Assembly: GCA_964057225.1 (NCBI GenBank)
Contig: OZ059898.1
Coordinates: forward strand, 5,828,001 to 5,892,000
From: Auanema rhodensis
Lineage: Eukaryota; Animalia; Nematoda
Reading direction: 5' to 3'
Length of the DNA: 64,000 bases
In this document: positions 1-64,000 of the stretch, one piece after another
Layout of the letters: the number at the start of each line of letters is the position of its first letter
Numbering within the stretch: the stretch's first letter is position 1
Translations under genes and position numbers: made by a program
Notes under the pieces: model-generated
Database searches by the model: none
What the model was told of the DNA's origin: nothing
The model's input: only the letters and a program-made list of their open reading frames with translations

Positions 1-178
1 CCACTACACCACGAGATCGCTGATAGTTCTCTTTTCATAGAAAATCATATTCTGATTAGCTTATGTTTATGACACCAAAATGTTCCGTCAAGAACTGAAA
101 GATATGACTTCTGATACCTCTGATATGAGAGAAAATCATATTCTTAATGACTTTTAGCTCTGTTACTTCACTGTAAGT

Positions 179-192
179 AAAAAAAACTAAAA
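179..192 (-). terminator. RNA polymerase III oligo-T terminator (T4 then T8) downstream of the tRNA, repeated in every unit
   Basis: Minus strand after the discriminator reads TATGTTTTAGTTTTTTTT. In other blocks the second run is TTTTTCTT or TTTTTATT. Confidence 0.85.
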
Positions 193-196
193 CATA

Positions 197-269
197 TGAT
201 CTCGGGCGGGCTCGAACCGCCGGCCTTCTGTGTGTTAGACAGATGTGATAACCACTACACCACGAGATC
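197..269 (-). tRNA. tRNA-Val-AAC: tRNA-Val(AAC), first complete copy, representative of about 115 copies
   Basis: Minus strand reads GATCTCGTGGTGTAGTGGTTATCACATCTGTCTAACACACAGAAGGCCGGCGGTTCGAGCCCGCCCGAGATCA. Acceptor stem GATCTCG/CGAGATC, A-box TGGTGTAGTGG, anticodon arm TCTGT-CTAACAC-ACAGA, T arm GGCGG-TTCGAGC-CCGCC, discriminator A. Confidence 0.97.
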
Positions 270-3200
270 GCTGATAGTTCTCTTTTCATAGAAAATCATA
301 TTCTGATTAGCTTATGTTTATGACACCAAAATGTTCCGTCAAGAACTGAAAGATATGACTTCTGATACCTCTGATATGAGAGAAAATCATATTCTTAATG
401 ACTTTTAGCTCTGTTACTTCACTGTAAGTAAAAAAAACTAAAACATATGATCTCGGGCGGGCTCGAACCGCCGGCCTTCTGTGTGTTAGACAGATGTGAT
501 AACCACTACACCACGAGATCGCTGATAGTTCTCTTTTCATAGAAAATCATATTCTGATTAGCTTATGTTTATGACACCAAAATGTTCCGTCAAGAACAGA
601 AAAATATGACTTCTGCTACCTCTGATAAGAGAGAAAATCATATTCTTAATGACTTTTAGCTCTGTTACTTCACTGTAAGTAAAAAAAACTAAAACATATG
701 ATCTCGGGCGGGCTCGAACCGCCGGCCTTCTGTGTGTTAGACAGATGTGATAACCACTACACCACGAGATCGCTGATAGTTCTCTTTTCATAGAAAATCA
801 TATTCTGATTAGCTTATGTTTATGACACCAAAATGTTCCGTCAAGAACTGAAAGATATGACTTCTGATACCTCTGATATGAGAGAAAATCATATTCTTAA
901 TGACTTTTAGCTCTGTTACTTCACTGTAAGTAAAAAAAACTAAAACATATGATCTCGGGCGGGCTCGAACCGCCGGCCTTCTGTGTGTTAGACAGATGTG
1001 ATAACCACTACACCACGAGATCGCTGATAGTTCTCTTTTCATAGAAAATCATATTCTGATTAGCTTATGTTTATGACACCAAAATGTTCCGTCAAGAACA
1101 GAAAAATATGACTTCTGATACCTCTGATAAGAGAGAAAATCATATTCTTAATGACTTGTAGCTCTGTTACTTCACTGTAAGTAAAAAAAACTAAAACATA
1201 TGATCTCGGGCGGGCTCGAACCGCCGGCCTTCTGTGTGTTAGACAGATGTGATAACCACTACACCACGAGATCGCTGACAGTTCTCTTTTCATAGAAAAT
1301 CATATTCTGATTAGCTTATGTTTATGACACCAAAATGTTCCGTCAAGAACAGAAAAATATGACTTCTGCTACCTCTGATAAGAGAGAAAATCATATTCTT
1401 AATGACTTGTAGCTCTGTTACTTCACTGTAAGTAAAAAAAACTAAAACATATGATCTCGGGCGGGCTCGAACCGCCGGCCTTCTGTGTGTTAGACAGATG
1501 TGATAACCACTACACCACGAGATCGCTGTTAGCTCTATTTTCATAGAAAATCATATTCTGATTAGCTTATGTTTATGACACAAAAATGTTCGGTCAAGAA
1601 CTGAAAAATATGACTTCTGATACCTTTGATAAGAGAGAAAATCATATTCTTAATGACTTGTAGCTCTAATACTTCACTGTAAGTAAGAAAAACTAAAACA
1701 TATGATCTCGGGCGGGCTCGAACCGCCGGCCTTCTGTGTGTTAGACAGATGTGATAACCACTACACCACGAGATCGCTGATACATCTCTTATCATACGAA
1801 ATCATATTCTGATTAGCTTATGGTTATGACACAAAAATGTTCGGTCAAGAACTGAAAAATATGATTTCTGATACTTCTGATATGGGAGAAAATCAAATTC
1901 TTATTGACTTGTAGCTCTGATACTTCACTGTAAGTAAGAAAAACTAAAACATATGATCTCGGGCGGGCTCGAACCGCCGGCCTTCTGTGTGTTAGACAGA
2001 TGTGATAACCACTACACCACGAGATCGCTGACAGTTCTCTTTTCATAGAAAATCATATTCTGATTAGCTTATGTTTATGACACCAGAATGTTCCGTCAAG
2101 AACAGAAAAATATGACTTCTGATACCTCTGATATGAGAGAAAATCATATTCTTAATGACTTGTAGCTCTGTTACTTCACTGTAAGTAAAAAAAGATAAAA
2201 CATATGATCTCGGGCGGGCTCGAACCGCCGGCCTTCTGTGTGTTAGACAGATGTGATAACCACTACACCACGAGATCGCTGATAGTTCTCTTTTCATAGA
2301 AAATCATATTCTGATTAGCTTATGTTTATGACACCAAAATGTTCCGTCAAGAACAGAAAAATATGACTTCTGATACCTCTGATATGAGAGAAAATCATAT
2401 TCTTAATGACTTGTAGCTCTGTTACTTCACTGTAAGTAAAAAAAACTAAAACATATGATCTCGGGCGGGCTCGAACCGCCGGCCTTCTGTGTGTTAGACA
2501 GATGTGATAACCACTACACCACGAGATCGCTGATAGTTCTCTTTTCATAGAAAATCATATTCTGATTAGCTTATGTTTATGACACCAAAATGTTCCGTCA
2601 AGAACAGAAAAATATGACTTCTGATACCTCTGATATGAGAGAAAATCATATTCTTAATGACTTGTAGCTCTGTTTCTTCACTGTAAGTAAAAAAAACTAA
2701 AACATATGATCTCGGGCGGGCTCGAACCGCCGGCCTTCTGTGTGTTAGACAGATGTGATAACCACTACACCACGAGATCGCTGATAGTTCTCTTTTCATA
2801 GAAAATCATATTCTGATTAGCTTATGTTTATGACACAAAAATGTTCCGTCAAGAACAGAAAAATATGACTTCTGATACCTCTGATATGAGAGAAAATCAT
2901 ATTCTTAATGACTTGTAGCTCTGTTACTTCACTGTAAGTAAAAAAAACTAAAACATATGATCTCGGGCGGGCTCGAACCGCCGGCCTTCTGTGTGTTAGA
3001 CAGATGTGATAACCACTACACCACGAGATCGCTGATAGTTCTCTTTTCATAGAAAATCATATTCTGATTAGCTTATGTTTATGACACCAAAATGTTCCGT
3101 CAAGAACAGAAAAATATGACTTCTGATACCTCTGATAAGAGAGAAAATCATATTCTTAATGACTTGTAGCTCTGTTACTTCACTGTAAGTAAAAAAAACT

Positions 3201-6200
3201 AAAACATATGATCTCGGGCGGGCTCGAACCGCCGGCCTTCTGTGTGTTAGACAGATGTGATAACCACTACACCACGAGATCGCTGATAGTTCTCTTTTCA
3301 TAGAAAATCATATTCTGATTAGCTTATGTTTATGACACCAAAATGTTCCGTCAAGAACAGAAAAATATGACTTCTGATACCTCTGATATGAGAGAAAATC
3401 ATATTCTTAATGACTTGTAGCTCTGTTACTTCACTGTAAGTTAAAAATACTAAAACATATGATCTCGGGCGGGCTCGAACCGCCGGCCTTCTGTGTGTTA
3501 GACAGATGTGATAACCACTACACCACGAGATCGCTGATAGTTCTCTTTTCATAGAAAATCATATTCTGATTAGTTTATGTTTATGACACCAAAATGTTCC
3601 GTCAAGAACAGAAAAATATGACTTCTGATACCTCTGATATGAGAGAAAATCATATTCTTAATGACTTGTAGCTCTAATACTTCACTGTAAGTAAGAAAAA
3701 CTAAAACATATGATCTCGGGCGGGCTCGAACCGCCGGCCTTCTGTGTGTTAGACAGATGTGATAACCACTACACCACGAGATCGCTGATAGTTCTCTTTT
3801 CATAGAAAATCATATTCTGATTAGCTTATGTTTATGACACCAAAATGTTCCGTCAAGAACAGAAAGATATGACTTCTGATACCTCTGATATGAGAGAAAA
3901 TCATATTCTTAATGACTTTTAGCTCTGTTACTTCACTGTAAGTAAAAAAAACTAAAACATATGATCTCGGGCGGGCTCGAACCGCCGGCCTTCGGTGTGT
4001 TAGACAGATGTGATAACCACTACACCACGAGATCGCTGATAGTTGTCTTTTCATAGAAAATCATATTCTGATTAGCTTATGTTTATGACACCAAAATGTT
4101 CCGTCAAGAACAGAAAAATATGACTTCTGCTACCTCTGATAAGAGAGAAAATCATATTCTTAATGACTTGTAGCTCTGTTACTTCACTGTAAGTAAAAAA
4201 AACTAAAACATATGATCTCGGGCGGGCTCGAACCGCCGGCCTTCTGTGTGTTAGACAGATGTGATAACCACTACACCACGAGATCGCTGATAGTTCTCTT
4301 TTCATAGAAAATCATATTCTGATTAGCTTATGTTTATGACACCAAAATGTTCCGTCAAGAACAGAAAGATATGACTTCTGATACCTCTGATATGAGAGAA
4401 AATCATATTCTTAATGACTTTTAGCTCTGTTACTTCACTGTAAGTAAAAAAAACTAAAACATATGATCTCGGGCGGGCTCGAACCGCCGGCCTTCGGTGT
4501 GTTAGACAGATGTGATAACCACTACACCACGAGATCGCTGATAGTTGTCTTTTCATAGAAAATCATATTCTGATTAGCTTATGTTTATGACACCAAAATG
4601 TTCCGTCAAGAACAGAAAAATATGACTTCTGCTACCTCTGATAAGAGAGAAAATCATATTCTTAATGACTTGTAGCTCTGTTACTTCACTGTAAGTAAAA
4701 AAAACTAAAACATATGATCTCGGGCGGGCTCGAACCGCCGGCCTTCTGTGTGTTAGACAGATGTGATAACCACTACACCACGAGATCGCTGATAGTTCTC
4801 TTTTCATAGAAAATCATATTCTGATTAGCTTATGTTTATGACACCAAAATGTTCCGTCAAGAACAGAAAAATATGACTTCTGATACCTCTGATATGAGAG
4901 AAAATCATATTCTTAATGACTTTTAGCTCTGTTACTTCACTGTAAGTAAAAAAAACTAAAACATATGATCTCGGGCGGGCTCGAACCGCCGGCCTTCGGT
5001 GTGTTAGACAGATGTGATAACCACTACACCACGAGATCGCTGATAGTTCTCTTTTCATAGAAAATCATATTCTGATTAGCTTATGTTTATGACACCAAAA
5101 TGTTCCGTCAAGAACAGAAAAATATGACTTCTGCTACCTCTGATAAGAGAGAAAATCATATTCTTAATGACTTGTAGCTCTGTTACTTCACTGTAAGTAA
5201 AAAAAACTAAAACATATGATCTCGGGCGGGCTCGAACCGCCGGCCTTCTGTGTGTTAGACAGATGTGATAACCACTACACCACGAGATCGCTGATAGTTC
5301 TCTTTTCATAGAAAATCATATTCTGATTAGCTTATGTTTATGACACCAAAATGTTCCGTCAAGAACAGAAAAATATGACTTCTGATACCTCTGATAAGAG
5401 AGAAAATCATATTCTTAATGACTTGTAGCTCTGTTACTTCACTGTAAGTAAAAAAAACTAAAACATATGATCTCGGGCGGGCTCGAACCGCCGGCCTTCT
5501 GTGTGTTAGACAGATGTGATAACCACTACACCACGAGATCGCTGATAGTTCTCTTTTCATAGAAAATCATATTCTGATTAGCTTATGTTTATGACACCAA
5601 AATGTTCCGTCAAGAACAGAAAAATATGACTTCTGATACCTCTGATATGAGAGAAAATCATATTCTTAATGACTTGTAGCTCTGTTACTTCACTGTAAGT
5701 TAAAAATACTAAAACATATGATCTCGGGCGGGCTCGAACCGCCGGCCTTCTGTGTGTTAGACAGATGTGATAACCACTACACCACGAGATCGCTGATAGT
5801 TCTCTTTTCATAGAAAATCATATTCTGATTAGTTTATGTTTATGACACCAAAATGTTCCGTCAAGAACAGAAAAATATGACTTCTGATAACTCTGATATG
5901 AGAGAAAATCATATTCTTAATGACTTTTAGCTCTGTTACTTCACTGTAAGTAAAAAAAACTAAAACATATGATCTCGGGCGGGCTCGAACCGCCGGCCTT
6001 CTGTGTGTTAGACAGATGTGATAACCACTACACCACGAGATCGCTGATAGTTCTCTTTTCATAGAAAATCATATGCTGATTAGCCTATGGTTATGACACA
6101 AAAATGTTCCGTCAAGAACAGAAAAATATGACTTCTGATACCTCTGATATGAGAGAAAATCATATTCTTAATGACTTGTAGCTCTGTTACTTCACTGTAA

Positions 6201-6620
6201 GTAAAAAAAACTAAAACATATGATCTCGGGCGGGCTCGAACCGCCGGCCTTCTGTGTGTTAGACAGATGTGATAACCACTACACCACGAGATCGCTGATA
6301 GTTCTCTTTTCATAGAAAATCATATGCTGATTAGCCTATGGTTATGACACAAAAATGTTCCGTCAAGAACAGAAAAATATGACTTCTGATACCTCTGATA
6401 TGAGAGAAAATCATATTCTTAATGACTTTTAGCTCTGTTACTTCACTGTAAGTAAAAAAAACTAAAACATATGATCTCGGGCGGGCTCGAACCGCCGGCC
6501 TTCTGTGTGTTAGACAGATGTGATAACCACTACACCACGAGATCGCTGATAGTTCTCTTTTCATAGAAAATCATATTCTGATTAGTTTATGTTTATGACA
6601 CCAAAATGTTCCGTCAAGAA

Positions 6621-6868
6621 TGTGGCGATCTACCACAAGTGTATAGTATGGTTGGAAGTAAAACACAAATTGAATATGTAGAAAAGGGTTTATTGATGAA
6701 TTAACAAGACAAGCACGGAATAAAATCACTGACTGCGAACGTTGAAAATGTAAGTCTGATCTCTTCTCGTGGGCGGTCGTCAGCCTGAAACAAAGAGTTA
6801 GTCATGCCACATGTATAACACAACATGTGGTATGGATAAAAATTACTTAGGAAGTTACAAGAAAGAAG

Positions 6869-6908
<40 letters not shown>

Positions 6909-6973
6909 AGGAAAGACAAATAAAACAATTGTTGAAGATAAAATTTATACAAACTCACTCGCTTATCGCGACA
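6621..6973 (-). repeat. 3' LTR of the BEL/Pao element
   Basis: TGTGGCGATC...TATCGCGACA imperfect terminal inverted repeat, internal (GA)n tract, minus-strand AATAAA at about 6689-6694; matches 16023-16375. Confidence 0.96.
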
Positions 6974-6981
6974 CTCCCGGC
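6974..6981 (-). other. Plus-strand priming site / PPT-like motif (GCCGGGAG) abutting the 3' LTR
   Basis: Minus strand GCCGGGAG|TGTCGCG, immediately before the 3' LTR. Confidence 0.6.
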
Positions 6982-7003
6982 AATGCGGGAATGAGAAGAA
7001 GGC

Positions 7004-7516
7004 CTACAAAGGTCTTTTACGTTTTATATCACCACAAACCACTCCATGATGCGTATCCGCCTTACATCTATAGCAGGATACCTCGCAAATCGCTGGATGT
7101 TTTTGATTCAAACATCTGATGCATAACCCCAGTTCATGAAGACGGAGAGTGCGTTCCGGTGAGGAAGGATAAATCGGACAGGCCGCAGTACGGTGCCCAT
7201 CAGCTGTCGGTTTATTGCAGAATACACATGAAGCTTTAGGAGCAGTCTGAATGGTCAAATTGTCTAGTTTCAGATTTAACGAATGTTGAATATTGTCCAG
7301 TCGTTCGGATAGATGGTTCACCGCGCTAGCTAGGTGCTCGTAGAGCCTCTTTTCAAGCACAATTAGTTGCCTCAGATTGGCAGCAGTGTTAGGTAGATGG
7401 GAATATTTTTTGAGCTCTTCCTCAAAGGAAGCATTCTCAATTATATTCGAGACAATATCTTCCATTTTCATGGAATATAGGAGAAACATGAGCTGCATCC
7501 TTATATACATGTTCAC
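7004..7516 (-). CDS. Accessory ORF of the BEL element: coiled-coil followed by three Cys/His zinc-knuckle-like motifs
   Basis: 170-aa ORF with CVFC...H....C, CIRC...H...C and CYRC....HH...C. First in-frame ATG at 7510; a CAG acceptor lies at 7519-7521, so it may be spliced. Confidence 0.75.
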   Translation of the reverse strand: MNMYIRMQLMFLLYSMKMEDIVSNIIENASFEEELKKYSHLPNTAANLRQLIVLEKRLYEHLASAVNHLSERLDNIQHSLNLKLDNLTIQTAPKASCVFCNKPTADGHRTAACPIYPSSPERTLRLHELGLCIRCLNQKHPAICEVSCYRCKADTHHGVVCGDIKRKRPL

Positions 7517-7812
7517 ATCTGGACTTTAAACGCTGATTAACATCTATTAGTTTATTGTACAATGGTGTGTTTAGGTTATCTTGTTACAGATACAATGAAT
7601 TTTAGAGCCTGTACAAAAGGTTATGTGTTATGTAACTGAGTTGGATAAAAGAAACTTGATACTACCATAAATTGAAAAGAAAGAAAAACAATGATATTGT
7701 TTTATTACAATGGTTATATTCGTACATAATGCTTTCTTTTTCTTTTGTTTCATTATTATTTCAATTTTTAATTTTAAATTTAATCTCCACAAGAAATTCT
7801 TCTCTTATGCTT

Positions 7813-9303
7813 TTAAAATCTTTGATCCCGAAATAAGGCTTTTGATTTTATCCACAGTGTGAATATCCTGGTAGCTATCCATTGTGTGGTTAAGACTGTA
7901 TTCAAAACTACACAGTACATGATGGGTGTACATGCCACATATCCTATGGTGGCGGTTATTGCAACGCCTATCAATATGATTCCCAACTTTGATAAAATTA
8001 ACTTGAAGATTGGAGCGAAGTCAATGGATTTGGATTCTGTACCCTTACTTGAGTCACTTTCGTTTATTTCATCTATGCTTGCTATGTGATGTAATATTCC
8101 TTTAATAATGATCTTAATTTTTTTATTGTCGCATGTGGTATAGCATAATTCATCAATCTGAGAATTTTCTCTTTTCATTGTTACTTTTGTGATTGCTACT
8201 TTTGGAGAGCATTTTATCATGAATACTTCTTTTTGACATTCGATAGAAATCCATGTTTCTTCTGCCGTAAGGCATTGGAATTCTGCGAATGCACCCTGCC
8301 CGCAGGAGTAGCAACCTGATAGTTTTGTCAGGGCAGGTGCGCAAGGCAAATTGTTGGAGAAAATCACTGAGTTTAAGAATAGGGATGAATCGACCGTAAC
8401 TAAATTTTCGTCTAAATTCGTAGAGAATGATAACGTGTTATCTTTAGTTTTAAAGTTTTGGTTAGGAGATTTTATGTCTGATGTATTGGACATTTTTTCA
8501 AAAGTAGGGGTATCACACCTACATTTTATTTCATCAAATCTATTGAATGTGCAAGGGCAGAATGAGGATACTGTACAGTTATTAAAATGTTTTAATGCGG
8601 CTTCCTCTGTTGCACATTGAATTATTCCCTTTGTGTGTATATCCGTAATGTACGTGTTTTCTTTGGAGGAAAAAAATAATTTTGTGTACATTTCTGGAGG
8701 AGGTTGTGATTGTGATAACGTTGTTATATTGAAAAGTTGTTCACGATTTTTCGTGTGAGGTTGTAGAGTGATATTGTAATTATTTTTCTGCTGGAGTAAT
8801 GTTGTTTCTATATTAAATACGGTTTGGGTGGACCAACTATCACAAGTATAGACTTCGTATACTTCCTCAGTGACGGGTATATGCTCTATTTTGTAGAAAA
8901 GACAAGGATCTGTCCAAATCATAGGACATGTGTAAAATCTCGCTGACGATGTGAAGCAACCTGATTGTGAAGGGAACGTATATGGTTGTAGTTCCTCGAT
9001 TTTATTATGGAGCGAGTTAGTTTCACATGTTCCGTCACACGAGCCCCGGTGACGGCATCGTAATATGCTCAATATGTTGACGGTTGTCTGTCTAGTGAAG
9101 TATCTAGTATTCTTTTGGCAGACATGTTCAGTATATAGTTTAGTTATTTTAAATTGACCAATTTCATGATTAGAATGCGTTATGGTAATGCATAATTGTT
9201 TTGTTCCGGGAGAAAATATGATATCTTGACTGTATTCGTGATAACAAGCTAAGTTGTCATCGCATCGTATGTTAACGAAGTGTTGAACATGAACATCGGA
9301 ACA
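7813..9303 (-). other. Env domain: phlebovirus Gc-like (class II fusion) glycoprotein portion of the polyprotein
   Basis: Internal signal peptide LLAIILALCIGSCSS followed by CSDVH; Cys pattern RC..RGSC...C, CLFY, YEVYTC.SW, LSGCYSC.QGA...C; C-terminal TM. Matches the known phlebovirus-like env of nematode BEL elements. Confidence 0.8.
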
Positions 9304-12300
9304 TGAACTGCAGCTTCCAATACATAAAGCCAAGATGATTGCCAGTAACGATGGTAAAGATGTTTGCGACCCTCTAGTAAAGAGAGAGAATTTTGGTGGC
9401 TTTCTCGTATGGTTTAAAATAGGGTAAATATGCTTTTGAAAGGTTTCATGATCCACAATATTAGCGTCTTGTGTGTTCGTTTGTTTTAATTGCAACGTAT
9501 CATTGTGGTCTTCTGTTATTTTTTGATCAGTTTCATGATCTTCTTGTTCGGAGATTGTTTTATGTTTTAATTTCATGATGTTGAGCATGGTTTGAGTGTT
9601 TTTGGACCATGTCTTATATCTATATTGGCTGTAGCCCATGCGGCATAGACAAGAGACTATGAGGGTAACTGCCATAATGGTTATTAGCACTGTCCATGTT
9701 GCCATTTCTGGGGAGCAATGAGGATTCGCTATAAGTTTTGTGGTGAACATGTTAGAGTCCTTGCAACTATTGATTTCTTCGGCATATGTCGAAGTAATTA
9801 TAATCGGTAAGGAAAGCGCTTTCATTATGTCAGCTGCTACTTTTGGGTTTATTTTATTTTTTCTTTGGTGTGTAGCATAGGACATTTTTAGTGGGAAGGC
9901 TTTTATAATTTCCTTCTCAGTGACATCATCTTGTTCTGTATGTTTTGCTGTTTTTACTGATGATTGTTTTGTCTTATTTTGAGGTCGATCATTTGTTGCA
10001 TCCTCATTATTCTCTGTTTCTGGAGTGTATGTATTATCATGTTGAGAGTTATCTGAGTCATATGCAATATCGTAATTATGGCTAACATCATTTATGTCTT
10101 TATTCTCATGTATTGTTTGATCTGTATGTTCTATAGGATGATCGAAAAGTATATTGTCTAATACAATATCAGTATGTGGGGTTCTATCTGTTGAGCTATT
10201 ATTTTCTTGAACTATGTGTGAGTTGTCTTCTATGATTTTGTTGCTGTTAGTGTTGCATCTTATCTCTAGTGGATAGAGCTGATTGATGGATCGAATAATT
10301 ATGTTTCCGTTGCTTGTTGCAACTTTTGCTGAACGTATGTTGCCATCTGAACTAGTGATTGTTTCAATGATGCGACCTAGTTTCCATGTTCCTCGTGGCA
10401 ACATGTCGTTTTGTATCAATACTATTTCATCTGGTTGGGGGAAGATGTTTGTGTGATTCTTTCTATGGTGTTTATGCTTAAATATATCTTTTAAGCTTGT
10501 TAGATATTCTTCTTGAAATCGTTTCCAAAATTTAGATGCTGAGTCTTCTGATAATTGAAGCGCTTCTAGCGCTTGCTCTGTTGATTGAATCGTTTGAATA
10601 TCGCTATGGATATCAAATATATGAGTATCCGCGTTGTTTTCAGGTAATGAAAACTTTATGGCTGATGTTAAAAAGTCAATTGGCCTTATGGGTAGAGTAT
10701 CTAAATTATCTGGGTGTGGATGGGTGAGTGGGCGTGTATTAATTATAGCTTCTATTTTTACAATGGCTGTGTGTAAGTCATCCAGGGACATTCGACTAGG
10801 GATGAAACATTTTTTGAGTGAAGCTTTGGTTACACCTACTAAACGTTCCCAACATCCACCTTTCCAGGGTGATAATGGAGTGTTGTATATCCATTTAATT
10901 TTTTGTTGTGCTAGTGTGTTTAGTAAGCTTCTTTCGTTGTAATCCGATGTTTTTTCAAGGGTTTCTAATATTTTTGAGCTCAATATAAAGTTTCCTGCGC
11001 AGTCACTACGCATAATTTCTGGAGTACCTCTGCGTGATATAAATCTAGTGAATGCATTCATAAAAGCAACTGTGGATTGATTGGTGACTACCTCTAAGTG
11101 AATTGCTCTAGTTGTCATGCATGTAAACAGACAGATATGGACTTTAGACCCATTTCGAAGGGTGAAGGGGCCCATAAGATCACACCCTGTTGAAAAGAAT
11201 GCTCTTGTAAGAATCGTTCTATCTTTTGGTAGCGATGGCATATCTGGTAATTCATAAGGGTGTGATTGAAATCTTTTACATGTCACACAGTTTTTCAATG
11301 TTTGCTTAATGACTCCGGTTATTTTTGGTATATAGAACTTTTGTCTGAGTTGAATAAGCGTGAAATGTTTGCCTTGATGATTATTGTCTTTGTGTATTTT
11401 GTTGATCAGTTTTTTAACTATGGGGTTTGTTTTAAGAAGGAATATAGGGTTTTTCGTCTCTTCGGGAAGAAGAGTATTTTGTAAACGGCTTCTTACGCGA
11501 TAAATATCCCATGTATCTTTGAAGAATTTTAGATTTATATGTCTTTGCTGTAAGTCATCAAGGCTCATATTAGATTGACTGTTACTGATCAAAATTTTTT
11601 CAATAATGTTGATGTCTTCAACAGTGTGCGTGTCTGTTGATGTGAGATGTTTTATTTTTTGCAACTTGTTGGCGTCGTTAGGATGGACTGTGAAAAACCA
11701 TTTCTTGAATAATTTCCCTACGGTTGTCATTGTTTTGATCACGTCATCATAGTTTTCACGAATGTTCCAAATATCATGGGTTGGAGGATTGTCTATGATT
11801 ATGTGGACAACATTGTGATGCTCCGATTTTAATTCTGCGTTATTCCTGCTCGAGTTGTTAGGTGAGCCGAGTGATGTCAGAGGGTTATGCACGGAAAGTT
11901 TAGTTAACCAATGTGGGCCTTCAATCCAGTCGGAAACTTGTAGTTTTTCCATGTCTGCACCTCGAGATCCGATGTCTGCTGTGTTGAACGAGGTTTGTAC
12001 GTGATATAGTTCTATATTGCAACATATTTGTTCGATTTGCTTGAGCTGTTTCTTTATAGTATTTGTTTGATTATTAATGAACAGTGGGAGAGATTTTTGT
12101 GAGACAATCCATGATAGTGCGATGTTGCTATCGCTCACAATGTTAACTTTCGCTATTTTCGGACATATGGTGACGATAGATAATGCCATTCGTACAGCTA
12201 AACGAATGGCTAGTAACTCTAATCGTGGAATTGTAGTTTTATTTTTGGGTGCTATGCGTGATTTCCCGTTTAGCAGAGAACTAATCTTCCCATTTGTTTG

Positions 12301-15300
12301 GAAATATGAACAAGCGGCCATTGCTTGGTTGCTTGCGTCAGCGAAGACCCATAACTGTGTTTCATGTTCAGAAAACTTAAAATATCTGTTCATGGTTAAT
12401 TGCTTATTGTTAATCTGAGTAATATGTTGTTCCCATTGCTTGATACTGTTTGAGTCAATGGGTTGGTCCCATGATAATTTTGTGCTAATGATTTCTCGCA
12501 AGATAAGTTTGAGGAGTAACAGTATTGGTGCTGATAATCCAATGGGATCAAATATTGAATGTAACTGACTGAGTAGAATTCTCTTGGTGTAACTTGTGTG
12601 AGTCGTTGTTATTTTTATTGGGATAATGAAGGAGTCGTGTTCTTTATTAAAAGATATGCCAAGTATTTTGGTTGTCATGTTCGGATATCTGTCTTCTTCA
12701 GGAAGGTTCTGTATTACTTGTTCATCGTTTGACAAGAATTCGCGAACATGCATGTTTATTTCTGAGAATAGTGTTTGGGTTTCTTTACATTTTTTTATAG
12801 CTTCTTCGGTTGTATTTGCTGTAAGAATGATATTGTCGACGTATAAGTTGTGCAGGATTTCCATAGCTAATGGGTTGTCTACTTTTGATTCTAAGAACCA
12901 TTTTATGCCCATGTTCAATACGCTGGGGGATGCAGTGATACCGAATGGTAATCTGTTGAATCGAAGGGTTATGATATTATTGTGTGATATTGGGTATTCT
13001 TTGTTTTTTATCCAAAAGAATTTGCATAAATTCTTGTGATTTTCTGTCAATTGTACTTGTAGAAATGCGGCTTTAATATCGCATGTTATTATTATTGGTC
13101 TTGTTCTGCAGGAGATCATGATGTCGTGTATATATGTGATAAATGATCGTCCTGTGTGTATTATCTCATTCAACGATGGGCTATCCTTCTGTTTAGCGGA
13201 GGCGTCAAAAACGATTCTGAGAGGGTTAGCCTTGCTGGGCTTCCAAACCCCATGGTGGGGCATATAAAACTCTAAAGGCTCCTGGTGATTGTTGGGAATT
13301 TGTTCAACAATGTTATCTTTGAGGTAACTTTCAATGGTTGTAGTATAGTGTGAGAGCATTTCTGGATTGTGCAGTAACTTTCGCCATAGGGATACGAATC
13401 TATGGTACGCGGGCATTTTGTTGTTTTTGAGATTTTTGAAGTTATTTTTTAACGGGAACGGTGCAATAATACGGTTGTTCTCAATTTTTATATCTTTTGA
13501 GTATTCTTCATAGTAATCAATAGTGCGGTCTGCGTTGGCATTTTCTGTATTGATGCCGATAGAATCCAGTTCAAACAGATTAGTGAGGAGTTCTTTATGA
13601 GAGGTTTCTTTTGTTATCTCTTCTAATGTAGAGCATAATATTACTTCTTGTTGTGTATTATCATCGGGAAGAGGAGCTTCCCCATGTATCATGTGGCCGA
13701 ATACCGAGTTTTTCAATCTCATACGTGAGGGGAGTTCGGTTTCTTCGTTTAAGTGCATGAATAGTTTGTATCTATCCATACCTATCAGTATATCCGGAGT
13801 AAATGATTCTCCGTTTGTTTTTGGATTGGCTAATTTAATTTTTCTTCTTTGTATGAATTTTAAGTCTTCATTAGATAGTTTAGGACACCGTATAGGTGTG
13901 GTTAACATGGGTTTTGTGAACAGTTTTGTTACGATAAGGGATCCAGTTGAGGTTCCAATAATTACCTTAACATCTTCAACTTCATGTGTTTCTGATAATG
14001 CTCCAATGCCGTAAAAGGTTCTCTTCTGAGAACCAAGAATGGGCAGTCCTAATCTTGTAGATAGGTCCTTGGATATAAAAGATCTCATGGATCCTTCATC
14101 TATGAGCATGCGTACTTGCTCATATTTTTTACTATTGTGGTTGTATATGTTCGCCATTGCTGTTCGTAATATTACTTGACTTTCTTCAATATTATGTGTG
14201 TCAGCAATGTGATTAAGCGATACTGGTGCATTAAGTGCCTCAGTAGGGATTCGATTATTAGTGTCAGATTCTTGTTTATATTCTGTTGTTTTTTTATTCA
14301 ATAATTCTTCTGTGGTGATCAGTAAAGCCTGATCTTTTTTAATTGTGGGAGTTTCTTTATCTTTTTGGATATTTTGTACACTTTTTCTTCCTTGTGAGCA
14401 CAAGGCGGAATTATGATCTCCTTGGCAATTGCGACATTTTTGTTTTCTGCATTCCGAACTTTTGTGTTTATCGGAAAAGCAAATCCAACAGATGGCCTTT
14501 CCGCGAATGCGGTACCTTCTTTTCTCTGGTGTTTCAAATGTGGTGCATTGATAAAAACGATGCTCGGATGAGTCGCAAAAGACACATGGCCAAGTTTGGG
14601 TTTTCCGTTGTTCTGCAGTGCTGTCTTTATGTGAAACAGATGTGACATTGTCTTTGTGATTTCGAAACTTTTGTTCATGACTATTTCTTGTTTGTTCTTT
14701 TAGAAAAAAGGAATAGATTTTGTGGTCTACAGCTGTCAGCATTTCTTTAGTAGAATGGTAGTTGTTTGGATGAATTAGAATGTCTTCCACGATGTGGTAT
14801 GGGAATTTGTTGAGAATCATCGCGGTACACATTTCGCGGGATACTGTAGCTCCGGCTGCTTCAATTTGCCTGATAAGTGCCTTGGTTTCTCCAAATGTTT
14901 CTTTGCATGCTTTTGCATTATTGCTTGCAAATTTCAAATTACGTAGTTGTGTCAAAAGAGAGTTGATATCCGACGAATAGTCTCCAAATTCAGAAACTAA
15001 TGCTTCACGCATAAGCTCATAATTTTGAGCAGAGGGTTCTATTCCTCTGATTGCTATTTGTGAATCGCCTTTGAGGCTTTCACAGAGTAGGTTTACCTTT
15101 TCTAAGGTTGTAAACTGTTCATTATCATGAACAAGTCTATCAAAACGGCCCCAGAATGATTTGAAGTTCTCTGGTTTGCCATCAAATGTAGGTAGCGACA
15201 TCGCTGGTTTTTGGATACTAGTTTGTTGGATGTGTAGGAATGACTTGATAATTTCCAGAAATTGATCATTCGATTTGTTTTCTGTTTCATTGTTTTCTGT

Positions 15301-15744
15301 TGAGCGATTGCTGTTGTGCTCAGATTCATTCTTATGAAGCGTTTTTCTCAGCTTTCTAAGTATGCGTTCGGCTTTCATGATGTGTTCGTCAAGCTCAATA
15401 ATGGCGTTTTGAACCTTTTTAATGTTGGGTTCAAAGTCTTCATCGGATGTGAAGGCGATGTACTGTTCGTCTAATGCTTTACGAAGCGTTTTGTCTGATG
15501 CTTCGTAAAATTTTTGGAATTTTTTCTCGTTATCTTGATGATTTTTCAACGATTCTTTGAATTGGTGTTGGACTTTTGTCCAGCGAATGATAAGGCAAGA
15601 GAGGGTTTCCTCTTCTTCCTCAGTGTGGAAGTCGCAATCTACCAGAATACCAGGAAGGTCCTTCACTTCCATCTCGTATCGTGTAAGTAATTCTCCGAGA
15701 AACTGGTTAGACTGTTTGATATGATTGACAAAAAGGAGTGACAT
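7813..15744 (-). CDS. BEL/Pao gag-protease-RT-RNaseH-integrase-env polyprotein (about 2640 aa from the first ATG)
   Basis: Gag LPTFDGKPENFKSFW plus three zinc knuckles; protease LIDEGSMRSFI (14092-14100); RT DIKAAFLQ, RLPFG, LYVDN (12832-12843); RNase H FADAS and TIPRLELLA; integrase H-H-C-C, DLMGPF, SDCAGNF, WERLVG; C-terminal Cys-rich glycoprotein with TM anchor. No stops or frameshifts. The track start at 15873 is a TTG. Confidence 0.96.
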   Translation of the reverse strand: MSLLFVNHIKQSNQFLGELLTRYEMEVKDLPGILVDCDFHTEEEEETLSCLIIRWTKVQHQFKESLKNHQDNEKKFQKFYEASDKTLRKALDEQYIAFTSDEDFEPNIKKVQNAIIELDEHIMKAERILRKLRKTLHKNESEHNSNRSTENNETENKSNDQFLEIIKSFLHIQQTSIQKPAMSLPTFDGKPENFKSFWGRFDRLVHDNEQFTTLEKVNLLCESLKGDSQIAIRGIEPSAQNYELMREALVSEFGDYSSDINSLLTQLRNLKFASNNAKACKETFGETKALIRQIEAAGATVSREMCTAMILNKFPYHIVEDILIHPNNYHSTKEMLTAVDHKIYSFFLKEQTRNSHEQKFRNHKDNVTSVSHKDSTAEQRKTQTWPCVFCDSSEHRFYQCTTFETPEKRRYRIRGKAICWICFSDKHKSSECRKQKCRNCQGDHNSALCSQGRKSVQNIQKDKETPTIKKDQALLITTEELLNKKTTEYKQESDTNNRIPTEALNAPVSLNHIADTHNIEESQVILRTAMANIYNHNSKKYEQVRMLIDEGSMRSFISKDLSTRLGLPILGSQKRTFYGIGALSETHEVEDVKVIIGTSTGSLIVTKLFTKPMLTTPIRCPKLSNEDLKFIQRRKIKLANPKTNGESFTPDILIGMDRYKLFMHLNEETELPSRMRLKNSVFGHMIHGEAPLPDDNTQQEVILCSTLEEITKETSHKELLTNLFELDSIGINTENANADRTIDYYEEYSKDIKIENNRIIAPFPLKNNFKNLKNNKMPAYHRFVSLWRKLLHNPEMLSHYTTTIESYLKDNIVEQIPNNHQEPLEFYMPHHGVWKPSKANPLRIVFDASAKQKDSPSLNEIIHTGRSFITYIHDIMISCRTRPIIITCDIKAAFLQVQLTENHKNLCKFFWIKNKEYPISHNNIITLRFNRLPFGITASPSVLNMGIKWFLESKVDNPLAMEILHNLYVDNIILTANTTEEAIKKCKETQTLFSEINMHVREFLSNDEQVIQNLPEEDRYPNMTTKILGISFNKEHDSFIIPIKITTTHTSYTKRILLSQLHSIFDPIGLSAPILLLLKLILREIISTKLSWDQPIDSNSIKQWEQHITQINNKQLTMNRYFKFSEHETQLWVFADASNQAMAACSYFQTNGKISSLLNGKSRIAPKNKTTIPRLELLAIRLAVRMALSIVTICPKIAKVNIVSDSNIALSWIVSQKSLPLFINNQTNTIKKQLKQIEQICCNIELYHVQTSFNTADIGSRGADMEKLQVSDWIEGPHWLTKLSVHNPLTSLGSPNNSSRNNAELKSEHHNVVHIIIDNPPTHDIWNIRENYDDVIKTMTTVGKLFKKWFFTVHPNDANKLQKIKHLTSTDTHTVEDINIIEKILISNSQSNMSLDDLQQRHINLKFFKDTWDIYRVRSRLQNTLLPEETKNPIFLLKTNPIVKKLINKIHKDNNHQGKHFTLIQLRQKFYIPKITGVIKQTLKNCVTCKRFQSHPYELPDMPSLPKDRTILTRAFFSTGCDLMGPFTLRNGSKVHICLFTCMTTRAIHLEVVTNQSTVAFMNAFTRFISRRGTPEIMRSDCAGNFILSSKILETLEKTSDYNERSLLNTLAQQKIKWIYNTPLSPWKGGCWERLVGVTKASLKKCFIPSRMSLDDLHTAIVKIEAIINTRPLTHPHPDNLDTLPIRPIDFLTSAIKFSLPENNADTHIFDIHSDIQTIQSTEQALEALQLSEDSASKFWKRFQEEYLTSLKDIFKHKHHRKNHTNIFPQPDEIVLIQNDMLPRGTWKLGRIIETITSSDGNIRSAKVATSNGNIIIRSINQLYPLEIRCNTNSNKIIEDNSHIVQENNSSTDRTPHTDIVLDNILFDHPIEHTDQTIHENKDINDVSHNYDIAYDSDNSQHDNTYTPETENNEDATNDRPQNKTKQSSVKTAKHTEQDDVTEKEIIKAFPLKMSYATHQRKNKINPKVAADIMKALSLPIIITSTYAEEINSCKDSNMFTTKLIANPHCSPEMATWTVLITIMAVTLIVSCLCRMGYSQYRYKTWSKNTQTMLNIMKLKHKTISEQEDHETDQKITEDHNDTLQLKQTNTQDANIVDHETFQKHIYPILNHTRKPPKFSLFTRGSQTSLPSLLAIILALCIGSCSSCSDVHVQHFVNIRCDDNLACYHEYSQDIIFSPGTKQLCITITHSNHEIGQFKITKLYTEHVCQKNTRYFTRQTTVNILSILRCRHRGSCDGTCETNSLHNKIEELQPYTFPSQSGCFTSSARFYTCPMIWTDPCLFYKIEHIPVTEEVYEVYTCDSWSTQTVFNIETTLLQQKNNYNITLQPHTKNREQLFNITTLSQSQPPPEMYTKLFFSSKENTYITDIHTKGIIQCATEEAALKHFNNCTVSSFCPCTFNRFDEIKCRCDTPTFEKMSNTSDIKSPNQNFKTKDNTLSFSTNLDENLVTVDSSLFLNSVIFSNNLPCAPALTKLSGCYSCGQGAFAEFQCLTAEETWISIECQKEVFMIKCSPKVAITKVTMKRENSQIDELCYTTCDNKKIKIIIKGILHHIASIDEINESDSSKGTESKSIDFAPIFKLILSKLGIILIGVAITATIGYVACTPIMYCVVLNTVLTTQWIATRIFTLWIKSKALFRDQRF

Positions 15745-16007
15745 TTTTGTCGTAGATGTAGGAATAACGCTTATATTCCTTTTACTTTCTCTTTTTTTTT
15801 TGTTTGTTTGGTGATCACAGTATATGTGATAGTGAATCTCTGTTTCTGTCTGCAGAGTTTGCTTATGGTTCAAGTCTTTTTGGTGTGACTTGACGTGGAC
15901 TAATGGTTGCCACGATTTCTATTAAGTATGTTTTTTGCTCAAACACGCTTGGTTTGAGCTGTATCTCACCTGCCACGCGGGACTTGAAGCGGCTAAGATC
16001 TGAACTA

Positions 16008-16019
16008 GCCGATGCACCA
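16008..16019 (-). other. Primer-binding site complementary to the 3' end of tRNA-Gly(GCC)
   Basis: Minus strand TGGTGCATCGGC, 3 nt after the 5' LTR; complementary to ...GCCGATGCACCA. Confidence 0.85.
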
Positions 16020-16022
16020 ATT

Positions 16023-16270
16023 TGTGGCGATCTACCACAAGTGTATAGTATGGTTGGAAGTAAAACACAAATTGAATATGTAGAAAAGGGTTTATTGATG
16101 AATTAACAAGACAAGCACGGAATAAAATCACTGACTGCGAACGTTGAAAATGTAAGTCTGATCTCTTCTCGTGGGCGGTCGTCAGCCTGAAACAAAGAGT
16201 TAGTCATGCCACATGTATAACACAACATGTGGTATGGATAAAAATTACTTAGGAAGTTACAAGAAAGAAG

Positions 16271-16310
<40 letters not shown>

Positions 16311-16375
16311 AGGAAAGACAAATAAAACAATTGTTGAAGATAAAATTTATACAAACTCACTCGCTTATCGCGACA
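16023..16375 (-). repeat. 5' LTR of the BEL/Pao element
   Basis: 353 bp; no differences from 6621-6973 seen by eye; followed on the minus strand by the PBS. Confidence 0.96.
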
Positions 16376-19300
16376 AAGAACAGAAAAATATGACTTCTGA
16401 TACCTCTGATAAGAGAGAAAATCATATTCTTAATGACTTGTAGCTCTAATACTTCACTGTAAGTAAGAAAAACTAAAACATATGATCTCGGGCGGGCTCG
16501 AACCGCCGGCCTTCTGTGTGTTAGACAGATGTGATAACCACTACACCACGAGATCGCTGATAGTTCTCTTTTCATAGAAAATCATATTCTGATTAGCTTA
16601 TGTTTATGACACCAAAATGTTCCGTCAAGAACAGAAAAATATGACTTCTGATACCTCTGATATGAGAGAAAATCATATTCTTAATGACTTGTAGCTCTAA
16701 TACTTCACTGTAAGTAAGAAAAACTAAAACATATGATCTCGGGCGGGCTCGAACCGCCGGCCTTCTGTGTGTTAGACAGATGTGATAACCACTACACCAC
16801 GAGATCCCTGATAGCTCTATTTTCATAGAAAATCATATGCTGATTAGCCTATGGTTATGACACAAAAATATTCTGTCAAGAACTGAAAGATATGACTTCT
16901 GATACCTCTGATATGAGAGAAAATCATATTCTTAATGACTTTTAGCTCTGTTACTTCACTGTAAGTAAAAAAAACTAAAACATATGATCTCGGGCGGGCT
17001 CGAACCGCCGGCCTTCTGTGTGTTAGACAGATGTGATAACCACTACACCACGAGATCGCTGATAGTTCTCTTTTCATAGAAAATCATATTCTGATTAGCT
17101 TATGTTTATGACACCAAAATGTTCCGTCAAGAACAGAAAAATATGACTTCTGATACCTCTGATAAGAGAGAAAATCATATTCTTAATGACTTGTAGCTCT
17201 GTTACTTCACTGTAAGTAAAAAAAACTAAAACATATGATCTCGGGCGGGCTCGAACCGCCGGCCTTCTGTGTGTTAGACAGATGTGATAACCACTACACC
17301 ACGAGATCCCTGATAGCTCTATTTTCATAGAAAATCATATGCTGATTAGCCTATGGTTATGACACAAAAATATTCTGTCAAGAACTGAAAGATATGACTT
17401 CTGATACCTCTGATATGAGAGAAAATCATATTCTTAATGACTTGTAGCTCTGTTACTTCACTGTAAGTAAAAAAAACTAAAACATATGATCTCGGGCGGG
17501 CTCGAACCGCCGGCCTTCTGTGTGTTAGACAGATGTGATAACCACTTCACCACGAGATCGCTGTTAGCTCTATTTTCATAGAAAATCATATTCTGATTAG
17601 CTTATGTTTATGACACAAAAATGTTCGGTCAAGAACTGAAAAATATGACTTCTGATACCTTTGATAAGAGAGAACATCATATTCTTAATGACTTGTAGCT
17701 CTAATACTTCACTGTAAGTAAGAAAAACTAAAACATATGATCTCGGGCGGGCTCGAACCGCCGGCCTTCTGTGTGTTAGACAGATGTGATAACCACTACA
17801 CCACGAGATCGCTGATACATCTCTTATCATACGAAATCATATTCTGATTAGCTTATGGTTATGACACAAAAATGTTCGGTCAAGAACTGAAAAATATGAT
17901 TTCTGATACTTCTGATATGGGAGAAAATCAAATTCTTATTGACTTGTAGCTCTGATACTTCACTGTAAGTAAGAAAAACTAAAACATATGATCTCGGGCG
18001 GGCTCGAACCGCCGGCCTTCTGTGTGTTAGACAGATGTGATAACCACTACACCACGAGATCGCTGGTAGTTCTCTTTTCATAGAAAATCATATTCTGATT
18101 AGCTTATGTTTATGACACCAAAATGTTCCGTCAAGAACAGAAAAATATGACTTCTGATACCTCTGATATGAGAGAAAATCATATTCTTAATGACTTGTAG
18201 CTCTGTTACTTCACTGTAAGTAAAAAAAACTAAAACATATGATCTCGGGCGGGCTCGAACCGCCGGCCTTCTGTGTGTTAGACAGATGTGATAACCACTA
18301 CACCACGAGATCGCTGATAGTTCTCTTTTCATAGAAAATCATATTCTGATTAGCTTATGTTTATGACACCAAAATGTTCCGTCAAGAACAGAAAAATATG
18401 ACTTCTGATACCTCTGATAAGAGAGAAAATCATATTCTTAATGACTTGTAGCTCCTCTGTTACTTCACTGTAAGTAAAAAAAACTAAAACATATGATCTC
18501 GGGCGGGCTCGAACCGCCGGCCTTCTGTGTGTTAGACAGATGTGATAACCACTACACCACGAGATCCCTGATAGCTCTATTTTCATAGAAAATCATATGC
18601 TGATTAGCCTATGGTTATGACACAAAAATATTCTGTCAAGAACTGAAAGATATGACTTCTGATACCTCTGATATGAGAGAAAATCATATTCTTAATGACT
18701 TGTAGCTCTGTTACTTCACTGTAAGTAAAAAAAACTAAAACATATGATCTCGGGCGGGCTCGAACCGCCGGCCTTCTGTGTGTTAGACAGATGTGATAAC
18801 CACTACACCACGAGATCGCTGTTAGCTCTATTTTCATAGAAAATCATATTCTGATTAGCTTATGTTTATGACACAAAAATGTTCGGTCAAGAACTGAAAA
18901 ATATGACTTCTGATACCTTTGATAAGAGAGAACATCATATTCTTAATGACTTGTAGCTCTAATACTTCACTGTAAGTAAGAAAAACTAAAACATATGATC
19001 TCGGGCGGGCTCGAACCGCCGGCCTTCTGTGTGTTAGACAGATGTGATAACCACTACACCACGAGATCGCTGATACATCTCTTATCATACGAAATCATAT
19101 TCTGATTAGCTTATGGTTATGACACAAAAATGTTCGGTCAAGAACTGAAAAATATGATTTCTGATACTTCTGATATGGGAGAAAATCAAATTCTTATTGA
19201 CTTGTAGCTCTGATACTTCACTGTAAGTAAGAAAAACTAAAACATATGATCTCGGGCGGGCTCGAACCGCCGGCCTTCTGTGTGTTAGACAGATGTGATA

Positions 19301-22300
19301 ACCACTACACCACGAGATCGCTGATAGTTCTCTTTTCATAGAAAATCATATTCTGATTAGCTTATGTTTATGACACCAAAATGTTCCGTCAAGAACAGAA
19401 AAATATGACTTCTGATACCTCTGATAAGAGAGAAAATCATATTCTTAATGACTTGTAGCTCTGTTACTTCACTGTAAGTAAAAAAAACTAAAACATATGA
19501 TCTCGGGCGGGCTCGAACCGCCGGCCTTCTGTGTGTTAGACAGATGTGATAACCACTACACCACGAGATCGCTGATAGTTCTCTTTTCATAGAAAATCAT
19601 ATTCTGATTAGCTTATGTTTATGACACCAAAATGTTCCGTCAAGAACAGAAAAATATGACTTCTGATACCTCTGATATGAGAGAAAATCATATTCTTAAT
19701 GACTTGTAGCTCTAATACTTCACTGTAAGTAAGAAAAACTAAAACATATGATCTCGGGCGGGCTCGAACCGCCGGCCTTCTGTGTGTTAGACAGATGTGA
19801 TAACCACTACACCACGAGATCCCTGATAGCTCTATTTTCATAGAAAATCATATGCTGATTAGCCTATGGTTATGACACAAAAATATTCTGTCAAGAACTG
19901 AAAGATATGACTTCTGATACCTCTGATATGAGAGAAAATCATATTCTTAATGACTTTTAGCTCTGTTACTTCACTGTAAGTAAAAAAAACTAAAACATAT
20001 GATCTCGGGCGGGCTCGAACCGCCGGCCTTCTGTGTGTTAGACAGATGTGATAACCACTACACCACGAGATCGCTGATAGTTCTCTTTTCATAGAAAATC
20101 ATATTCTGATTAGCTTATGTTTATGACACCAAAATGTTCCGTCAAGAACAGAAAAATATGACTTCTGATACCTCTGATAAGAGAGAAAATCATATTCTTA
20201 ATGACTTGTAGCTCTGTTACTTCACTGTAAGTAAAAAAAACTAAAACATATGATCTCGGGCGGGCTCGAACCGCCGGCCTTCTGTGTGTTAGACAGATGT
20301 GATAACCACTACACCACGAGATCCCTGATAGCTCTATTTTCATAGAAAATCATATGCTGATTAGCCTATGGTTATGACACAAAAATATTCTGTCAAGAAC
20401 TGAAAGATATGACTTCTGATACCTCTGATATGAGAGAAAATCATATTCTTAATGACTTGTAGCTCTGTTACTTCACTGTAAGTAAAAAAAACTAAAACAT
20501 ATGATCTCGGGCGGGCTCGAACCGCCGGCCTTCTGTGTGTTAGACAGATGTGATAACCACTACACCACGAGATCGCTGATAGTTGTCTTTTCATAGAAAA
20601 TCATATTCTGATTAGCTTATGTTTATGACACCAAAATGTTCCGTCAAGAACAGAAAAATATGACTTCTGATACCTCTGATAAGAGAGAAAATCATATTCT
20701 TAATGACTTGTAGCTCTGTTACTTCACTGTAAGTAAAAAAAACTAAAACATATGATCTCGGGCGGGCTCGAACCGCCGGCCTTCTGTGTGTTAGACAGAT
20801 GTGATAACCACTACACCACGAGATCCCTGATAGCTCTATTTTCATAGAAAATCATATGCTGATTAGCCTATGGTTATGACACAAAAATATTCTGTCAAGA
20901 ACTGAAAGATATGACTTCTGATACCTCTGATATGAGAGAAAATCATATTCTTAATGACTTGTAGCTCTGTTACTTCACTGTAAGTAAAAAAAACTAAAAC
21001 ATATGATCTCGGGCGGGCTCGAACCGCCGGCCTTCTGTGTGTTAGACAGATGTGATAACCACTACACCACGAGATCGCTGATAGTTGTCTTTTCATAGAA
21101 AATCATATTCTGATTAGCTTATGTTTATGACACCAAAATGTTCCGTCAAGAACAGAAAAATATGACTTCTGATACCTCTGATAAGAGAGAAAATCATATT
21201 CTTAATGACTTGTAGCTCTGTTACTTCACTGTAAGTAAAAAAAACTAAAACATATGATCTCGGGCGGGCTCGAACCGCCGGCCTTCTGTGTGTTAGACAG
21301 ATGTGATAACCACTACACCACGAGATCGCTGTTAGCTCTATTTTCATAGAAAATCATATTCTGATTAGCTTATGTTTATGACACAAAAATGTTCGGTCAA
21401 GAACTGAAAAATATGACTTCTGATACCTTTGATAAGAGAGAACATCATATTCTTAATGACTTGTAGCTCTAATACTTCACTGTAAGTAAGAAAAACTAAA
21501 ACATATGATCTCGGGCGGGCTCGAACCGCCGGCCTTCTGTGTGTTAGATAGATGTGATAACCACTACACCACGAGATCGCTGATAGCCATCTTTTCATAG
21601 AAAATCATATTCTGATTAGCTTATGGTTATGACACAAAAATGTTCGGTCAAGAACTGAAAAATATGACTTCTGATACCTTTGATAAGAGAGAACATCATA
21701 TTCTTAATGACTTGTAGCTCTAATACTTCACTGTAAGTAAGAAAAACTAAAACATATGATCTCGGGCGGGCTCGAACCGCCGGCCTTCTGTGTGTTAGAC
21801 AGATGTGATAACCACTACACCACGAGATCGCTGTTAGCTCTATTTTCATAGAAAATCATATTCTGATTAGCTTATGTTTATGACACAAAAATGTTCGGTC
21901 AAGAACTGAAAAATATGACTTCTGATACCTTTGATAAGAGAGAACATCATATTCTTAATGACTTGTAGCTCTAATACTTCACTGTAAGTAAGAAAAACTA
22001 AAACATATGATCTCGGGCGGGCTCGAACCGCCGGCCTTCTGTGTGTTAGACAGATGTGATAACCACTACACCACGAGATCCCTGATAGCTCTATTTTCAT
22101 AGAAAATCATATGCTGATTAGCCTATGGTTATGACACAAAAATATTCTGTCAAGAACTGAAAGATATGACTTCTGATACCTCTGATATGAGAGAAAATCA
22201 TATTCTTAATGACTTTTAGCTCTGTTACTTCACTGTAAGTAAAAAAAACTAAAACATATGATCTCGGGCGGGCTCGAACCGCCGGCCTTCTGTGTGTTAG

Positions 22301-25300
22301 ACAGATGTGATAACCACTACACCACGAGATCGCTGATAGTTCTCTTTTCATAGAAAATCATATTCTGATTAGCTTATGTTTATGACACCAAAATGTTCCG
22401 TCAAGAACAGAAAAATATGACTTCTGATACCTCTGATAAGAGAGAAAATCATATTCTTAATGACTTGTAGCTCTGTTACTTCACTGTAAGTAAAAAAAAC
22501 TAAAACATATGATCTCGGGCGGGCTCGAACCGCCGGCCTTCTGTGTGTTAGACAGATGTGATAACCACTACACCACGAGATCCCTGATAGCTCTATTTTC
22601 ATAGAAAATCATATGCTGATTAGCCTATGGTTATGACACAAAAATATTCTGTCAAGAACTGAAAGATATGACTTCTGATACCTCTGATATGAGAGAAAAT
22701 CATATTCTTAATGACTTGTAGCTCTGTTACTTCACTGTAAGTAAAAAAAACTAAAACATATGATCTCGGGCGGGCTCGAACCGCCGGCCTTCTGTGTGTT
22801 AGACAGATGTGATAACCACTACACCACGAGATCGCTGATAGTTGTCTTTTCATAGAAAATCATATTCTGATTAGCTTATGTTTATGACACCAAAATGTTC
22901 CGTCAAGAACAGAAAAATATGACTTCTGATACCTCTGATAAGAGAGAAAATCATATTCTTAATGACTTGTAGCTCTGTTACTTCACTGTAAGTAAAAAAA
23001 ACTAAAACATATGATCTCGGGCGGGCTCGAACCGCCGGCCTTCTGTGTGTTAGACAGATGTGATAACCACTACACCACGAGATCGCTGTTAGCTCTATTT
23101 TCATAGAAAATCATATTCTGATTAGCTTATGTTTATGACACAAAAATGTTCGGTCAAGAACTGAAAAATATGACTTCTGATACCTTTGATAAGAGAGAAC
23201 ATCATATTCTTAATGACTTGTAGCTCTAATACTTCACTGTAAGTAAGAAAAACTAAAACATATGATCTCGGGCGGGGTCGAACCGCCGGCCTTCTGTGTG
23301 TTAGACAGATGTGATAACCACTACACCACGAGATCGCTGTTAGCTCTATTTTCATAGAAAATCATATTCTGATTAGCTTATGTTTATGACACAAAAATGT
23401 TCGGTCAAGAACTGAAAAATATGACTTCTGATACCTTTGATAAGAGAGAACATCATATTCTTAATGACTTGTAGCTCTAATACTTCACTGTAAGTAAGAA
23501 AAACTAAAACATATGATCTCGGGCGGGCTCGAACCGCCGGCCTTCTGTGTGTTAGACAGATGTGATAACCACTACACCACGAGATCGCTGATACATCTCT
23601 TATCATACGAAATCATATTCTGATTAGCTTATGGTTATGACACAAAAATGTTCGGTCAAGAACTGAAAAATATGATTTCTGATACTTCTGATATGGGAGA
23701 AAATCAAATTCTTATTGACTTGTAGCTCTGATACTTCACTGTAAGTAAGAAAAACTAAAACATATGATCTCGGGCGGGCTCGAACCGCCGGCCTTCTGTG
23801 TGTTAGACAGATGTGATAACCACTACACCACGAGATCGCTGGTAGTTCTCTTTTCATAGAAAATCATATTCTGATTAGCTTATGTTTATGACACCAAAAT
23901 GTTCCGTCAAGAACAGAAAAATATGACTTCTGATACCTCTGATATGAGAGAAAATCATATTCTTAATGACTTGTAGCTCTGTTACTTCACTGTAAGTAAA
24001 AAAAACTAAAACATATGATCTCGGGCGGGCTCGAACCGCCGGCCTTCTGTGTGTTAGACAGATGTGATAACCACTACACCACGAGATCGCTGATAGTTCT
24101 CTTTTCATAGAAAATCATATTCTGATTAGCTTATGTTTATGACACCAAAATGTTCCGTCAAGAACAGAAAAATATGACTTCTGATACCTCTGATAAGAGA
24201 GAAAATCATATTCTTAATGACTTGTAGCTCTGTTACTTCACTGTAAGTAAAAAAAACTAAAACATATGATCTCGGGCGGGCTCGAACCGCCGGCCTTCTG
24301 TGTGTTAGACAGATGTGATAACCACTACACCACGAGATCGCTGTTAGCTCTATTTTCATAGAAAATCATATTCTGATTAGCTTATGTTTATGACACAAAA
24401 ATGTTCGGTCAAGAACTGAAAAATATGACTTCTGATACCTTTGATAAGAGAGAACATCATATTCTTAATGACTTGTAGCTCTAATACTTCACTGTAAGTA
24501 AGAAAAACTAAAACATATGATCTCGGGCGGGCTCGAACCGCCGGCCTTCTGTGTGTTAGACAGATGTGATAACCACTACACCACGAGATCGCTGATACAT
24601 CTCTTATCATACGAAATCATATTCTGATTAGCTTATGGTTATGACACAAAAATGTTCGGTCAAGAACTGAAAAATATGATTTCTGATACTTCTGATATGG
24701 GAGAAAATCAAATTCTTATTGACTTGTAGCTCTGATACTTCACTGTAAGTAAGAAAAACTAAAACATATGATCTCGGGCGGGCTCGAACCGCCGGCCTTC
24801 TGTGTGTTAGACAGATGTGATAACCACTACACCACGAGATCGCTGGTAGTTCTCTTTTCATAGAAAATCATATTCTGATTAGCTTATGTTTATGACACCA
24901 AAATGTTCCGTCAAGAACAGAAAAATATGACTTCTGATACCTCTGATATGAGAGAAAATCATATTCTTAATGACTTGTAGCTCTGTTACTTCACTGTAAG
25001 TAAAAAAAACTAAAACATATGATCTCGGGCGGGCTCGAACCGCCGGCCTTCTGTGTGTTAGACAGATGTGATAACCACTACACCACGAGATCGCTGATAG
25101 TTCTCTTTTCATAGAAAATCATATTCTGATTAGCTTATGTTTATGACACCAAAATGTTCCGTCAAGAACAGAAAAATATGACTTCTGATACCTCTGATAA
25201 GAGAGAAAATCATATTCTTAATGACTTGTAGCTCTGTTACTTCACTGTAAGTAAAAAAAACTAAAACATATGATCTCGGGCGGGCTCGAACCGCCGGCCT

Positions 25301-27648
25301 TCTGTGTGTTAGACAGATGTGATAACCACTACACCACGAGATCGCTGATAGTTCTCTTTTCATAGAAAATCATATTCTGATTAGCTTATGTTTATGACAC
25401 CAAAATGTTCCGTCAAGAACAGAAAAATATGACTTCTGATACCTCTGATAAGAGAGAAAATCATATTCTTAATGACTTGTAGCTCTGTTACTTCACTGTA
25501 AGTAAAAAAAACTAAAACATATGATCTCGGGCGGGCTCGAACCGCCGGCCTTCTGTGTGTTAGACAGATGTGATAACCACTACACCACGAGATCGCTGAT
25601 AGTTCTCTTTTCATAGAAAATCATATTCTGATTAGCTTATGTTTATGACACCAAAATGTTCCGTCAAGAACAGAAAAATATGACTTCTGATACCTCTGAT
25701 AAGAGAGAAAATCATATTCTTAATGACTTGTAGCTCTGTTACTTCACTGTAAGTAAAAAAAACTAAAACATATGATCTCGGGCGGGCTCGAACCGCCGGC
25801 CTTCTGTGTGTTAGACAGATGTGATAACCACTACACCACGAGATCGCTGATAGTTCTCTTTTCATAGAAAATCATATTCTGATTAGCTTATGTTTATGAC
25901 ACCAAAATGTTCCGTCAAGAACAGAAAAATATGACTTCTGATACCTCTGATAAGAGAGAAAATCATATTCTTAATGACTTGTAGCTCTGTTACTTCACTG
26001 TAAGTAAAAAAAACTAAAACATATGATCTCGGGCGGGCTCGAACCGCCGGCCTTCTGTGTGTTAGACAGATGTGATAACCACTACACCACGATATCGCTG
26101 ATACTTCTCTTCTCATACGAAATCATATTCTGATTAGCTTATGGTTATGACACAAAAATGTTCGGTCAAGAACTGAAAAATATGATTTCTGATACTTCTG
26201 ATATGGGAGAAAATCAAATTCTTATTGACTTGTAGCTCTGATACTTCACTGTAAGTAAGAAAAACTAAAACATATGATCTCGGGCGGGCTCGAACCGCCG
26301 GCCTTCTGTGTGTTAGACAGATGTGATAACCACTACACCACGAGATCGCTGGTAGTTCTCTTTTCATAGAAAATCATATTCTGATTAGCTTATGTTTATG
26401 ACACCAAAATGTTCGGTCAAGAACTGAAAAATATGACTTCTGATACCTCTGATAAGAGAGAACATCATATTCTTAATGACTTGTAGCTCTGATACTTCAC
26501 TGTAAGTAAGAAAAACTAAAACATATGATCTCGGGCGGGCTCGAACCGCCGGCCTTCTGTGTGTTAGACAGATGTGATAACCACTACACCACGAGATCGC
26601 TGATAGCTATCTTTTCATAGAAAATCATATTCTGATTAGCTTACGGTTATAACACAAAAATGTTCGGTCAAGAACTGAAAAATATGACTTCTGATACCTC
26701 TGATAAGAGAGAACATCATATTCTTAATGACTTGTAGCTCTGATACTTCACTGTAAGTAAGAAAAACTAAAACATATGATCTCGGGCGGGCTCGAACCGC
26801 CGGCCTTCTGTGTGTTAGACAGATGTGATAACCACTACACCACGAGATCGCTGATAGTTCTCTTTTCATAGAAAATCATATTCTGATTAGCTTATGTTTA
26901 TGACACCAAAATGTTCCGTCAAGAACGGAAAAATATGACTTCTGTTACTTCTGATATGAGAGAAAATCATATTCTTAATGACTTGTAGCTCTAATACTTC
27001 ACTGTAAGTAAAAAAAACTAAAACATATGATCTCGGGCGGGCTCGAACCGCCGGCCTTCTGTGTGTTAGACAGATGTGATAACCACTACACCACGAGATC
27101 ACTGTTAGCTCTATTTTCATAGAAAATCATATTCTGATTAGCTTATGTTTATGACACAAAAATGTTCGGTCAAGAACTGAAAAATATGACTTCTGATACC
27201 TTTGATAAGAGAGAACATCATATTCTTAATGACTTGTAGCTCTAATACTTCACTGTAAGTAAGAAAAACTAAAACATATGATCTCGGGCGGGCTCGAACC
27301 GCCGGCCTTCTGTGTGTTAGATAGATGTGATAACCACTACACCACGAGATCGCTGATAGCCATCTTTTCATAGAAAATCATATTCTGATTAGCTTATGGT
27401 TATGACACAAAAATGTTCCGTCAAGAACTGAAAAACATGACTTCTGATACCTCTGATAAGAGAGAAAATCATATTTTTAATGACTTGTAGCTCTGATACT
27501 TCACTGTGAGTAAGAAAAACTAAAACATATGATCTCGGGCGGGCTCGAACCGCCGGCCTTCTGTGTGTTAGACAGATGTGATAACCACTACACCACGAGA
27601 TCGCTGTTAGCTATCTTTTCATAGAAAATCATATTCTGATTAGCTTAT
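16376..27648 (-). repeat. tRNA-Val(AAC) tandem array, block 2 (about 45 copies)
   Basis: Same 251-bp unit, resuming in register after the TSD. Confidence 0.98.
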
Positions 27649-27919
27649 CGTTCCGTTATGCTCCTGCGTCGATAATATAAACCATTGTAGTTTATACTAA
27701 AGATTTATTGGCATGAAACTACAACAATAATATACAAAGATAAAGATACAATACAATAAGATAAATATAAGTATAAAGACTAAACTACAAGCCGTCCATG
27801 AGCTTGCTAAGAGGCGAACTCCCGACCAAGGGAACGAGGGAAGGCGGAGCCATTCCTCGGTCCTCTGGTCGTCCGGCTCTAACCCTTCAGCTGCATTTAT
27901 GGGGAGTCCGAATGGAACG
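27649..27919 (-). repeat. 3' LTR of the CG-ended element
   Basis: 271 bp; minus-strand AATAAA at 27704-27709; preceded on the minus strand by a weak purine tract GAAAAGGTCA. Confidence 0.9.
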
Positions 27920-30778
27920 TGACCTTTTCAAAGATTTTTCGCGTCCGCGCGATATAAAGAGTTTTTAGTGTATATGTAGCTGAGTTTTAGAGTATAGGAG
28001 TTTACAAAAAAAATTCAAAAGTTTTAAAATCTACATGTAGAAAGATATTTAAATAGTTTTAATAGGTTTCTTTATGGTATTAAGATAGAATTTAAATACA
28101 ATAATAGGTTTTATGTTATTTTGTAACGGAGGATTAGAAAATAAATTTAGTCATTGCAGTGCTGTAATAAAAATATTTCTTTGTTTCATGAATGTGTGAT
28201 TTATGTGAGATAATAAGGAATTATTCAACTTTTTGCGTATATGGTTACTCGTATCCTAATGAATGGGGATAAAGATTTTTAGTTAATAATTTTTTTCGTC
28301 TTCATGTGTCTCTCTGAATGAATCCTTGAGTACTAATGGAGGCTACCACTCAGATGGGGTGTGGCTTAGGCGCCTGCCAATGTTCGTCTCTTCTTGGAGA
28401 TACATATGGAGCTCAGTTTAGCGCAAAATAATATCTCTATCGGTCGTATAGGGTTACGGTAGCCATTTATTTCTATTATATTTTTGCTTGTTCCTTATTT
28501 TTGTTTGTTTACTTCCTTAATCTCTCATCAAAAATTTTCTAATTCACCGTTACTTTCATTTTACAATTTACAGAAAAGAAAAGAATGTATATAAAGTTTT
28601 TTCTGTCGTCGGCTATGATGAAGTCCGGATCTTCGTCGGTGTCGTCAGAAGGTGAATATGTGCCTTCTCGGGGAGTATAGAATTTGTCGACTTGCGGCTT
28701 CGGCTTCTCGTCTGGTTGGTGCGGTTTTTCTATTTGAACACTGAGAAGTCGGGTACGGCTTCCGGTACGACTTGCGACAGTAGCGTCACTGTTGATATCG
28801 GACGGGTAAAGGGCTCGGAAAGCCGATGAGAATCTTTTGGCCACCTTTGTAGGACTTTTGGTTTGGAAAAACCGAGAATGGTGAGCTACGTGTGGGATGT
28901 TGACGCAAGGTGCGTTAGATTCTTTTAGATGTGTGTTGGGAGAGAGAAAGATTCGGGAGCAATAGGATAGTCATGCTTTGCTGGGCGATGCGGAGGGTAA
29001 ATGAGAGGGAGTTTTTCAAATCCTGGCCAGGAATCTGACTCCGCCTATCTACCGTAAGCTTATTATAGTTAATGATGTTTATCTCTTCGCAAAAACTATT
29101 TTTATCCGCTCTTGCACTTTCCTCTAATTTTGTTTTCTTACTGCTCTAGAATCTTTAAAAAAAACTTTATTCATGTCGTCCCCTTTGTACTTTTGCGGCC
29201 TTTGGACATTTATTTTAAGGTTAGAAACAAAAGAAAAGAAAAGATAGAAAGAAAAAAATGGATTTCCAACGTTATAATCCCACTGGCATGACTTAAGTCC
29301 TGTGGAAATTATACGAATCCATCGTTGAGTACGATGGAGAAGGAGTTTTGGCTTATAGGCTAAATCTTGATATAATTTTAATGGTTCGTGTATCTCCATT
29401 TTATGTTTGATTATTTGATTACTTTAGTTTATCGAAGATCTTCAAATGTATTATTTGGGGCAGGGCCATATAAACTTTGCCACCTTCGTAGATGTAGCTC
29501 CCGAAGTGGAGCTTGTTGGTCGGAGGTGCTTAGTTGATCTATGCGCTCATATATATAATGGTAGGGCCGGTTTATTAACCGCACGTCCTTGGGCCTGGTA
29601 CCAGGAAAAGAGTCATTTTTATTATTATTTTTTATATAGATTATTGTTTAAAATCTATATTGTTTATGATGACTCATTATTTGGTTTGGAACTTAGGGTT
29701 TCGCGAGGTTTAGAATATAGTGAAGATTTAATTGCGAGCGAAACTCCTATGTTTCTTGCCTCTGAGTTTCGAACTCGGTTGCAAATCAAATACGGGTATT
29801 GACTGAACAAAGCTTGTACTCTGTGTTTTTTTTTTGTGCACTTTGCACTGTTTTCGTCAAGAAAATGGCCTTATGTGTTTTTCAATCTTGTCCTCATTCC
29901 TTTTTCCTTAAATAGCATGTTTTGCTCAAAATGTTTTCGACATTGTGCATGCTAATGAGGTTCGAGGAGAGTTATTGAAAAGGCTGTCCCTTTTCTTGAT
30001 CAAAATAAGCAAAAGTGCGTTTTCCTAAGCGAATTTCTTTTTGAAAATGAGAAAAATACGTCTATTTTTGAACATTTCCAAATAACTTAGGATTACTGTA
30101 GGAGATAAGGGGTATCTTATGAGTTGAAACAACGAAATGATTTGAGGAAAGTGACATAATCTACGGGGATAAAATCCGTAGCAGTTATGCTTCCGCCAAC
30201 TTGACCTGACTGTCAATTAAGAGCTGAGAAGTCTTATTGCAGGTTTACCAGGCTTTTTCGGACTAGTGTGGTCTCTTTTTATATTCAATTTATGTAACCG
30301 TTTTTGGTTTCCCGCAAAATAATATGTTAAATGGTCTTTTACGTCTGAATATAATAATATTTCAAAATTCTAGTCCTGACCACAAAATATACAAACTATA
30401 ATCAATTGCGCGCGTCTTATAAATTTTTGTTCCAATAATCAAACTTCTCTATGCCCAAAAAAAATGTGAACAACTATAATTTCTCGTTTGGCGAAATTGT
30501 CCTCTATTTCAATCCAAACGTCCTCAAAATAGCATGAGAAGCAGTACAAGATACGATAAAGAAAAGGGTGGACATTCAGACGGTTTTAAATTGAGGACGG
30601 CGGGCAAAAACTTTTATTGGTCCTATCTCGCATTTAAGCGAGATTCCTTGTATCTGTACCTTTAAACAAATTGGCGCCTTCATTTTGTTGTTTCAAGTGG
30701 AGGATTTATAATTTAGAATGCAAAAATGGACTTTTACAATAAAAAAAAAATTTTTTTTTGTTCAAAAGATGAGTTCGA

Positions 30779-30791
30779 GGTGGAACCTCCA
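30779..30791 (-). other. Primer-binding site complementary to the 3' end of tRNA-Gln
   Basis: Minus strand TGGAGGTTCCACC directly abutting the 5' LTR; complementary to ...GGTGGAACCTCCA. Confidence 0.85.
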
Positions 30792-31062
30792 CGTTCCGTT
30801 ATGCTCCTGCGTCGATAATATAAACCATTGTAGTTTATACTAAAGATTTATTGGCATGAAACTACAACAATAATATACAAAGATAAAGATACAATAAAAT
30901 AAGATTAATATAAGTATAAAGACTAAACTACAAGCCGTCCATGAGCTTGCTAAGAGGCGAACTCCCGACCAAGGGAACGAGGGAAGGCGGAGCCATTCCT
31001 CGTTCCTCTGGTCGTCTGGCTCTAACCCTTCAGCTACATTTATGGGGAGTCCGAATGGAACG
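30792..31062 (-). repeat. 5' LTR of the CG-ended element
   Basis: 271 bp; five substitutions versus 27649-27919 counted by eye. Confidence 0.9.
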
Positions 31063-34000
31063 TTATGTTTATGACACAAAAAATGTTCGGTCAAGAACTG
31101 AAAAATATGACTACTGATACCTGTGATATAAAAGAAAGTCATATTCTTAATGACTTGTAGCTCTAATACTTCACTGTAAGTAATAAAAACTAAAACATAT
31201 GATCTCGGGCGGGCTCGAACCGCCGGCCTTCTGTGTGTTAGACAGATGTGATAACCACTACACCACGAGATCGCTGTTAGCTCTCTTTTCATAGAAACTC
31301 ATATTCTGATTAGCTTATGGTTATGTCACAAAAATATTCCGTCAAGAACTGAAAAATATGACTACTGATACCTCTGATATAAAAGAAAGTCATATTCTTA
31401 ATGACTTGTAGCTCTAATACTTCACTGTAAGTAATAAAAACCAAAACATATGATCTCGGGCGGGCTCGAACCGCCGGCCTTCTGTGTGTTAGACAGATGT
31501 GATAACCACTACACCACGAGATCGCTGTTAGCTCTCTTTTCATAGAAAATCATATTCTGATTAGCTTATGGTTATGTCACAAAAATATTCCGTCAAGAAC
31601 TGAAAAATATGACTACTGATACCTCTGATCTGAGAGAAAATCATATTCTTAATGACTTGTAGCTCTGATACTTCACTGTAAGTAATAAAAACTAAAACAT
31701 ATGATCTCGGGCGGGCTCGAACCGCCGGCCTTCTGTGTGTTAGACAGATGTGATAACCACTACACCACGAGATCGCTGTTAGCTCTCTTTTCATAGAAAA
31801 TCATATTCTGATTAGCTTATGGTTATGACACAAAAATGTTGGGTCAAGAACTGAAAAATATGACTACTGATACCTCTGATATGAGAGAAAATCATATTCT
31901 TAATGACTTGTAGCTCTGATACTTCACTGTAAGTAATAAAAACTAAAACATATGATCTCGGGCGGGCTCGAACCGCCGGCCTTCTGTGTGTTAGACAGAT
32001 GTGATAACCACTACACCACGAGATCGCTGTTAGCTCTCTTTTCATAGAAAATCATATTCTGATTAGCTTATGGTTATGTCACAAAAATATTCCGTCAAGA
32101 ACTGAAAAATATGACTACTGATACCTCTGATATAAAAGAAAGTCATATTCTTAATGACTTGTAGCTCTAATACTTCACTGTAAGTAATAAAAACTAAAAC
32201 ATATGATCTCGGGCGGGCTCGAACCGCCGGCCTTCTGTGTGTTAGACAGATGTGATAACCACTACACCACGAGATCGCTGTTAGCTCTCTTTTCATAGAA
32301 AATCATATTCTGATTAGCTTATGGTTATGTCACAAAAATATTCCGTCAAGAACTGAAAAATATGACTACTGATACCTCTGATATAAAAGAAAGTCATATT
32401 CTTAATGACTTGTAGCTCTAATACTTCACTGTAAGTAATAAAAACTAAAACATATGATCTCGGGCGGGCTCGAACCGCCGGCCTTCTGTGTGTTAGACAG
32501 ATGTGATAACCACTACACCACGAGATCGCTGTTAGCTCTCTTTTCATAGAAAATCATATTCTGATTAGCTTATGGTTATGTCACAAAAATATTCCGTCAA
32601 GAACTGAAAAATATGACTACTGATACCTCTGATATAAAAGAAAGTCATATTCTTAATGACTTGTAGCTCTAATACTTCACTGTAAGTAATAAAAACTAAA
32701 ACATATGATCTCGGGCGGGCTCGAACCGCCGGCCTTCTGTGTGTTAGACAGATGTGATAACCACTACACCACGAGATCGCTGTTAGCTCTCTTTTCATAG
32801 AAAATCATATTCTGATTAGCTTATGGTTATGACACAAAAATGTTGGGTCAAGAACTGAAAAATATGACTACTGATACCTCTGATATGAGAGAAAATCATA
32901 TTCTTAATGACTTGTAGCTCTGATACTTCACTGTAAGTAATAAAAACTAAAACATATGATCTCGGGCGGGCTCGAACCGCCGGCCTTCTGTGTGTTAGAC
33001 AGATGTGATAACCACTACACCACGAGATCGCTGTTAGCTCTCTTTTCATAGAAAATCATATTCTGATTAGCTTATGGTTATGACACAAAAATGTTGGGTC
33101 AAGAACTGAAAAATATGACTACTGATACCTAAAAACTAAAAATATGACTACTGATACCTCTGATATAAAAGAAAGTCATATTCTTAATGACTTGTAGCTC
33201 TAATACTTCACTGTAAGTAATAAAAACTAAAACATATGATCTCGGGCGGGCTCGAACCGCCGGCCTTCTGTGTGTTAGACAGATGTGATAACCACTACAC
33301 CACGAGATCGCTGTTAGCTCTCTTTTCATAGAAAATCATATTCTGATTAGCTTATGGTTATGTCACAAAAATATTCCGTCAAGAACTGAAAAATATGACT
33401 ACTGATACCTCTGATCTGAGAGAAAATCATATTCTTAATGACTTGTAGCTCTAATACTTTTCTGTAAGTAAGAAAAACTAAAACATATGATCTCGGGCGG
33501 GCTCGAACCGCCGGCCTTCTGTGTGTTAGACAGATGTGATAACCACTACACCACGAGATCGCTGCTAGCTCTCTTTTCATAGAAAATCATATTCTGATTA
33601 GCTTATGGTTATGACACAAAAATGTTGGGTCAAGAACTGAAAAATATGACTACTGATACCTCTGATATGAGAGAAAATCATATTCTTAATGACTTGTAGC
33701 TCTGATACTTCACTGTAAGTAATAAAAACTAAAACATATGATCTCGGGCGGGCTCGAACCGCCGGCCTTCTGTGTGTTAGACAGATGTGATAACCACTAC
33801 ACCACGAGATCGCTGTTAGCTCTCTTTTCATAGAAAATCATATTCTGATTAGCTTATGGTTATGACACAAAAATGTTCCGTCAAGAATTGAAAAATATGA
33901 CTACTGATACCTCTGATATGAGAGAAAATCATATTCTTAATGACTTGTAGCTCTAATACTTCACTGTAAGTAAGAAAAACTAAAACATATGATCTCGTGC

Positions 34001-37000
34001 GGGCTCGAACCGCCGGCCTTCTGTGTGTTAGACAGATGTGATAACCACTACACCACGAGATCGCTGTTAGCTCTCTTTTCATAGAAAATCATATTCTGAT
34101 TAGCTTATGGTTATGACACAAAAATGTTCCGTCAAGAATTGAAAAATATGACTACTGATACCTCTGATATGAGAGAAAATCATATTCTTAATGACTTGTA
34201 GCTCTGATACTTCACTGTAAGTAATAAAAACTAAAACATATGATCTCGGGCGGGCTCGAACCGCCGGCCTTCTGTGTGTTAGACAGATGTGATAACCACT
34301 ACACCACGAGATCGCTGTTAGCTCTCTTTTCATAGAGAATCATATTCTGATTAGCTTATGGTTGTGACATAAAAATGTTCCCTCAAGAACTGAAAAATAT
34401 GACTTCTGATACCTCTGATATGAGAGAAAATCATATTCTTAATGACTTGTAGCTGTAATACTTCACTGTAAGTAATAAAAACTAAAACATATGATCTCGG
34501 GCGGGCTCGAACCGCCGGCCTTCTGTGTGTTAGACAGATGTGATAACCACTACACCACGAGATCGCTGTTAGCTCTCTTTTCATAGAGAATCATATTCTG
34601 ATTAGCTTATGGTTGTGACATAAAAATGTTCCGTCAAGAATTGAAAAATATGACTACTGATACCTCTGATATGAGAGAAAATCATATTCTTAATGACTTG
34701 TAGCTCTGATACTTCACTGTAAGTAATAAAAACTAAAACATATGATCTCGGGCGGGCTCGAACCGCCGGCCTTCTGTGTGTTAGACAGATGTGATAACCA
34801 CTACACCACGAGATCGCTGTTAGCTCTCTTTTCATAGAGAATCATATTCTGATTAGCTTATGGTTGTGACATAAAAATGTTCCCTCAAGAACTGAAAAAT
34901 ATGACTTCTGATACCTCTGATATGAGAGAAAATCATATTCTTAATGACTTGTAGCTGTAATACTTCACTGTAAGTAAGAAAAACTAAAACATATGATCTC
35001 GGGCGGGCTCGAACCGCCGGCCTTCTGTGTGTTAGACAGATGTGATAACCACTACACCACGAGATCGCTGTTAGCTCTCTTTTCATAGAAAATCATATTC
35101 TGATTAGCTTATGGTTATGACACAAAAATGTTCCGTCAAGAACTGAAAAATATGACTATTGATACCTCTGATATGAGAGAAAATCATATTCTTAATGACT
35201 TGTAGCTCTGATACTTCACTGTAAGTAATAAAAACTAAAACATATGATCTCGGGCGGGCTCGAACCGCCGGCCTTCTGTGTGTTAGACAGATGTGATAAC
35301 CACTACACCACGAGATCGCTGTTAGCTCTCTTTTCATAGAAAATCATATTCTGATTAGCTTATGGTTATGACACAAAAATGTTCCGTCAAGAACAGAAAA
35401 ATATGACTTCTGATACCTCTGATATGAGAGAAAATCATATTCTTAATGACTTGTAGCTCTAATACTTCACTGTAAGTAAGAAAAACTAAAACATATGATC
35501 TCGGGCGGGCTCGAACCGCCGGCCTTCTGTGTGTTAGACAGATGTGATAACCACTACACCACGAGATCGCTGTTAGCTCTCTTTTCATAGAGAATCATAT
35601 TCTGATTAGCTTATGTTTATGACACCAAAATGTTCCGTCAAGAACAGAAAAATATGACTTCTGATACCTCTGATATGAGAGAAAATCATATTCTTAATGA
35701 CTTGTAGCTCTAATACTTCACTGTAAGTAAAAAAAACTAAAACATATGATCTCGGGCGGGCTCGAACCGCCGGCCTTCTGTGTGTTAGACAGATGTGATA
35801 ACCACTACACCACGAGATCGCTGATAGTTCTCTTTTCATAGAAAATCATATTCTGATTAGCTTATGTTTATGACACCAAAATGTTCCGTCAAGAACAGAA
35901 AAATATGACTTCTGATACCTCTGATAAGAGAGAAAATCATATTCTTAATGACTTGTAGCTCTAATACTTCACTGTAAGTAAGAAAAACTAAAACATATGA
36001 TCTCGGGCGGGCTCGAACCGCCGGCCTTCTGTGTGTTAGACAGATGTGATAACCACTACACCACGAGATCGCTGATAGTTCTCTTTTCATAGAAAATCAT
36101 ATTCTGATTAGCTTATGTTTATGACACCAAAATGTTCCGTCAAGAACAGAAAAATATGACTTCTGATACCTCTGATAAGAGAGAAAATCATATTCTTAAT
36201 GACTTGTAGCTCTAATACTTCACTGTAAGTAAAAAAAACTAAAACATATGATCTCGGGCGGGCTCGAACCGCCGGCCTTCTGTGTGTTAGACAGATGTGA
36301 TAACCACTACACCACGAGATCGCTGATAGTTCTCTTTTCATAGAAAATCATATTCTGATTAGCTTATGGTTGTGACACAAAAATGTTCCGTCAAGAACTG
36401 AAAAATATGACTTCTGATACCTCTGATATGAGAGAAAATCATATTCTTAATGACTTGTAGCTCTAATACTTCACTGTAAGTAAGAAAAACTAAAACATAT
36501 GATCTCGGGCGGGCTCGAACCGCCGGCCTTCTGTGTGTTAGACAGATGTGATAACCACTACACCACGAGATCGCTGTTAGCTCTCTTTTCATAGAAAATC
36601 ATATTCTGATTAGCTTATGGTTGTGACACAAAAATGTTCCGTCAAGAACTGAAAAATATGACTTCTGATACCTCTGATATGAGAGAAAATCATATTCTTA
36701 ATGACTTGTAGCTCTAATACTTCACTGTAAGTAAGAAAAACTAAAACATATGATCTCGGGCGGGCTCGAACCGCCGGCCTTCTGTGTGTTAGACAGATGT
36801 GATAACCACTACACCACGAGATCGCTGTTAGCTCTCTTTTCATAGAAAATCATATTCTGATTAGCTTATGGTTATGACACAAAAATGTTCCCTCAAGAAC
36901 TGAAAAATATGACTTCTGTTACTTCTGATATGAGAGAAAATCATATTCTTAATGACTTGTAGCTCTAATACTTCACTGTAAGTAAGAAAAACTAAAACAT

Positions 37001-40000
37001 ATGATCTCGGGCGGGCTCGAACCGCCGGCCTTCTGTGTGTTAGACAGATGTGATAACCACTACACCACGAGATCGCTGTTTGCTCTCTTTTCATAGAAAA
37101 TCATATTCTGATTAGCTTATGGTTATGACACAAAAATGTTCCCTCAAGAACTGAAAAATATGACTTCTGTTACTTCTGATATGAGAGAAAATCATATTCT
37201 TAATGACTTGTAGCTCTGATACTTCACTGTAAGTAAGAAAAACTAAAACATATGATCTCGGGCGGGCTCGAACCGCCGGCCTTCTGTGTGTTAGACAGAT
37301 GTGATAACCACTACACCACGAGATCGCTGTTTTCTCTCTTTTCATAGAAAATCATATTCTGATTAGCTTATGGTTGTGACACAAAAATGTTCCGTCAAGA
37401 ACGGAAAAATATGACTTCTGTTACTTCTGATATGAGAAAATCATATTCTTAATGACTTGTAGCTCTAATACTTCACTGTAAGTAAGAAAAACTAAAACAT
37501 ATGATCTCGGGCGGGCTCGAACCGCCGGCCTTCTGTGTGTTAGACAGATGTGATAACCACTACACCACGAGATCGCTGTTTGCTCTCTTTTCATAGAAAA
37601 TCATATTCTGATTAGCTTTTGGTTGTGACACAAAAATGTTCCGTCAAGAACGGAAAAATATGACTTCTGTTACTTCTGATATGAGAGAAAATCATATTCT
37701 TAATGACTTGTAGCTCTAATACTTCACTGTAAGTAAGAAAAACTAAAACATATGATCTCGGGCGGGCTCGAACCGCCGGCCTTCTGTGTGTTAGACAGAT
37801 GTGATAACCACTACACCACGAGATCGCTGTTAGCTCTCTTTTCATAGAAAATCATATTCTGATTAGCTTATGGTTATGACACAAAAATGTTCCCTCAAGA
37901 ACTGAAAAATATGACTACTGATACCTCTGATATGAGAGAAAATCATACCGCCGGCCTTCTGTGTGTTAGACAGATGTGATAACCACTACACCACGAGATC
38001 GCTGTTAGCTCTCTTTTCATAGAAAATCATATTCTGATTAGCTTATGGTTATGACACAAAAATGTTGGGTCAAGAACAGAAAAATATGACTTCTGATACC
38101 TCTGATATGAGAGAAAATCATATTCTTAATGACTTGTAGCTCTGATACTTCACTGTAAGTAATAAAAACTAAAACATATGATCTCGGGCGGGCTCGAACC
38201 GCCGGCCTTCTGTGTGTTAGACAGATGTGATAACCACTACACCACGAGATCGCTGTTAGCTCTCTTTTCATAGAAAATCATATTCTGATTAGCTTATGGT
38301 TATGACACAAAAATGTTCCCTCAAGAACTGAAAAATATGACTTCTGTTACTTCTGATATGAGAGAAAATCATATTCTTAATGACTTGTAGCTCTGATACT
38401 TCACTGTAAGTAAGAAAAACTAAAACATATGATCTCGGGCGGGCTCGAACCGCCGGCCTTCTGTGTGTTAGACAGATGTGATAACCACTACACCACGAGA
38501 TCGCTGTTAGCTCTCTTTTCATAGAAAATCATATTCTGATTAGCTTATGGTTATGACACAAAAATGTTCCCTCAAGAACTGAAAAATATGACTTCTGTTA
38601 CTTCTGATATGAGAGAAAATCATATTCTTAATGACTTGTAGCTCTAATACTTCACTGTAAGTAAGAAAAACTAAAACATATGATCTCGGGCGGGCTCGAA
38701 CCGCCGGCCTTCTGTGTGTTAGACAGATGTGATAACCACTACACCACGAGATCGCTGTTAGCTCTCTTTTCATAGAAAATCATATTCTGATTAGCTTATG
38801 GTTATGACACAAAAATGTTCCCTCAAGAACTGAAAAATATGACTTCTGATACCTCTGATATGAGAGAAAATCATATTCTTAATGACTTGTAGCTCTAATA
38901 CTTTTCTGTAAGTAAGAAAAACTAAAACATATGATCTCGGGCGGGCTCGAACCGCCGGCCTTCTGTGTGTTAGACAGATGTGATAACCACTACACCACGA
39001 GATCGCTGTTAGCTCTCTTTTCATAGAAAATCATATTCTGATTAGCTTATGGTTATGACACAAAAATGTTCCGTCAAGTACTGAAAAATATGACTTCTGA
39101 TACCTCTGATATGAGAGAAAATCATATTCTTAATGACTTGTAGCTCTAATACTTCACTGTAAGTAAGAAAAACTAAAACATATGATCTCGGGCGGGCTCG
39201 AACCGCCGGCCTTCTGTGTGTTAGACAGATGTGATAACCACTACACCACGAGATCGCTGTTTGCTCTCTTTTCATAGAAAATCATATTCTGATTAGCTTA
39301 TGGTTATGACACAAAAATGTTCCGTCAAGAACTGAAAAATATGACTTCTGATACCTCTGATATGAGAGAAAATCATATTCTTAATGACTTGTAGCTCTAA
39401 TACTTCACTGTAAGTAAGAAAAACTAAAACATATGATCTCGGGCGGGCTCGAACCGCCGGCCTTCTGTGTGTTAGACAGATGTGATAACCACTACACCAC
39501 GAGATCGCTGATAGTTCTCTTTTCATAGAAAATCATATTCTGATTAGTTTATGTTTATGACACCAAAATGTTCCGTCAAGAACAGAAAAATATGACTTCT
39601 GATACCTCTGATATGAGAGAAAATCATATTCTTAATGACTTGTAGCTCTAATACTTCACTGTAAGTAAGAAAAACTAAAACATATGATCTCGGGCGGGCT
39701 CGAACCGCCGGCCTTCTGTGTGTTAGACAGATGTGATAACCACTACACCACGAGATCGCCGTTAGCTCTCTTTTCATAGAAAATCATATTCTGATTAGCT
39801 TATGGTTATGACACAAAAATGTTCCGTCAAGAACTGAAAAATATAACTACCGATACCTCTGATCTGAGAGAAAATCATATTCTTAATGACTTGTAGCTCT
39901 AATACTTTTCTGTAAGTAAGAAAAACTAAAACATATGATCTCGGGCGGGCTCGAACCGCCGGCCTTCTGTGTGTTAGACAGATGTGATAACCACTACACC

Positions 40001-42418
40001 ACGAGATCGCTGTTTGCTCTCTTTTCATAGAAAATCATATTCTGATTAGCTTATGGTTGTGACACAAAAATGTTCCGTCAAGAACTGAAAAATATGACTA
40101 CTGATACCTCTGATATGAGAGAAAATCATATTCTTAATGACTTGTAGCTCTAATACTTCACTGTAAGTAAGAAAAACTAAAACATATGATCTCGGGCGGG
40201 CTCGAACCGCCGGCCTTCTGTGTGTTAGACAGATGTGATAACCACTACACCACGAGATCGCTGTTTGCTCTCTTTTCATAGAAAATCATATTCTGATTAG
40301 CTTATGGTTGTGACACAAAAATGTTCCGTCAAGAACTGAAAAATATGACTACTGATACCTCTGATATGAGAGAAAATCATATTCTTAATGACTTGTAGCT
40401 CTAATACTTTTCTGTAAGTAAGAAAAACTAAAACATATGATCTCGGGCGGGCTCGAACCGCCGGCCTTCTGTGTGTTAGACAGATGTGATAACCACTACA
40501 CCACGAGATCGCCGTTAGCTCTCTTTTCATAGAAAATCATATTCTGATTAGCTTATGGTTATGACACAAAAATGTTCCGTCAAGAACTGAAAAATATGAC
40601 TACTGATACCTCTGATATGAGAGAAAATCATATTCTTAATGACTTGTAGCTCTAATACTTCACTGTAAGTAAGAAAAACTAAAACATATGATCTCGGGCG
40701 GGCTCGAACCGCCGGCCTTCTGTGTGTTAGACAGATGTGATAACCACTACACCACGAGATCGCCGTTAGCTCTCTTTTCATAGAAAATCATATTCTGATT
40801 AGCTTATGGTTATGACACAAAAATGTTCCGTCAAGAACTGAAAAATATGACTACTGATACCTCTGATATGAGAGAAAATCATATTCTTAATGACTTGTAG
40901 CTCTGATACTTCACTGTAAGTAATAAAAACTAAAACATATGATCTCGGGCGGGCTCGAACCGCCGGCCTTCTGTGTGTTAGACAGATGTGATAACCACTA
41001 CACCACGAGATCGCTGTTTGCTCTCTTTTCATAGAAAATCATATTCTGATTAGCTTATGGTTGTGACACAAAAATGTTCCGTCAAGAACTGAAAAATATG
41101 ACTTCTGTTACTTCTGATATGAGAGAAAATCATATTCTTAATGACTTGTAGCTCTAATACTTCACTGTAAGTAAGAAAAACTAAAACATATGATCTCGGG
41201 CGGGCTCGAACCGCCGGCCTTCTGTGTGTTAGACAGATGTGATAACCACTACACCACGAGATCGCTGATTTCTCTCTTTTCATAGAAAATCATATTCTGA
41301 TTAGCTTATGGTTGTGACACAAAAATGTTCCGTCAAGAACGGAAAAATATGACTTCTGTTACTTCTGATATGAGAGAAAATCATATTCTTAATGACTTGT
41401 AGCTCTAATACTTCACTGTAAGTAAGAAAAACTAAAACATATGATCTCGGGCGGGCTCGAACCGCCGGCCTTCTGTGTGTTAGACAGATGTGATAACCAC
41501 TACACCACGAGATCGCTGTTTGCTCTCTTTTCATAGAAAATCATATTCTGATTAGCTTTTGGTTGTGACACAAAAATGTTCCGTCAAGAACGGAAAAATA
41601 TGACTTCTGTTACTTCTGATATGAGAGAAAATCATATTCTTAATGACTTGTAGCTCTAATACTTCACTGTAAGTAAGAAAAACTAAAACATATGATCTCG
41701 GGCGGGCTCGAACCGCCGGCCTTCTGTGTGTTAGACAGATGTGATAACCACTACACCACGAGATCGCTGTTTGCTCTCTTTTCATAGAAAATCATATTCT
41801 GATTAGCTTTTGGTTGTGACACAAAAATGTTCCGTCAAGAACGGAAAAATATGACTTCTGTTACTTCTGATATGAGAGAAAATCATATTCTTAATGACTT
41901 GTAGCTCTAATACTTCACTGTAAGTAAGAAAAACTAAAACATATGATCTCGTGCGGGCTCGAACCGCCGGCCTTCTGTGTGTTAGACAGATGTGATAACC
42001 ACTACACCACGAGATCGCTGTTAGCTCTCTTTTCATAGAGAATCATATTCTGATTAGCTTATGTTTATGACACCAAAATGTTCCGTCAAGAACAGAAAAA
42101 TATGACTTCTGATACCTCTGATATGAGAGAAAATCATATTCTTAATGACTTGTAGCTCTAATACTTCACTGTAAGTAAGAAAAACTAAAACATATGATCT
42201 CGGGCGGGCTCGAACCGCCGGCCTTCTGTGTGTTAGACAGATGTGATAACCACTACACCACGAGATCGCTGTTTGCTCTCTTTTCATAGAAAATCATATT
42301 CTGATTAGCTTTTGGTTGTGACACAAAAATGTTCCGTCAAGAACGGAAAAATATGACTTCTGTTACTTCTGATATGAGAGAAAATCATATTCTTAATGAC
42401 TTGTAGCTCTAATACTTT
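31063..42418 (-). repeat. tRNA-Val(AAC) tandem array, block 3 (about 44 full copies and 1 deleted copy); right end of the array
   Basis: Same unit; last full tRNA at 42195-42267; the array stops mid-spacer at about 42418. Confidence 0.97.
37947..38000 (-). pseudogene. 3'-truncated tRNA-Val copy
   Basis: A 76-bp deletion joins spacer AATCATA to CCGCCGGCC, removing most of the T loop/B-box, the 3' acceptor strand and the terminator (unit length 175). Confidence 0.9.
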
Positions 42419-42466
42419 GTACTACGTTGTAATTGTTTTATTTTGATTTTTATTTTAAATTTCCAG

Positions 42467-44480
42467 AGTGTCGTATGTGGTTTAATTGTTACTTCCTTTT
42501 CTGGTATATCTGCTGATATTCGTTCGTTACGATTAGTTTTCAATACACAGCCATGCGATGGGGTATAATATCAAATGATTAAAGCTAATGGTGACTTTAA
42601 TTTCAGTTTATTCGTCTATCGTCATTAACCCTTGCTCTAATAGTTCCGAATTGCAATCATGGGTTTCTCATGGCTGCTGTTGTTGCTCTTCTTTCGGTAG
42701 TTTATCGTATCAAATCGTAACAGACTTGAATAAATGTTCTAATAAGATGATGTGTTTTCAGAATTCCATGTGAGGTTCTAGTGAAAGTTGCCGAAAATTT
42801 TTACGTGGAAGAAAGCAGGCAAGAAATTAGTTTCATTATATAATGCTCAATTTTATTTTTCATTGTTATAATCATCTTTTTTGCAGGTACAACGATGGGG
42901 ATTGCCTAGATACACCAGTACGGATAATCAAAGTGACTGGACCATTGCTGTTTTTAAACATTGAAGACACTCGTAAGGAAATTTATCTCCAAGTGGTTAC
43001 AGTTAAAGGGTCAGTACAAGTTTATTTCTTTAATTAATAAGTCCAAAATAATTGTTTGAAGAAATTTGAGGTGCATGGAAAAGTTCATACTATAATTCAT
43101 ACGATAGCTAATGATTTATTATTTCGGTGTTCCTAATTCAATCAACATTTTTCATTTCATGTCAGATTATCTGCTTTACATATATCTTTTGAAATTTGCT
43201 TCTTGTCATTAGAATGATAATGATGATAGTAGCTGACGACATACATCGTTGTCGTTCGCCTTTTACATGATAATCCAGTTCATAGAATAGTGTTTAGGAA
43301 ATTGTCAACAAAAACGCCTTAAAAATTGCGAAGTAACAAACGAAACTGAAATATAGTAGATAGGATTGCGGAAAGCATCATTAATTTGTGTAATCATTGA
43401 TTCTAAATCTCAGAAACCAGAGAACATAATCATCTAAAACAGAAAATATTTGTTTAATATCAAATGTTGTTTCAGCTTAATTGGAATCGGTATCGGATCT
43501 CGAACAGTAAGCTTGCGTAGTACAAATGGTCCAATGGTTATTGCGAATCGTGAAAGTATCGATAAAAGAAGTAGTACCAACCTAACGAATATTGTGATAA
43601 CTCATGAAGTAGATCTTAATCAAGTACATACTTTTTCTGTTTTGATAATCATAGATTATTATTTGTTTAAGAGTCAGATGCTTGGTTCTGATCAAAATAT
43701 ACCTCGTTTCATCGTACTAGATTGCTCAGGCTTATCAGCAATTGATACGGAAGCTATGCAAATGCTCTCCCAGGTTTTTCAAAGTTACTCATTTTCTACA
43801 ACTTAAATTTGTATTATTAGGTTTATTTTGATCTAAGCAATGATCATATACGTCTTATGTTTGCCGGAATGTCCGGTAAGTTCAAATCGTTACCTACTAT
43901 ATCTTTCCCTGATTTCACTGAACATCTTTATCGTATTATTCATCGATTTTAAGTCTGTTTACGGTGTCTGAATCTGTTTAATTAGTCTAGAACTTAGCTC
44001 AATTTATACAAATTACATCAATCTTATTGTATATTGAAACTCGTAAATCTAAACGACTTGACTATAGTGAAACAGTCCATAAAGAGTCATAAGCTGAGAA
44101 CGCTGAGCGTTTATAGCCAACTAACAAACCGTTTTTACGCGTTTTTATGTCTAGCCCTTGTCTTTATTTCGAAACATTTTATTCTTAAGAACTATGCATT
44201 TTCAGCTCGAATTCGTGACGATCTTGAAAGTAGTACATTCCATACTAGAGTACCTTTATCGTCATTTTATCCTACAGTTACTGAAGCACTAGTTGCAGCA
44301 CGAAGTATAGCTTTACCATTTCATATGAGGTAATATTGAACACGGGGGATACAAGAGAAAATTGTTAAAACTCCATTTTTTAGTGTTTCTATGAATGGAT
44401 ATAGAGATGTGATTGCTCTCTCAACTGCGGCGTCTAATCAGGATATCAGCATAGCTCATCAATCGGCTGAAGCAGTTTGA
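42467..44480 (+). CDS. SLC26/SulP anion transporter (sulp family), 3' exons only: last TM helices and STAS domain
   Basis: Exons from 42467-42562, 42607-42716, 42762-42818, 42887 onward join in frame: ...GFLMAAVVALLSVVYRIKS...VRIIKVTGPLLFLNIE...RFIVLDCSGLSAIDTEAMQML...FYPTVTEAL...SAEAV*. First visible exon has a TTCCAG acceptor and no ATG. Confidence 0.85.
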
Positions 44481-45786
44481 TAATGAATTCTAAATTTTTT
44501 TATTAAAAAAATCTCTAATCTATTTGTCTTGCTCTCTCTCTTTCTCTCTCTCTTTATTTTGCACTTTTTCTTCAATGTTGTTCATCTTTTTTTCTAATTG
44601 ATAACAAGATGTGAAACACCATATTGGAGGAAATGCGGAAGTTTTCTTATGAGCCATCTTCAAGGAAATATGACCTATGTGCCCATTTATTCGTCATTCT
44701 TCAATAGTATGATCATAGCCCTTTCTGAGAATTCTATCACATCCACATGACATTTCAGATTTTTATCAAGAAGAACTGGAATTAATTTCATCCAATTCTG
44801 CTCTTTGAAATTCGAAATTCTTGCAATCTTGACTTTACAGTTCACACACGTACACAAACTGTCACGTGTACGTCGCCGACAGTATTATCAGCGTAGTCGT
44901 ATAAGATTCTCTGAGTTTTTCATCTCTTCTTTGGAAATTCTCTAGTTTTTTTTCATTGTTCTATCTATTTTACCCAGTCAACCCCTACTCTCTTCACGTT
45001 CTTCTATGAGATGTTGAAAAATGTGTCAAGCCCATTGAACTGAATTCTGTTGATAGGTTTGTGGTAGCATATGAAAACAAGATTTTTCTTTGAATAAATT
45101 GTTTTTTTTTCAAATATCATAATGTAAATAACAGCAAAGACATAAATATTTTATTTTTTAATTCGTCTCATAGTAGTAAGTTTGATAGATTGCGAAGGAT
45201 ATAATCATCCTTTACCGTCTAGGGACCGTATAATAAGGTGTGTACATTAGTATAATAACATATATATATAACTAATACTGTTATATAACTGCTGTACGAG
45301 AAAAAAAGTCTTCCGGTCGTCTGAAACCCGCTTCTGCTGACTGGCAAAGTGATGGATACGTCGTGATTTCTCTGTATTCTCAGACCAACATGAGTGATGT
45401 CGTCATAGACGATTGCAAAATTAATTTTTTTTTCTTACTTCTTGAGGCAAGCGTGTCATAGTGAGATTTTGAAAGAGATTAGATCTCGGGTTTTCATTAG
45501 ATATATCTATCGAACTCTGAATTTGTTCAGAAGATCAAGGCTACACTCAGTAAGCAAAATGACTATAGAGCTTTTGCTATTAGTCGTCAAACGAATCGCT
45601 CATGCTGGTTTTGATGGACTATTAAGTTTAAAAATATCTGACAGAAAAAAGGTTGAAAAATGTGTGTAGGAATGGAAAGAAAAGAAAAAAGGTAGGAATA
45701 AGGAGAAACAAATTCAAAATAGAAGTATGAGATATGTAATAAACTATTCGAAGTTATATAATATATGAAAAATAATAATTGATAAT

Positions 45787-45809
45787 AATGATGATGATGA
45801 TGATGATGA
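45787..45809. repeat. (ATG/GAT)n microsatellite
   Basis: atgatgatgatgatgatgatga. Confidence 0.7.
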
Positions 45810-45977
45810 GGTGGTTCATGGGGAGATTAAGATGAACAAGTGAGTAAATATAAAAATTTCAGAAACATGTATAGTTGATTAGGATGATCGCATTAGAGCA
45901 GAGCATCAAGTACAGCTTACATGTATTTTCCAAAACTTAAGCGTGAGGATCATTGGGTGATAGCATTAATCAGTTGC

Positions 45978-48900
45978 TTATATCAAAGAGTTCTCGTCGT
46001 GCTCTGAAGAAACTTCATCATCAGAAACGGTTGTAGTGGTAGGGTTATTTGATTGGTGAGGATTGTAATTTGTTGGCATATAGCAGAGTCCTTGATGACA
46101 TGCTGGAGCTGTGGATGGACAATCAGAGCATCGAGCTTTATTTCCAGTAGCCCATGTGAAAGCAGGTACCTGCAAGAAAAATTAATTTTAATTGTGTTTT
46201 GTAATGTATATGTGATAAGGTTAGTGTGATTTAGAAATAAATAGTTAAAACTGAGAAATATATTGTATCAATTAACACTGAAATCATCTCTATATGTTTC
46301 GAAAGACATCCTATGCCACACTATCTTTATATTCACAATAATTCGGTTTTGTAATATAGGAAGAGTAGACAGATAGGCGACATCGTTTAAGAAAGATGAG
46401 CATGAAATGATCTATGAAGATTACTTCGACATCTGCCACTGCATTCTTTTCTATTCTATCTGACTCCTTCCTCTTTTTCTTTATATTTCCTTGTATCAAA
46501 CTCTCTGTTTTGCTTTCTATCACTATCTCTTTTTTTCCTACGCTCATTGTTCTAAATATTTCAACAAAATCAATCATTTTAAAATTAACCACAGACCAAA
46601 ATTGGCAATTTTGTAAAATTTTGGTTATTCACCTCAATGAAGTCGGTTGTAAAGGAAAATTGGAGGATTAGTATTCAAAATGTTATGTTATGATTAAGAA
46701 AGCACACACTCGAGATTATAAAGCAGCAAAGCAATAAGCTCAATTCCTAATGGCATCCGAATATTTTTAGAACCCTTGATTGAAAAGCATATTAGAAAAA
46801 TGAAACAGTTTTCGTTCGATAGCTGGATTTCATTAGGAATATGAGCTACGTAGAAATCAAATTGTATAGTATTTTGTAAGTCTAATGTTAGAGCAAACCG
46901 AAAACAATGTTATATTTTTGAGATAAGGAAATAGTTATTTGAAATCCAACTCAGCTGAATCACGGTAACATCCGATAACTCAGAAGCTGAATTTCAGAAC
47001 CGAAATAATAAATTTTGTGAGAATTTAGATGATTCAGATTAAGAGGTTTTGATTGATATGGTTACTATTACGAACCGCATAAAGCTGTCCAGATCCCGTC
47101 ACGAATACCGTATTTCCCTGTGGGTTGTAGTGGCAAACGAAGACGTTACGATGTCCTCTTCCCATAATGCCTTGAACGTCGCGACATCTACTGAATCCGC
47201 ATCCGACCAAATTAGTCTTAGCCCAAACAACCTGAAAAGCACATCAAATTAACCTGTGGAGAATTAATGTGATCAAGTTTAAGCTGATTTTCCTGCCCGG
47301 TTTTAACTATTTAAACGTTGGTTTAAAGTCTAATTAATATAATCACTTTGCACTAACTTTTTTTGAAAATTCAATGAATCCTTAATGTTGTTAATCTTTT
47401 TTATGTTCTCACGTTAGTTTCATCCGAACCCCCTCCAGAATCAAAAAAAAGTTGACCAAAGGACAAGATGGGCTACGGTACAGTTGATAGATACAACCAT
47501 GAAACAACCTTGATAATATCCTATCATTTCATAGAAGCGATACACAAAATACTCGAAGAATGTCATAAATACAGACAATATATCAATAACTTCTCAGCAC
47601 ATCGTTTTTGGCCTGAGAAAGAATTCAAATTCATAAAGCCTAACGATGTTTCTCTTGTTGTGTTTGTTTGGGTCAACATTCGAAAAATCGAACAAAATTT
47701 GCTGTTGATATGTTTCCAATTCTAATTCTCTCCTGATTGCGGCCAACGAAAATGAGAGATGAATCGTATTGTCATCCTGTAGTAATTGAATGACAAAATA
47801 AAAAAGAAGAAATAAGAATTCGAAAATGCTGGGAAAGATAAGAGAGCTGGACGCTACATGAGCGTCTTACGATATACCGTGTCTTCCAGAGCCACTCATT
47901 CACTTGATGTATAGTCGTTGAAACATTATGCGTGGGCGACGACGTTCTTATTTTCTTATTTAGACTTCAAGATTGGACACAGGAATGATGACGTAAGCGA
48001 AGACATCATTGTTTGAGATGGAAATTTTCAATTCATGATGTTTTGAATTAATCTTTAAGACATAAGTGAAAAACGTGTACTATTTCTAACAACCTAATGC
48101 ATGTGTACTACTTAGTTTGTTCTTAGAGTTGTTTTATTCTTAACAAAACAATTGTCAACAAGAAAAACACACTAAAACGCTGTTATTCAATTCTCTCGAT
48201 CTACCTCTTTATACTCTTTTAAACACTTAGGGTTTCTCTCCTAATGATTCCGGCAATATTGCCAGTTGATAGTCTCCACTCTGTCTCGTTGATACGGGGT
48301 TGACCGGAAGTTGTGCTGCTAGCAGACCAAGCGATTTCAATACTCTCAATTTCTGTTTTCTCTCGCTGTTCACTGCGAACTTTTCATCTTTCTATAATTC
48401 TCGTTTTCAAATGGCTAACTGATGATATACACATGGAAACAAGGCGAGGCAAAGTCAAGGTCGTGGGATAAGATGGACGTTAACGAATGAAAAGTCAAGA
48501 GAAAGAGTACTTAGAGGAATTTTTGAAAACATTTTATCTACAATGTATTTGGCTGTGTGCCAGTAAACATAAGATCTTAAACTATATGGAATGACTTTAT
48601 TTGGTTGTCATCTTGCCAGAACAATTGTCGTAAAGGATTCACCGAACCTCGACGTCACTTCCGGTTCTATCGAATAGCCCATCTGCACTGGTGATGATCG
48701 TCGTAATGATTCAGAAGCTCATTTTCGATTTTGATCAACACCTGCGACGAGTTTCAGCTATTTCCTTGAACATTAAAATATGTTCCTTCCTTTAAGGATA
48801 CTTGATATATGTAGATACGAAGAATAAATCAAGTAAAACCATCGTTAAAAAGAATATTTCTTTCCTTTCAAAGCATATATGGAAGAGCATTTAAGTCTTC

Positions 48901-50691
48901 AGTCAGACGATATCAAGAAGATCGTCTATAGCACATAAACCAAATGCAGGGCAGTTAGTATGATCACTTCAAAAATGATGGAACCAGGCTTATCATTTCT
49001 GTTTCTGCGATCATTCCTTGCATAGTTTGTGAATTGTTATAAACAAATCCAAAAGAAGTTCGACTTATTCCTAACGACAAAAACTATCATGGGAAAACAA
49101 CAGTTTTTAGCTAAACATCGTCAAGATGTCAAACGACATCTGATTACGATAATGACAAACCTGAACATAGTGTCCGCAGCAGTGCTTATAAGCATGGTTA
49201 CATCCACAGCGAGGATTGTGAACCTGAAATACGATGAATTATGATAACATATAATCTCTCATTATTTTGTAAAAATTGCCCAAATAACGTAAGGTGTCAA
49301 CATCTATTGTACTTTTCTTCGTTCTACTTTTTATTCTTAAAAATGTTGTTAAGTAGCTCAATGATCCCGAATCGAAAATAAGACTTGGATAATATACTCG
49401 ACACCAATCTAACTGGCACATCTGCCATTAAATATGGTTTTTAATTATATGTGAATACTTGAGGGAGAGACGGGAAAAATGTACCATTTTTTTGAAAAAA
49501 ACTGAGACCGACAGCCGAACTGAGACATTAAGATGGTAACTTATGATAGGGAGGAAACAGATGACAGACAATCAAACATTCGCCTTAAGCGCATAGATGA
49601 ATTAATTGATCGTCAATTTTTGTAAATTGAACAACTTTAGCTAATGAATAATGCTGTTGATGATGTCAAGAGATTGACAACACCTTCTGCATATTACCAG
49701 ACATACGAAGTCTTCGAAGCATTTTTCTGTTTGAATCCATTCAAAGCCGCAGCTGCTAGTTGTAGCCGAGCAAAACTGCAGACTGTCCTGGTTCTTATTT
49801 CCTAAGCCTATGTATAGACTTTTGACAGCTTCTTTTCATAAGAATAATGCAAATGTTTCAAAAGTTATTTTCAAGAAACTTGTTTGAATACAGAAAAGAA
49901 GTTGCTCTTATATTCAAGATAAAGATTGACGATAATTGGAAAAACATTTTACCTCATTGAACCAAATAGAGATAGCATCAGAATAGTTAGAGTATGGAGC
50001 CGCCCAAATATTTTCACCAACGTTCATTCTACCCCTTGAATGACGGAAATCACACGTATCAGCATGTCGTTGAGCAGATGCTGCCAATTCATCGGACCAG
50101 TAAAGCATATGCATATCAGTAGCCGGAACCTGAAAAATCAAAGATGTGATTCCCAAGTTTTGTTTACTATCCAGAGATGGATAAAATGAAGACCGGCTTT
50201 TAAGTGAAAGTTTGACTAATGCCAAAGTGCATCCGAAAATACAAGGAATGGATCAGAGTTCAGTTTTTTCCAAGTTTTTAGATCAAGATAATTAATAAGT
50301 TCAGGAGCATCGAACATCCTGGCCAAAATTCAGAAATAGGAAAAAAAATGATTAAAGAAAATTTTTAGAACATTGAACGAAAGAAAGAGAAATAAGTTAT
50401 TAAATGAATAATGTACAAACTTACTATGCGACGATATTTGTTGTGCTCATAAACAATCCATTTCTTCAAATACTCGTTCGGACGTTGAGAAGAAACCAGA
50501 AGATTGTTTGAAAACTGTTGGGTAGGGAAGTAATAGCCACGCTTCTCCCTCACGTGCTCTTCATTATTAACTAAAAGTTCGGCTTCCGAGGAAGGACCAC
50601 TATGACTGGTCTCGGCCTTTCCAGTCAGGTGTGGCACATTGTAAGCCGATACCAAAACGTGAAGACAGGAGATAACAAGTAGAGATTGCAT
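45978..50691 (-). CDS. lon-1: LON-1, CAP/SCP-TAPS family secreted protein (body-length regulator, BMP/DBL-1 target in C. elegans); 5 exons
   Basis: Exons about 50691-50425, 50129-49953, 49223-49161, 47231-47076, 46169-45978 give AYNVPH...REKRGYYFP...PNEYLKKWI..EHN.YRR.VPATDM.MLYWSDELAASAQRHADTCDFRHSRGR.NVGENIWAAPYSNYSDAISIWFNEVHNPRCGCNHAYKHCCGHYVQVVWAKTNLVGCG, which I recognise as LON-1. Confidence 0.93.
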
Positions 50692-53600
50692 TCTGAAAAA
50701 GTTTTTTTGTTAATTAAATATGTTAGCAAAATCACTAAAACGGAAATAAAATGAGAGAAGAGTAATACATATATATGAACATGTATACCGATAATACTGA
50801 ATATATACAAATAAAGATTTAATTGTAATTAAAATAGGAATACTCAGAAGATTTGTAGTTTACTGAGTTGATAACATGTTGGCACAACCATCTGATAGGT
50901 AACTTTTGTTCGAAACCCCAAAGGTGGACCGCAACCTGCGCTACTACACCCCAGATGGCCAAAGTGGACATCCGCCCACACGAAGGTCGCTCTTCTTGCC
51001 CCCTCACACGTTGCCTATTATGTGCTGATGTCATAGAAGACAGTAGGACTAGAACACATCTATATTGAAATATCCTTTGAGCACCAACAACTAGTCAGAA
51101 GGTTTTAACTCGAATGAGATCTTTCGTATGTTTTTTGCATACGATATCCTGATGCTTTTGATATAGTTTTTGGAAAATAGATTAAGATAAAGAAAACAGA
51201 CTGGGATAGAAAAATGGAGGAAAAGAGAGAAAGCGAGAGAGAGAACTGATAGGATATGAGAATGAAAGATGAAAAAAGCAAAAGAGTAATAGAATGAAAT
51301 CGCGAGAGATAAATATAAAGAAAGAGAAAGAGAGATGTATTGAAAGGAGGGGTGGGCAGCGGGCGGGCAAGGTGGTACTGGCGAACACATTGGTTACGAG
51401 AGAAAGAGATGTGCTACTGAAAAACTTTTGAATAAAGTCTACATTTTCCTCGGAGACTATTTTCATTTAAAATACATTGAAACTATTCATGAAGCCGGTT
51501 GACCAAATATAAATTAGAATGACTTGTTTTAGGTCTCATCGTTTTCAAAATCGGAACACCGACGGAAAAAAATATTTTAAGTGACTCTACTAAAGCTAAT
51601 TGAGCCATATTCTTCACAAAAAACAAATTTCACAATGAAATTTGAAAATCACTTTCGTTCTATAAGTAAAAAGATATTGAAAGAAGATGCTGGATTAATT
51701 TGACCTAAATAGGCAACATAGTTCTTCTCATCTAAAAAGGCTGAAGGGATATCAAGTACATGCTTTAGATGACTTGATGTCAAGCTAGAATTCATAACCT
51801 TATTCACCACAGAATTGTGAACAAATTACGAACATGTTCAGGTTAACCTTTACACAACATAGCTGCGGCATCTTTGATAACGTTTTCGGAACAGTATCAT
51901 GCTTTTTTTTTAGTATGACGATATAACACTCTTTCAAGCTAATACAACTATTTTTTTCTGTTTTCGAAAATTACAAATGTTGGTTAAATAAATCTTCTCA
52001 CTGATGAAATTGTAGAAAATGATTGATAAAACACACTTTGTTAACAACTCTCTTTCTCTCTATTTCTCTTTCTCTTTTCTTACATTTTCTTTTTCTCTCT
52101 TGAGTATACTTGTACACTCCTACTTTCTCCCATATTCACTTTTTTCTTTTTCTCTCTCCTTCTTTCTTTTGTTAACATCTGCACAAGATGCACTAAGTGA
52201 TGATAGGGCATCGGAAGTTACGAGGACAGACAATTTAAAACATCAGAAGAGGAGAGGGTGAAAAATGAAAGGTAGAGTTCTTAAGTAATTCATTATATCA
52301 ATCCAAATAAATTTTCTAATTTTCCAAGGGTTCAAAATATGGAATAGAAAAATTTCACTAATTGATGAACGAGAGATAACTGGAAATAACAGAAACAATG
52401 TAAAAGAAAAAGAGCACTTTGGCAGAAAATAACTGAACCTCAAGAGTAACGCCAAAGAAAACGATAGAATCACGAACGATGAAGGCAAAAAGAAGAACAG
52501 TCGCTTTTGAATGGGATAGTAACGATATGATGACGACGAGAGAGAAGAGCGAAAGCTGGTAAATTGGAATCTTTATCCAGTACTTCGTGAACCATGATAG
52601 GTAGCTTCATCTACTTCTTGTTCATGTTGTTCGTCAACGTCTTCATCATACGAAACATTAAACTGTGGATTGAGATAGGCAACATGGAAAGAAGGCTGAT
52701 GCCGATAGACTGTCTACCTGGTAACGTATGTAGAAGAAAAAGGAAAGAGAGAAGCTGGGTGGGGCATCGGAAATAGAGAGAACTGGGGAAAAAATGAAGA
52801 GATAGATATCAAAACGATATACACAAAAGAGAAATGGCCACAACATGAATTATCAAGATAGAGACTAAGAAAAGAAGACGATCATCAACGACAAATATGA
52901 ATCTGAAGAAACAACTTTATATATTCACGACCGTCCGAAATTGTGCCTGGGTTTACCAGCAATAGCGCAGAAGAGATCCCACTCCTCCTAAATAGGCGGA
53001 GACTGTAAATCCAACACTTATTGGTGCCGGTCTTCTCTTCCGTTTTCTGACGTAAGCATGCAAGGCGGGAGCGTTGACGATCGTGAAATCACAAAGATGT
53101 CGCTGGGGTACGCCAACGTCGTAGCTAAGGTTTTTGCTATCGTCAACAGTGAAGTTATGCATCATACAAGAATGGTAATGTTGAAGGATCCTTTTATAAA
53201 GGCCTATTACCTAAAAGAGGAGACAAGGACCGCCCATTTGTCCGTAGGGCCAGGTTCAAATACCAATTGTATTTGAATAATCAAGAGATGGACTATGACC
53301 GTAACTCTAATACAATCACCACAAGAAGATGGCCATGATGTGCACTTTACCTACACGCCTCCTCTTCCACAAAGAGCGCTTGTCAACTTTAGCATTTTTG
53401 TTTCTTCCATTATCTTCTTTTTTTTCCACACATACTTTCTCAACACTATGGTTCCGCCTACTTCAGCCCAATTGCTGTCCCTCTTTCTTCAGCGTTTTTT
53501 CATTTTTAATTATCTCCATCTTTTTCAAATCTTGTGAATCACTTGCTACAATACTCTACTAGGAATCTTCCTATTTACAGATAATTATCTTCATCTAAGT

Positions 53601-54063
53601 TTAAATATCATTTGTTAGAAACAACCACTAAACAATCTGGTAAACTTCAGGTGCACTTTCATGCCAAAGATTATGATGAAAACTAACAGGAGATGGCGGA
53701 TTGTAGAAAACAGTGATGATTTTTGAAAAGCTACTTTAAATGATGTGAAAGGGAACGTTCCATCTTGTTACAATAGTGTACTATATGACGAATAGCAAAA
53801 CACTTAATGAATTCCATATTAAATAATATTTAATTTATTTATATTATGTATTAGAACTTTTGAAGTAAAGAGTATAATGCAATATTTCTAACGAGACCAA
53901 ATGGACAAGACATTTTTCACCAGGACATAGAGTTGATAAGAAAATATACAATATGTACAAAATCTAAGATATAATATATGATGCACGAGAGAAGCACTGT
54001 TCTCTTCGATTTCAAAACTTTTTTTGAATAAAAAATGAACGACAAACAACAATGAGTTGAGTA

Positions 54064-57000
54064 TTAGGCTACTATATGTATAGTATTTCGGTGAACTTGT
54101 TGAACTGAAGGTCTACAGCATATACAACAACAACAACAACAGAAACAAACACATGATACAAAGGCTAAAATATATGATATTGTAATGAAAATAAAAGCAA
54201 ACATGAAAGTTAATTTATCACAATAATCATCAGATTGGGGCGTCGAAAAATCAACATTACTATATGACCAATACACCCAGATTGATCCGGTTATAAACCT
54301 GAAACAGAATTTTTGAAATAAGTACTCAATGAAATATATGAAAATGATGAAGTTATTTTACAAACTTTTTGTAAAATTCAACGATAAAGTTAGAGAGACA
54401 TAAAGAATAGGAAGGACAAAAACTGATCAGAAGCCTTTGGTGATGAAATATGTCAGCAAAGGCTATCGAAATTCCAAAAACGCTATTCCTTTTTTAACTA
54501 AGATTCCTCAGACACGATGCTTTGATTTCATTCAGCCAACTGTTTTAAGGAACGTCTGTTGTTGGAGCTCGTTTGGACACTTAAAGGTGACGAAATGCGC
54601 GATAGATTCCAGTGGTTGAGAAGAATGTTTTACGCAACCACAACGACAACAGAAAAAGTTGCTGATGGAACGTGCTTTTGACCGATTAATCCCATTGCAA
54701 ATTGACACCGTGAAGAAATCCTGGCTATAGCAAGCACGACATCAACGACAGCTACAACAACGCACCAGGCCGTCACGGCGTCGCGAAGACTGCAACCCAA
54801 AAGACAATGTTGCAAAGAGTCATTCACTTCAGAATTTCTTAAAAAGAAGAGAACGACGCCAGAAAACAGATTCATGAGAGAAAATATTTTGATATGATTT
54901 AGATGCTGTTGATATTTAAGATATGTCTCCAGGTCTGCTGCATTCCTATCAACCGCTATCCTTTAATATTCGTGTTGTTTTTCCTAAAGATTGTAAGCCC
55001 ATTGGAAAGAATGGAATCTTGATTATTGGTCATTTACAGAGAAAACGGAAACGAGCAAGTGGATCACATGCGTTCTTCCTACGATTAGAACCTTGTTGAT
55101 TAGAAAAGAACACAATGTGGATAAAAAGTTTGGGTGATCAACTCCAGAGGGTTCTGGTTGTGCATACTTACCAAATGACGATGAAAACACTCAGCAAAGA
55201 TTCTACAAGACGAACTAGTATCGGCCAGTCACGGTTTGATTCCTGAAAACTGTAGTATTGATATACTTGTCTCAAAGAAGTTGCGACTTTCACACGATAA
55301 GCAAAGTTGATGCCACTTCGAAGAAGTGTACATGAGCCTGTTACTACAAGCCAAATAGGTATGTTGGAGTTGACTTGACAATTACTTTTATTCACTGCCC
55401 CAATAATAATCATAATGATAGGTATCAGATTTAGGAGACCAAGAACAACGGCAGCGGCAACTGAAAAAAACGTAAACTTCAAGAAGTTTGATTTTGATTT
55501 CTTGGAAAGTTTGCGTTGATAGCCAAAGAAGTTTCGTTAAACAACCAATTATTCTTCAATGTTTTTTGAACATTTTTGTGGAAAAGAGAATACTACAAAT
55601 AATTTTCTAGACCGGATATTGTTTCTATCATAAGAATCATTGGACCATTCTTCATCAATTTATTTTAATTTCAATTTTCAAACAGCATTTTTCCACGATA
55701 CACGCGTTATTTCAGAACAGCCAATTATAGAAATAAGAAACGGAAAACCTGTATAAATTATTCCGGGAAATATAAGTCATCTAGACCTTTTGAATCTTCT
55801 ACTCATAGATAATCAAATTATAGTTGTATGATTCATCAAGACAGCACATGACAGATGTAATATCTACTTCTACCTCCACAGCTATTCATTGAGAACGATC
55901 AGGGCCATTAACTTATCTTTTTCAGTCTGAAGTAGCCAGCTAGTCACCCACGCAGATGACATGCAATCATCTCACCAGGCTACGATCAAAACCAAACTCG
56001 AGAAAATAGGACCGCCACTTGAGGCGGATAGGAGAAAGGGAAATTGGAATACAGAGGATATACAGGTCTAATTTGAATTTGAAATCTATGAAATGCCTTA
56101 TGGGATCTTTCAACAGGAAAATATTCGAACATCAGAGTACAAGATGAAATTGAGTTAGGCATTACATAAAGCACAACTTGGACAACCGTCTCAGCCGAAA
56201 AGGACTTAGTGTATTATCACCAGACCAGCCATTTGTCTATCACTCTGTCAGATCAAAACGAGCCGCTGACACGAATGTCATTTACATTCTCATCAAAGCA
56301 TATCAGTTATCAGATGGTCTAAGAGACCTGGCCCACGTGTCATATACAGCCCTTGTTAGTGGATGAGATACAGCAAGACGTTTCTTTCCGTTTTCATGAA
56401 AAGCTAGACGTTTGCGGTAAATCATCTGTTTCGCTAAAAAATCGAACCGTGCAGAATAAGATCGTTTTTATGACATAGCTATCCAAGGCCTTATGAATGG
56501 TTCTCCATTTTACGATAGCTCTCACAACTATTTAACACAAAATAATAGGATCTTTAGAACTGGACAGCTTATCATATAATTTTTTTTTTAATTCTAGTTA
56601 AACTTTTACTTCTTATCTTATATATAATCTTAATTCGCTACAAGAACGGAGAGGGAGAGAGGGGGAGAGACAGATATAGAGAGAAAATAAGTTAGAGTAA
56701 GAGAGTAAGAGAATATATTAACATCTGAAATATTCTTCAAGAATAACTGAGGACGATACTTAACTTTTATACAAGTATTGGGGAAGCAGGAATCAAGATT
56801 ATTTTTAATTTTGTAATCACAATTTATAAGATATTTTAAATAGCATATACATTATACGAACGATTTAGGAAAAACAAGTCTGCATCTTCACTGTATTTCT
56901 AAATTGAATGAGCACTTTAAATCTTCAGTTCCTATTATTAAAGTACTTTTTTCTGGGCAACTTATCCAAATGATATTTCCGAAAAGGGAGATCATCAAAA

Positions 57001-57637
57001 TATAGCACCTGATAGGAATGAGAAAAAAGCGGAAGCTTTGTAATTAGGTATTACGACGATGTTCCCACGACAAGAAGCCTATTTTCATTTCTAAACAGCT
57101 TCGGCTAGAAGAAAACGAAAGCTGGTAATGTATCTAATAACATCTGACATATTCTCATCATCCTGGTAAGTCAATTTCAAGGTTCTTCAGGGATTTTAAT
57201 CATTTTTAATCAAAATTTTGTAAGACCTATAGAATCTCGCTGTAAAGCGGTTTAAAGATATCAATTTTTTGCCAATGCGATGATATAAAAAATATTTTTT
57301 TGAAACATCTGTATATGATAATTGAAATTCACATCAAGGATTTGAATGTAGATGATGAAAAAGAACCAGAAAAATCTCGAATATGAGATCACTTCTATGT
57401 GAAAATTAATGCAATGTACCTGTATTAGCAATTACATCAATTGCTTTTTTCACAAAACGTGCCAACCCCGACGGGGAATCTACACGGCGAAATTCGCCAT
57501 ACAATTCTTCATAAGATGGTGGACTGTCTAAAGTTTATTTTGTTCCAGAATTTAATTTCAAACATCGACATACAGTTCATTCCCTGGGCCTCGTCATATG
57601 ACGGGGGTAATTCAGGAGCTGAAGGATTGGCTGGCAT
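54064..57637 (-). CDS. TMEM272-like four-TM membrane protein with Cys-rich tail
   Basis: Spliced: MPANPSAPELPPSYDEAQ...; IPIIMIIIGAVNKSNCQVNSNIPIWLVVTG; WFITGSIWVY...YCDKLTFMFAF...CCCCCC. Confidence 0.75.
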
Positions 57638-58062
57638 TTTCTCGTTTTCTGGTCTGAAAAGCAAAAAAATAAAGAAATAAATCTGTTCAATGCTCCTGTT
57701 CGCTACTGATTTTGAAATCAGCGAGGCCACCTCCAATGAAGGAAAATGAAAATTTGCTAAGGTAATGACGTGTCCATTACAAGTGCAATCGGATGAGAAA
57801 GTACAAAACACATTAAAGACAAATATTTGAATGGTTCAGGGACCAGTTTAAATTTGAAAAAAAAAGTTTCTTTATAACATAGATGTACTGAGATAATTGG
57901 GGCAACATACTTAAAAACAAGTGAAGTGCTCATCCACAAAACATTGAAAGGTGCGTTTAATATGCACTTTTCAGCATTATATCATTTCAAATCATAAAGA
58001 AAAACACAGTTAAAATATTAGTCAGTGAAAAAAATGTAAAAAATAAGTTATAATAAAATGAA

Positions 58063-59788
58063 CTATGAATATCCAGCAAGAACATTAAAAAAATGGTAAA
58101 CTTCATCCTGATCACATACGGCTACTTTAGTTCCACATCGTACGCATTTGACAGGGTGGAATAGATCAGTAGAATTTATCTGAAACATTCTTTGGGAAAT
58201 GAGCAGAAGAGGATAATCAACTGACCTTATCAGTAGCGAATCCCATTTTTCTCAATTTCTCCCTCTCACGTTTTTTCTCCTTACCCGTTTTTTCAATTTT
58301 AAGATTTTCTTCTGCATCTACTATACAGTTTTCAACAAACATTGCCCTGCATTCAGCAATTAATAACCAATTTGCAAGTTAAATGTACCTATATTGATCC
58401 TTATATATTTCATGTCGCTGACAATCCCTAGTCAACATTAACATGCAACCAGGACAGGATAGAACAGCATCTGACCCATCATCAATCTTAGCTCTTAAGG
58501 GCAAAGAAAGTGAAACTTGATCATAACAAAGACTTACGAAGCTCTTTTTTTAGTCAACCCACTGCTAGACAATTCACTCTTACTACCTCCCTTTCTTTCG
58601 ACATTTTTTTGTTGAACCCAACGTTCATTATCATCGTCTTCATCAGTATCATAAAACTCTGGAGGTTCCTGCACATTAATATCATATCTCAAGATTATGT
58701 GATTGTAACTCACGTCGTCTATAGCCTTTTTTCGATCTTTAGCCATTTTTCTAATTGGGTTTTCCTCATCATCATCATCAACATCATCATTATTATTCGA
58801 ACCATCGTCTGTTTTAGGTTCTGCCTTTGATTTCTTTAGGGGAGATTTTCTTTTCAAGCAGGACTAAATTTGCTGAATTATTACATCAACAAAAGAATAG
58901 CAACCTTCAAAGGGGATGTTGTTAAAGAAGTTGAAGGTTTACTTTCGTCACATTCTAAAAAAATTATAATTTAAAACTGAAAGATCACGATGTATACCCA
59001 TATCTTCATCGTTAGCAGGTTCTAGGTCCGGGATGTCTTCTTCCACTTTAGGAAGTTCAATCTGGAGATTTTTCTGCATATTGTTGGTCATGTGTTCATT
59101 GGCGTATTCTGACATACCACGATCCAGCTCTTCCTCCATGTCGCTTTCAAAGTCAGATTTCTTTCCTGGACTCAAAATTGATATAAAAGATCACTTGTCA
59201 TTGTCATACTCTGCCTTTTTCCTTTTTTTTTCTCACATTCTGTGCTTATTCCAGCAATCTTTTTCAACTCCTTTTGAAGTTCATCATCGGAACTGAAAGC
59301 AGGTCATAAAGAGAAGTCCGAAAATTTGTATTTGTTATTTTATTTCACATTCTCAAGAACAACATCCATTACGCGTTCAGCCATCAAAACTTCTTCCCAA
59401 ATATTAACCGGTTTCTCATACGGGGCTAGACGAACTGGCGCCCATTTGAATGTCTCTGTCTCCTGATATATTTAGTCTCTCAATCCTCTAACCTCGATAA
59501 GGTTACGCCGGAAACAATCGACTATAATCGATCACAAATACTTTAAAAGATGATATTGAATCAATTCAGCTAACCAACTTGCACATAATAAAAATTTCTT
59601 AATTATAAGTTGGATAGATTAGGATTACGATAGGGATATTCTTCGAATCGTTCAACCTTATTGGTGCATATTTTACTATATACAAATACAAACCTCATTT
59701 CCTCTTCACTATCCGGGCCGACATCACGTACTGCAACACCTAAGTAATAATCATTTTCAATTGGTTGAAGGGGCTCCAACCGATCCAT
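58063..59788 (-). CDS. E2F-associated phosphoprotein (EAPP)-like
   Basis: Spliced: [11 protein letters not shown]; [14 protein letters not shown]; [34 protein letters not shown]; [28 protein letters not shown]. Internal exon boundaries approximate. Confidence 0.85.
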
Positions 59789-60805
59789 CTGTAAAGCATA
59801 ATTACACACTAAAAATTTCTTAATATGATTAGATAATCAAGCTAGAGTTGTACTAGACAGCAAGGTAAAAAAAACAATCAAGAAAAATACTTTCTTCTTT
59901 TTCTGCAGCATCAACGCATGATTAATAAAACGTAGAAAATTATTTGGAGAATTAGGTTCAAATTAATAATAAGTTCAGAAGGAAAATATAAATTCAAAAA
60001 AAAATTACATAATAAATACTCCAGGCGTAGAAGGCAAGCCTTCACTACATGTTATATAATTTGAACGAAGTTGAATTGCCAAAACATCAATATAAGAATT
60101 TTTCACAATCATGTTACTGTAAATAAACTATGAGTAAATATTAAAAACAATTATATACATTTAATTAATGAAAAATAAATGATCACGAATTTAAATATTA
60201 CCCCTACTGCGTATGTACGCAATAACTAGCAACTCGTATTTGGTATCGACAGACTGCTTTGAAATTTAATATTTTAAAAATTTGGACCTCATGATTGTTT
60301 TTCTTTATGGTTAATCTACACTTTTTATAAAGGATGACTGGACGGTATGCTATTCATTGAAAATAATTTTTACATTGAATATTTTACCTAAATGTGGAAA
60401 ATAAAAACTAAATTTGCTTCCATGTTGTTTTTAATTTCCCCCCTATCAAAAGAATATTTTAATCATAATACGCCAACTAAATAAAGTTATTTTTACTTGG
60501 AATTTCTTACTTCAAGAAAGATCGAATAGAAATACTTTCAAAATCTTTTCATGCATGTACTTAGGGATTTTCCAATTTTAGAAAACTCACCTATTGTACC
60601 TATTCATTCTTGTGTGTTTGACTGTAATAATATTTACATCTTCTCCGAAATATAATTATATTTTTTAGTGTTTTATTGCATAGTGTACTGTAAATATATA
60701 AATAAATATTGAAAACATTTAAAATTATTACTTGGATATGCTGAAACTTTTGAGCTAAAGCTGGAATGATTACAACAGGAGTTTTTCTTCATACTAATTT
60801 ATAAT

Positions 60806-63800
60806 TTAAATGACTCGTTCATAGATGTCGAAAGCTTCTTTAACTTTTCGAATATGGCGTTGTTCTTCAATTTCCTCTTCTAAAGCAGATTTAAAACTTG
60901 TGTTTTCCTCTTCTGTACCATCAGTAACATCATAAAACTCTATTTTCAGCGCTAAATTTGGTCAGTGACTGATGATGATGATGACTATTTTCTCTTACCT
61001 GTATCAATTTCAGTAGCACTGATAAGTTCAATCAGTGTATCACGTGAAATTGTGGCTTCAGTTACAATTTTATCAGAGTTAATTTTCTTTCTGATCTTTT
61101 CCGCGAGAAGAATTTTGTCCAAGTCCTAAACTTCCATAGCGTCCAAAAATCATGTCATTGCAATGTTACCTTATCTCTCCTTGATTTCAAAAAACTTGCA
61201 CTAAGTTGTAGCCACAAGCCCTTAAGTATGATACGCCGATAGGCCAGGACCCTGTGGGCAGCTTTTCTTTTATAGTCGGTAAGGATCTTTGCATTTTCCT
61301 CATTAGTGCGTTTCTTACACATTTTGTTGTAAAATCTGAGAAATAATACAGCTTCGTTAAAGGCCTTCCTTAATCAGAAGCTTACTCGGTAAATTCGGTA
61401 GGTGATCCTTTCGAATTAAGTGGAAATCTGAAAACTCATAGTAAGAATTATACAGACCATATTCAGGACAGTGTAACTTGTTAGGATAACAAAGGGATAA
61501 AAAAAAATTTTAAAAATTAAATTTACGTTTTCATGGCATAATCTCTAGCTACAAAAAGATGATCTAATGTGAGGGCTGCACTTCGCCAGTACTCTTCCAA
61601 TAGAGCTTCGGTAGTAGGTTTAACACCAGTAAACTAAATACCAAAGTCAAAAACTCGATTTAAAACTCAAAGAGTACATCTATATAGTTATATATAAGAG
61701 CAATATATTGCAACGTTTTTTCTTCATATGAAAGTTCATATTTCACTTTTTCTGGTGAACTATCCCATAAGCTACGTACATATGTGCTGAAAATAGTGTA
61801 GATATAAGATTAGTTAGCTAATATTTTAATACTAAGCCATGTCTCCCAAACCATCCTTTCTGAATGATTGTTCAAGAAAATTGGAATAGAAATCATCAGT
61901 TGATGCCAACGGGTTATAGTATGAGAGAGTCGCAGAAATAGCAACAGCGAACTTTAAAAAAACTCTAAGAAAGAAATAAAATAGAATTGAACCTCTTCAT
62001 TCTTCATAAAAACGTTTTCATTCAAATTGAATGGATCTGTTTGTAAATTCTTATGAAACGGTCCATAAATAGATTTAACATTTTCGTAATATTCGTTTGA
62101 GATCTGAAAGTAATTATTTTTGTCAAAATAATCAATAGAAACAAGCTACATCAACAAAATCTAAAGTGAAGGGGAAATCTTGTTTGTCCCAAAGAGGATC
62201 GTTAAAATAATACCATAGATATGCACGGTCTTGATCATCTTCATTCGAAAAATCAGCTAAACAAAATTAGAAAATGATGCTTATGAAGTAATACTCATAC
62301 TGAAAGCGATTTCAACTCCTCCCAAAATAGTAGCTAATGTTTTCAAACCTTTCATAGCTTCAGCATCAGGCATTTTTCCATTTTGTACTGAAAATGATAA
62401 AGGTATCAAAATATAAAACTAGTTGCTTATTAACCTAAAAAACTATAATTGAAGTATCTTTCAAAAACATTATCCATTTGTTTAGTTACACGAGCCATGC
62501 GTTGAGCTTGAAGTTTAGGTCTTCTCAAAAGCCCCGTTCTAATAATAGCATTCTTTCGCCTTTTGATGCTCACTAATTCAAGACTTGTATTATGTAGAAG
62601 TTGTACGGCAAAATTCTGAAATAATAAACGTCTTAATAAAAGAAACGAGAATAAACAGTTAAACAATTTGAAATAAATATTTTTCTAATACGATAGCTTT
62701 CTAATAAGATTCATGTGGATTTCAAATTAATAAATATGCTTATACCAATAATATTAGAAGAAAAGAGAACTTCGATATTTTTAGAAAATTAAGTATATCA
62801 AATTATATGATGTTCATAATGTATTACTTTCGCTTCCTTTTCCTTCACTTTCTCTTTTAAATATTGAGTCAACTGTTCTTCCGATACAAATGGTTTACAT
62901 TTTATTTGTACAGCATTCTCCTAAAAAATAATGTGATGAGCATTTCATTTGATGAACAAACCTGCTTTGATATCATAAAAGGTTTCAAATTGCATAAGGA
63001 CCCTACTTTCACAGTGATACGATAAATACATGATGATAATTCTTGTACATCAGATATGTAAGCTTCATTTGAGGCGAGTTTGGGGTTACATTCAAACTAT
63101 AATATATATAGATACTCAAATTAATTAATATTGTAATGCTTACTCTTATAGCTGTTTTCCTCATCTGATTGTTATCCGCTAAATCACAAGCAGTTCCTCC
63201 ATCGTACATTTCTTCAAAGTAAAGAAGGCGCTCTTTAGTAGATTCCTAAATTTTACATGAGTTTATTACCAATATTAATGAGATTACAAGAAAGTCTGGC
63301 ATTTCATAGCGTCCTGTGAAATATCCCAAGGAATTCAACACATAATCTTTATCACCAGCTGTAATAAAACAGTAAATTAGTAGAAAGGCAAGAAATTACG
63401 GTTTCCGTGTATTTGTTTAATACTTTTTCCTTGGCAAACTTCATATTTCCACCATCCCAGATCCTTAAACACAATGCTGCTTGAAAGAGAGAAATTGTTT
63501 CTTACCTGTTTGACACATTTTCGAACGTAAAAACTAGCAGATACAATTTCTGATAAATATTTTGGATTATAACTTTCTTTAGGGCCACTGTCCGTTTTTT
63601 CATACTTCACCTAAATGTGAATATAACCATATAACTCATATGTTTCCTAGGTATTTAATCTAACCGGGGGAATTGTACACATAAAGCGCTGGCCATTTTT
63701 ACTAACAACCTGCTGAACTCCATCCTGATCTTTCTATAATTAATGGGATTATTGCAAACATCGTATCAACAAAAAAAACCATTCTTTTCAAAATTTCCTG

Positions 63801-64000
63801 TGCATATTCTTCTATGTTCGTCTCTTTTAATTCATCTAAATTTATGGATTCATCTAACCCGTGTACCTCACTATCCAAATTAATGTCATACAATCCATAC
63901 CTGCTCAAAATATAATCTCAGCTTGTTATTTTATTTTATATACCTTATTTCTTTTACATCATAACTAGATGAAGCCTCGTTAGCAAACCAAAGAACAAAT
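60806..64000 (-). CDS. OS-9/ERLEC1-like ER lectin (MRH/PRKCSH domain); start lies just beyond the right edge
   Basis: Signal-like FVLWFANEASS at the edge; GWWKYEVCQGKSIKQIH, MYDGGTACDL, FEC...ISDVQELSSCIYRITV...LC; many 40-50 bp introns. Joining the exons below about 62640 to the same gene is inferred from contiguity. Confidence 0.75.

Follow-up and report, generated by a model that had tools for sequence, protein, structure and literature searches.

A 299-copy tRNA-Val(AAC) array with satellite-like turnover and probable constraint on the gene in the nematode Auanema rhodense

In eukaryotes, 5S rDNA is normally arrayed: a short Pol III gene, its promoter internal, recurs head to tail. Such arrays combine a conserved gene with a diverging spacer under concerted evolution by unequal exchange. 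They are the best analogue for how the tRNA-Val(AAC) array of the nematode Auanema rhodense described here would work, although 5S rDNA has a type 1 promoter and another RNA product, whereas the Val(AAC) genes are of type 2. Single-isotype tRNA arrays of such size are, to our knowledge, unusual among animals. In Entamoeba, nearly all tRNA genes are arrayed, in units that can hold as many as 5 tRNA genes and in some cases 5S RNA, with short tandem repeats between the genes; these arrays account for a sizeable fraction of the genome and have been proposed to play a structural role (PMC2652664). The A. rhodense array likewise consists of tandem units around a tRNA gene but lacks the Entamoeba-type unit of several genes with short tandem repeats between them: each 251-bp unit holds one gene, and the array coexists with identical dispersed copies. 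Another animal tandem tRNA repeat, at human 1q23.3, is variable in copy number and has a proposed boundary function, but its CTCF-binding units are 7.3 kb long and number 9-43, against 251 bp and 299 copies here (PMC4041453). Clusters of Ser/Tyr and Pro tRNA genes in Arabidopsis likewise look intact, stand alongside dispersed copies and raise the same question of use (PMC7544208, PMC12308677); they are largely silenced (PMC7544208), whereas the 299 units described here are known from sequence.

The nematodes studied to date have between a few hundred and ~1,600 tRNA genes, mainly dispersed, with whole-genome totals of ~960-1,590 in Caenorhabditis (PMC2888827). The germline genome of A. rhodense, at 180.9 Mb, has 19,554 tRNA genes (215 pseudogenes) and contains tandem tRNA blocks (10.64898/2026.08.27.747507). 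That preprint touches on tRNA arrays in passing, in connection with germline-restricted repeats, whereas the Val(AAC) array lies, judged by position, in a retained chromosome arm. Searching the literature for tRNA satellites of nematodes turned up nothing specific beyond the preprint. Here an array with ~96% of one anticodon family is examined with respect to constraint, turnover, mobile-element insertions and the intron that hosts it. Other arrays seen in A. rhodense were one of Val(TAC/CAC) genes, its period 213 bp, and arrays of Arg(TCG) genes on C4, their period 377 bp.

The window was a 64,000-nucleotide stretch of C6 containing 115 minus-strand tRNA-Val(AAC) genes (ARAGORN and Rfam RF00005, 115 each). 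Every copy scored 56-66 bits with RF00005 (gathering score 29), identifying all 115 as tRNA genes with a cloverleaf. Tandem Repeats Finder placed 251-bp arrays at window positions 1-6620, 16376-37947 and 37947-42417. Altogether the array comprised 299 copies spanning 101,195 bp (C6:5,769,223-5,870,417) and was broken up by five mobile-element insertions. The spacing between tRNA starts was 251 bp in 108 of the 114 window intervals and exactly 251 bp in 287 of the 298 intervals of the whole array, a fixed-period head-to-tail arrangement; block 3 (Table 1) included one irregular unit of 280 bp and one of 426 bp. Unit positions 90 and 102 marked the edges of the array, a placement consistent with growth in place from a single gene. 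The sequence-only reading had claimed a single-isotype array of at least 115 copies; with 115 in the window and 299 overall, the array is larger than first claimed. It also passes the left window edge, as that reading had noted, continuing for 58.8 kb. Within the stretch 1-42418, assigned entirely to the array, the array is present but is broken by the elements at 6621-16375 and 27649-31062.

Table 1. Features of the tRNA-Val(AAC) array and its surroundings in the window.
Feature	Window position	Strand	Remarks
Array block 1	1..6620	-	26 tRNA-Val(AAC) genes, 251-bp units; extends left to C6:5,769,223
Array block 2	16376..27648	-	45 tRNA-Val(AAC) genes
Array block 3	31063..42417	-	44 tRNA-Val(AAC) genes; right array edge at unit position 102
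Example canonical 73-nt tRNA-Val(AAC) gene	197..269	-	CCA not encoded
Example 3' trailer and Pol III terminator	179..196	-	TATGTTTT, then AG, T8
BEL/Pao LTR retroelement, 9,755 bp	6621..16375	-	identical 353-bp LTRs, TTCTT target duplication
Non-autonomous LTR element, 3,414 bp	27649..31062	-	271-bp LTRs, 5 differences
Putative downstream host exons, SLC26/sulp-type gene	42470..44330	+	STAS domain at 43450-43806

The A box (positions 8-18, TGGTGTAGTGG) and B box (positions 52-62, GGTTCGAGCCC) were read directly from the sequence, and the gene ended in ...GAGATCA with no CCA. Together with the T-run terminator, these features are those of a Pol III type 2 tRNA gene. The 5' flank of the array genes ended in ...CTATCAGC, and the trailer TATGTTTT, the first 8 nt after the gene, was identical in 298 of the 299 units. 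The anticodon was AAC in all 299 copies, so the array is of a single isoacceptor. The exact canonical 73-nt sequence was carried by 259 of 299 copies array-wide and by 105 of 115 in the window, while 40 copies of the array (13%) carried substitutions. Variants in tRNA stems broke a base pair in 12 of 14 cases and were compensated in none. The variant G10U occurred in 6 copies; other array-specific variants included U3C, G9A, C56U and A41C. Each unit had earlier been described as having an intact cloverleaf, A/B boxes and a terminator, a description that stands for the fold, the boxes and the trailer, but 10 of the 115 window copies are substituted.

The 28-nt anticodon arm occurred exactly 300 times in the genome, ~289 of them inside the array. 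The array held ~96% of the Val(AAC) genes in the genome and ~11 copies were dispersed, an ordinary size for one anticodon family in Caenorhabditis. Ten dispersed copies were read; all were equal to the array majority sequence, and their flanks were unrelated. The trailer TATGTTTT was common to the array and several of the dispersed genes. The 299 array copies far exceed the ~11 dispersed ones, in agreement with the view that the copy number is excessive.

The tRNA had a nucleotide diversity of 0.0025 in the window, the spacer one of 0.059. A site-frequency spectrum was taken over 287 complete units (73 tRNA sites and 178 spacer sites). Variants found in three or fewer copies were about equally dense in the two parts, at 0.26 per tRNA site and 0.24 per spacer site, and singletons (6 in the tRNA and 24 in the spacer) showed no significant tRNA deficit (P=0.32). 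The spacer had variants in more than six copies at 47 of its 178 sites, the tRNA at 0 of its 73 (P~1e-7), and a Fisher test of low- against high-frequency variants in tRNA and spacer gave P=7e-5. This contrast persisted when the A and B boxes were set aside, leaving 50 tRNA sites (P=9e-6), and when the comparison was restricted to G/C sites (P=2e-5); box binding and base composition therefore do not account for it. Biased gene conversion was likewise rejected as its source. The sequence-only reading had noted an invariant anticodon beside a variable spacer, as found here, and had proposed per-site diversity as the check on a neutral satellite; by that check the strongly unequal values speak against one. 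Equal input of rare mutations, the lack of spread tRNA variants and the preserved anticodon and terminator point to satellite-like units in which the gene is under constraint. As this constraint covers the whole RNA, beyond the A and B boxes, the object of selection is more likely the RNA product. Selection per copy would be weak and damaged copies would persist, since 40 of 299 copies are substituted and most stem variants break a pair.

The units were arranged in domains (H, E, A and B/J blocks) with the higher-order patterns CACACA and KFAFMA, and the distance between units climbed from 7.3 differences to 10.1 as the lag grew. One 4.7-kb block was present twice in the array with zero differences. 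Block domains, higher-order patterns and this duplicate are the marks of local homogenisation. In the window, 70 distinct sequences were found among 108 units, roughly two thirds. The spacer contained two related segments of ~45 bp and no microsatellite. Satellite-like behaviour, first proposed from the window alone, is thus borne out by block domains, higher-order patterns of two and more units, and local duplications; the domains and patterns indicate that turnover is still going on.

The array sits antisense within what is, from its predicted exons, an intron of an SLC26/sulp-type transporter gene. Upstream host exons were placed at C6:5,763,877-5,769,139, on the left flank of the array, and a TTTCCAG splice acceptor lay ~53 bp right of it. 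Pfam matches of the host gene at exon level were weak, and the gene was absent from the results of a whole-genome Pfam PF00916 search. In tblastx against a paralogue at C6:15.25 Mb, five colinear exon matches were obtained, in the left flank only; against a C5 paralogue there were no exon matches.

Two of the five insertions lay in the window (Table 1). The insertion point of the BEL/Pao element was 71-75 bp upstream of a tRNA gene; the element's single reading frame (7813-15873, 2,686 aa) has gag-like, Peptidase_A17, reverse transcriptase, integrase and phlebovirus-G2-like env domains. The 3,414-bp element, whose ends read CGTTCC...GGAACG and whose target duplication is ATAA, was inserted 42-45 bp upstream of a tRNA gene. 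Each of the array's three LTR insertions had the orientation of the tRNA genes and stood no more than 75 bp upstream of one (chance of all three falling in that span ~0.03).

Taken together, the data are probably best explained by a tandem array of real Pol III tRNA-Val(AAC) genes that grew in place and turns over as a satellite does, under purifying selection on its RNA product. A single intronic tRNA-Val(AAC) gene would have been amplified in place as its 251-bp unit underwent recurrent unequal exchange or replication slippage. Mutations enter tRNA and spacer equally, but units with an altered tRNA or terminator never expand. The filter would be purifying selection on the RNA product, working on array haplotypes during turnover. 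If so, a substantial share of the copies would be transcribed now, or would have been until recently, supplying tRNA-Val; constraint on gene and terminator is the argument for such transcription. The very high copy number would not be adaptive in itself and may mirror a lineage-wide amplification of A. rhodense tRNA genes, 19,554 in all, into arrays. Counting against this explanation are the substituted copies with their uncompensated stem variants, the lack of a significant singleton deficit in the tRNA and the silencing of clustered tRNA genes in Arabidopsis; in addition, gene conversion, not selection, could keep the tRNA body uniform, and the antisense intronic site with its five insertions looks as junk DNA would.

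Alternatively, the array may be a largely silent satellite, selfish or effectively neutral, with a tRNA gene in its unit by chance. The dispersed genes would then do the translation, and the tRNA would be uniform through recent amplification and homogenisation, by gene conversion between array copies or from the dispersed genes, whether or not the product of the array matters. This is a serious possibility, though on balance an unlikely one. The ~11 identical dispersed genes would make a normal family by the Caenorhabditis standard, rare variants are equally dense in tRNA and spacer and mostly damaging, insertions pile up in the array, and the 4.7-kb block was duplicated without a difference. 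The clustered tRNA genes of Arabidopsis are mostly silenced, epigenetically, which shows that a comparable array can be largely silent (PMC7544208). Against a silent satellite, none of the 47 sites with spread variants falls in the tRNA, non-box sites included, and the terminator is kept in 298 of 299 units. Conversion limited to the 73-nt gene and 8 nt of trailer, with 11 templates facing 299 copies, would be unparsimonious, and homogenisation within the array ought to affect the spacer too. Silencing of the Arabidopsis clusters is said to involve DNA methylation, and we know of no cytosine methylation in rhabditid nematodes.

A more speculative view, which we regard as rather improbable, takes the array as a regulated dosage reservoir and also a preferred landing site that spares genes from env-bearing BEL/Pao and other LTR elements. 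Most copies would then be silent in most cells and switched on at peak translation demand, in the germline and early embryo, for which the Arabidopsis Ser/Tyr cluster in root tips is a reported parallel. Copies active where demand peaks would place the whole array under selection. Together the two roles would explain how ~20,000 tRNA genes are tolerated in a roughly 60-Mb somatic genome.

It is very unlikely that the array is chiefly a chromatin or structural platform, with TFIIIC/Pol III sites that recruit condensin or cohesin or serve as boundary, pairing site or LTR landing pad, and with tRNA output secondary. The 299 intact A/B box pairs within 101 kb and the upstream, tRNA-oriented placement of the three LTR insertions would suit such a platform; yeast tRNA genes bind condensin (PMC4210444), and the human tRNA tandem repeat has been proposed as a boundary (PMC4041453). 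TFIIIC binding alone, however, would require constraint neither at the 50 non-box tRNA positions nor at the terminator, and both are constrained. Many arrays of other isotypes are spread over the genome, which disfavours a role specific to this locus. The suggestion that the array is a one-off with its own structural role is not supported, as the genome, with its 19,554 annotated tRNA genes, has many such arrays.

A. rhodense loses ~61% of its germline genome, some of the eliminated tandem repeats are tRNA arrays, and each autosome has exactly four break sites, all at gene/satellite transitions (10.64898/2026.08.27.747507). Germline-restricted DNA of this species is marked by low long-read depth, ~29-fold against 236-fold. 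On C6, a 351-bp satellite stopped at 3,832,500, and break-site-like palindromes were found at 3,832,635 and 3,832,733. Samples of C6 from 3.85 to 9.5 Mb were non-satellite, with a central satellite block beyond 9.5 Mb. The break site printed as chr5:16,502,174 (10.64898/2026.08.27.747507) was located at C6:16,502,165-85, and C5:16,501,674-16,502,674 contained no break-site palindrome. The exact break-site core TTCAGGCTNAGCC was found at 14 sites, against 0-1 in the control; it had no C6 match between 3.83 and 16.27 Mb, which is weak evidence because two expected sites flanking the central block were also missed. Germline-restricted DNA would be expected on the flank of a break-site palindrome that carries satellite; the array, at 5.77-5.87 Mb, is not on such a flank. 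From the left break site of C6 it is 1.94 Mb inward, to the right, and the central satellite block begins more than 3.6 Mb further right. Judged by this position, the array is in a somatically retained chromosome arm, so the earlier proposal of germline-restricted DNA is not supported. That the array is nevertheless lost by programmed DNA elimination, or owes its size to an assembly artefact, is extremely improbable: the 4.7-kb stretch present twice without a difference could be an assembler duplication, but 70 distinct units among 108 in the window, clean target duplications and orderly blocks are hard to get by HiFi mis-assembly.

The presence of this array in retained DNA would mean that some A. 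rhodense tRNA arrays escape discarding from the soma. With an intron of more than 100 kb and the array antisense to the putative transporter gene, the locus would also be a natural test of Pol II/Pol III interference. A genome of ~19,500 tRNA genes in which one 300-copy array holds nearly all members of an anticodon family is an extreme case, and it bears on the question of how selection cleans a multigene family whose copies are nearly dispensable. The frequency spectrum, with equal mutation input and damaged genes that do not spread, would be a testable mark of purifying selection at the level of the array, and G10U, U3C, C56U and the other variants are built-in tags by which expression of the arrayed copies may be followed.

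In total, 115 tRNA-Val(AAC) genes were found in the window by both ARAGORN and Rfam RF00005, all on the minus strand and with RF00005 scores of 56-66 bits (gathering score 29). Start-to-start spacing was exactly 251 bp in 108 of the 114 intervals. The tRNA sequence was identical in 105 of the 115 copies, with one substitution in each of the other 10. The gene contained an A box (positions 8-18) and a perfect B box (GGTTCGAGCCC, positions 52-62), had no encoded CCA and was followed by the trailer TATGTTTT and a T8 run. These results agree with the gene description of the sequence-only reading (251-bp units, A/B boxes, terminator). The single stretch it had placed at 1-42418 held as an array but not as a continuous one, being interrupted at 6621-16375 and 27649-31062. 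Its observation that the array runs off the left edge of the window also held: the window together with 130 kb fetched to its left contained 299 genes, all in the same orientation. The complete array was comprised of ~75.3 kb of 251-bp units and 25.9 kb of inserted DNA.

Coordinates of the array, its insertions and flanks, and other features of the assembly. Bare positions are window positions, C4 and C6 are contigs (the window is C6:5,828,001-5,892,000) and L-handles are stretches fetched outside the window.
Feature	Position	Strand	Details
251-bp tandem blocks in window	1-6620, 16376-37947, 37947-42417		Tandem Repeats Finder
Complete array	C6:5,769,223-5,870,417	minus	101,195 bp
BEL/Pao element with env	6621-16375	minus	9,755 bp; identical 353-bp LTRs; target duplication TTCTT; 71-75 bp upstream of tRNA gene
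BEL/Pao-type element with env, different family	C6:5,780,111-5,787,862 (L012:2111-9862)		7,752 bp; identical 413-bp LTRs; ATC (3-bp overlap); 3-6 bp upstream of tRNA gene
Non-autonomous LTR element	27649-31062		3,414 bp; 271-bp LTRs, 5 differences; target duplication ATAA (4-bp); 42-45 bp upstream of tRNA gene
Tc1/mariner-type insert, two copies	L001:7012-9476; L002:7850-10000 with L003:1-314		2,465 bp; HTH_Tnp_Tc3_2 frame
SLC26/sulp-type exons flanking array	L010:5877-L011:1139; 42470-44330	plus
Matches to host-gene paralogue, left flank	C6:5,763,877-5,769,004		five, colinear (tblastx)
STAS domain, right flank	43450-43806		E=5.8e-5
CAP/SCP-like secreted protein exons	49914-50691	minus	motif ...HADTCDFRHSRGRMNVGENIW...
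351-bp satellite	C6:0 to 3,832,500
Two break-site-like palindromes	C6:3,832,635 and 3,832,733 (C6:3,832,625-3,832,751; L058:1625-1653, 1723-1751)		SFE-like; GGCTNAGCC core; opposite orientation, 98 bp apart
Non-satellite sequence	C6 samples at 3.85-9.5 Mb
231-bp satellite	C6 sample at 10.5 Mb
Non-satellite sequence	C6 samples at 12.5-16.5 Mb
Satellites	C6 samples at 18.5 and 20.5 Mb
213-bp array, tRNA-Val(TAC) and tRNA-Val(CAC)	C4:9,430,001-9,432,000 (L060); C4:9,468,001-9,470,000 (L061)		interleaved
tRNA-Arg(TCG) arrays	C4:18.56-18.94 Mb (L062, C4:18,566,001-18,568,000; L063, C4:18,600,001-18,602,000)	both	377-bp period
Break-site-like palindromes left of Arg(TCG) arrays	C4:18,366,882 and 18,367,951

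The array edges fell at nearly the same point of the unit (unit positions 90 and 102), which is consistent with growth in place from one gene flanked by ~150 bp upstream and 17 bp downstream. Within any unit (e.g., 197-447), the spacer contained two related ~45-bp segments (AGAATATGATTTTCT... TATCAG; unit positions 122-140 and 212-230) ~90 bp apart, so the unit itself may have originated by internal duplication.

Diversity and site frequencies were examined in the 287 complete units (73 tRNA sites and 178 spacer sites). Per-site diversity, which the sequence-only reading had singled out as a check, was unequal: nucleotide diversity was 0.0043 in the tRNA vs. 0.056 in the spacer, and segregating sites numbered 17 of 73 and 90 of 178, respectively (Fisher P=7e-5). 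Variants present in three or fewer copies occurred at similar density in the tRNA (19; 0.26 per site) and the spacer (42; 0.24 per site), while variants in more than six copies numbered 0 and 47 (probability 1e-7 that none of the 47 would be in the tRNA; low- vs. high-frequency variants, Fisher P=7e-5). TFIIIC-box binding does not explain the contrast, which persisted when the A and B boxes were left out (50 tRNA sites remaining, P=9e-6). Nor do base composition or biased conversion, as the contrast was present in G/C sites alone (spread variants at 0/41 tRNA vs. 19/53 spacer sites, P=2e-5) and in A/T sites alone (P=0.002). Altered tRNAs made up 40 copies (13%) of the array, T55 and C56 being among the positions changed; 12 of 14 stem variants broke a pair and none was compensated. 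These 40 copies look like unfiltered damage. The equal density of rare variants, together with the absence of spread variants from the tRNA, indicates that mutation input is equal in gene and spacer and that a unit fails to spread once its gene or terminator is damaged.

This constraint suggests that the arrayed genes are probably used. In the main rival reading, most of the array is silent and homogenisation keeps it uniform; this reading likens the array to the tRNA clusters of Arabidopsis, whose silencing provides a precedent (PMC7544208). A structural role, as the sequence-only reading had put forward, is unlikely to be the only explanation, given that the constraint extends over the entire RNA.

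The 28-nt anticodon arm had 300 exact matches genome-wide, ~289 of them inside the array; the latter number falls short of 299 because ten array copies vary within this segment. The genome contained roughly 310 Val(AAC) genes, ~96% of them in this array, and the exact whole-genome search with the anticodon arm found no other Val(AAC) array. Outside the array, ten copies dispersed over contigs C3, C5, C6, and C7 had unrelated flanks and were identical to the array majority sequence at 73/73 positions. The trailer's first eight bases were identical in 298 of the 299 array units. The array trailer was also carried by five of the ten dispersed genes (among the fetched stretches L065, L068, L069, L070, and L071), the flanks being otherwise unrelated, and two further dispersed genes carried AATGTTTT; the trailer itself seems to be conserved.

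Satellite-like behavior, also proposed earlier, was evident in the arrangement of units. Clustering revealed block domains along the array, with an H and an E block toward the left end, an extensive A domain and, on the right, a B/J domain. Units also showed a two-unit periodicity (CACACA) and recurring strings of the KFAFMA type. The mean distance between units grew from 7.3 differences for neighbors to 10.1 for units 100 apart. Two copies of a 4.7-kb piece (one unit, the 2,465-bp Tc1-like insert, and eight units) lay 10,838 bp apart and did not differ at any position, reflecting either an unequal exchange that is very recent or duplication by the assembler. The Tc1-like insert took the place of a 161-bp segment of the array that contained one tRNA.

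The 9,755-bp BEL/Pao element encoded one 2,686-aa frame (7813-15873, minus strand) with the following domains: gag-like, Peptidase_A17, reverse transcriptase, integrase, DUF5641, and phlebovirus G2-like env. Its insertion is evidently very recent, and an env of this type in a BEL/Pao element points to a nematode host. The 7,752-bp element contained a 1,180-aa frame with DUF5641 and Phlebovirus_G2, and the 3,414-bp element, with CG...CG ends, had no pol. All three LTR insertions had the orientation of the tRNA genes, and each lay at most 75 bp upstream of one (chance of this part of the unit being hit each time ~0.03, from three events only), which hints at Pol III-directed integration.

The array appears to fill one ~101-kb intron, antisense to an SLC26/sulp-type host gene. 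Exons of this gene were searched one by one, with weak exon-level scores, and the gene was absent from the listing of a genome-wide PF00916 search. The last left-flank match corresponded to Sulfate_transp positions 279-311; on the right, a TTTCCAG acceptor ~53 bp from the array edge was followed by open exons. In the matching part of a paralogue, neighboring exons were only ~50 bp apart.

The Auanema rhodense germline assembly described in a 2026 preprint comprises 180.9 Mb in seven chromosome scaffolds, ~61% of the genome being eliminated from somatic cells at 28 internal break sites (four per autosome) with a 29-bp palindrome (10.64898/2026.08.27.747507). The assembly studied here contained 180,911,798 bp in 112 contigs. 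One break-site coordinate is printed, chromosome 5 position 16,502,174 (10.64898/2026.08.27.747507); the palindrome core was present at C6:16,502,165-85, and C6 is therefore chromosome 5. The exact core TTCAGGCTNAGCC occurred 14 times in the genome (0-1 for the control) and on C6 only at 3.83 Mb (twice), 16.27 Mb, and 16.50 Mb; this exact search was not exhaustive, having missed the pair of break sites that must lie on either side of the C6 central block. The palindromes at 3.83 Mb stand 125-250 bp past the point where the 351-bp terminal satellite ends and are probably the left break site of chromosome 5 and a back-up site. Between this site and the central satellite seen in samples along the contig, the array (5.77-5.87 Mb) would thus sit in the left retained arm, 1.94 Mb in from the break site, as judged from position rather than read depth. 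Germline restriction, another suggestion of the sequence-only reading, is disfavoured as contrary to this position. To the right of the array the sequence is gene-dense, consistent with an arm that is gene-rich and retained.

Two other types of tRNA array were observed on C4. Val(TAC) and Val(CAC) genes differed at the wobble base and one T-stem position, and their interleaving indicates that two isoacceptors are maintained within one array. The Arg(TCG) arrays may lie in eliminated DNA, given the palindromes to their left.

The best reading of the array is tandem, constrained Pol III tRNA-Val genes with satellite-like turnover. The annotation of Auanema rhodense contains 19,554 tRNA genes (215 pseudogenes), and both gene count and tRNA arrays have been reported (10.64898/2026.08.27.747507); Caenorhabditis totals are ~960-1,590 (PMC2888827). 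New for this array are its full size, share of the Val(AAC) family and location in retained DNA, as well as the frequency-spectrum signature of constraint, the insertion-site pattern and the intronic context. The array would exemplify an amplification of tRNA genes that runs through the lineage. As ~11 dispersed genes are already an ordinary family size in Caenorhabditis, its many copies probably arose as a by-product of this amplification tendency and not out of need.

Follow-up and report, generated by a model that had tools for sequence, protein, structure and literature searches.

Next to a long array of tRNA genes in Auanema rhodensis begins, within 49 bases, an exon of a SLC26/sulp gene. 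The stretch of DNA that was analysed (the window; 64,000 nucleotides of contig OZ059898.1) holds the right-hand end of this array and the 3' part of the gene, and it raises the question of whether the array lies inside an intron of the gene and, if so, whether the gene is still in use. A first-pass annotation of the window had proposed such an intron and had offered three readings of the junction: the 5' exons are located past the opposite end of the array, the array truncated the gene, or the junction is a rearrangement or elimination boundary. Positions given here without a prefix are those of the window.

Structure and identity of the host gene

Protein searches found no annotated A. rhodensis version of the host protein, whether full-length, C-terminal or N-terminal. 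A full-length SLC26 ortholog of 704 amino acid residues from Auanema sp. JU1783 (P0001), which was located with a single exon of 93 amino acid residues as the query, was used as a full-length stand-in. In tblastn searches, residues 1–402 of P0001 matched only C6:5767253-5769138, 59–61 kb before the window begins, and residues 403–704 matched C6:5870464-5872477, with no gap between the two parts. The E-values of the exons to the right of the array against residues 403–704 were 7e-41, 4e-39 and 2e-29. Thus, eleven in-phase exons with an ATG are found on the plus strand directly to the left of the array (C6:5767253-5769141), and residues 402 and 403 of the ortholog flank it. This confirms that the window holds no N-terminal exons and supports the first of the three readings, with the 5' exons on the other side of the array. 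As neither half of the gene is missing or out of frame, its truncation by the array is excluded.

The host gene comprises 20 exons and 706 codons on the plus strand, from the ATG at C6:5767253 to the stop at position 44480, and the exon and phase table gives a coding sequence of 2,121 nt with no in-frame stop codon. The acceptors of its 19 introns are all AG, and the donors are GT in 18 introns and GC in one. Apart from intron 11, the introns (n = 18) range from 41 to 466 bp, and the median intron of A. rhodensis is 47 bp. Two in-frame mini-introns of 45 and 48 bp were resolved by comparison with the ortholog. Exon 11 ends with a complete codon (phase 0) followed by the donor GTAAGC, and exon 12, which follows the acceptor TTTCCAG, likewise opens in phase 0, so that the array lies between exons of one strand whose junctions are both in phase 0. 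The nine exons to the right of the array share one frame up to the TGA (Table 1), in line with the first-pass annotation, in which the exons down to the stop at 44480 looked intact; the only non-GT donor among them is the GC of intron 14, which is GT in JU1783. Overall, 20 of 20 exons are present and the frame is clean, and the gene shows no sign of being a pseudogene, such as absent exons, internal stops, frameshifts or destroyed splice sites. An apparent frameshift after exon 13 was rejected, as the sequence that follows is a splice donor shared with the ortholog (Table 1). The possibility that the right-hand exons are a partial duplication was also rejected, because no second copy of positions 42419–44600 was found in the genome.

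All 20 exons align to P0001, with an overall identity of 76–80%. P0001 itself matches the Sulfate_transp domain (PF00916) at residues 77–439 with 112.9 bits (cut-off 23.2) and the STAS domain at residues 503–659 with 50.5 bits, and it matches the structures of prestin, SLC26A6 and pendrin with E-values down to 3.7e-32. The predicted host protein thus combines a Sulfate_transp membrane domain with a C-terminal STAS domain, as expected of the SLC26/SulP family. Exon-by-exon Pfam searches of the host gene gave three weak colinear matches, including exon 4 (PF00916 HMM 29-54) and exon 10 (HMM 279-311). These three would be unconvincing by themselves, and it is the alignment to P0001 that settles the predicted family identity. 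Because Sulfate_transp of P0001 ends at residue 439 and STAS spans residues 503–659, exons 12 and 13 encode the last transmembrane part, in line with the late transmembrane helices recognized in the first-pass annotation. A six-frame scan of the genome for STAS matches C6:5871555-5871788, at exon 17, with 21.8 bits. A six-frame scan of the whole genome for PF00916 identified seven other sulp loci and gave no match near the window; this is a false negative that missed the upstream half, attributable to the divergence of the protein and the shortness of its exons.

Table 1. Coordinates of array and host gene features in the window
Feature	Position	Strand	Details
Window share of intron 11: array of 251-bp units, one tRNA-Val(AAC) per unit	1..42417	-	ARAGORN, 115 tRNAs in window
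LTR retrotransposon, 9,755 bp	6621..16375	-	353-bp LTRs 100% identical; 2,701-codon open frame on minus strand; AAGAA target duplication
Non-coding LTR element, 3,414 bp	27649..31062		272-bp LTRs with 5 differences (98.2% identity); TTAT duplication at flanks; no ORF of at least 150 aa
Last tRNA-Val(AAC) of array	42195..42267	-	ARAGORN
Unique 3' end of intron 11	42418..42466	+	Unit homology stops at 42415-42417; acceptor TTTCCAG, AG at 42465-42466
Exon 12	42467..42562	+	Phase 0 at both ends, first right of array; 70% identity to ortholog residues 403-435
Exon 13, last transmembrane helix	42607..42716	+	Donor GTAACA at 42717; same junction in JU1783 ortholog
Exon 14	42762..42818	+	Followed by GC-AG intron, donor CAG/GCAAGA at 42819
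Exon 15, STAS domain start	42887..43009	+	85% amino-acid identity to ortholog
Exon 16, variable STAS loop	43476..43623	+	88% identity to ortholog
Exon 17, STAS core	43672..43773	+	Pfam STAS HMM 38-62, E = 0.0013, 18.9 bits
Exon 18	43821..43875	+	Exon and phase table, ortholog comparison
Exon 19	44206..44329	+	Exon and phase table, ortholog comparison
Exon 20	44384..44480	+	Ends in TGA 44478-44480

Intron 11 and its tRNA array

Intron 11 extends from C6:5769142 to position 42466 and is 101,325 bp long. From 5' to 3', it consists of 83 bp of unique sequence, the array with its insertions, and 49 bp of unique sequence. Its GT-AG ends, its matching phase and the contiguity of its flanking exons in homologs are those expected of a spliceosomal intron, which we predict it to be. 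The first-pass annotation was right about a giant intron and about antisense Pol III genes, and its placement of the array end at about 42418 and of an acceptor and exon at 42467 was borne out. Its figures were too low: it gave over 42 kb, more than 100 Pol III genes and two retroelements, whereas the intron contains about 300 tRNA genes and five insertions. Annotation programs that assume introns of ordinary length will break up or cut short genes of this kind.

The array is built of about 300 units of 251 bp, arranged head-to-tail, and every unit has a tRNA-Val(AAC) gene that runs antisense to the transporter. Sequence homologous to the unit covers 75,338 of the 101,325 bp (75.3 kb). The tRNA genes identified by ARAGORN in the window are all on the minus strand and spaced by 251 bp, and another 183 are found upstream of the window in loci L011–L016, where the array extends for 58.8 kb. 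The copies fold into cloverleaves in ARAGORN, possess an A box (TGGTGTAGTGG) and a B box (GGTTCGAGCCC), and are followed by T-run terminators past their 3' ends; some 300 tRNA genes with intact A and B boxes are oriented head-on to host transcription. Among 263 units, 136 distinct sequences were found. The units show a diversity of 5.6% in the 178-bp spacer but of 0.3% in the body of the tRNA (Fisher p = 1.4e-7), a sign of constraint on the tRNAs. On the sense strand of the array, 298 GTAAGT sites resemble donors and are potential competitors of the exon 11 donor.

Five antisense LTR-element insertions, 25.9 kb in total, were identified in intron 11, and one pair among them is the product of a recent internal duplication. 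Two of the insertions have identical LTR pairs, and one has LTRs that are 1.8% diverged. A 5-kb segment of the array is duplicated internally at about 100% identity. The identical LTRs and this duplication show that growth of the array continued until very recently.

Tandem arrays are hard to assemble, and a segment repeated at about 100% identity invites the suspicion that the true intron is small and carries a single tRNA-Val gene or very few, and that the array was misplaced from elsewhere or inflated in size. PacBio HiFi reads and Hi-C scaffolding underlie the assembly (preprint 10.64898/2026.08.27.747507), however, and the units are variable enough to anchor long reads. Moreover, the spacer runs directly into the unique flanks of intron 11, and no N runs occur in the 164 kb examined. 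In a spacer search of the genome, the one candidate scored out of six was this array itself, so that other sites may exist. An assembly artefact is therefore highly improbable.

Less probable still is that the array edge at 42418 marks a boundary of programmed DNA elimination or another rearrangement, the third reading in the first-pass annotation. The genome does drop about 61% of its germline DNA, and some tRNA arrays are reported among the germline-restricted repeats (preprint 10.64898/2026.08.27.747507). Each autosome is known to break at four sites, where the sequence passes into repeat blocks of several megabases and telomeres are added, and boundaries of the A. rhodense type carry a 29-nt palindrome. 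In contrast, contig sampling places the window deep in a gene-rich, non-repetitive block at 4.0–9.5 Mb, at a depth of about 2 Mb or more, with the closest repeat block at least about 1.8 Mb away, and the gene order on either side agrees with that of the sister species JU1783. No telomere repeats were found in the 164 kb. The elimination motif, whose sequence is given just in a figure, was scanned for by its palindromic form (14-N-14) only; no such palindrome was found with up to 2 mismatches in the whole 164 kb or, within 1 kb of the two ends of the array, with up to 4 mismatches. We consider an elimination boundary at this site extremely unlikely.

Probable growth of the array from one nested gene

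At the same codon boundary and in the same phase, the ortholog of JU1783 has an intron of 190 bp with one minus-strand tRNA-Val(AAC). Gene order is colinear between the two species on both sides, with a SET gene, tRNA-Cys, sulp and a CAP gene. Homology to the repeat unit reaches into both unique flanks of intron 11, and the junction between units joins 3'-flank to 5'-flank sequence. The short intron of JU1783 with its one antisense tRNA-Val(AAC) indicates that the array expanded where it now stands, and we have high confidence that it arose from a single nested tRNA gene. The ancestral intron would have been a few hundred bases long with one nested antisense tRNA-Val gene, a state still found in JU1783. 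A 251-bp segment around this gene would first have been duplicated between short similar sequences, unequal exchange would then have raised the number of units, and the retroelements would have been inserted into the array afterwards. At the related locus of Diploscapter pachys no tRNA was found within the gene, and the nesting is thus not datable beyond Auanema.

Similar to the nested tRNA genes of other rhabditid nematodes, the predicted tRNA genes of intron 11 are intact and lie wholly in a host intron, and their pairing with the host appears conserved in JU1783. In C. elegans, 43–44% of tRNA genes are nested, and host promoters influence the expression of intronic tRNAs (PMC3342880, PMC4999229). 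Different from C. elegans, in which a host intron as a rule contains a single nested gene (PMC3342880), intron 11 of A. rhodensis holds about 300 tandem copies and is about 500-fold larger. The published germline assembly of A. rhodense, very probably the one analysed here, comprises 180.9 Mb in seven chromosome-scale scaffolds, and 19,554 tRNA loci as well as tandem blocks of tRNA genes are reported for it (10.64898/2026.08.27.747507). The main text of this preprint names tRNA blocks only among the germline-restricted tandem repeats, whereas the array described here is intragenic and in a gene-rich block; arrays within introns are not discussed in that main text, and the word "intron" occurs only in the reference list. 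Intron 11 points to the in-place amplification of nested genes as a specific source of some of the extraordinary tRNA-gene expansion of A. rhodense. The locus also forms a before-and-after pair for intron gigantism, with 190 bp and one tRNA on one side and 101 kb and about 300 on the other, the host frame being intact in both.

Probable use of the host gene across the array

Compared with the ortholog, pN was 0.12–0.14 and pS 0.78–0.88 in both halves of the gene. Because the synonymous sites are saturated, these values state only that pN is much below pS, and dN/dS cannot date the last constraint. Relative-rate tests with four outgroups showed no significant excess of change in the A. rhodensis lineage (all chi-square < 3.84). 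Overall, these features suggest that the host gene is probably still in use, in which case Pol II would cross about 300 head-on Pol III genes and exon 11 would be spliced to exon 12 over 101 kb. As a joint explanation, it is very likely that the array makes up most of intron 11 and grew in place, with the host gene, as we consider probable, still in use.

A rather unlikely alternative is that the gene died recently: expansion of the array, through its decoy donors, Pol III roadblocks and sheer length, would already have ended productive expression, and the frame would be intact only because this happened so lately. The GTAAGT sites on the sense strand, the head-on tRNA genes with intact promoters, and the very recent growth shown by the identical LTR pairs and the near-identical 5-kb duplication all speak for such a loss, as does the weakening of the intron 14 donor to GC, and with seven other sulp loci in the genome the loss could be tolerable. 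However, no stops, frameshifts or lost splice dinucleotides occur in the 2,121 bases of coding sequence or the 19 introns, and the rate is not accelerated relative to the ortholog. Moreover, by a rough reckoning from the diversity of the spacer and the 1.8% divergence of one LTR pair, the array has had many copies for long enough that several disabling changes would be expected had the gene evolved neutrally.

Acceptors of nematode genes that have no paired donor are commonly trans-spliced. Exons 12–20 might accordingly be expressed on their own, for example from an internal promoter with spliced-leader trans-splicing at 42467, to give a product of little beyond STAS. The acceptor TTTCCAG is strong and exon 13 contains an in-frame ATG, both of which would suit two transcription units. 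No evidence of an internal sense promoter was found, however, and the ORF-bearing insertions are all antisense. In addition, the exons on both sides of the array are similarly constrained and have kept the ancestral phase. We thus regard separate expression of the 3' exons as very unlikely.

If the host gene is in use as a single transcription unit, Pol II would have to pass Pol III complexes, which are known Pol II roadblocks (PMC5358760, PMC5052057). In the intron of Polr3e, a unit occupied by Pol III, antisense like the tRNA genes of intron 11, acts as a roadblock and lowers the Pol II output of the host (PMC5358760). Different from the one SINE-type element of Polr3e, intron 11 contains about 300 true tRNA genes, and a roadblock interaction of the Polr3e type is likely in it. 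Introns enlarged by tandem repeats are also found in the Y-linked fertility genes kl-3 and kl-5 of Drosophila, which Pol II transcribes through and which are functional (PMC6508621). Those introns are megabase-sized, consist of simple satellites and are served by a dedicated spermatocyte programme, whereas intron 11 is 0.1 Mb and its unit is an apparently functional Pol III gene.

More tentatively, it is conceivable that the transporter is expressed while Pol II crosses about 300 Pol III genes maintained by selection and the spliceosome ignores about 300 decoy donors, and that nested intronic tRNAs were the seeds of the 19,554-locus complement, with host promoters possibly gating the access of Pol III. 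The locus makes several questions testable: the traversal of hundreds of head-on Pol III genes by Pol II, the response of a short-intron spliceosome to hundreds of decoy donors, and the activity or silencing of intragenic tRNA arrays. Finally, the array itself carries features that may be signals of tolerance: no TTTCAG acceptor occurs on its sense strand, no AATAAA occurs in a sampled unit (41944–42194), and the insertions that bear ORFs all run antisense to the host gene.

Two halves of the sulp gene

The first-pass annotation had placed the end of the tandem tRNA array at about 42418 and an acceptor and exon at 42467, with intact exons down to a stop at 44480. These assignments were borne out. 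Between the end of unit homology and the exon at window 42467 lie 49 unique bases that end in TTTCCAG, and nine exons then follow in a single consistent phase chain to a TGA (44478-44480). A six-frame scan of the genome for Sulfate_transp domains identified seven other sulp loci and gave no match near the window, and a STAS scan identified eight loci, of which the eighth was the window's own. All searches for the sulp gene were done exon by exon rather than with the joined spliced protein, and Pfam scans of one exon at a time gave weak but colinear matches. A 93-residue single-exon query matched only one of 1.84 billion proteins (E = 1.1e-14): P0001, a 704-aa "unnamed protein product" of the sister species Auanema sp. 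JU1783. P0001 contains PF00916 at residues 77-439 (112.9 bits) and STAS at residues 503-659 (50.5 bits), and it also matches the structures of prestin, SLC26A6 and pendrin.

Three accounts had been offered for the missing 5' exons: that they lie beyond the far end of the array, that the array truncated the gene, or that the junction is a rearrangement or elimination boundary. Local tblastn to the left of the array, as had been proposed, gave three weak paralog matches and then residues 1-402 of P0001; in the 164 kb searched (the window and 100 kb to its left), the P0001 blocks had E values of 2e-59 to 2e-29, with zero residues lost between them. Inspection and a script placed the ATG at the start of an exon chain with good splice sites. 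Moreover, exon 11 closes on a complete codon before GTAAGC and exon 12 opens on a complete codon after TTTCCAG. With both halves present and no residues missing, truncation is contradicted and the 5' exons are found beyond the array.

The final model has 20 exons with 2,121 coding bases (706 codons and the stop) and 19 introns, 18 of which are 41-466 bp long; two in-frame mini-introns were recognised by ortholog guidance. The splice sites are GT-AG throughout except in intron 14. An apparent frameshift was ruled out by comparison with the ortholog, which pointed to a GTAACA donor at window 42717. One paralog on C5 has a 550-codon uninterrupted open frame, versus many exons in the other paralogs, and may have few introns or derive from a retro-copy.

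Coordinates and composition of the sulp locus, C6 (contig OZ059898.1) and the C5 paralog
Feature	Position	Strand	Details
P0001 residues 1-402	C6:5767253-5769138	plus	ATG at C6:5767253
Paralog matches	C6:5767728-5769022	plus	colinear, exon-sized pieces, directly left of array
Array left edge	~C6:5769240
LTR retrotransposon insertion	C6:5780105-5780115		7.7 kb, left of window; identical 414-bp LTRs, 1,210-codon ORF
~5-kb repeated segment	C6:5804654-5809664 and 5815492-5820502		~5 mismatches
115 tRNA-Val(AAC) genes	window 197-42267	minus	251-bp period
End of unit homology	window 42415-42417
P0001 residues 403-704	C6:5870464-5872477	plus
Intron 11, unique 5' flank			83 bp
Intron 11, repeat units			75,338 bp
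Intron 11, five insertions			7,756; 2,465; 2,465; 9,755; 3,414 bp
Intron 11, unique 3' flank			49 bp
Intron 14	window 42819-42886	plus	GC-AG, CAG/GCAAGA; this donor is GT in the JU1783 ortholog
CAP-domain protein gene and neighbours	window 45305-50993	minus	colinear with JU1783, exons up to 97% identical in amino acids
351-bp satellite	C6 0.5-3.5 Mb
Non-repetitive	C6 4.0-9.5 Mb
Repeats	C6 10-11 Mb
Mostly non-repetitive	C6 11.5-16 Mb
351/176-bp satellite	C6 17-21 Mb
tRNA-Gly(GCC) array	C6 10.0 Mb
tRNA-Leu(CAG) array	C6 11.0 Mb		317-bp period
tRNA-Gly(UCC) array	C6 14.0 Mb		~269-bp period
tRNA-Trp(CCA) array	C6 16.0 Mb
sulp paralog	G000:C5:14182720-14187357

Composition and origin of intron 11

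A giant intron of over 42 kb had been proposed to hold the array; its placement stood but its size did not, since intron 11 measures 101,325 bp. Similarly, the antisense orientation of its Pol III genes was upheld, but the counts of more than 100 such genes and two retroelements were exceeded. ARAGORN identified 115 tRNA-Val genes in the window, in a series broken by two large gaps and one small, and 183 to its left, every one of the 298 being antisense to the host, and the intron holds five insertions. The two insertions of 2,465 bp do not differ from each other; both lie in a ~5-kb segment that is present twice, 10,838 bp apart, a pattern pointing to recent unequal exchange. This repeat would reflect either an unequal exchange in the very recent past or a local duplication introduced by assembly. 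The LTR pairs of the remaining elements are 100%, 100% and 98.2% identical, and the long-ORF insertions are all antisense to the host. The 7.7-kb retrotransposon inserted just 4 bases upstream of a tRNA-Val gene 5' end, a position resembling Ty3-like targeting of Pol III start sites; for the other insertions, the distance to the tRNA downstream is 46, 76 and 175 bases.

The sulp gene of JU1783 spans only 3.7 kb. As the suggested comparison of orthologous introns revealed, the intron that interrupts it between the same two codons (…FIPK/SVICG…) is 190 bp long and contains exactly one tRNA-Val(AAC), on the minus strand and starting 27 bases past the donor; this is very probably the ancestral condition. 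A related Diploscapter locus contains no tRNA. In A. rhodensis, the unit spacer runs on into both unique flanks of intron 11, the unit-unit junction joins 3'-flank sequence (…TAGCTCTAATACTT…TGTA) to 5'-flank sequence (…AAAAACTAAAA…), and TAGCTCTAA occurs at both array ends. Such a junction would be expected if the first duplication had taken place within the intron, between short sequences resembling each other, and we read its make-up as a probable trace of that event.

Nested tRNA genes are frequent in rhabditids (43-44% in C. elegans, mostly one per intron); their pairings with hosts are often conserved and they are influenced by host promoters (PMC3342880, PMC4999229). In an earlier short-read annotation of A. 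rhodensis, the median intron was 47 bp and the longest 24,877 bp, and the largest C. elegans intron listed beside it was 100,912 bp. Giant introns filled with tandem repeats are found in Drosophila Y genes (PMC6508621). The sulp locus combines these two known kinds, a nested tRNA gene and repeat-driven intron gigantism. The main text of the A. rhodense preprint (10.64898/2026.08.27.747507) reports tRNA arrays and does not discuss introns, and no published case was found in which in-place amplification had turned a nested tRNA gene into an array that splits its host gene.

State of the tRNA copies and of the host gene

Among 263 in-register units, nucleotide diversity was 0.056 in the 178-bp spacer versus 0.003 in the 73-bp tRNA, with 49 common-variant columns versus one (Fisher p = 1.4e-7). 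In addition, canonical A and B boxes occur in the array tRNA and T-runs right past its 3' end, and identical copies are also dispersed elsewhere in the genome. Thus, the copies have the look of Pol III genes that are being maintained, not of an inert satellite.

The locus raises the question whether intron 11 is still transcribed and spliced. The sulp gene retains an intact reading frame and usable sites at every splice junction. Relative to the ortholog, pN was 0.12-0.14 and pS 0.78-0.88 (saturated), both halves being alike, and relative-rate tests with four outgroups found no significant excess of lineage-specific changes. Divergence per lineage was ~0.9% for the LTRs of the oldest insertion and ~2.8% for the spacer. 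As a rough estimate, a neutral coding sequence would have gained several disabling changes over the former time and many over the latter, though for most of this period the array was perhaps far smaller; no such change was seen in the 20-exon model. The weakened GC donor of intron 14 and 298 GTAAGT donor-like sites on the array sense strand count against function. That strand lacks a TTTCAG acceptor, and AATAAA is absent from the sampled unit (window 41944-42194). The ~300 head-on Pol III genes are also potential roadblocks (PMC5358760, PMC5052057). On balance, these features incline us modestly toward a sulp gene that continues to function.

Chromosomal setting

According to the 2026 A. rhodense preprint, the germline assembly, built from HiFi and Hi-C data, is 180.9 Mb long, with seven chromosome-scale scaffolds and 19,554 tRNA loci. 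In elimination, chromosomes break and telomeres are added at a palindromic motif of 29 nt; each autosome has four such sites, located where multi-megabase repeat blocks begin. Forty sampled 3-kb stretches were used to map C6, and the window (C6:5828001-5892000, or 5.83-5.89 Mb) sits well within its first gene-rich block. In the 164 kb examined, neither telomere repeats nor 14-N-14 palindromes with <=2 mismatches were found; looser palindrome matches lay at a distance from the array edges and amounted to AT-rich noise. In translated comparison, the genes to the left and right of the array follow the JU1783 order (SET-domain gene, a minus-strand tRNA-Cys upstream of sulp common to both species, sulp, and downstream genes including a CAP-domain gene), and the colinear genes next to sulp in the window mark the neighbourhood as ordinary conserved gene-rich DNA. 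Thus, a rearrangement or elimination boundary at the junction is not supported, and we infer that somatic cells, in which the transporter would need to be expressed, keep the array.

The satellite that fills both ends of C6 agrees with descriptions of A. rhodense autosomes as carrying germline-restricted blocks of repeats at their termini. The 3-kb samples also matched four further tandem tRNA arrays on C6. One copy in the Trp array has the anticodon TCA, was called "SeC" by ARAGORN and is possibly an opal-suppressor variant.
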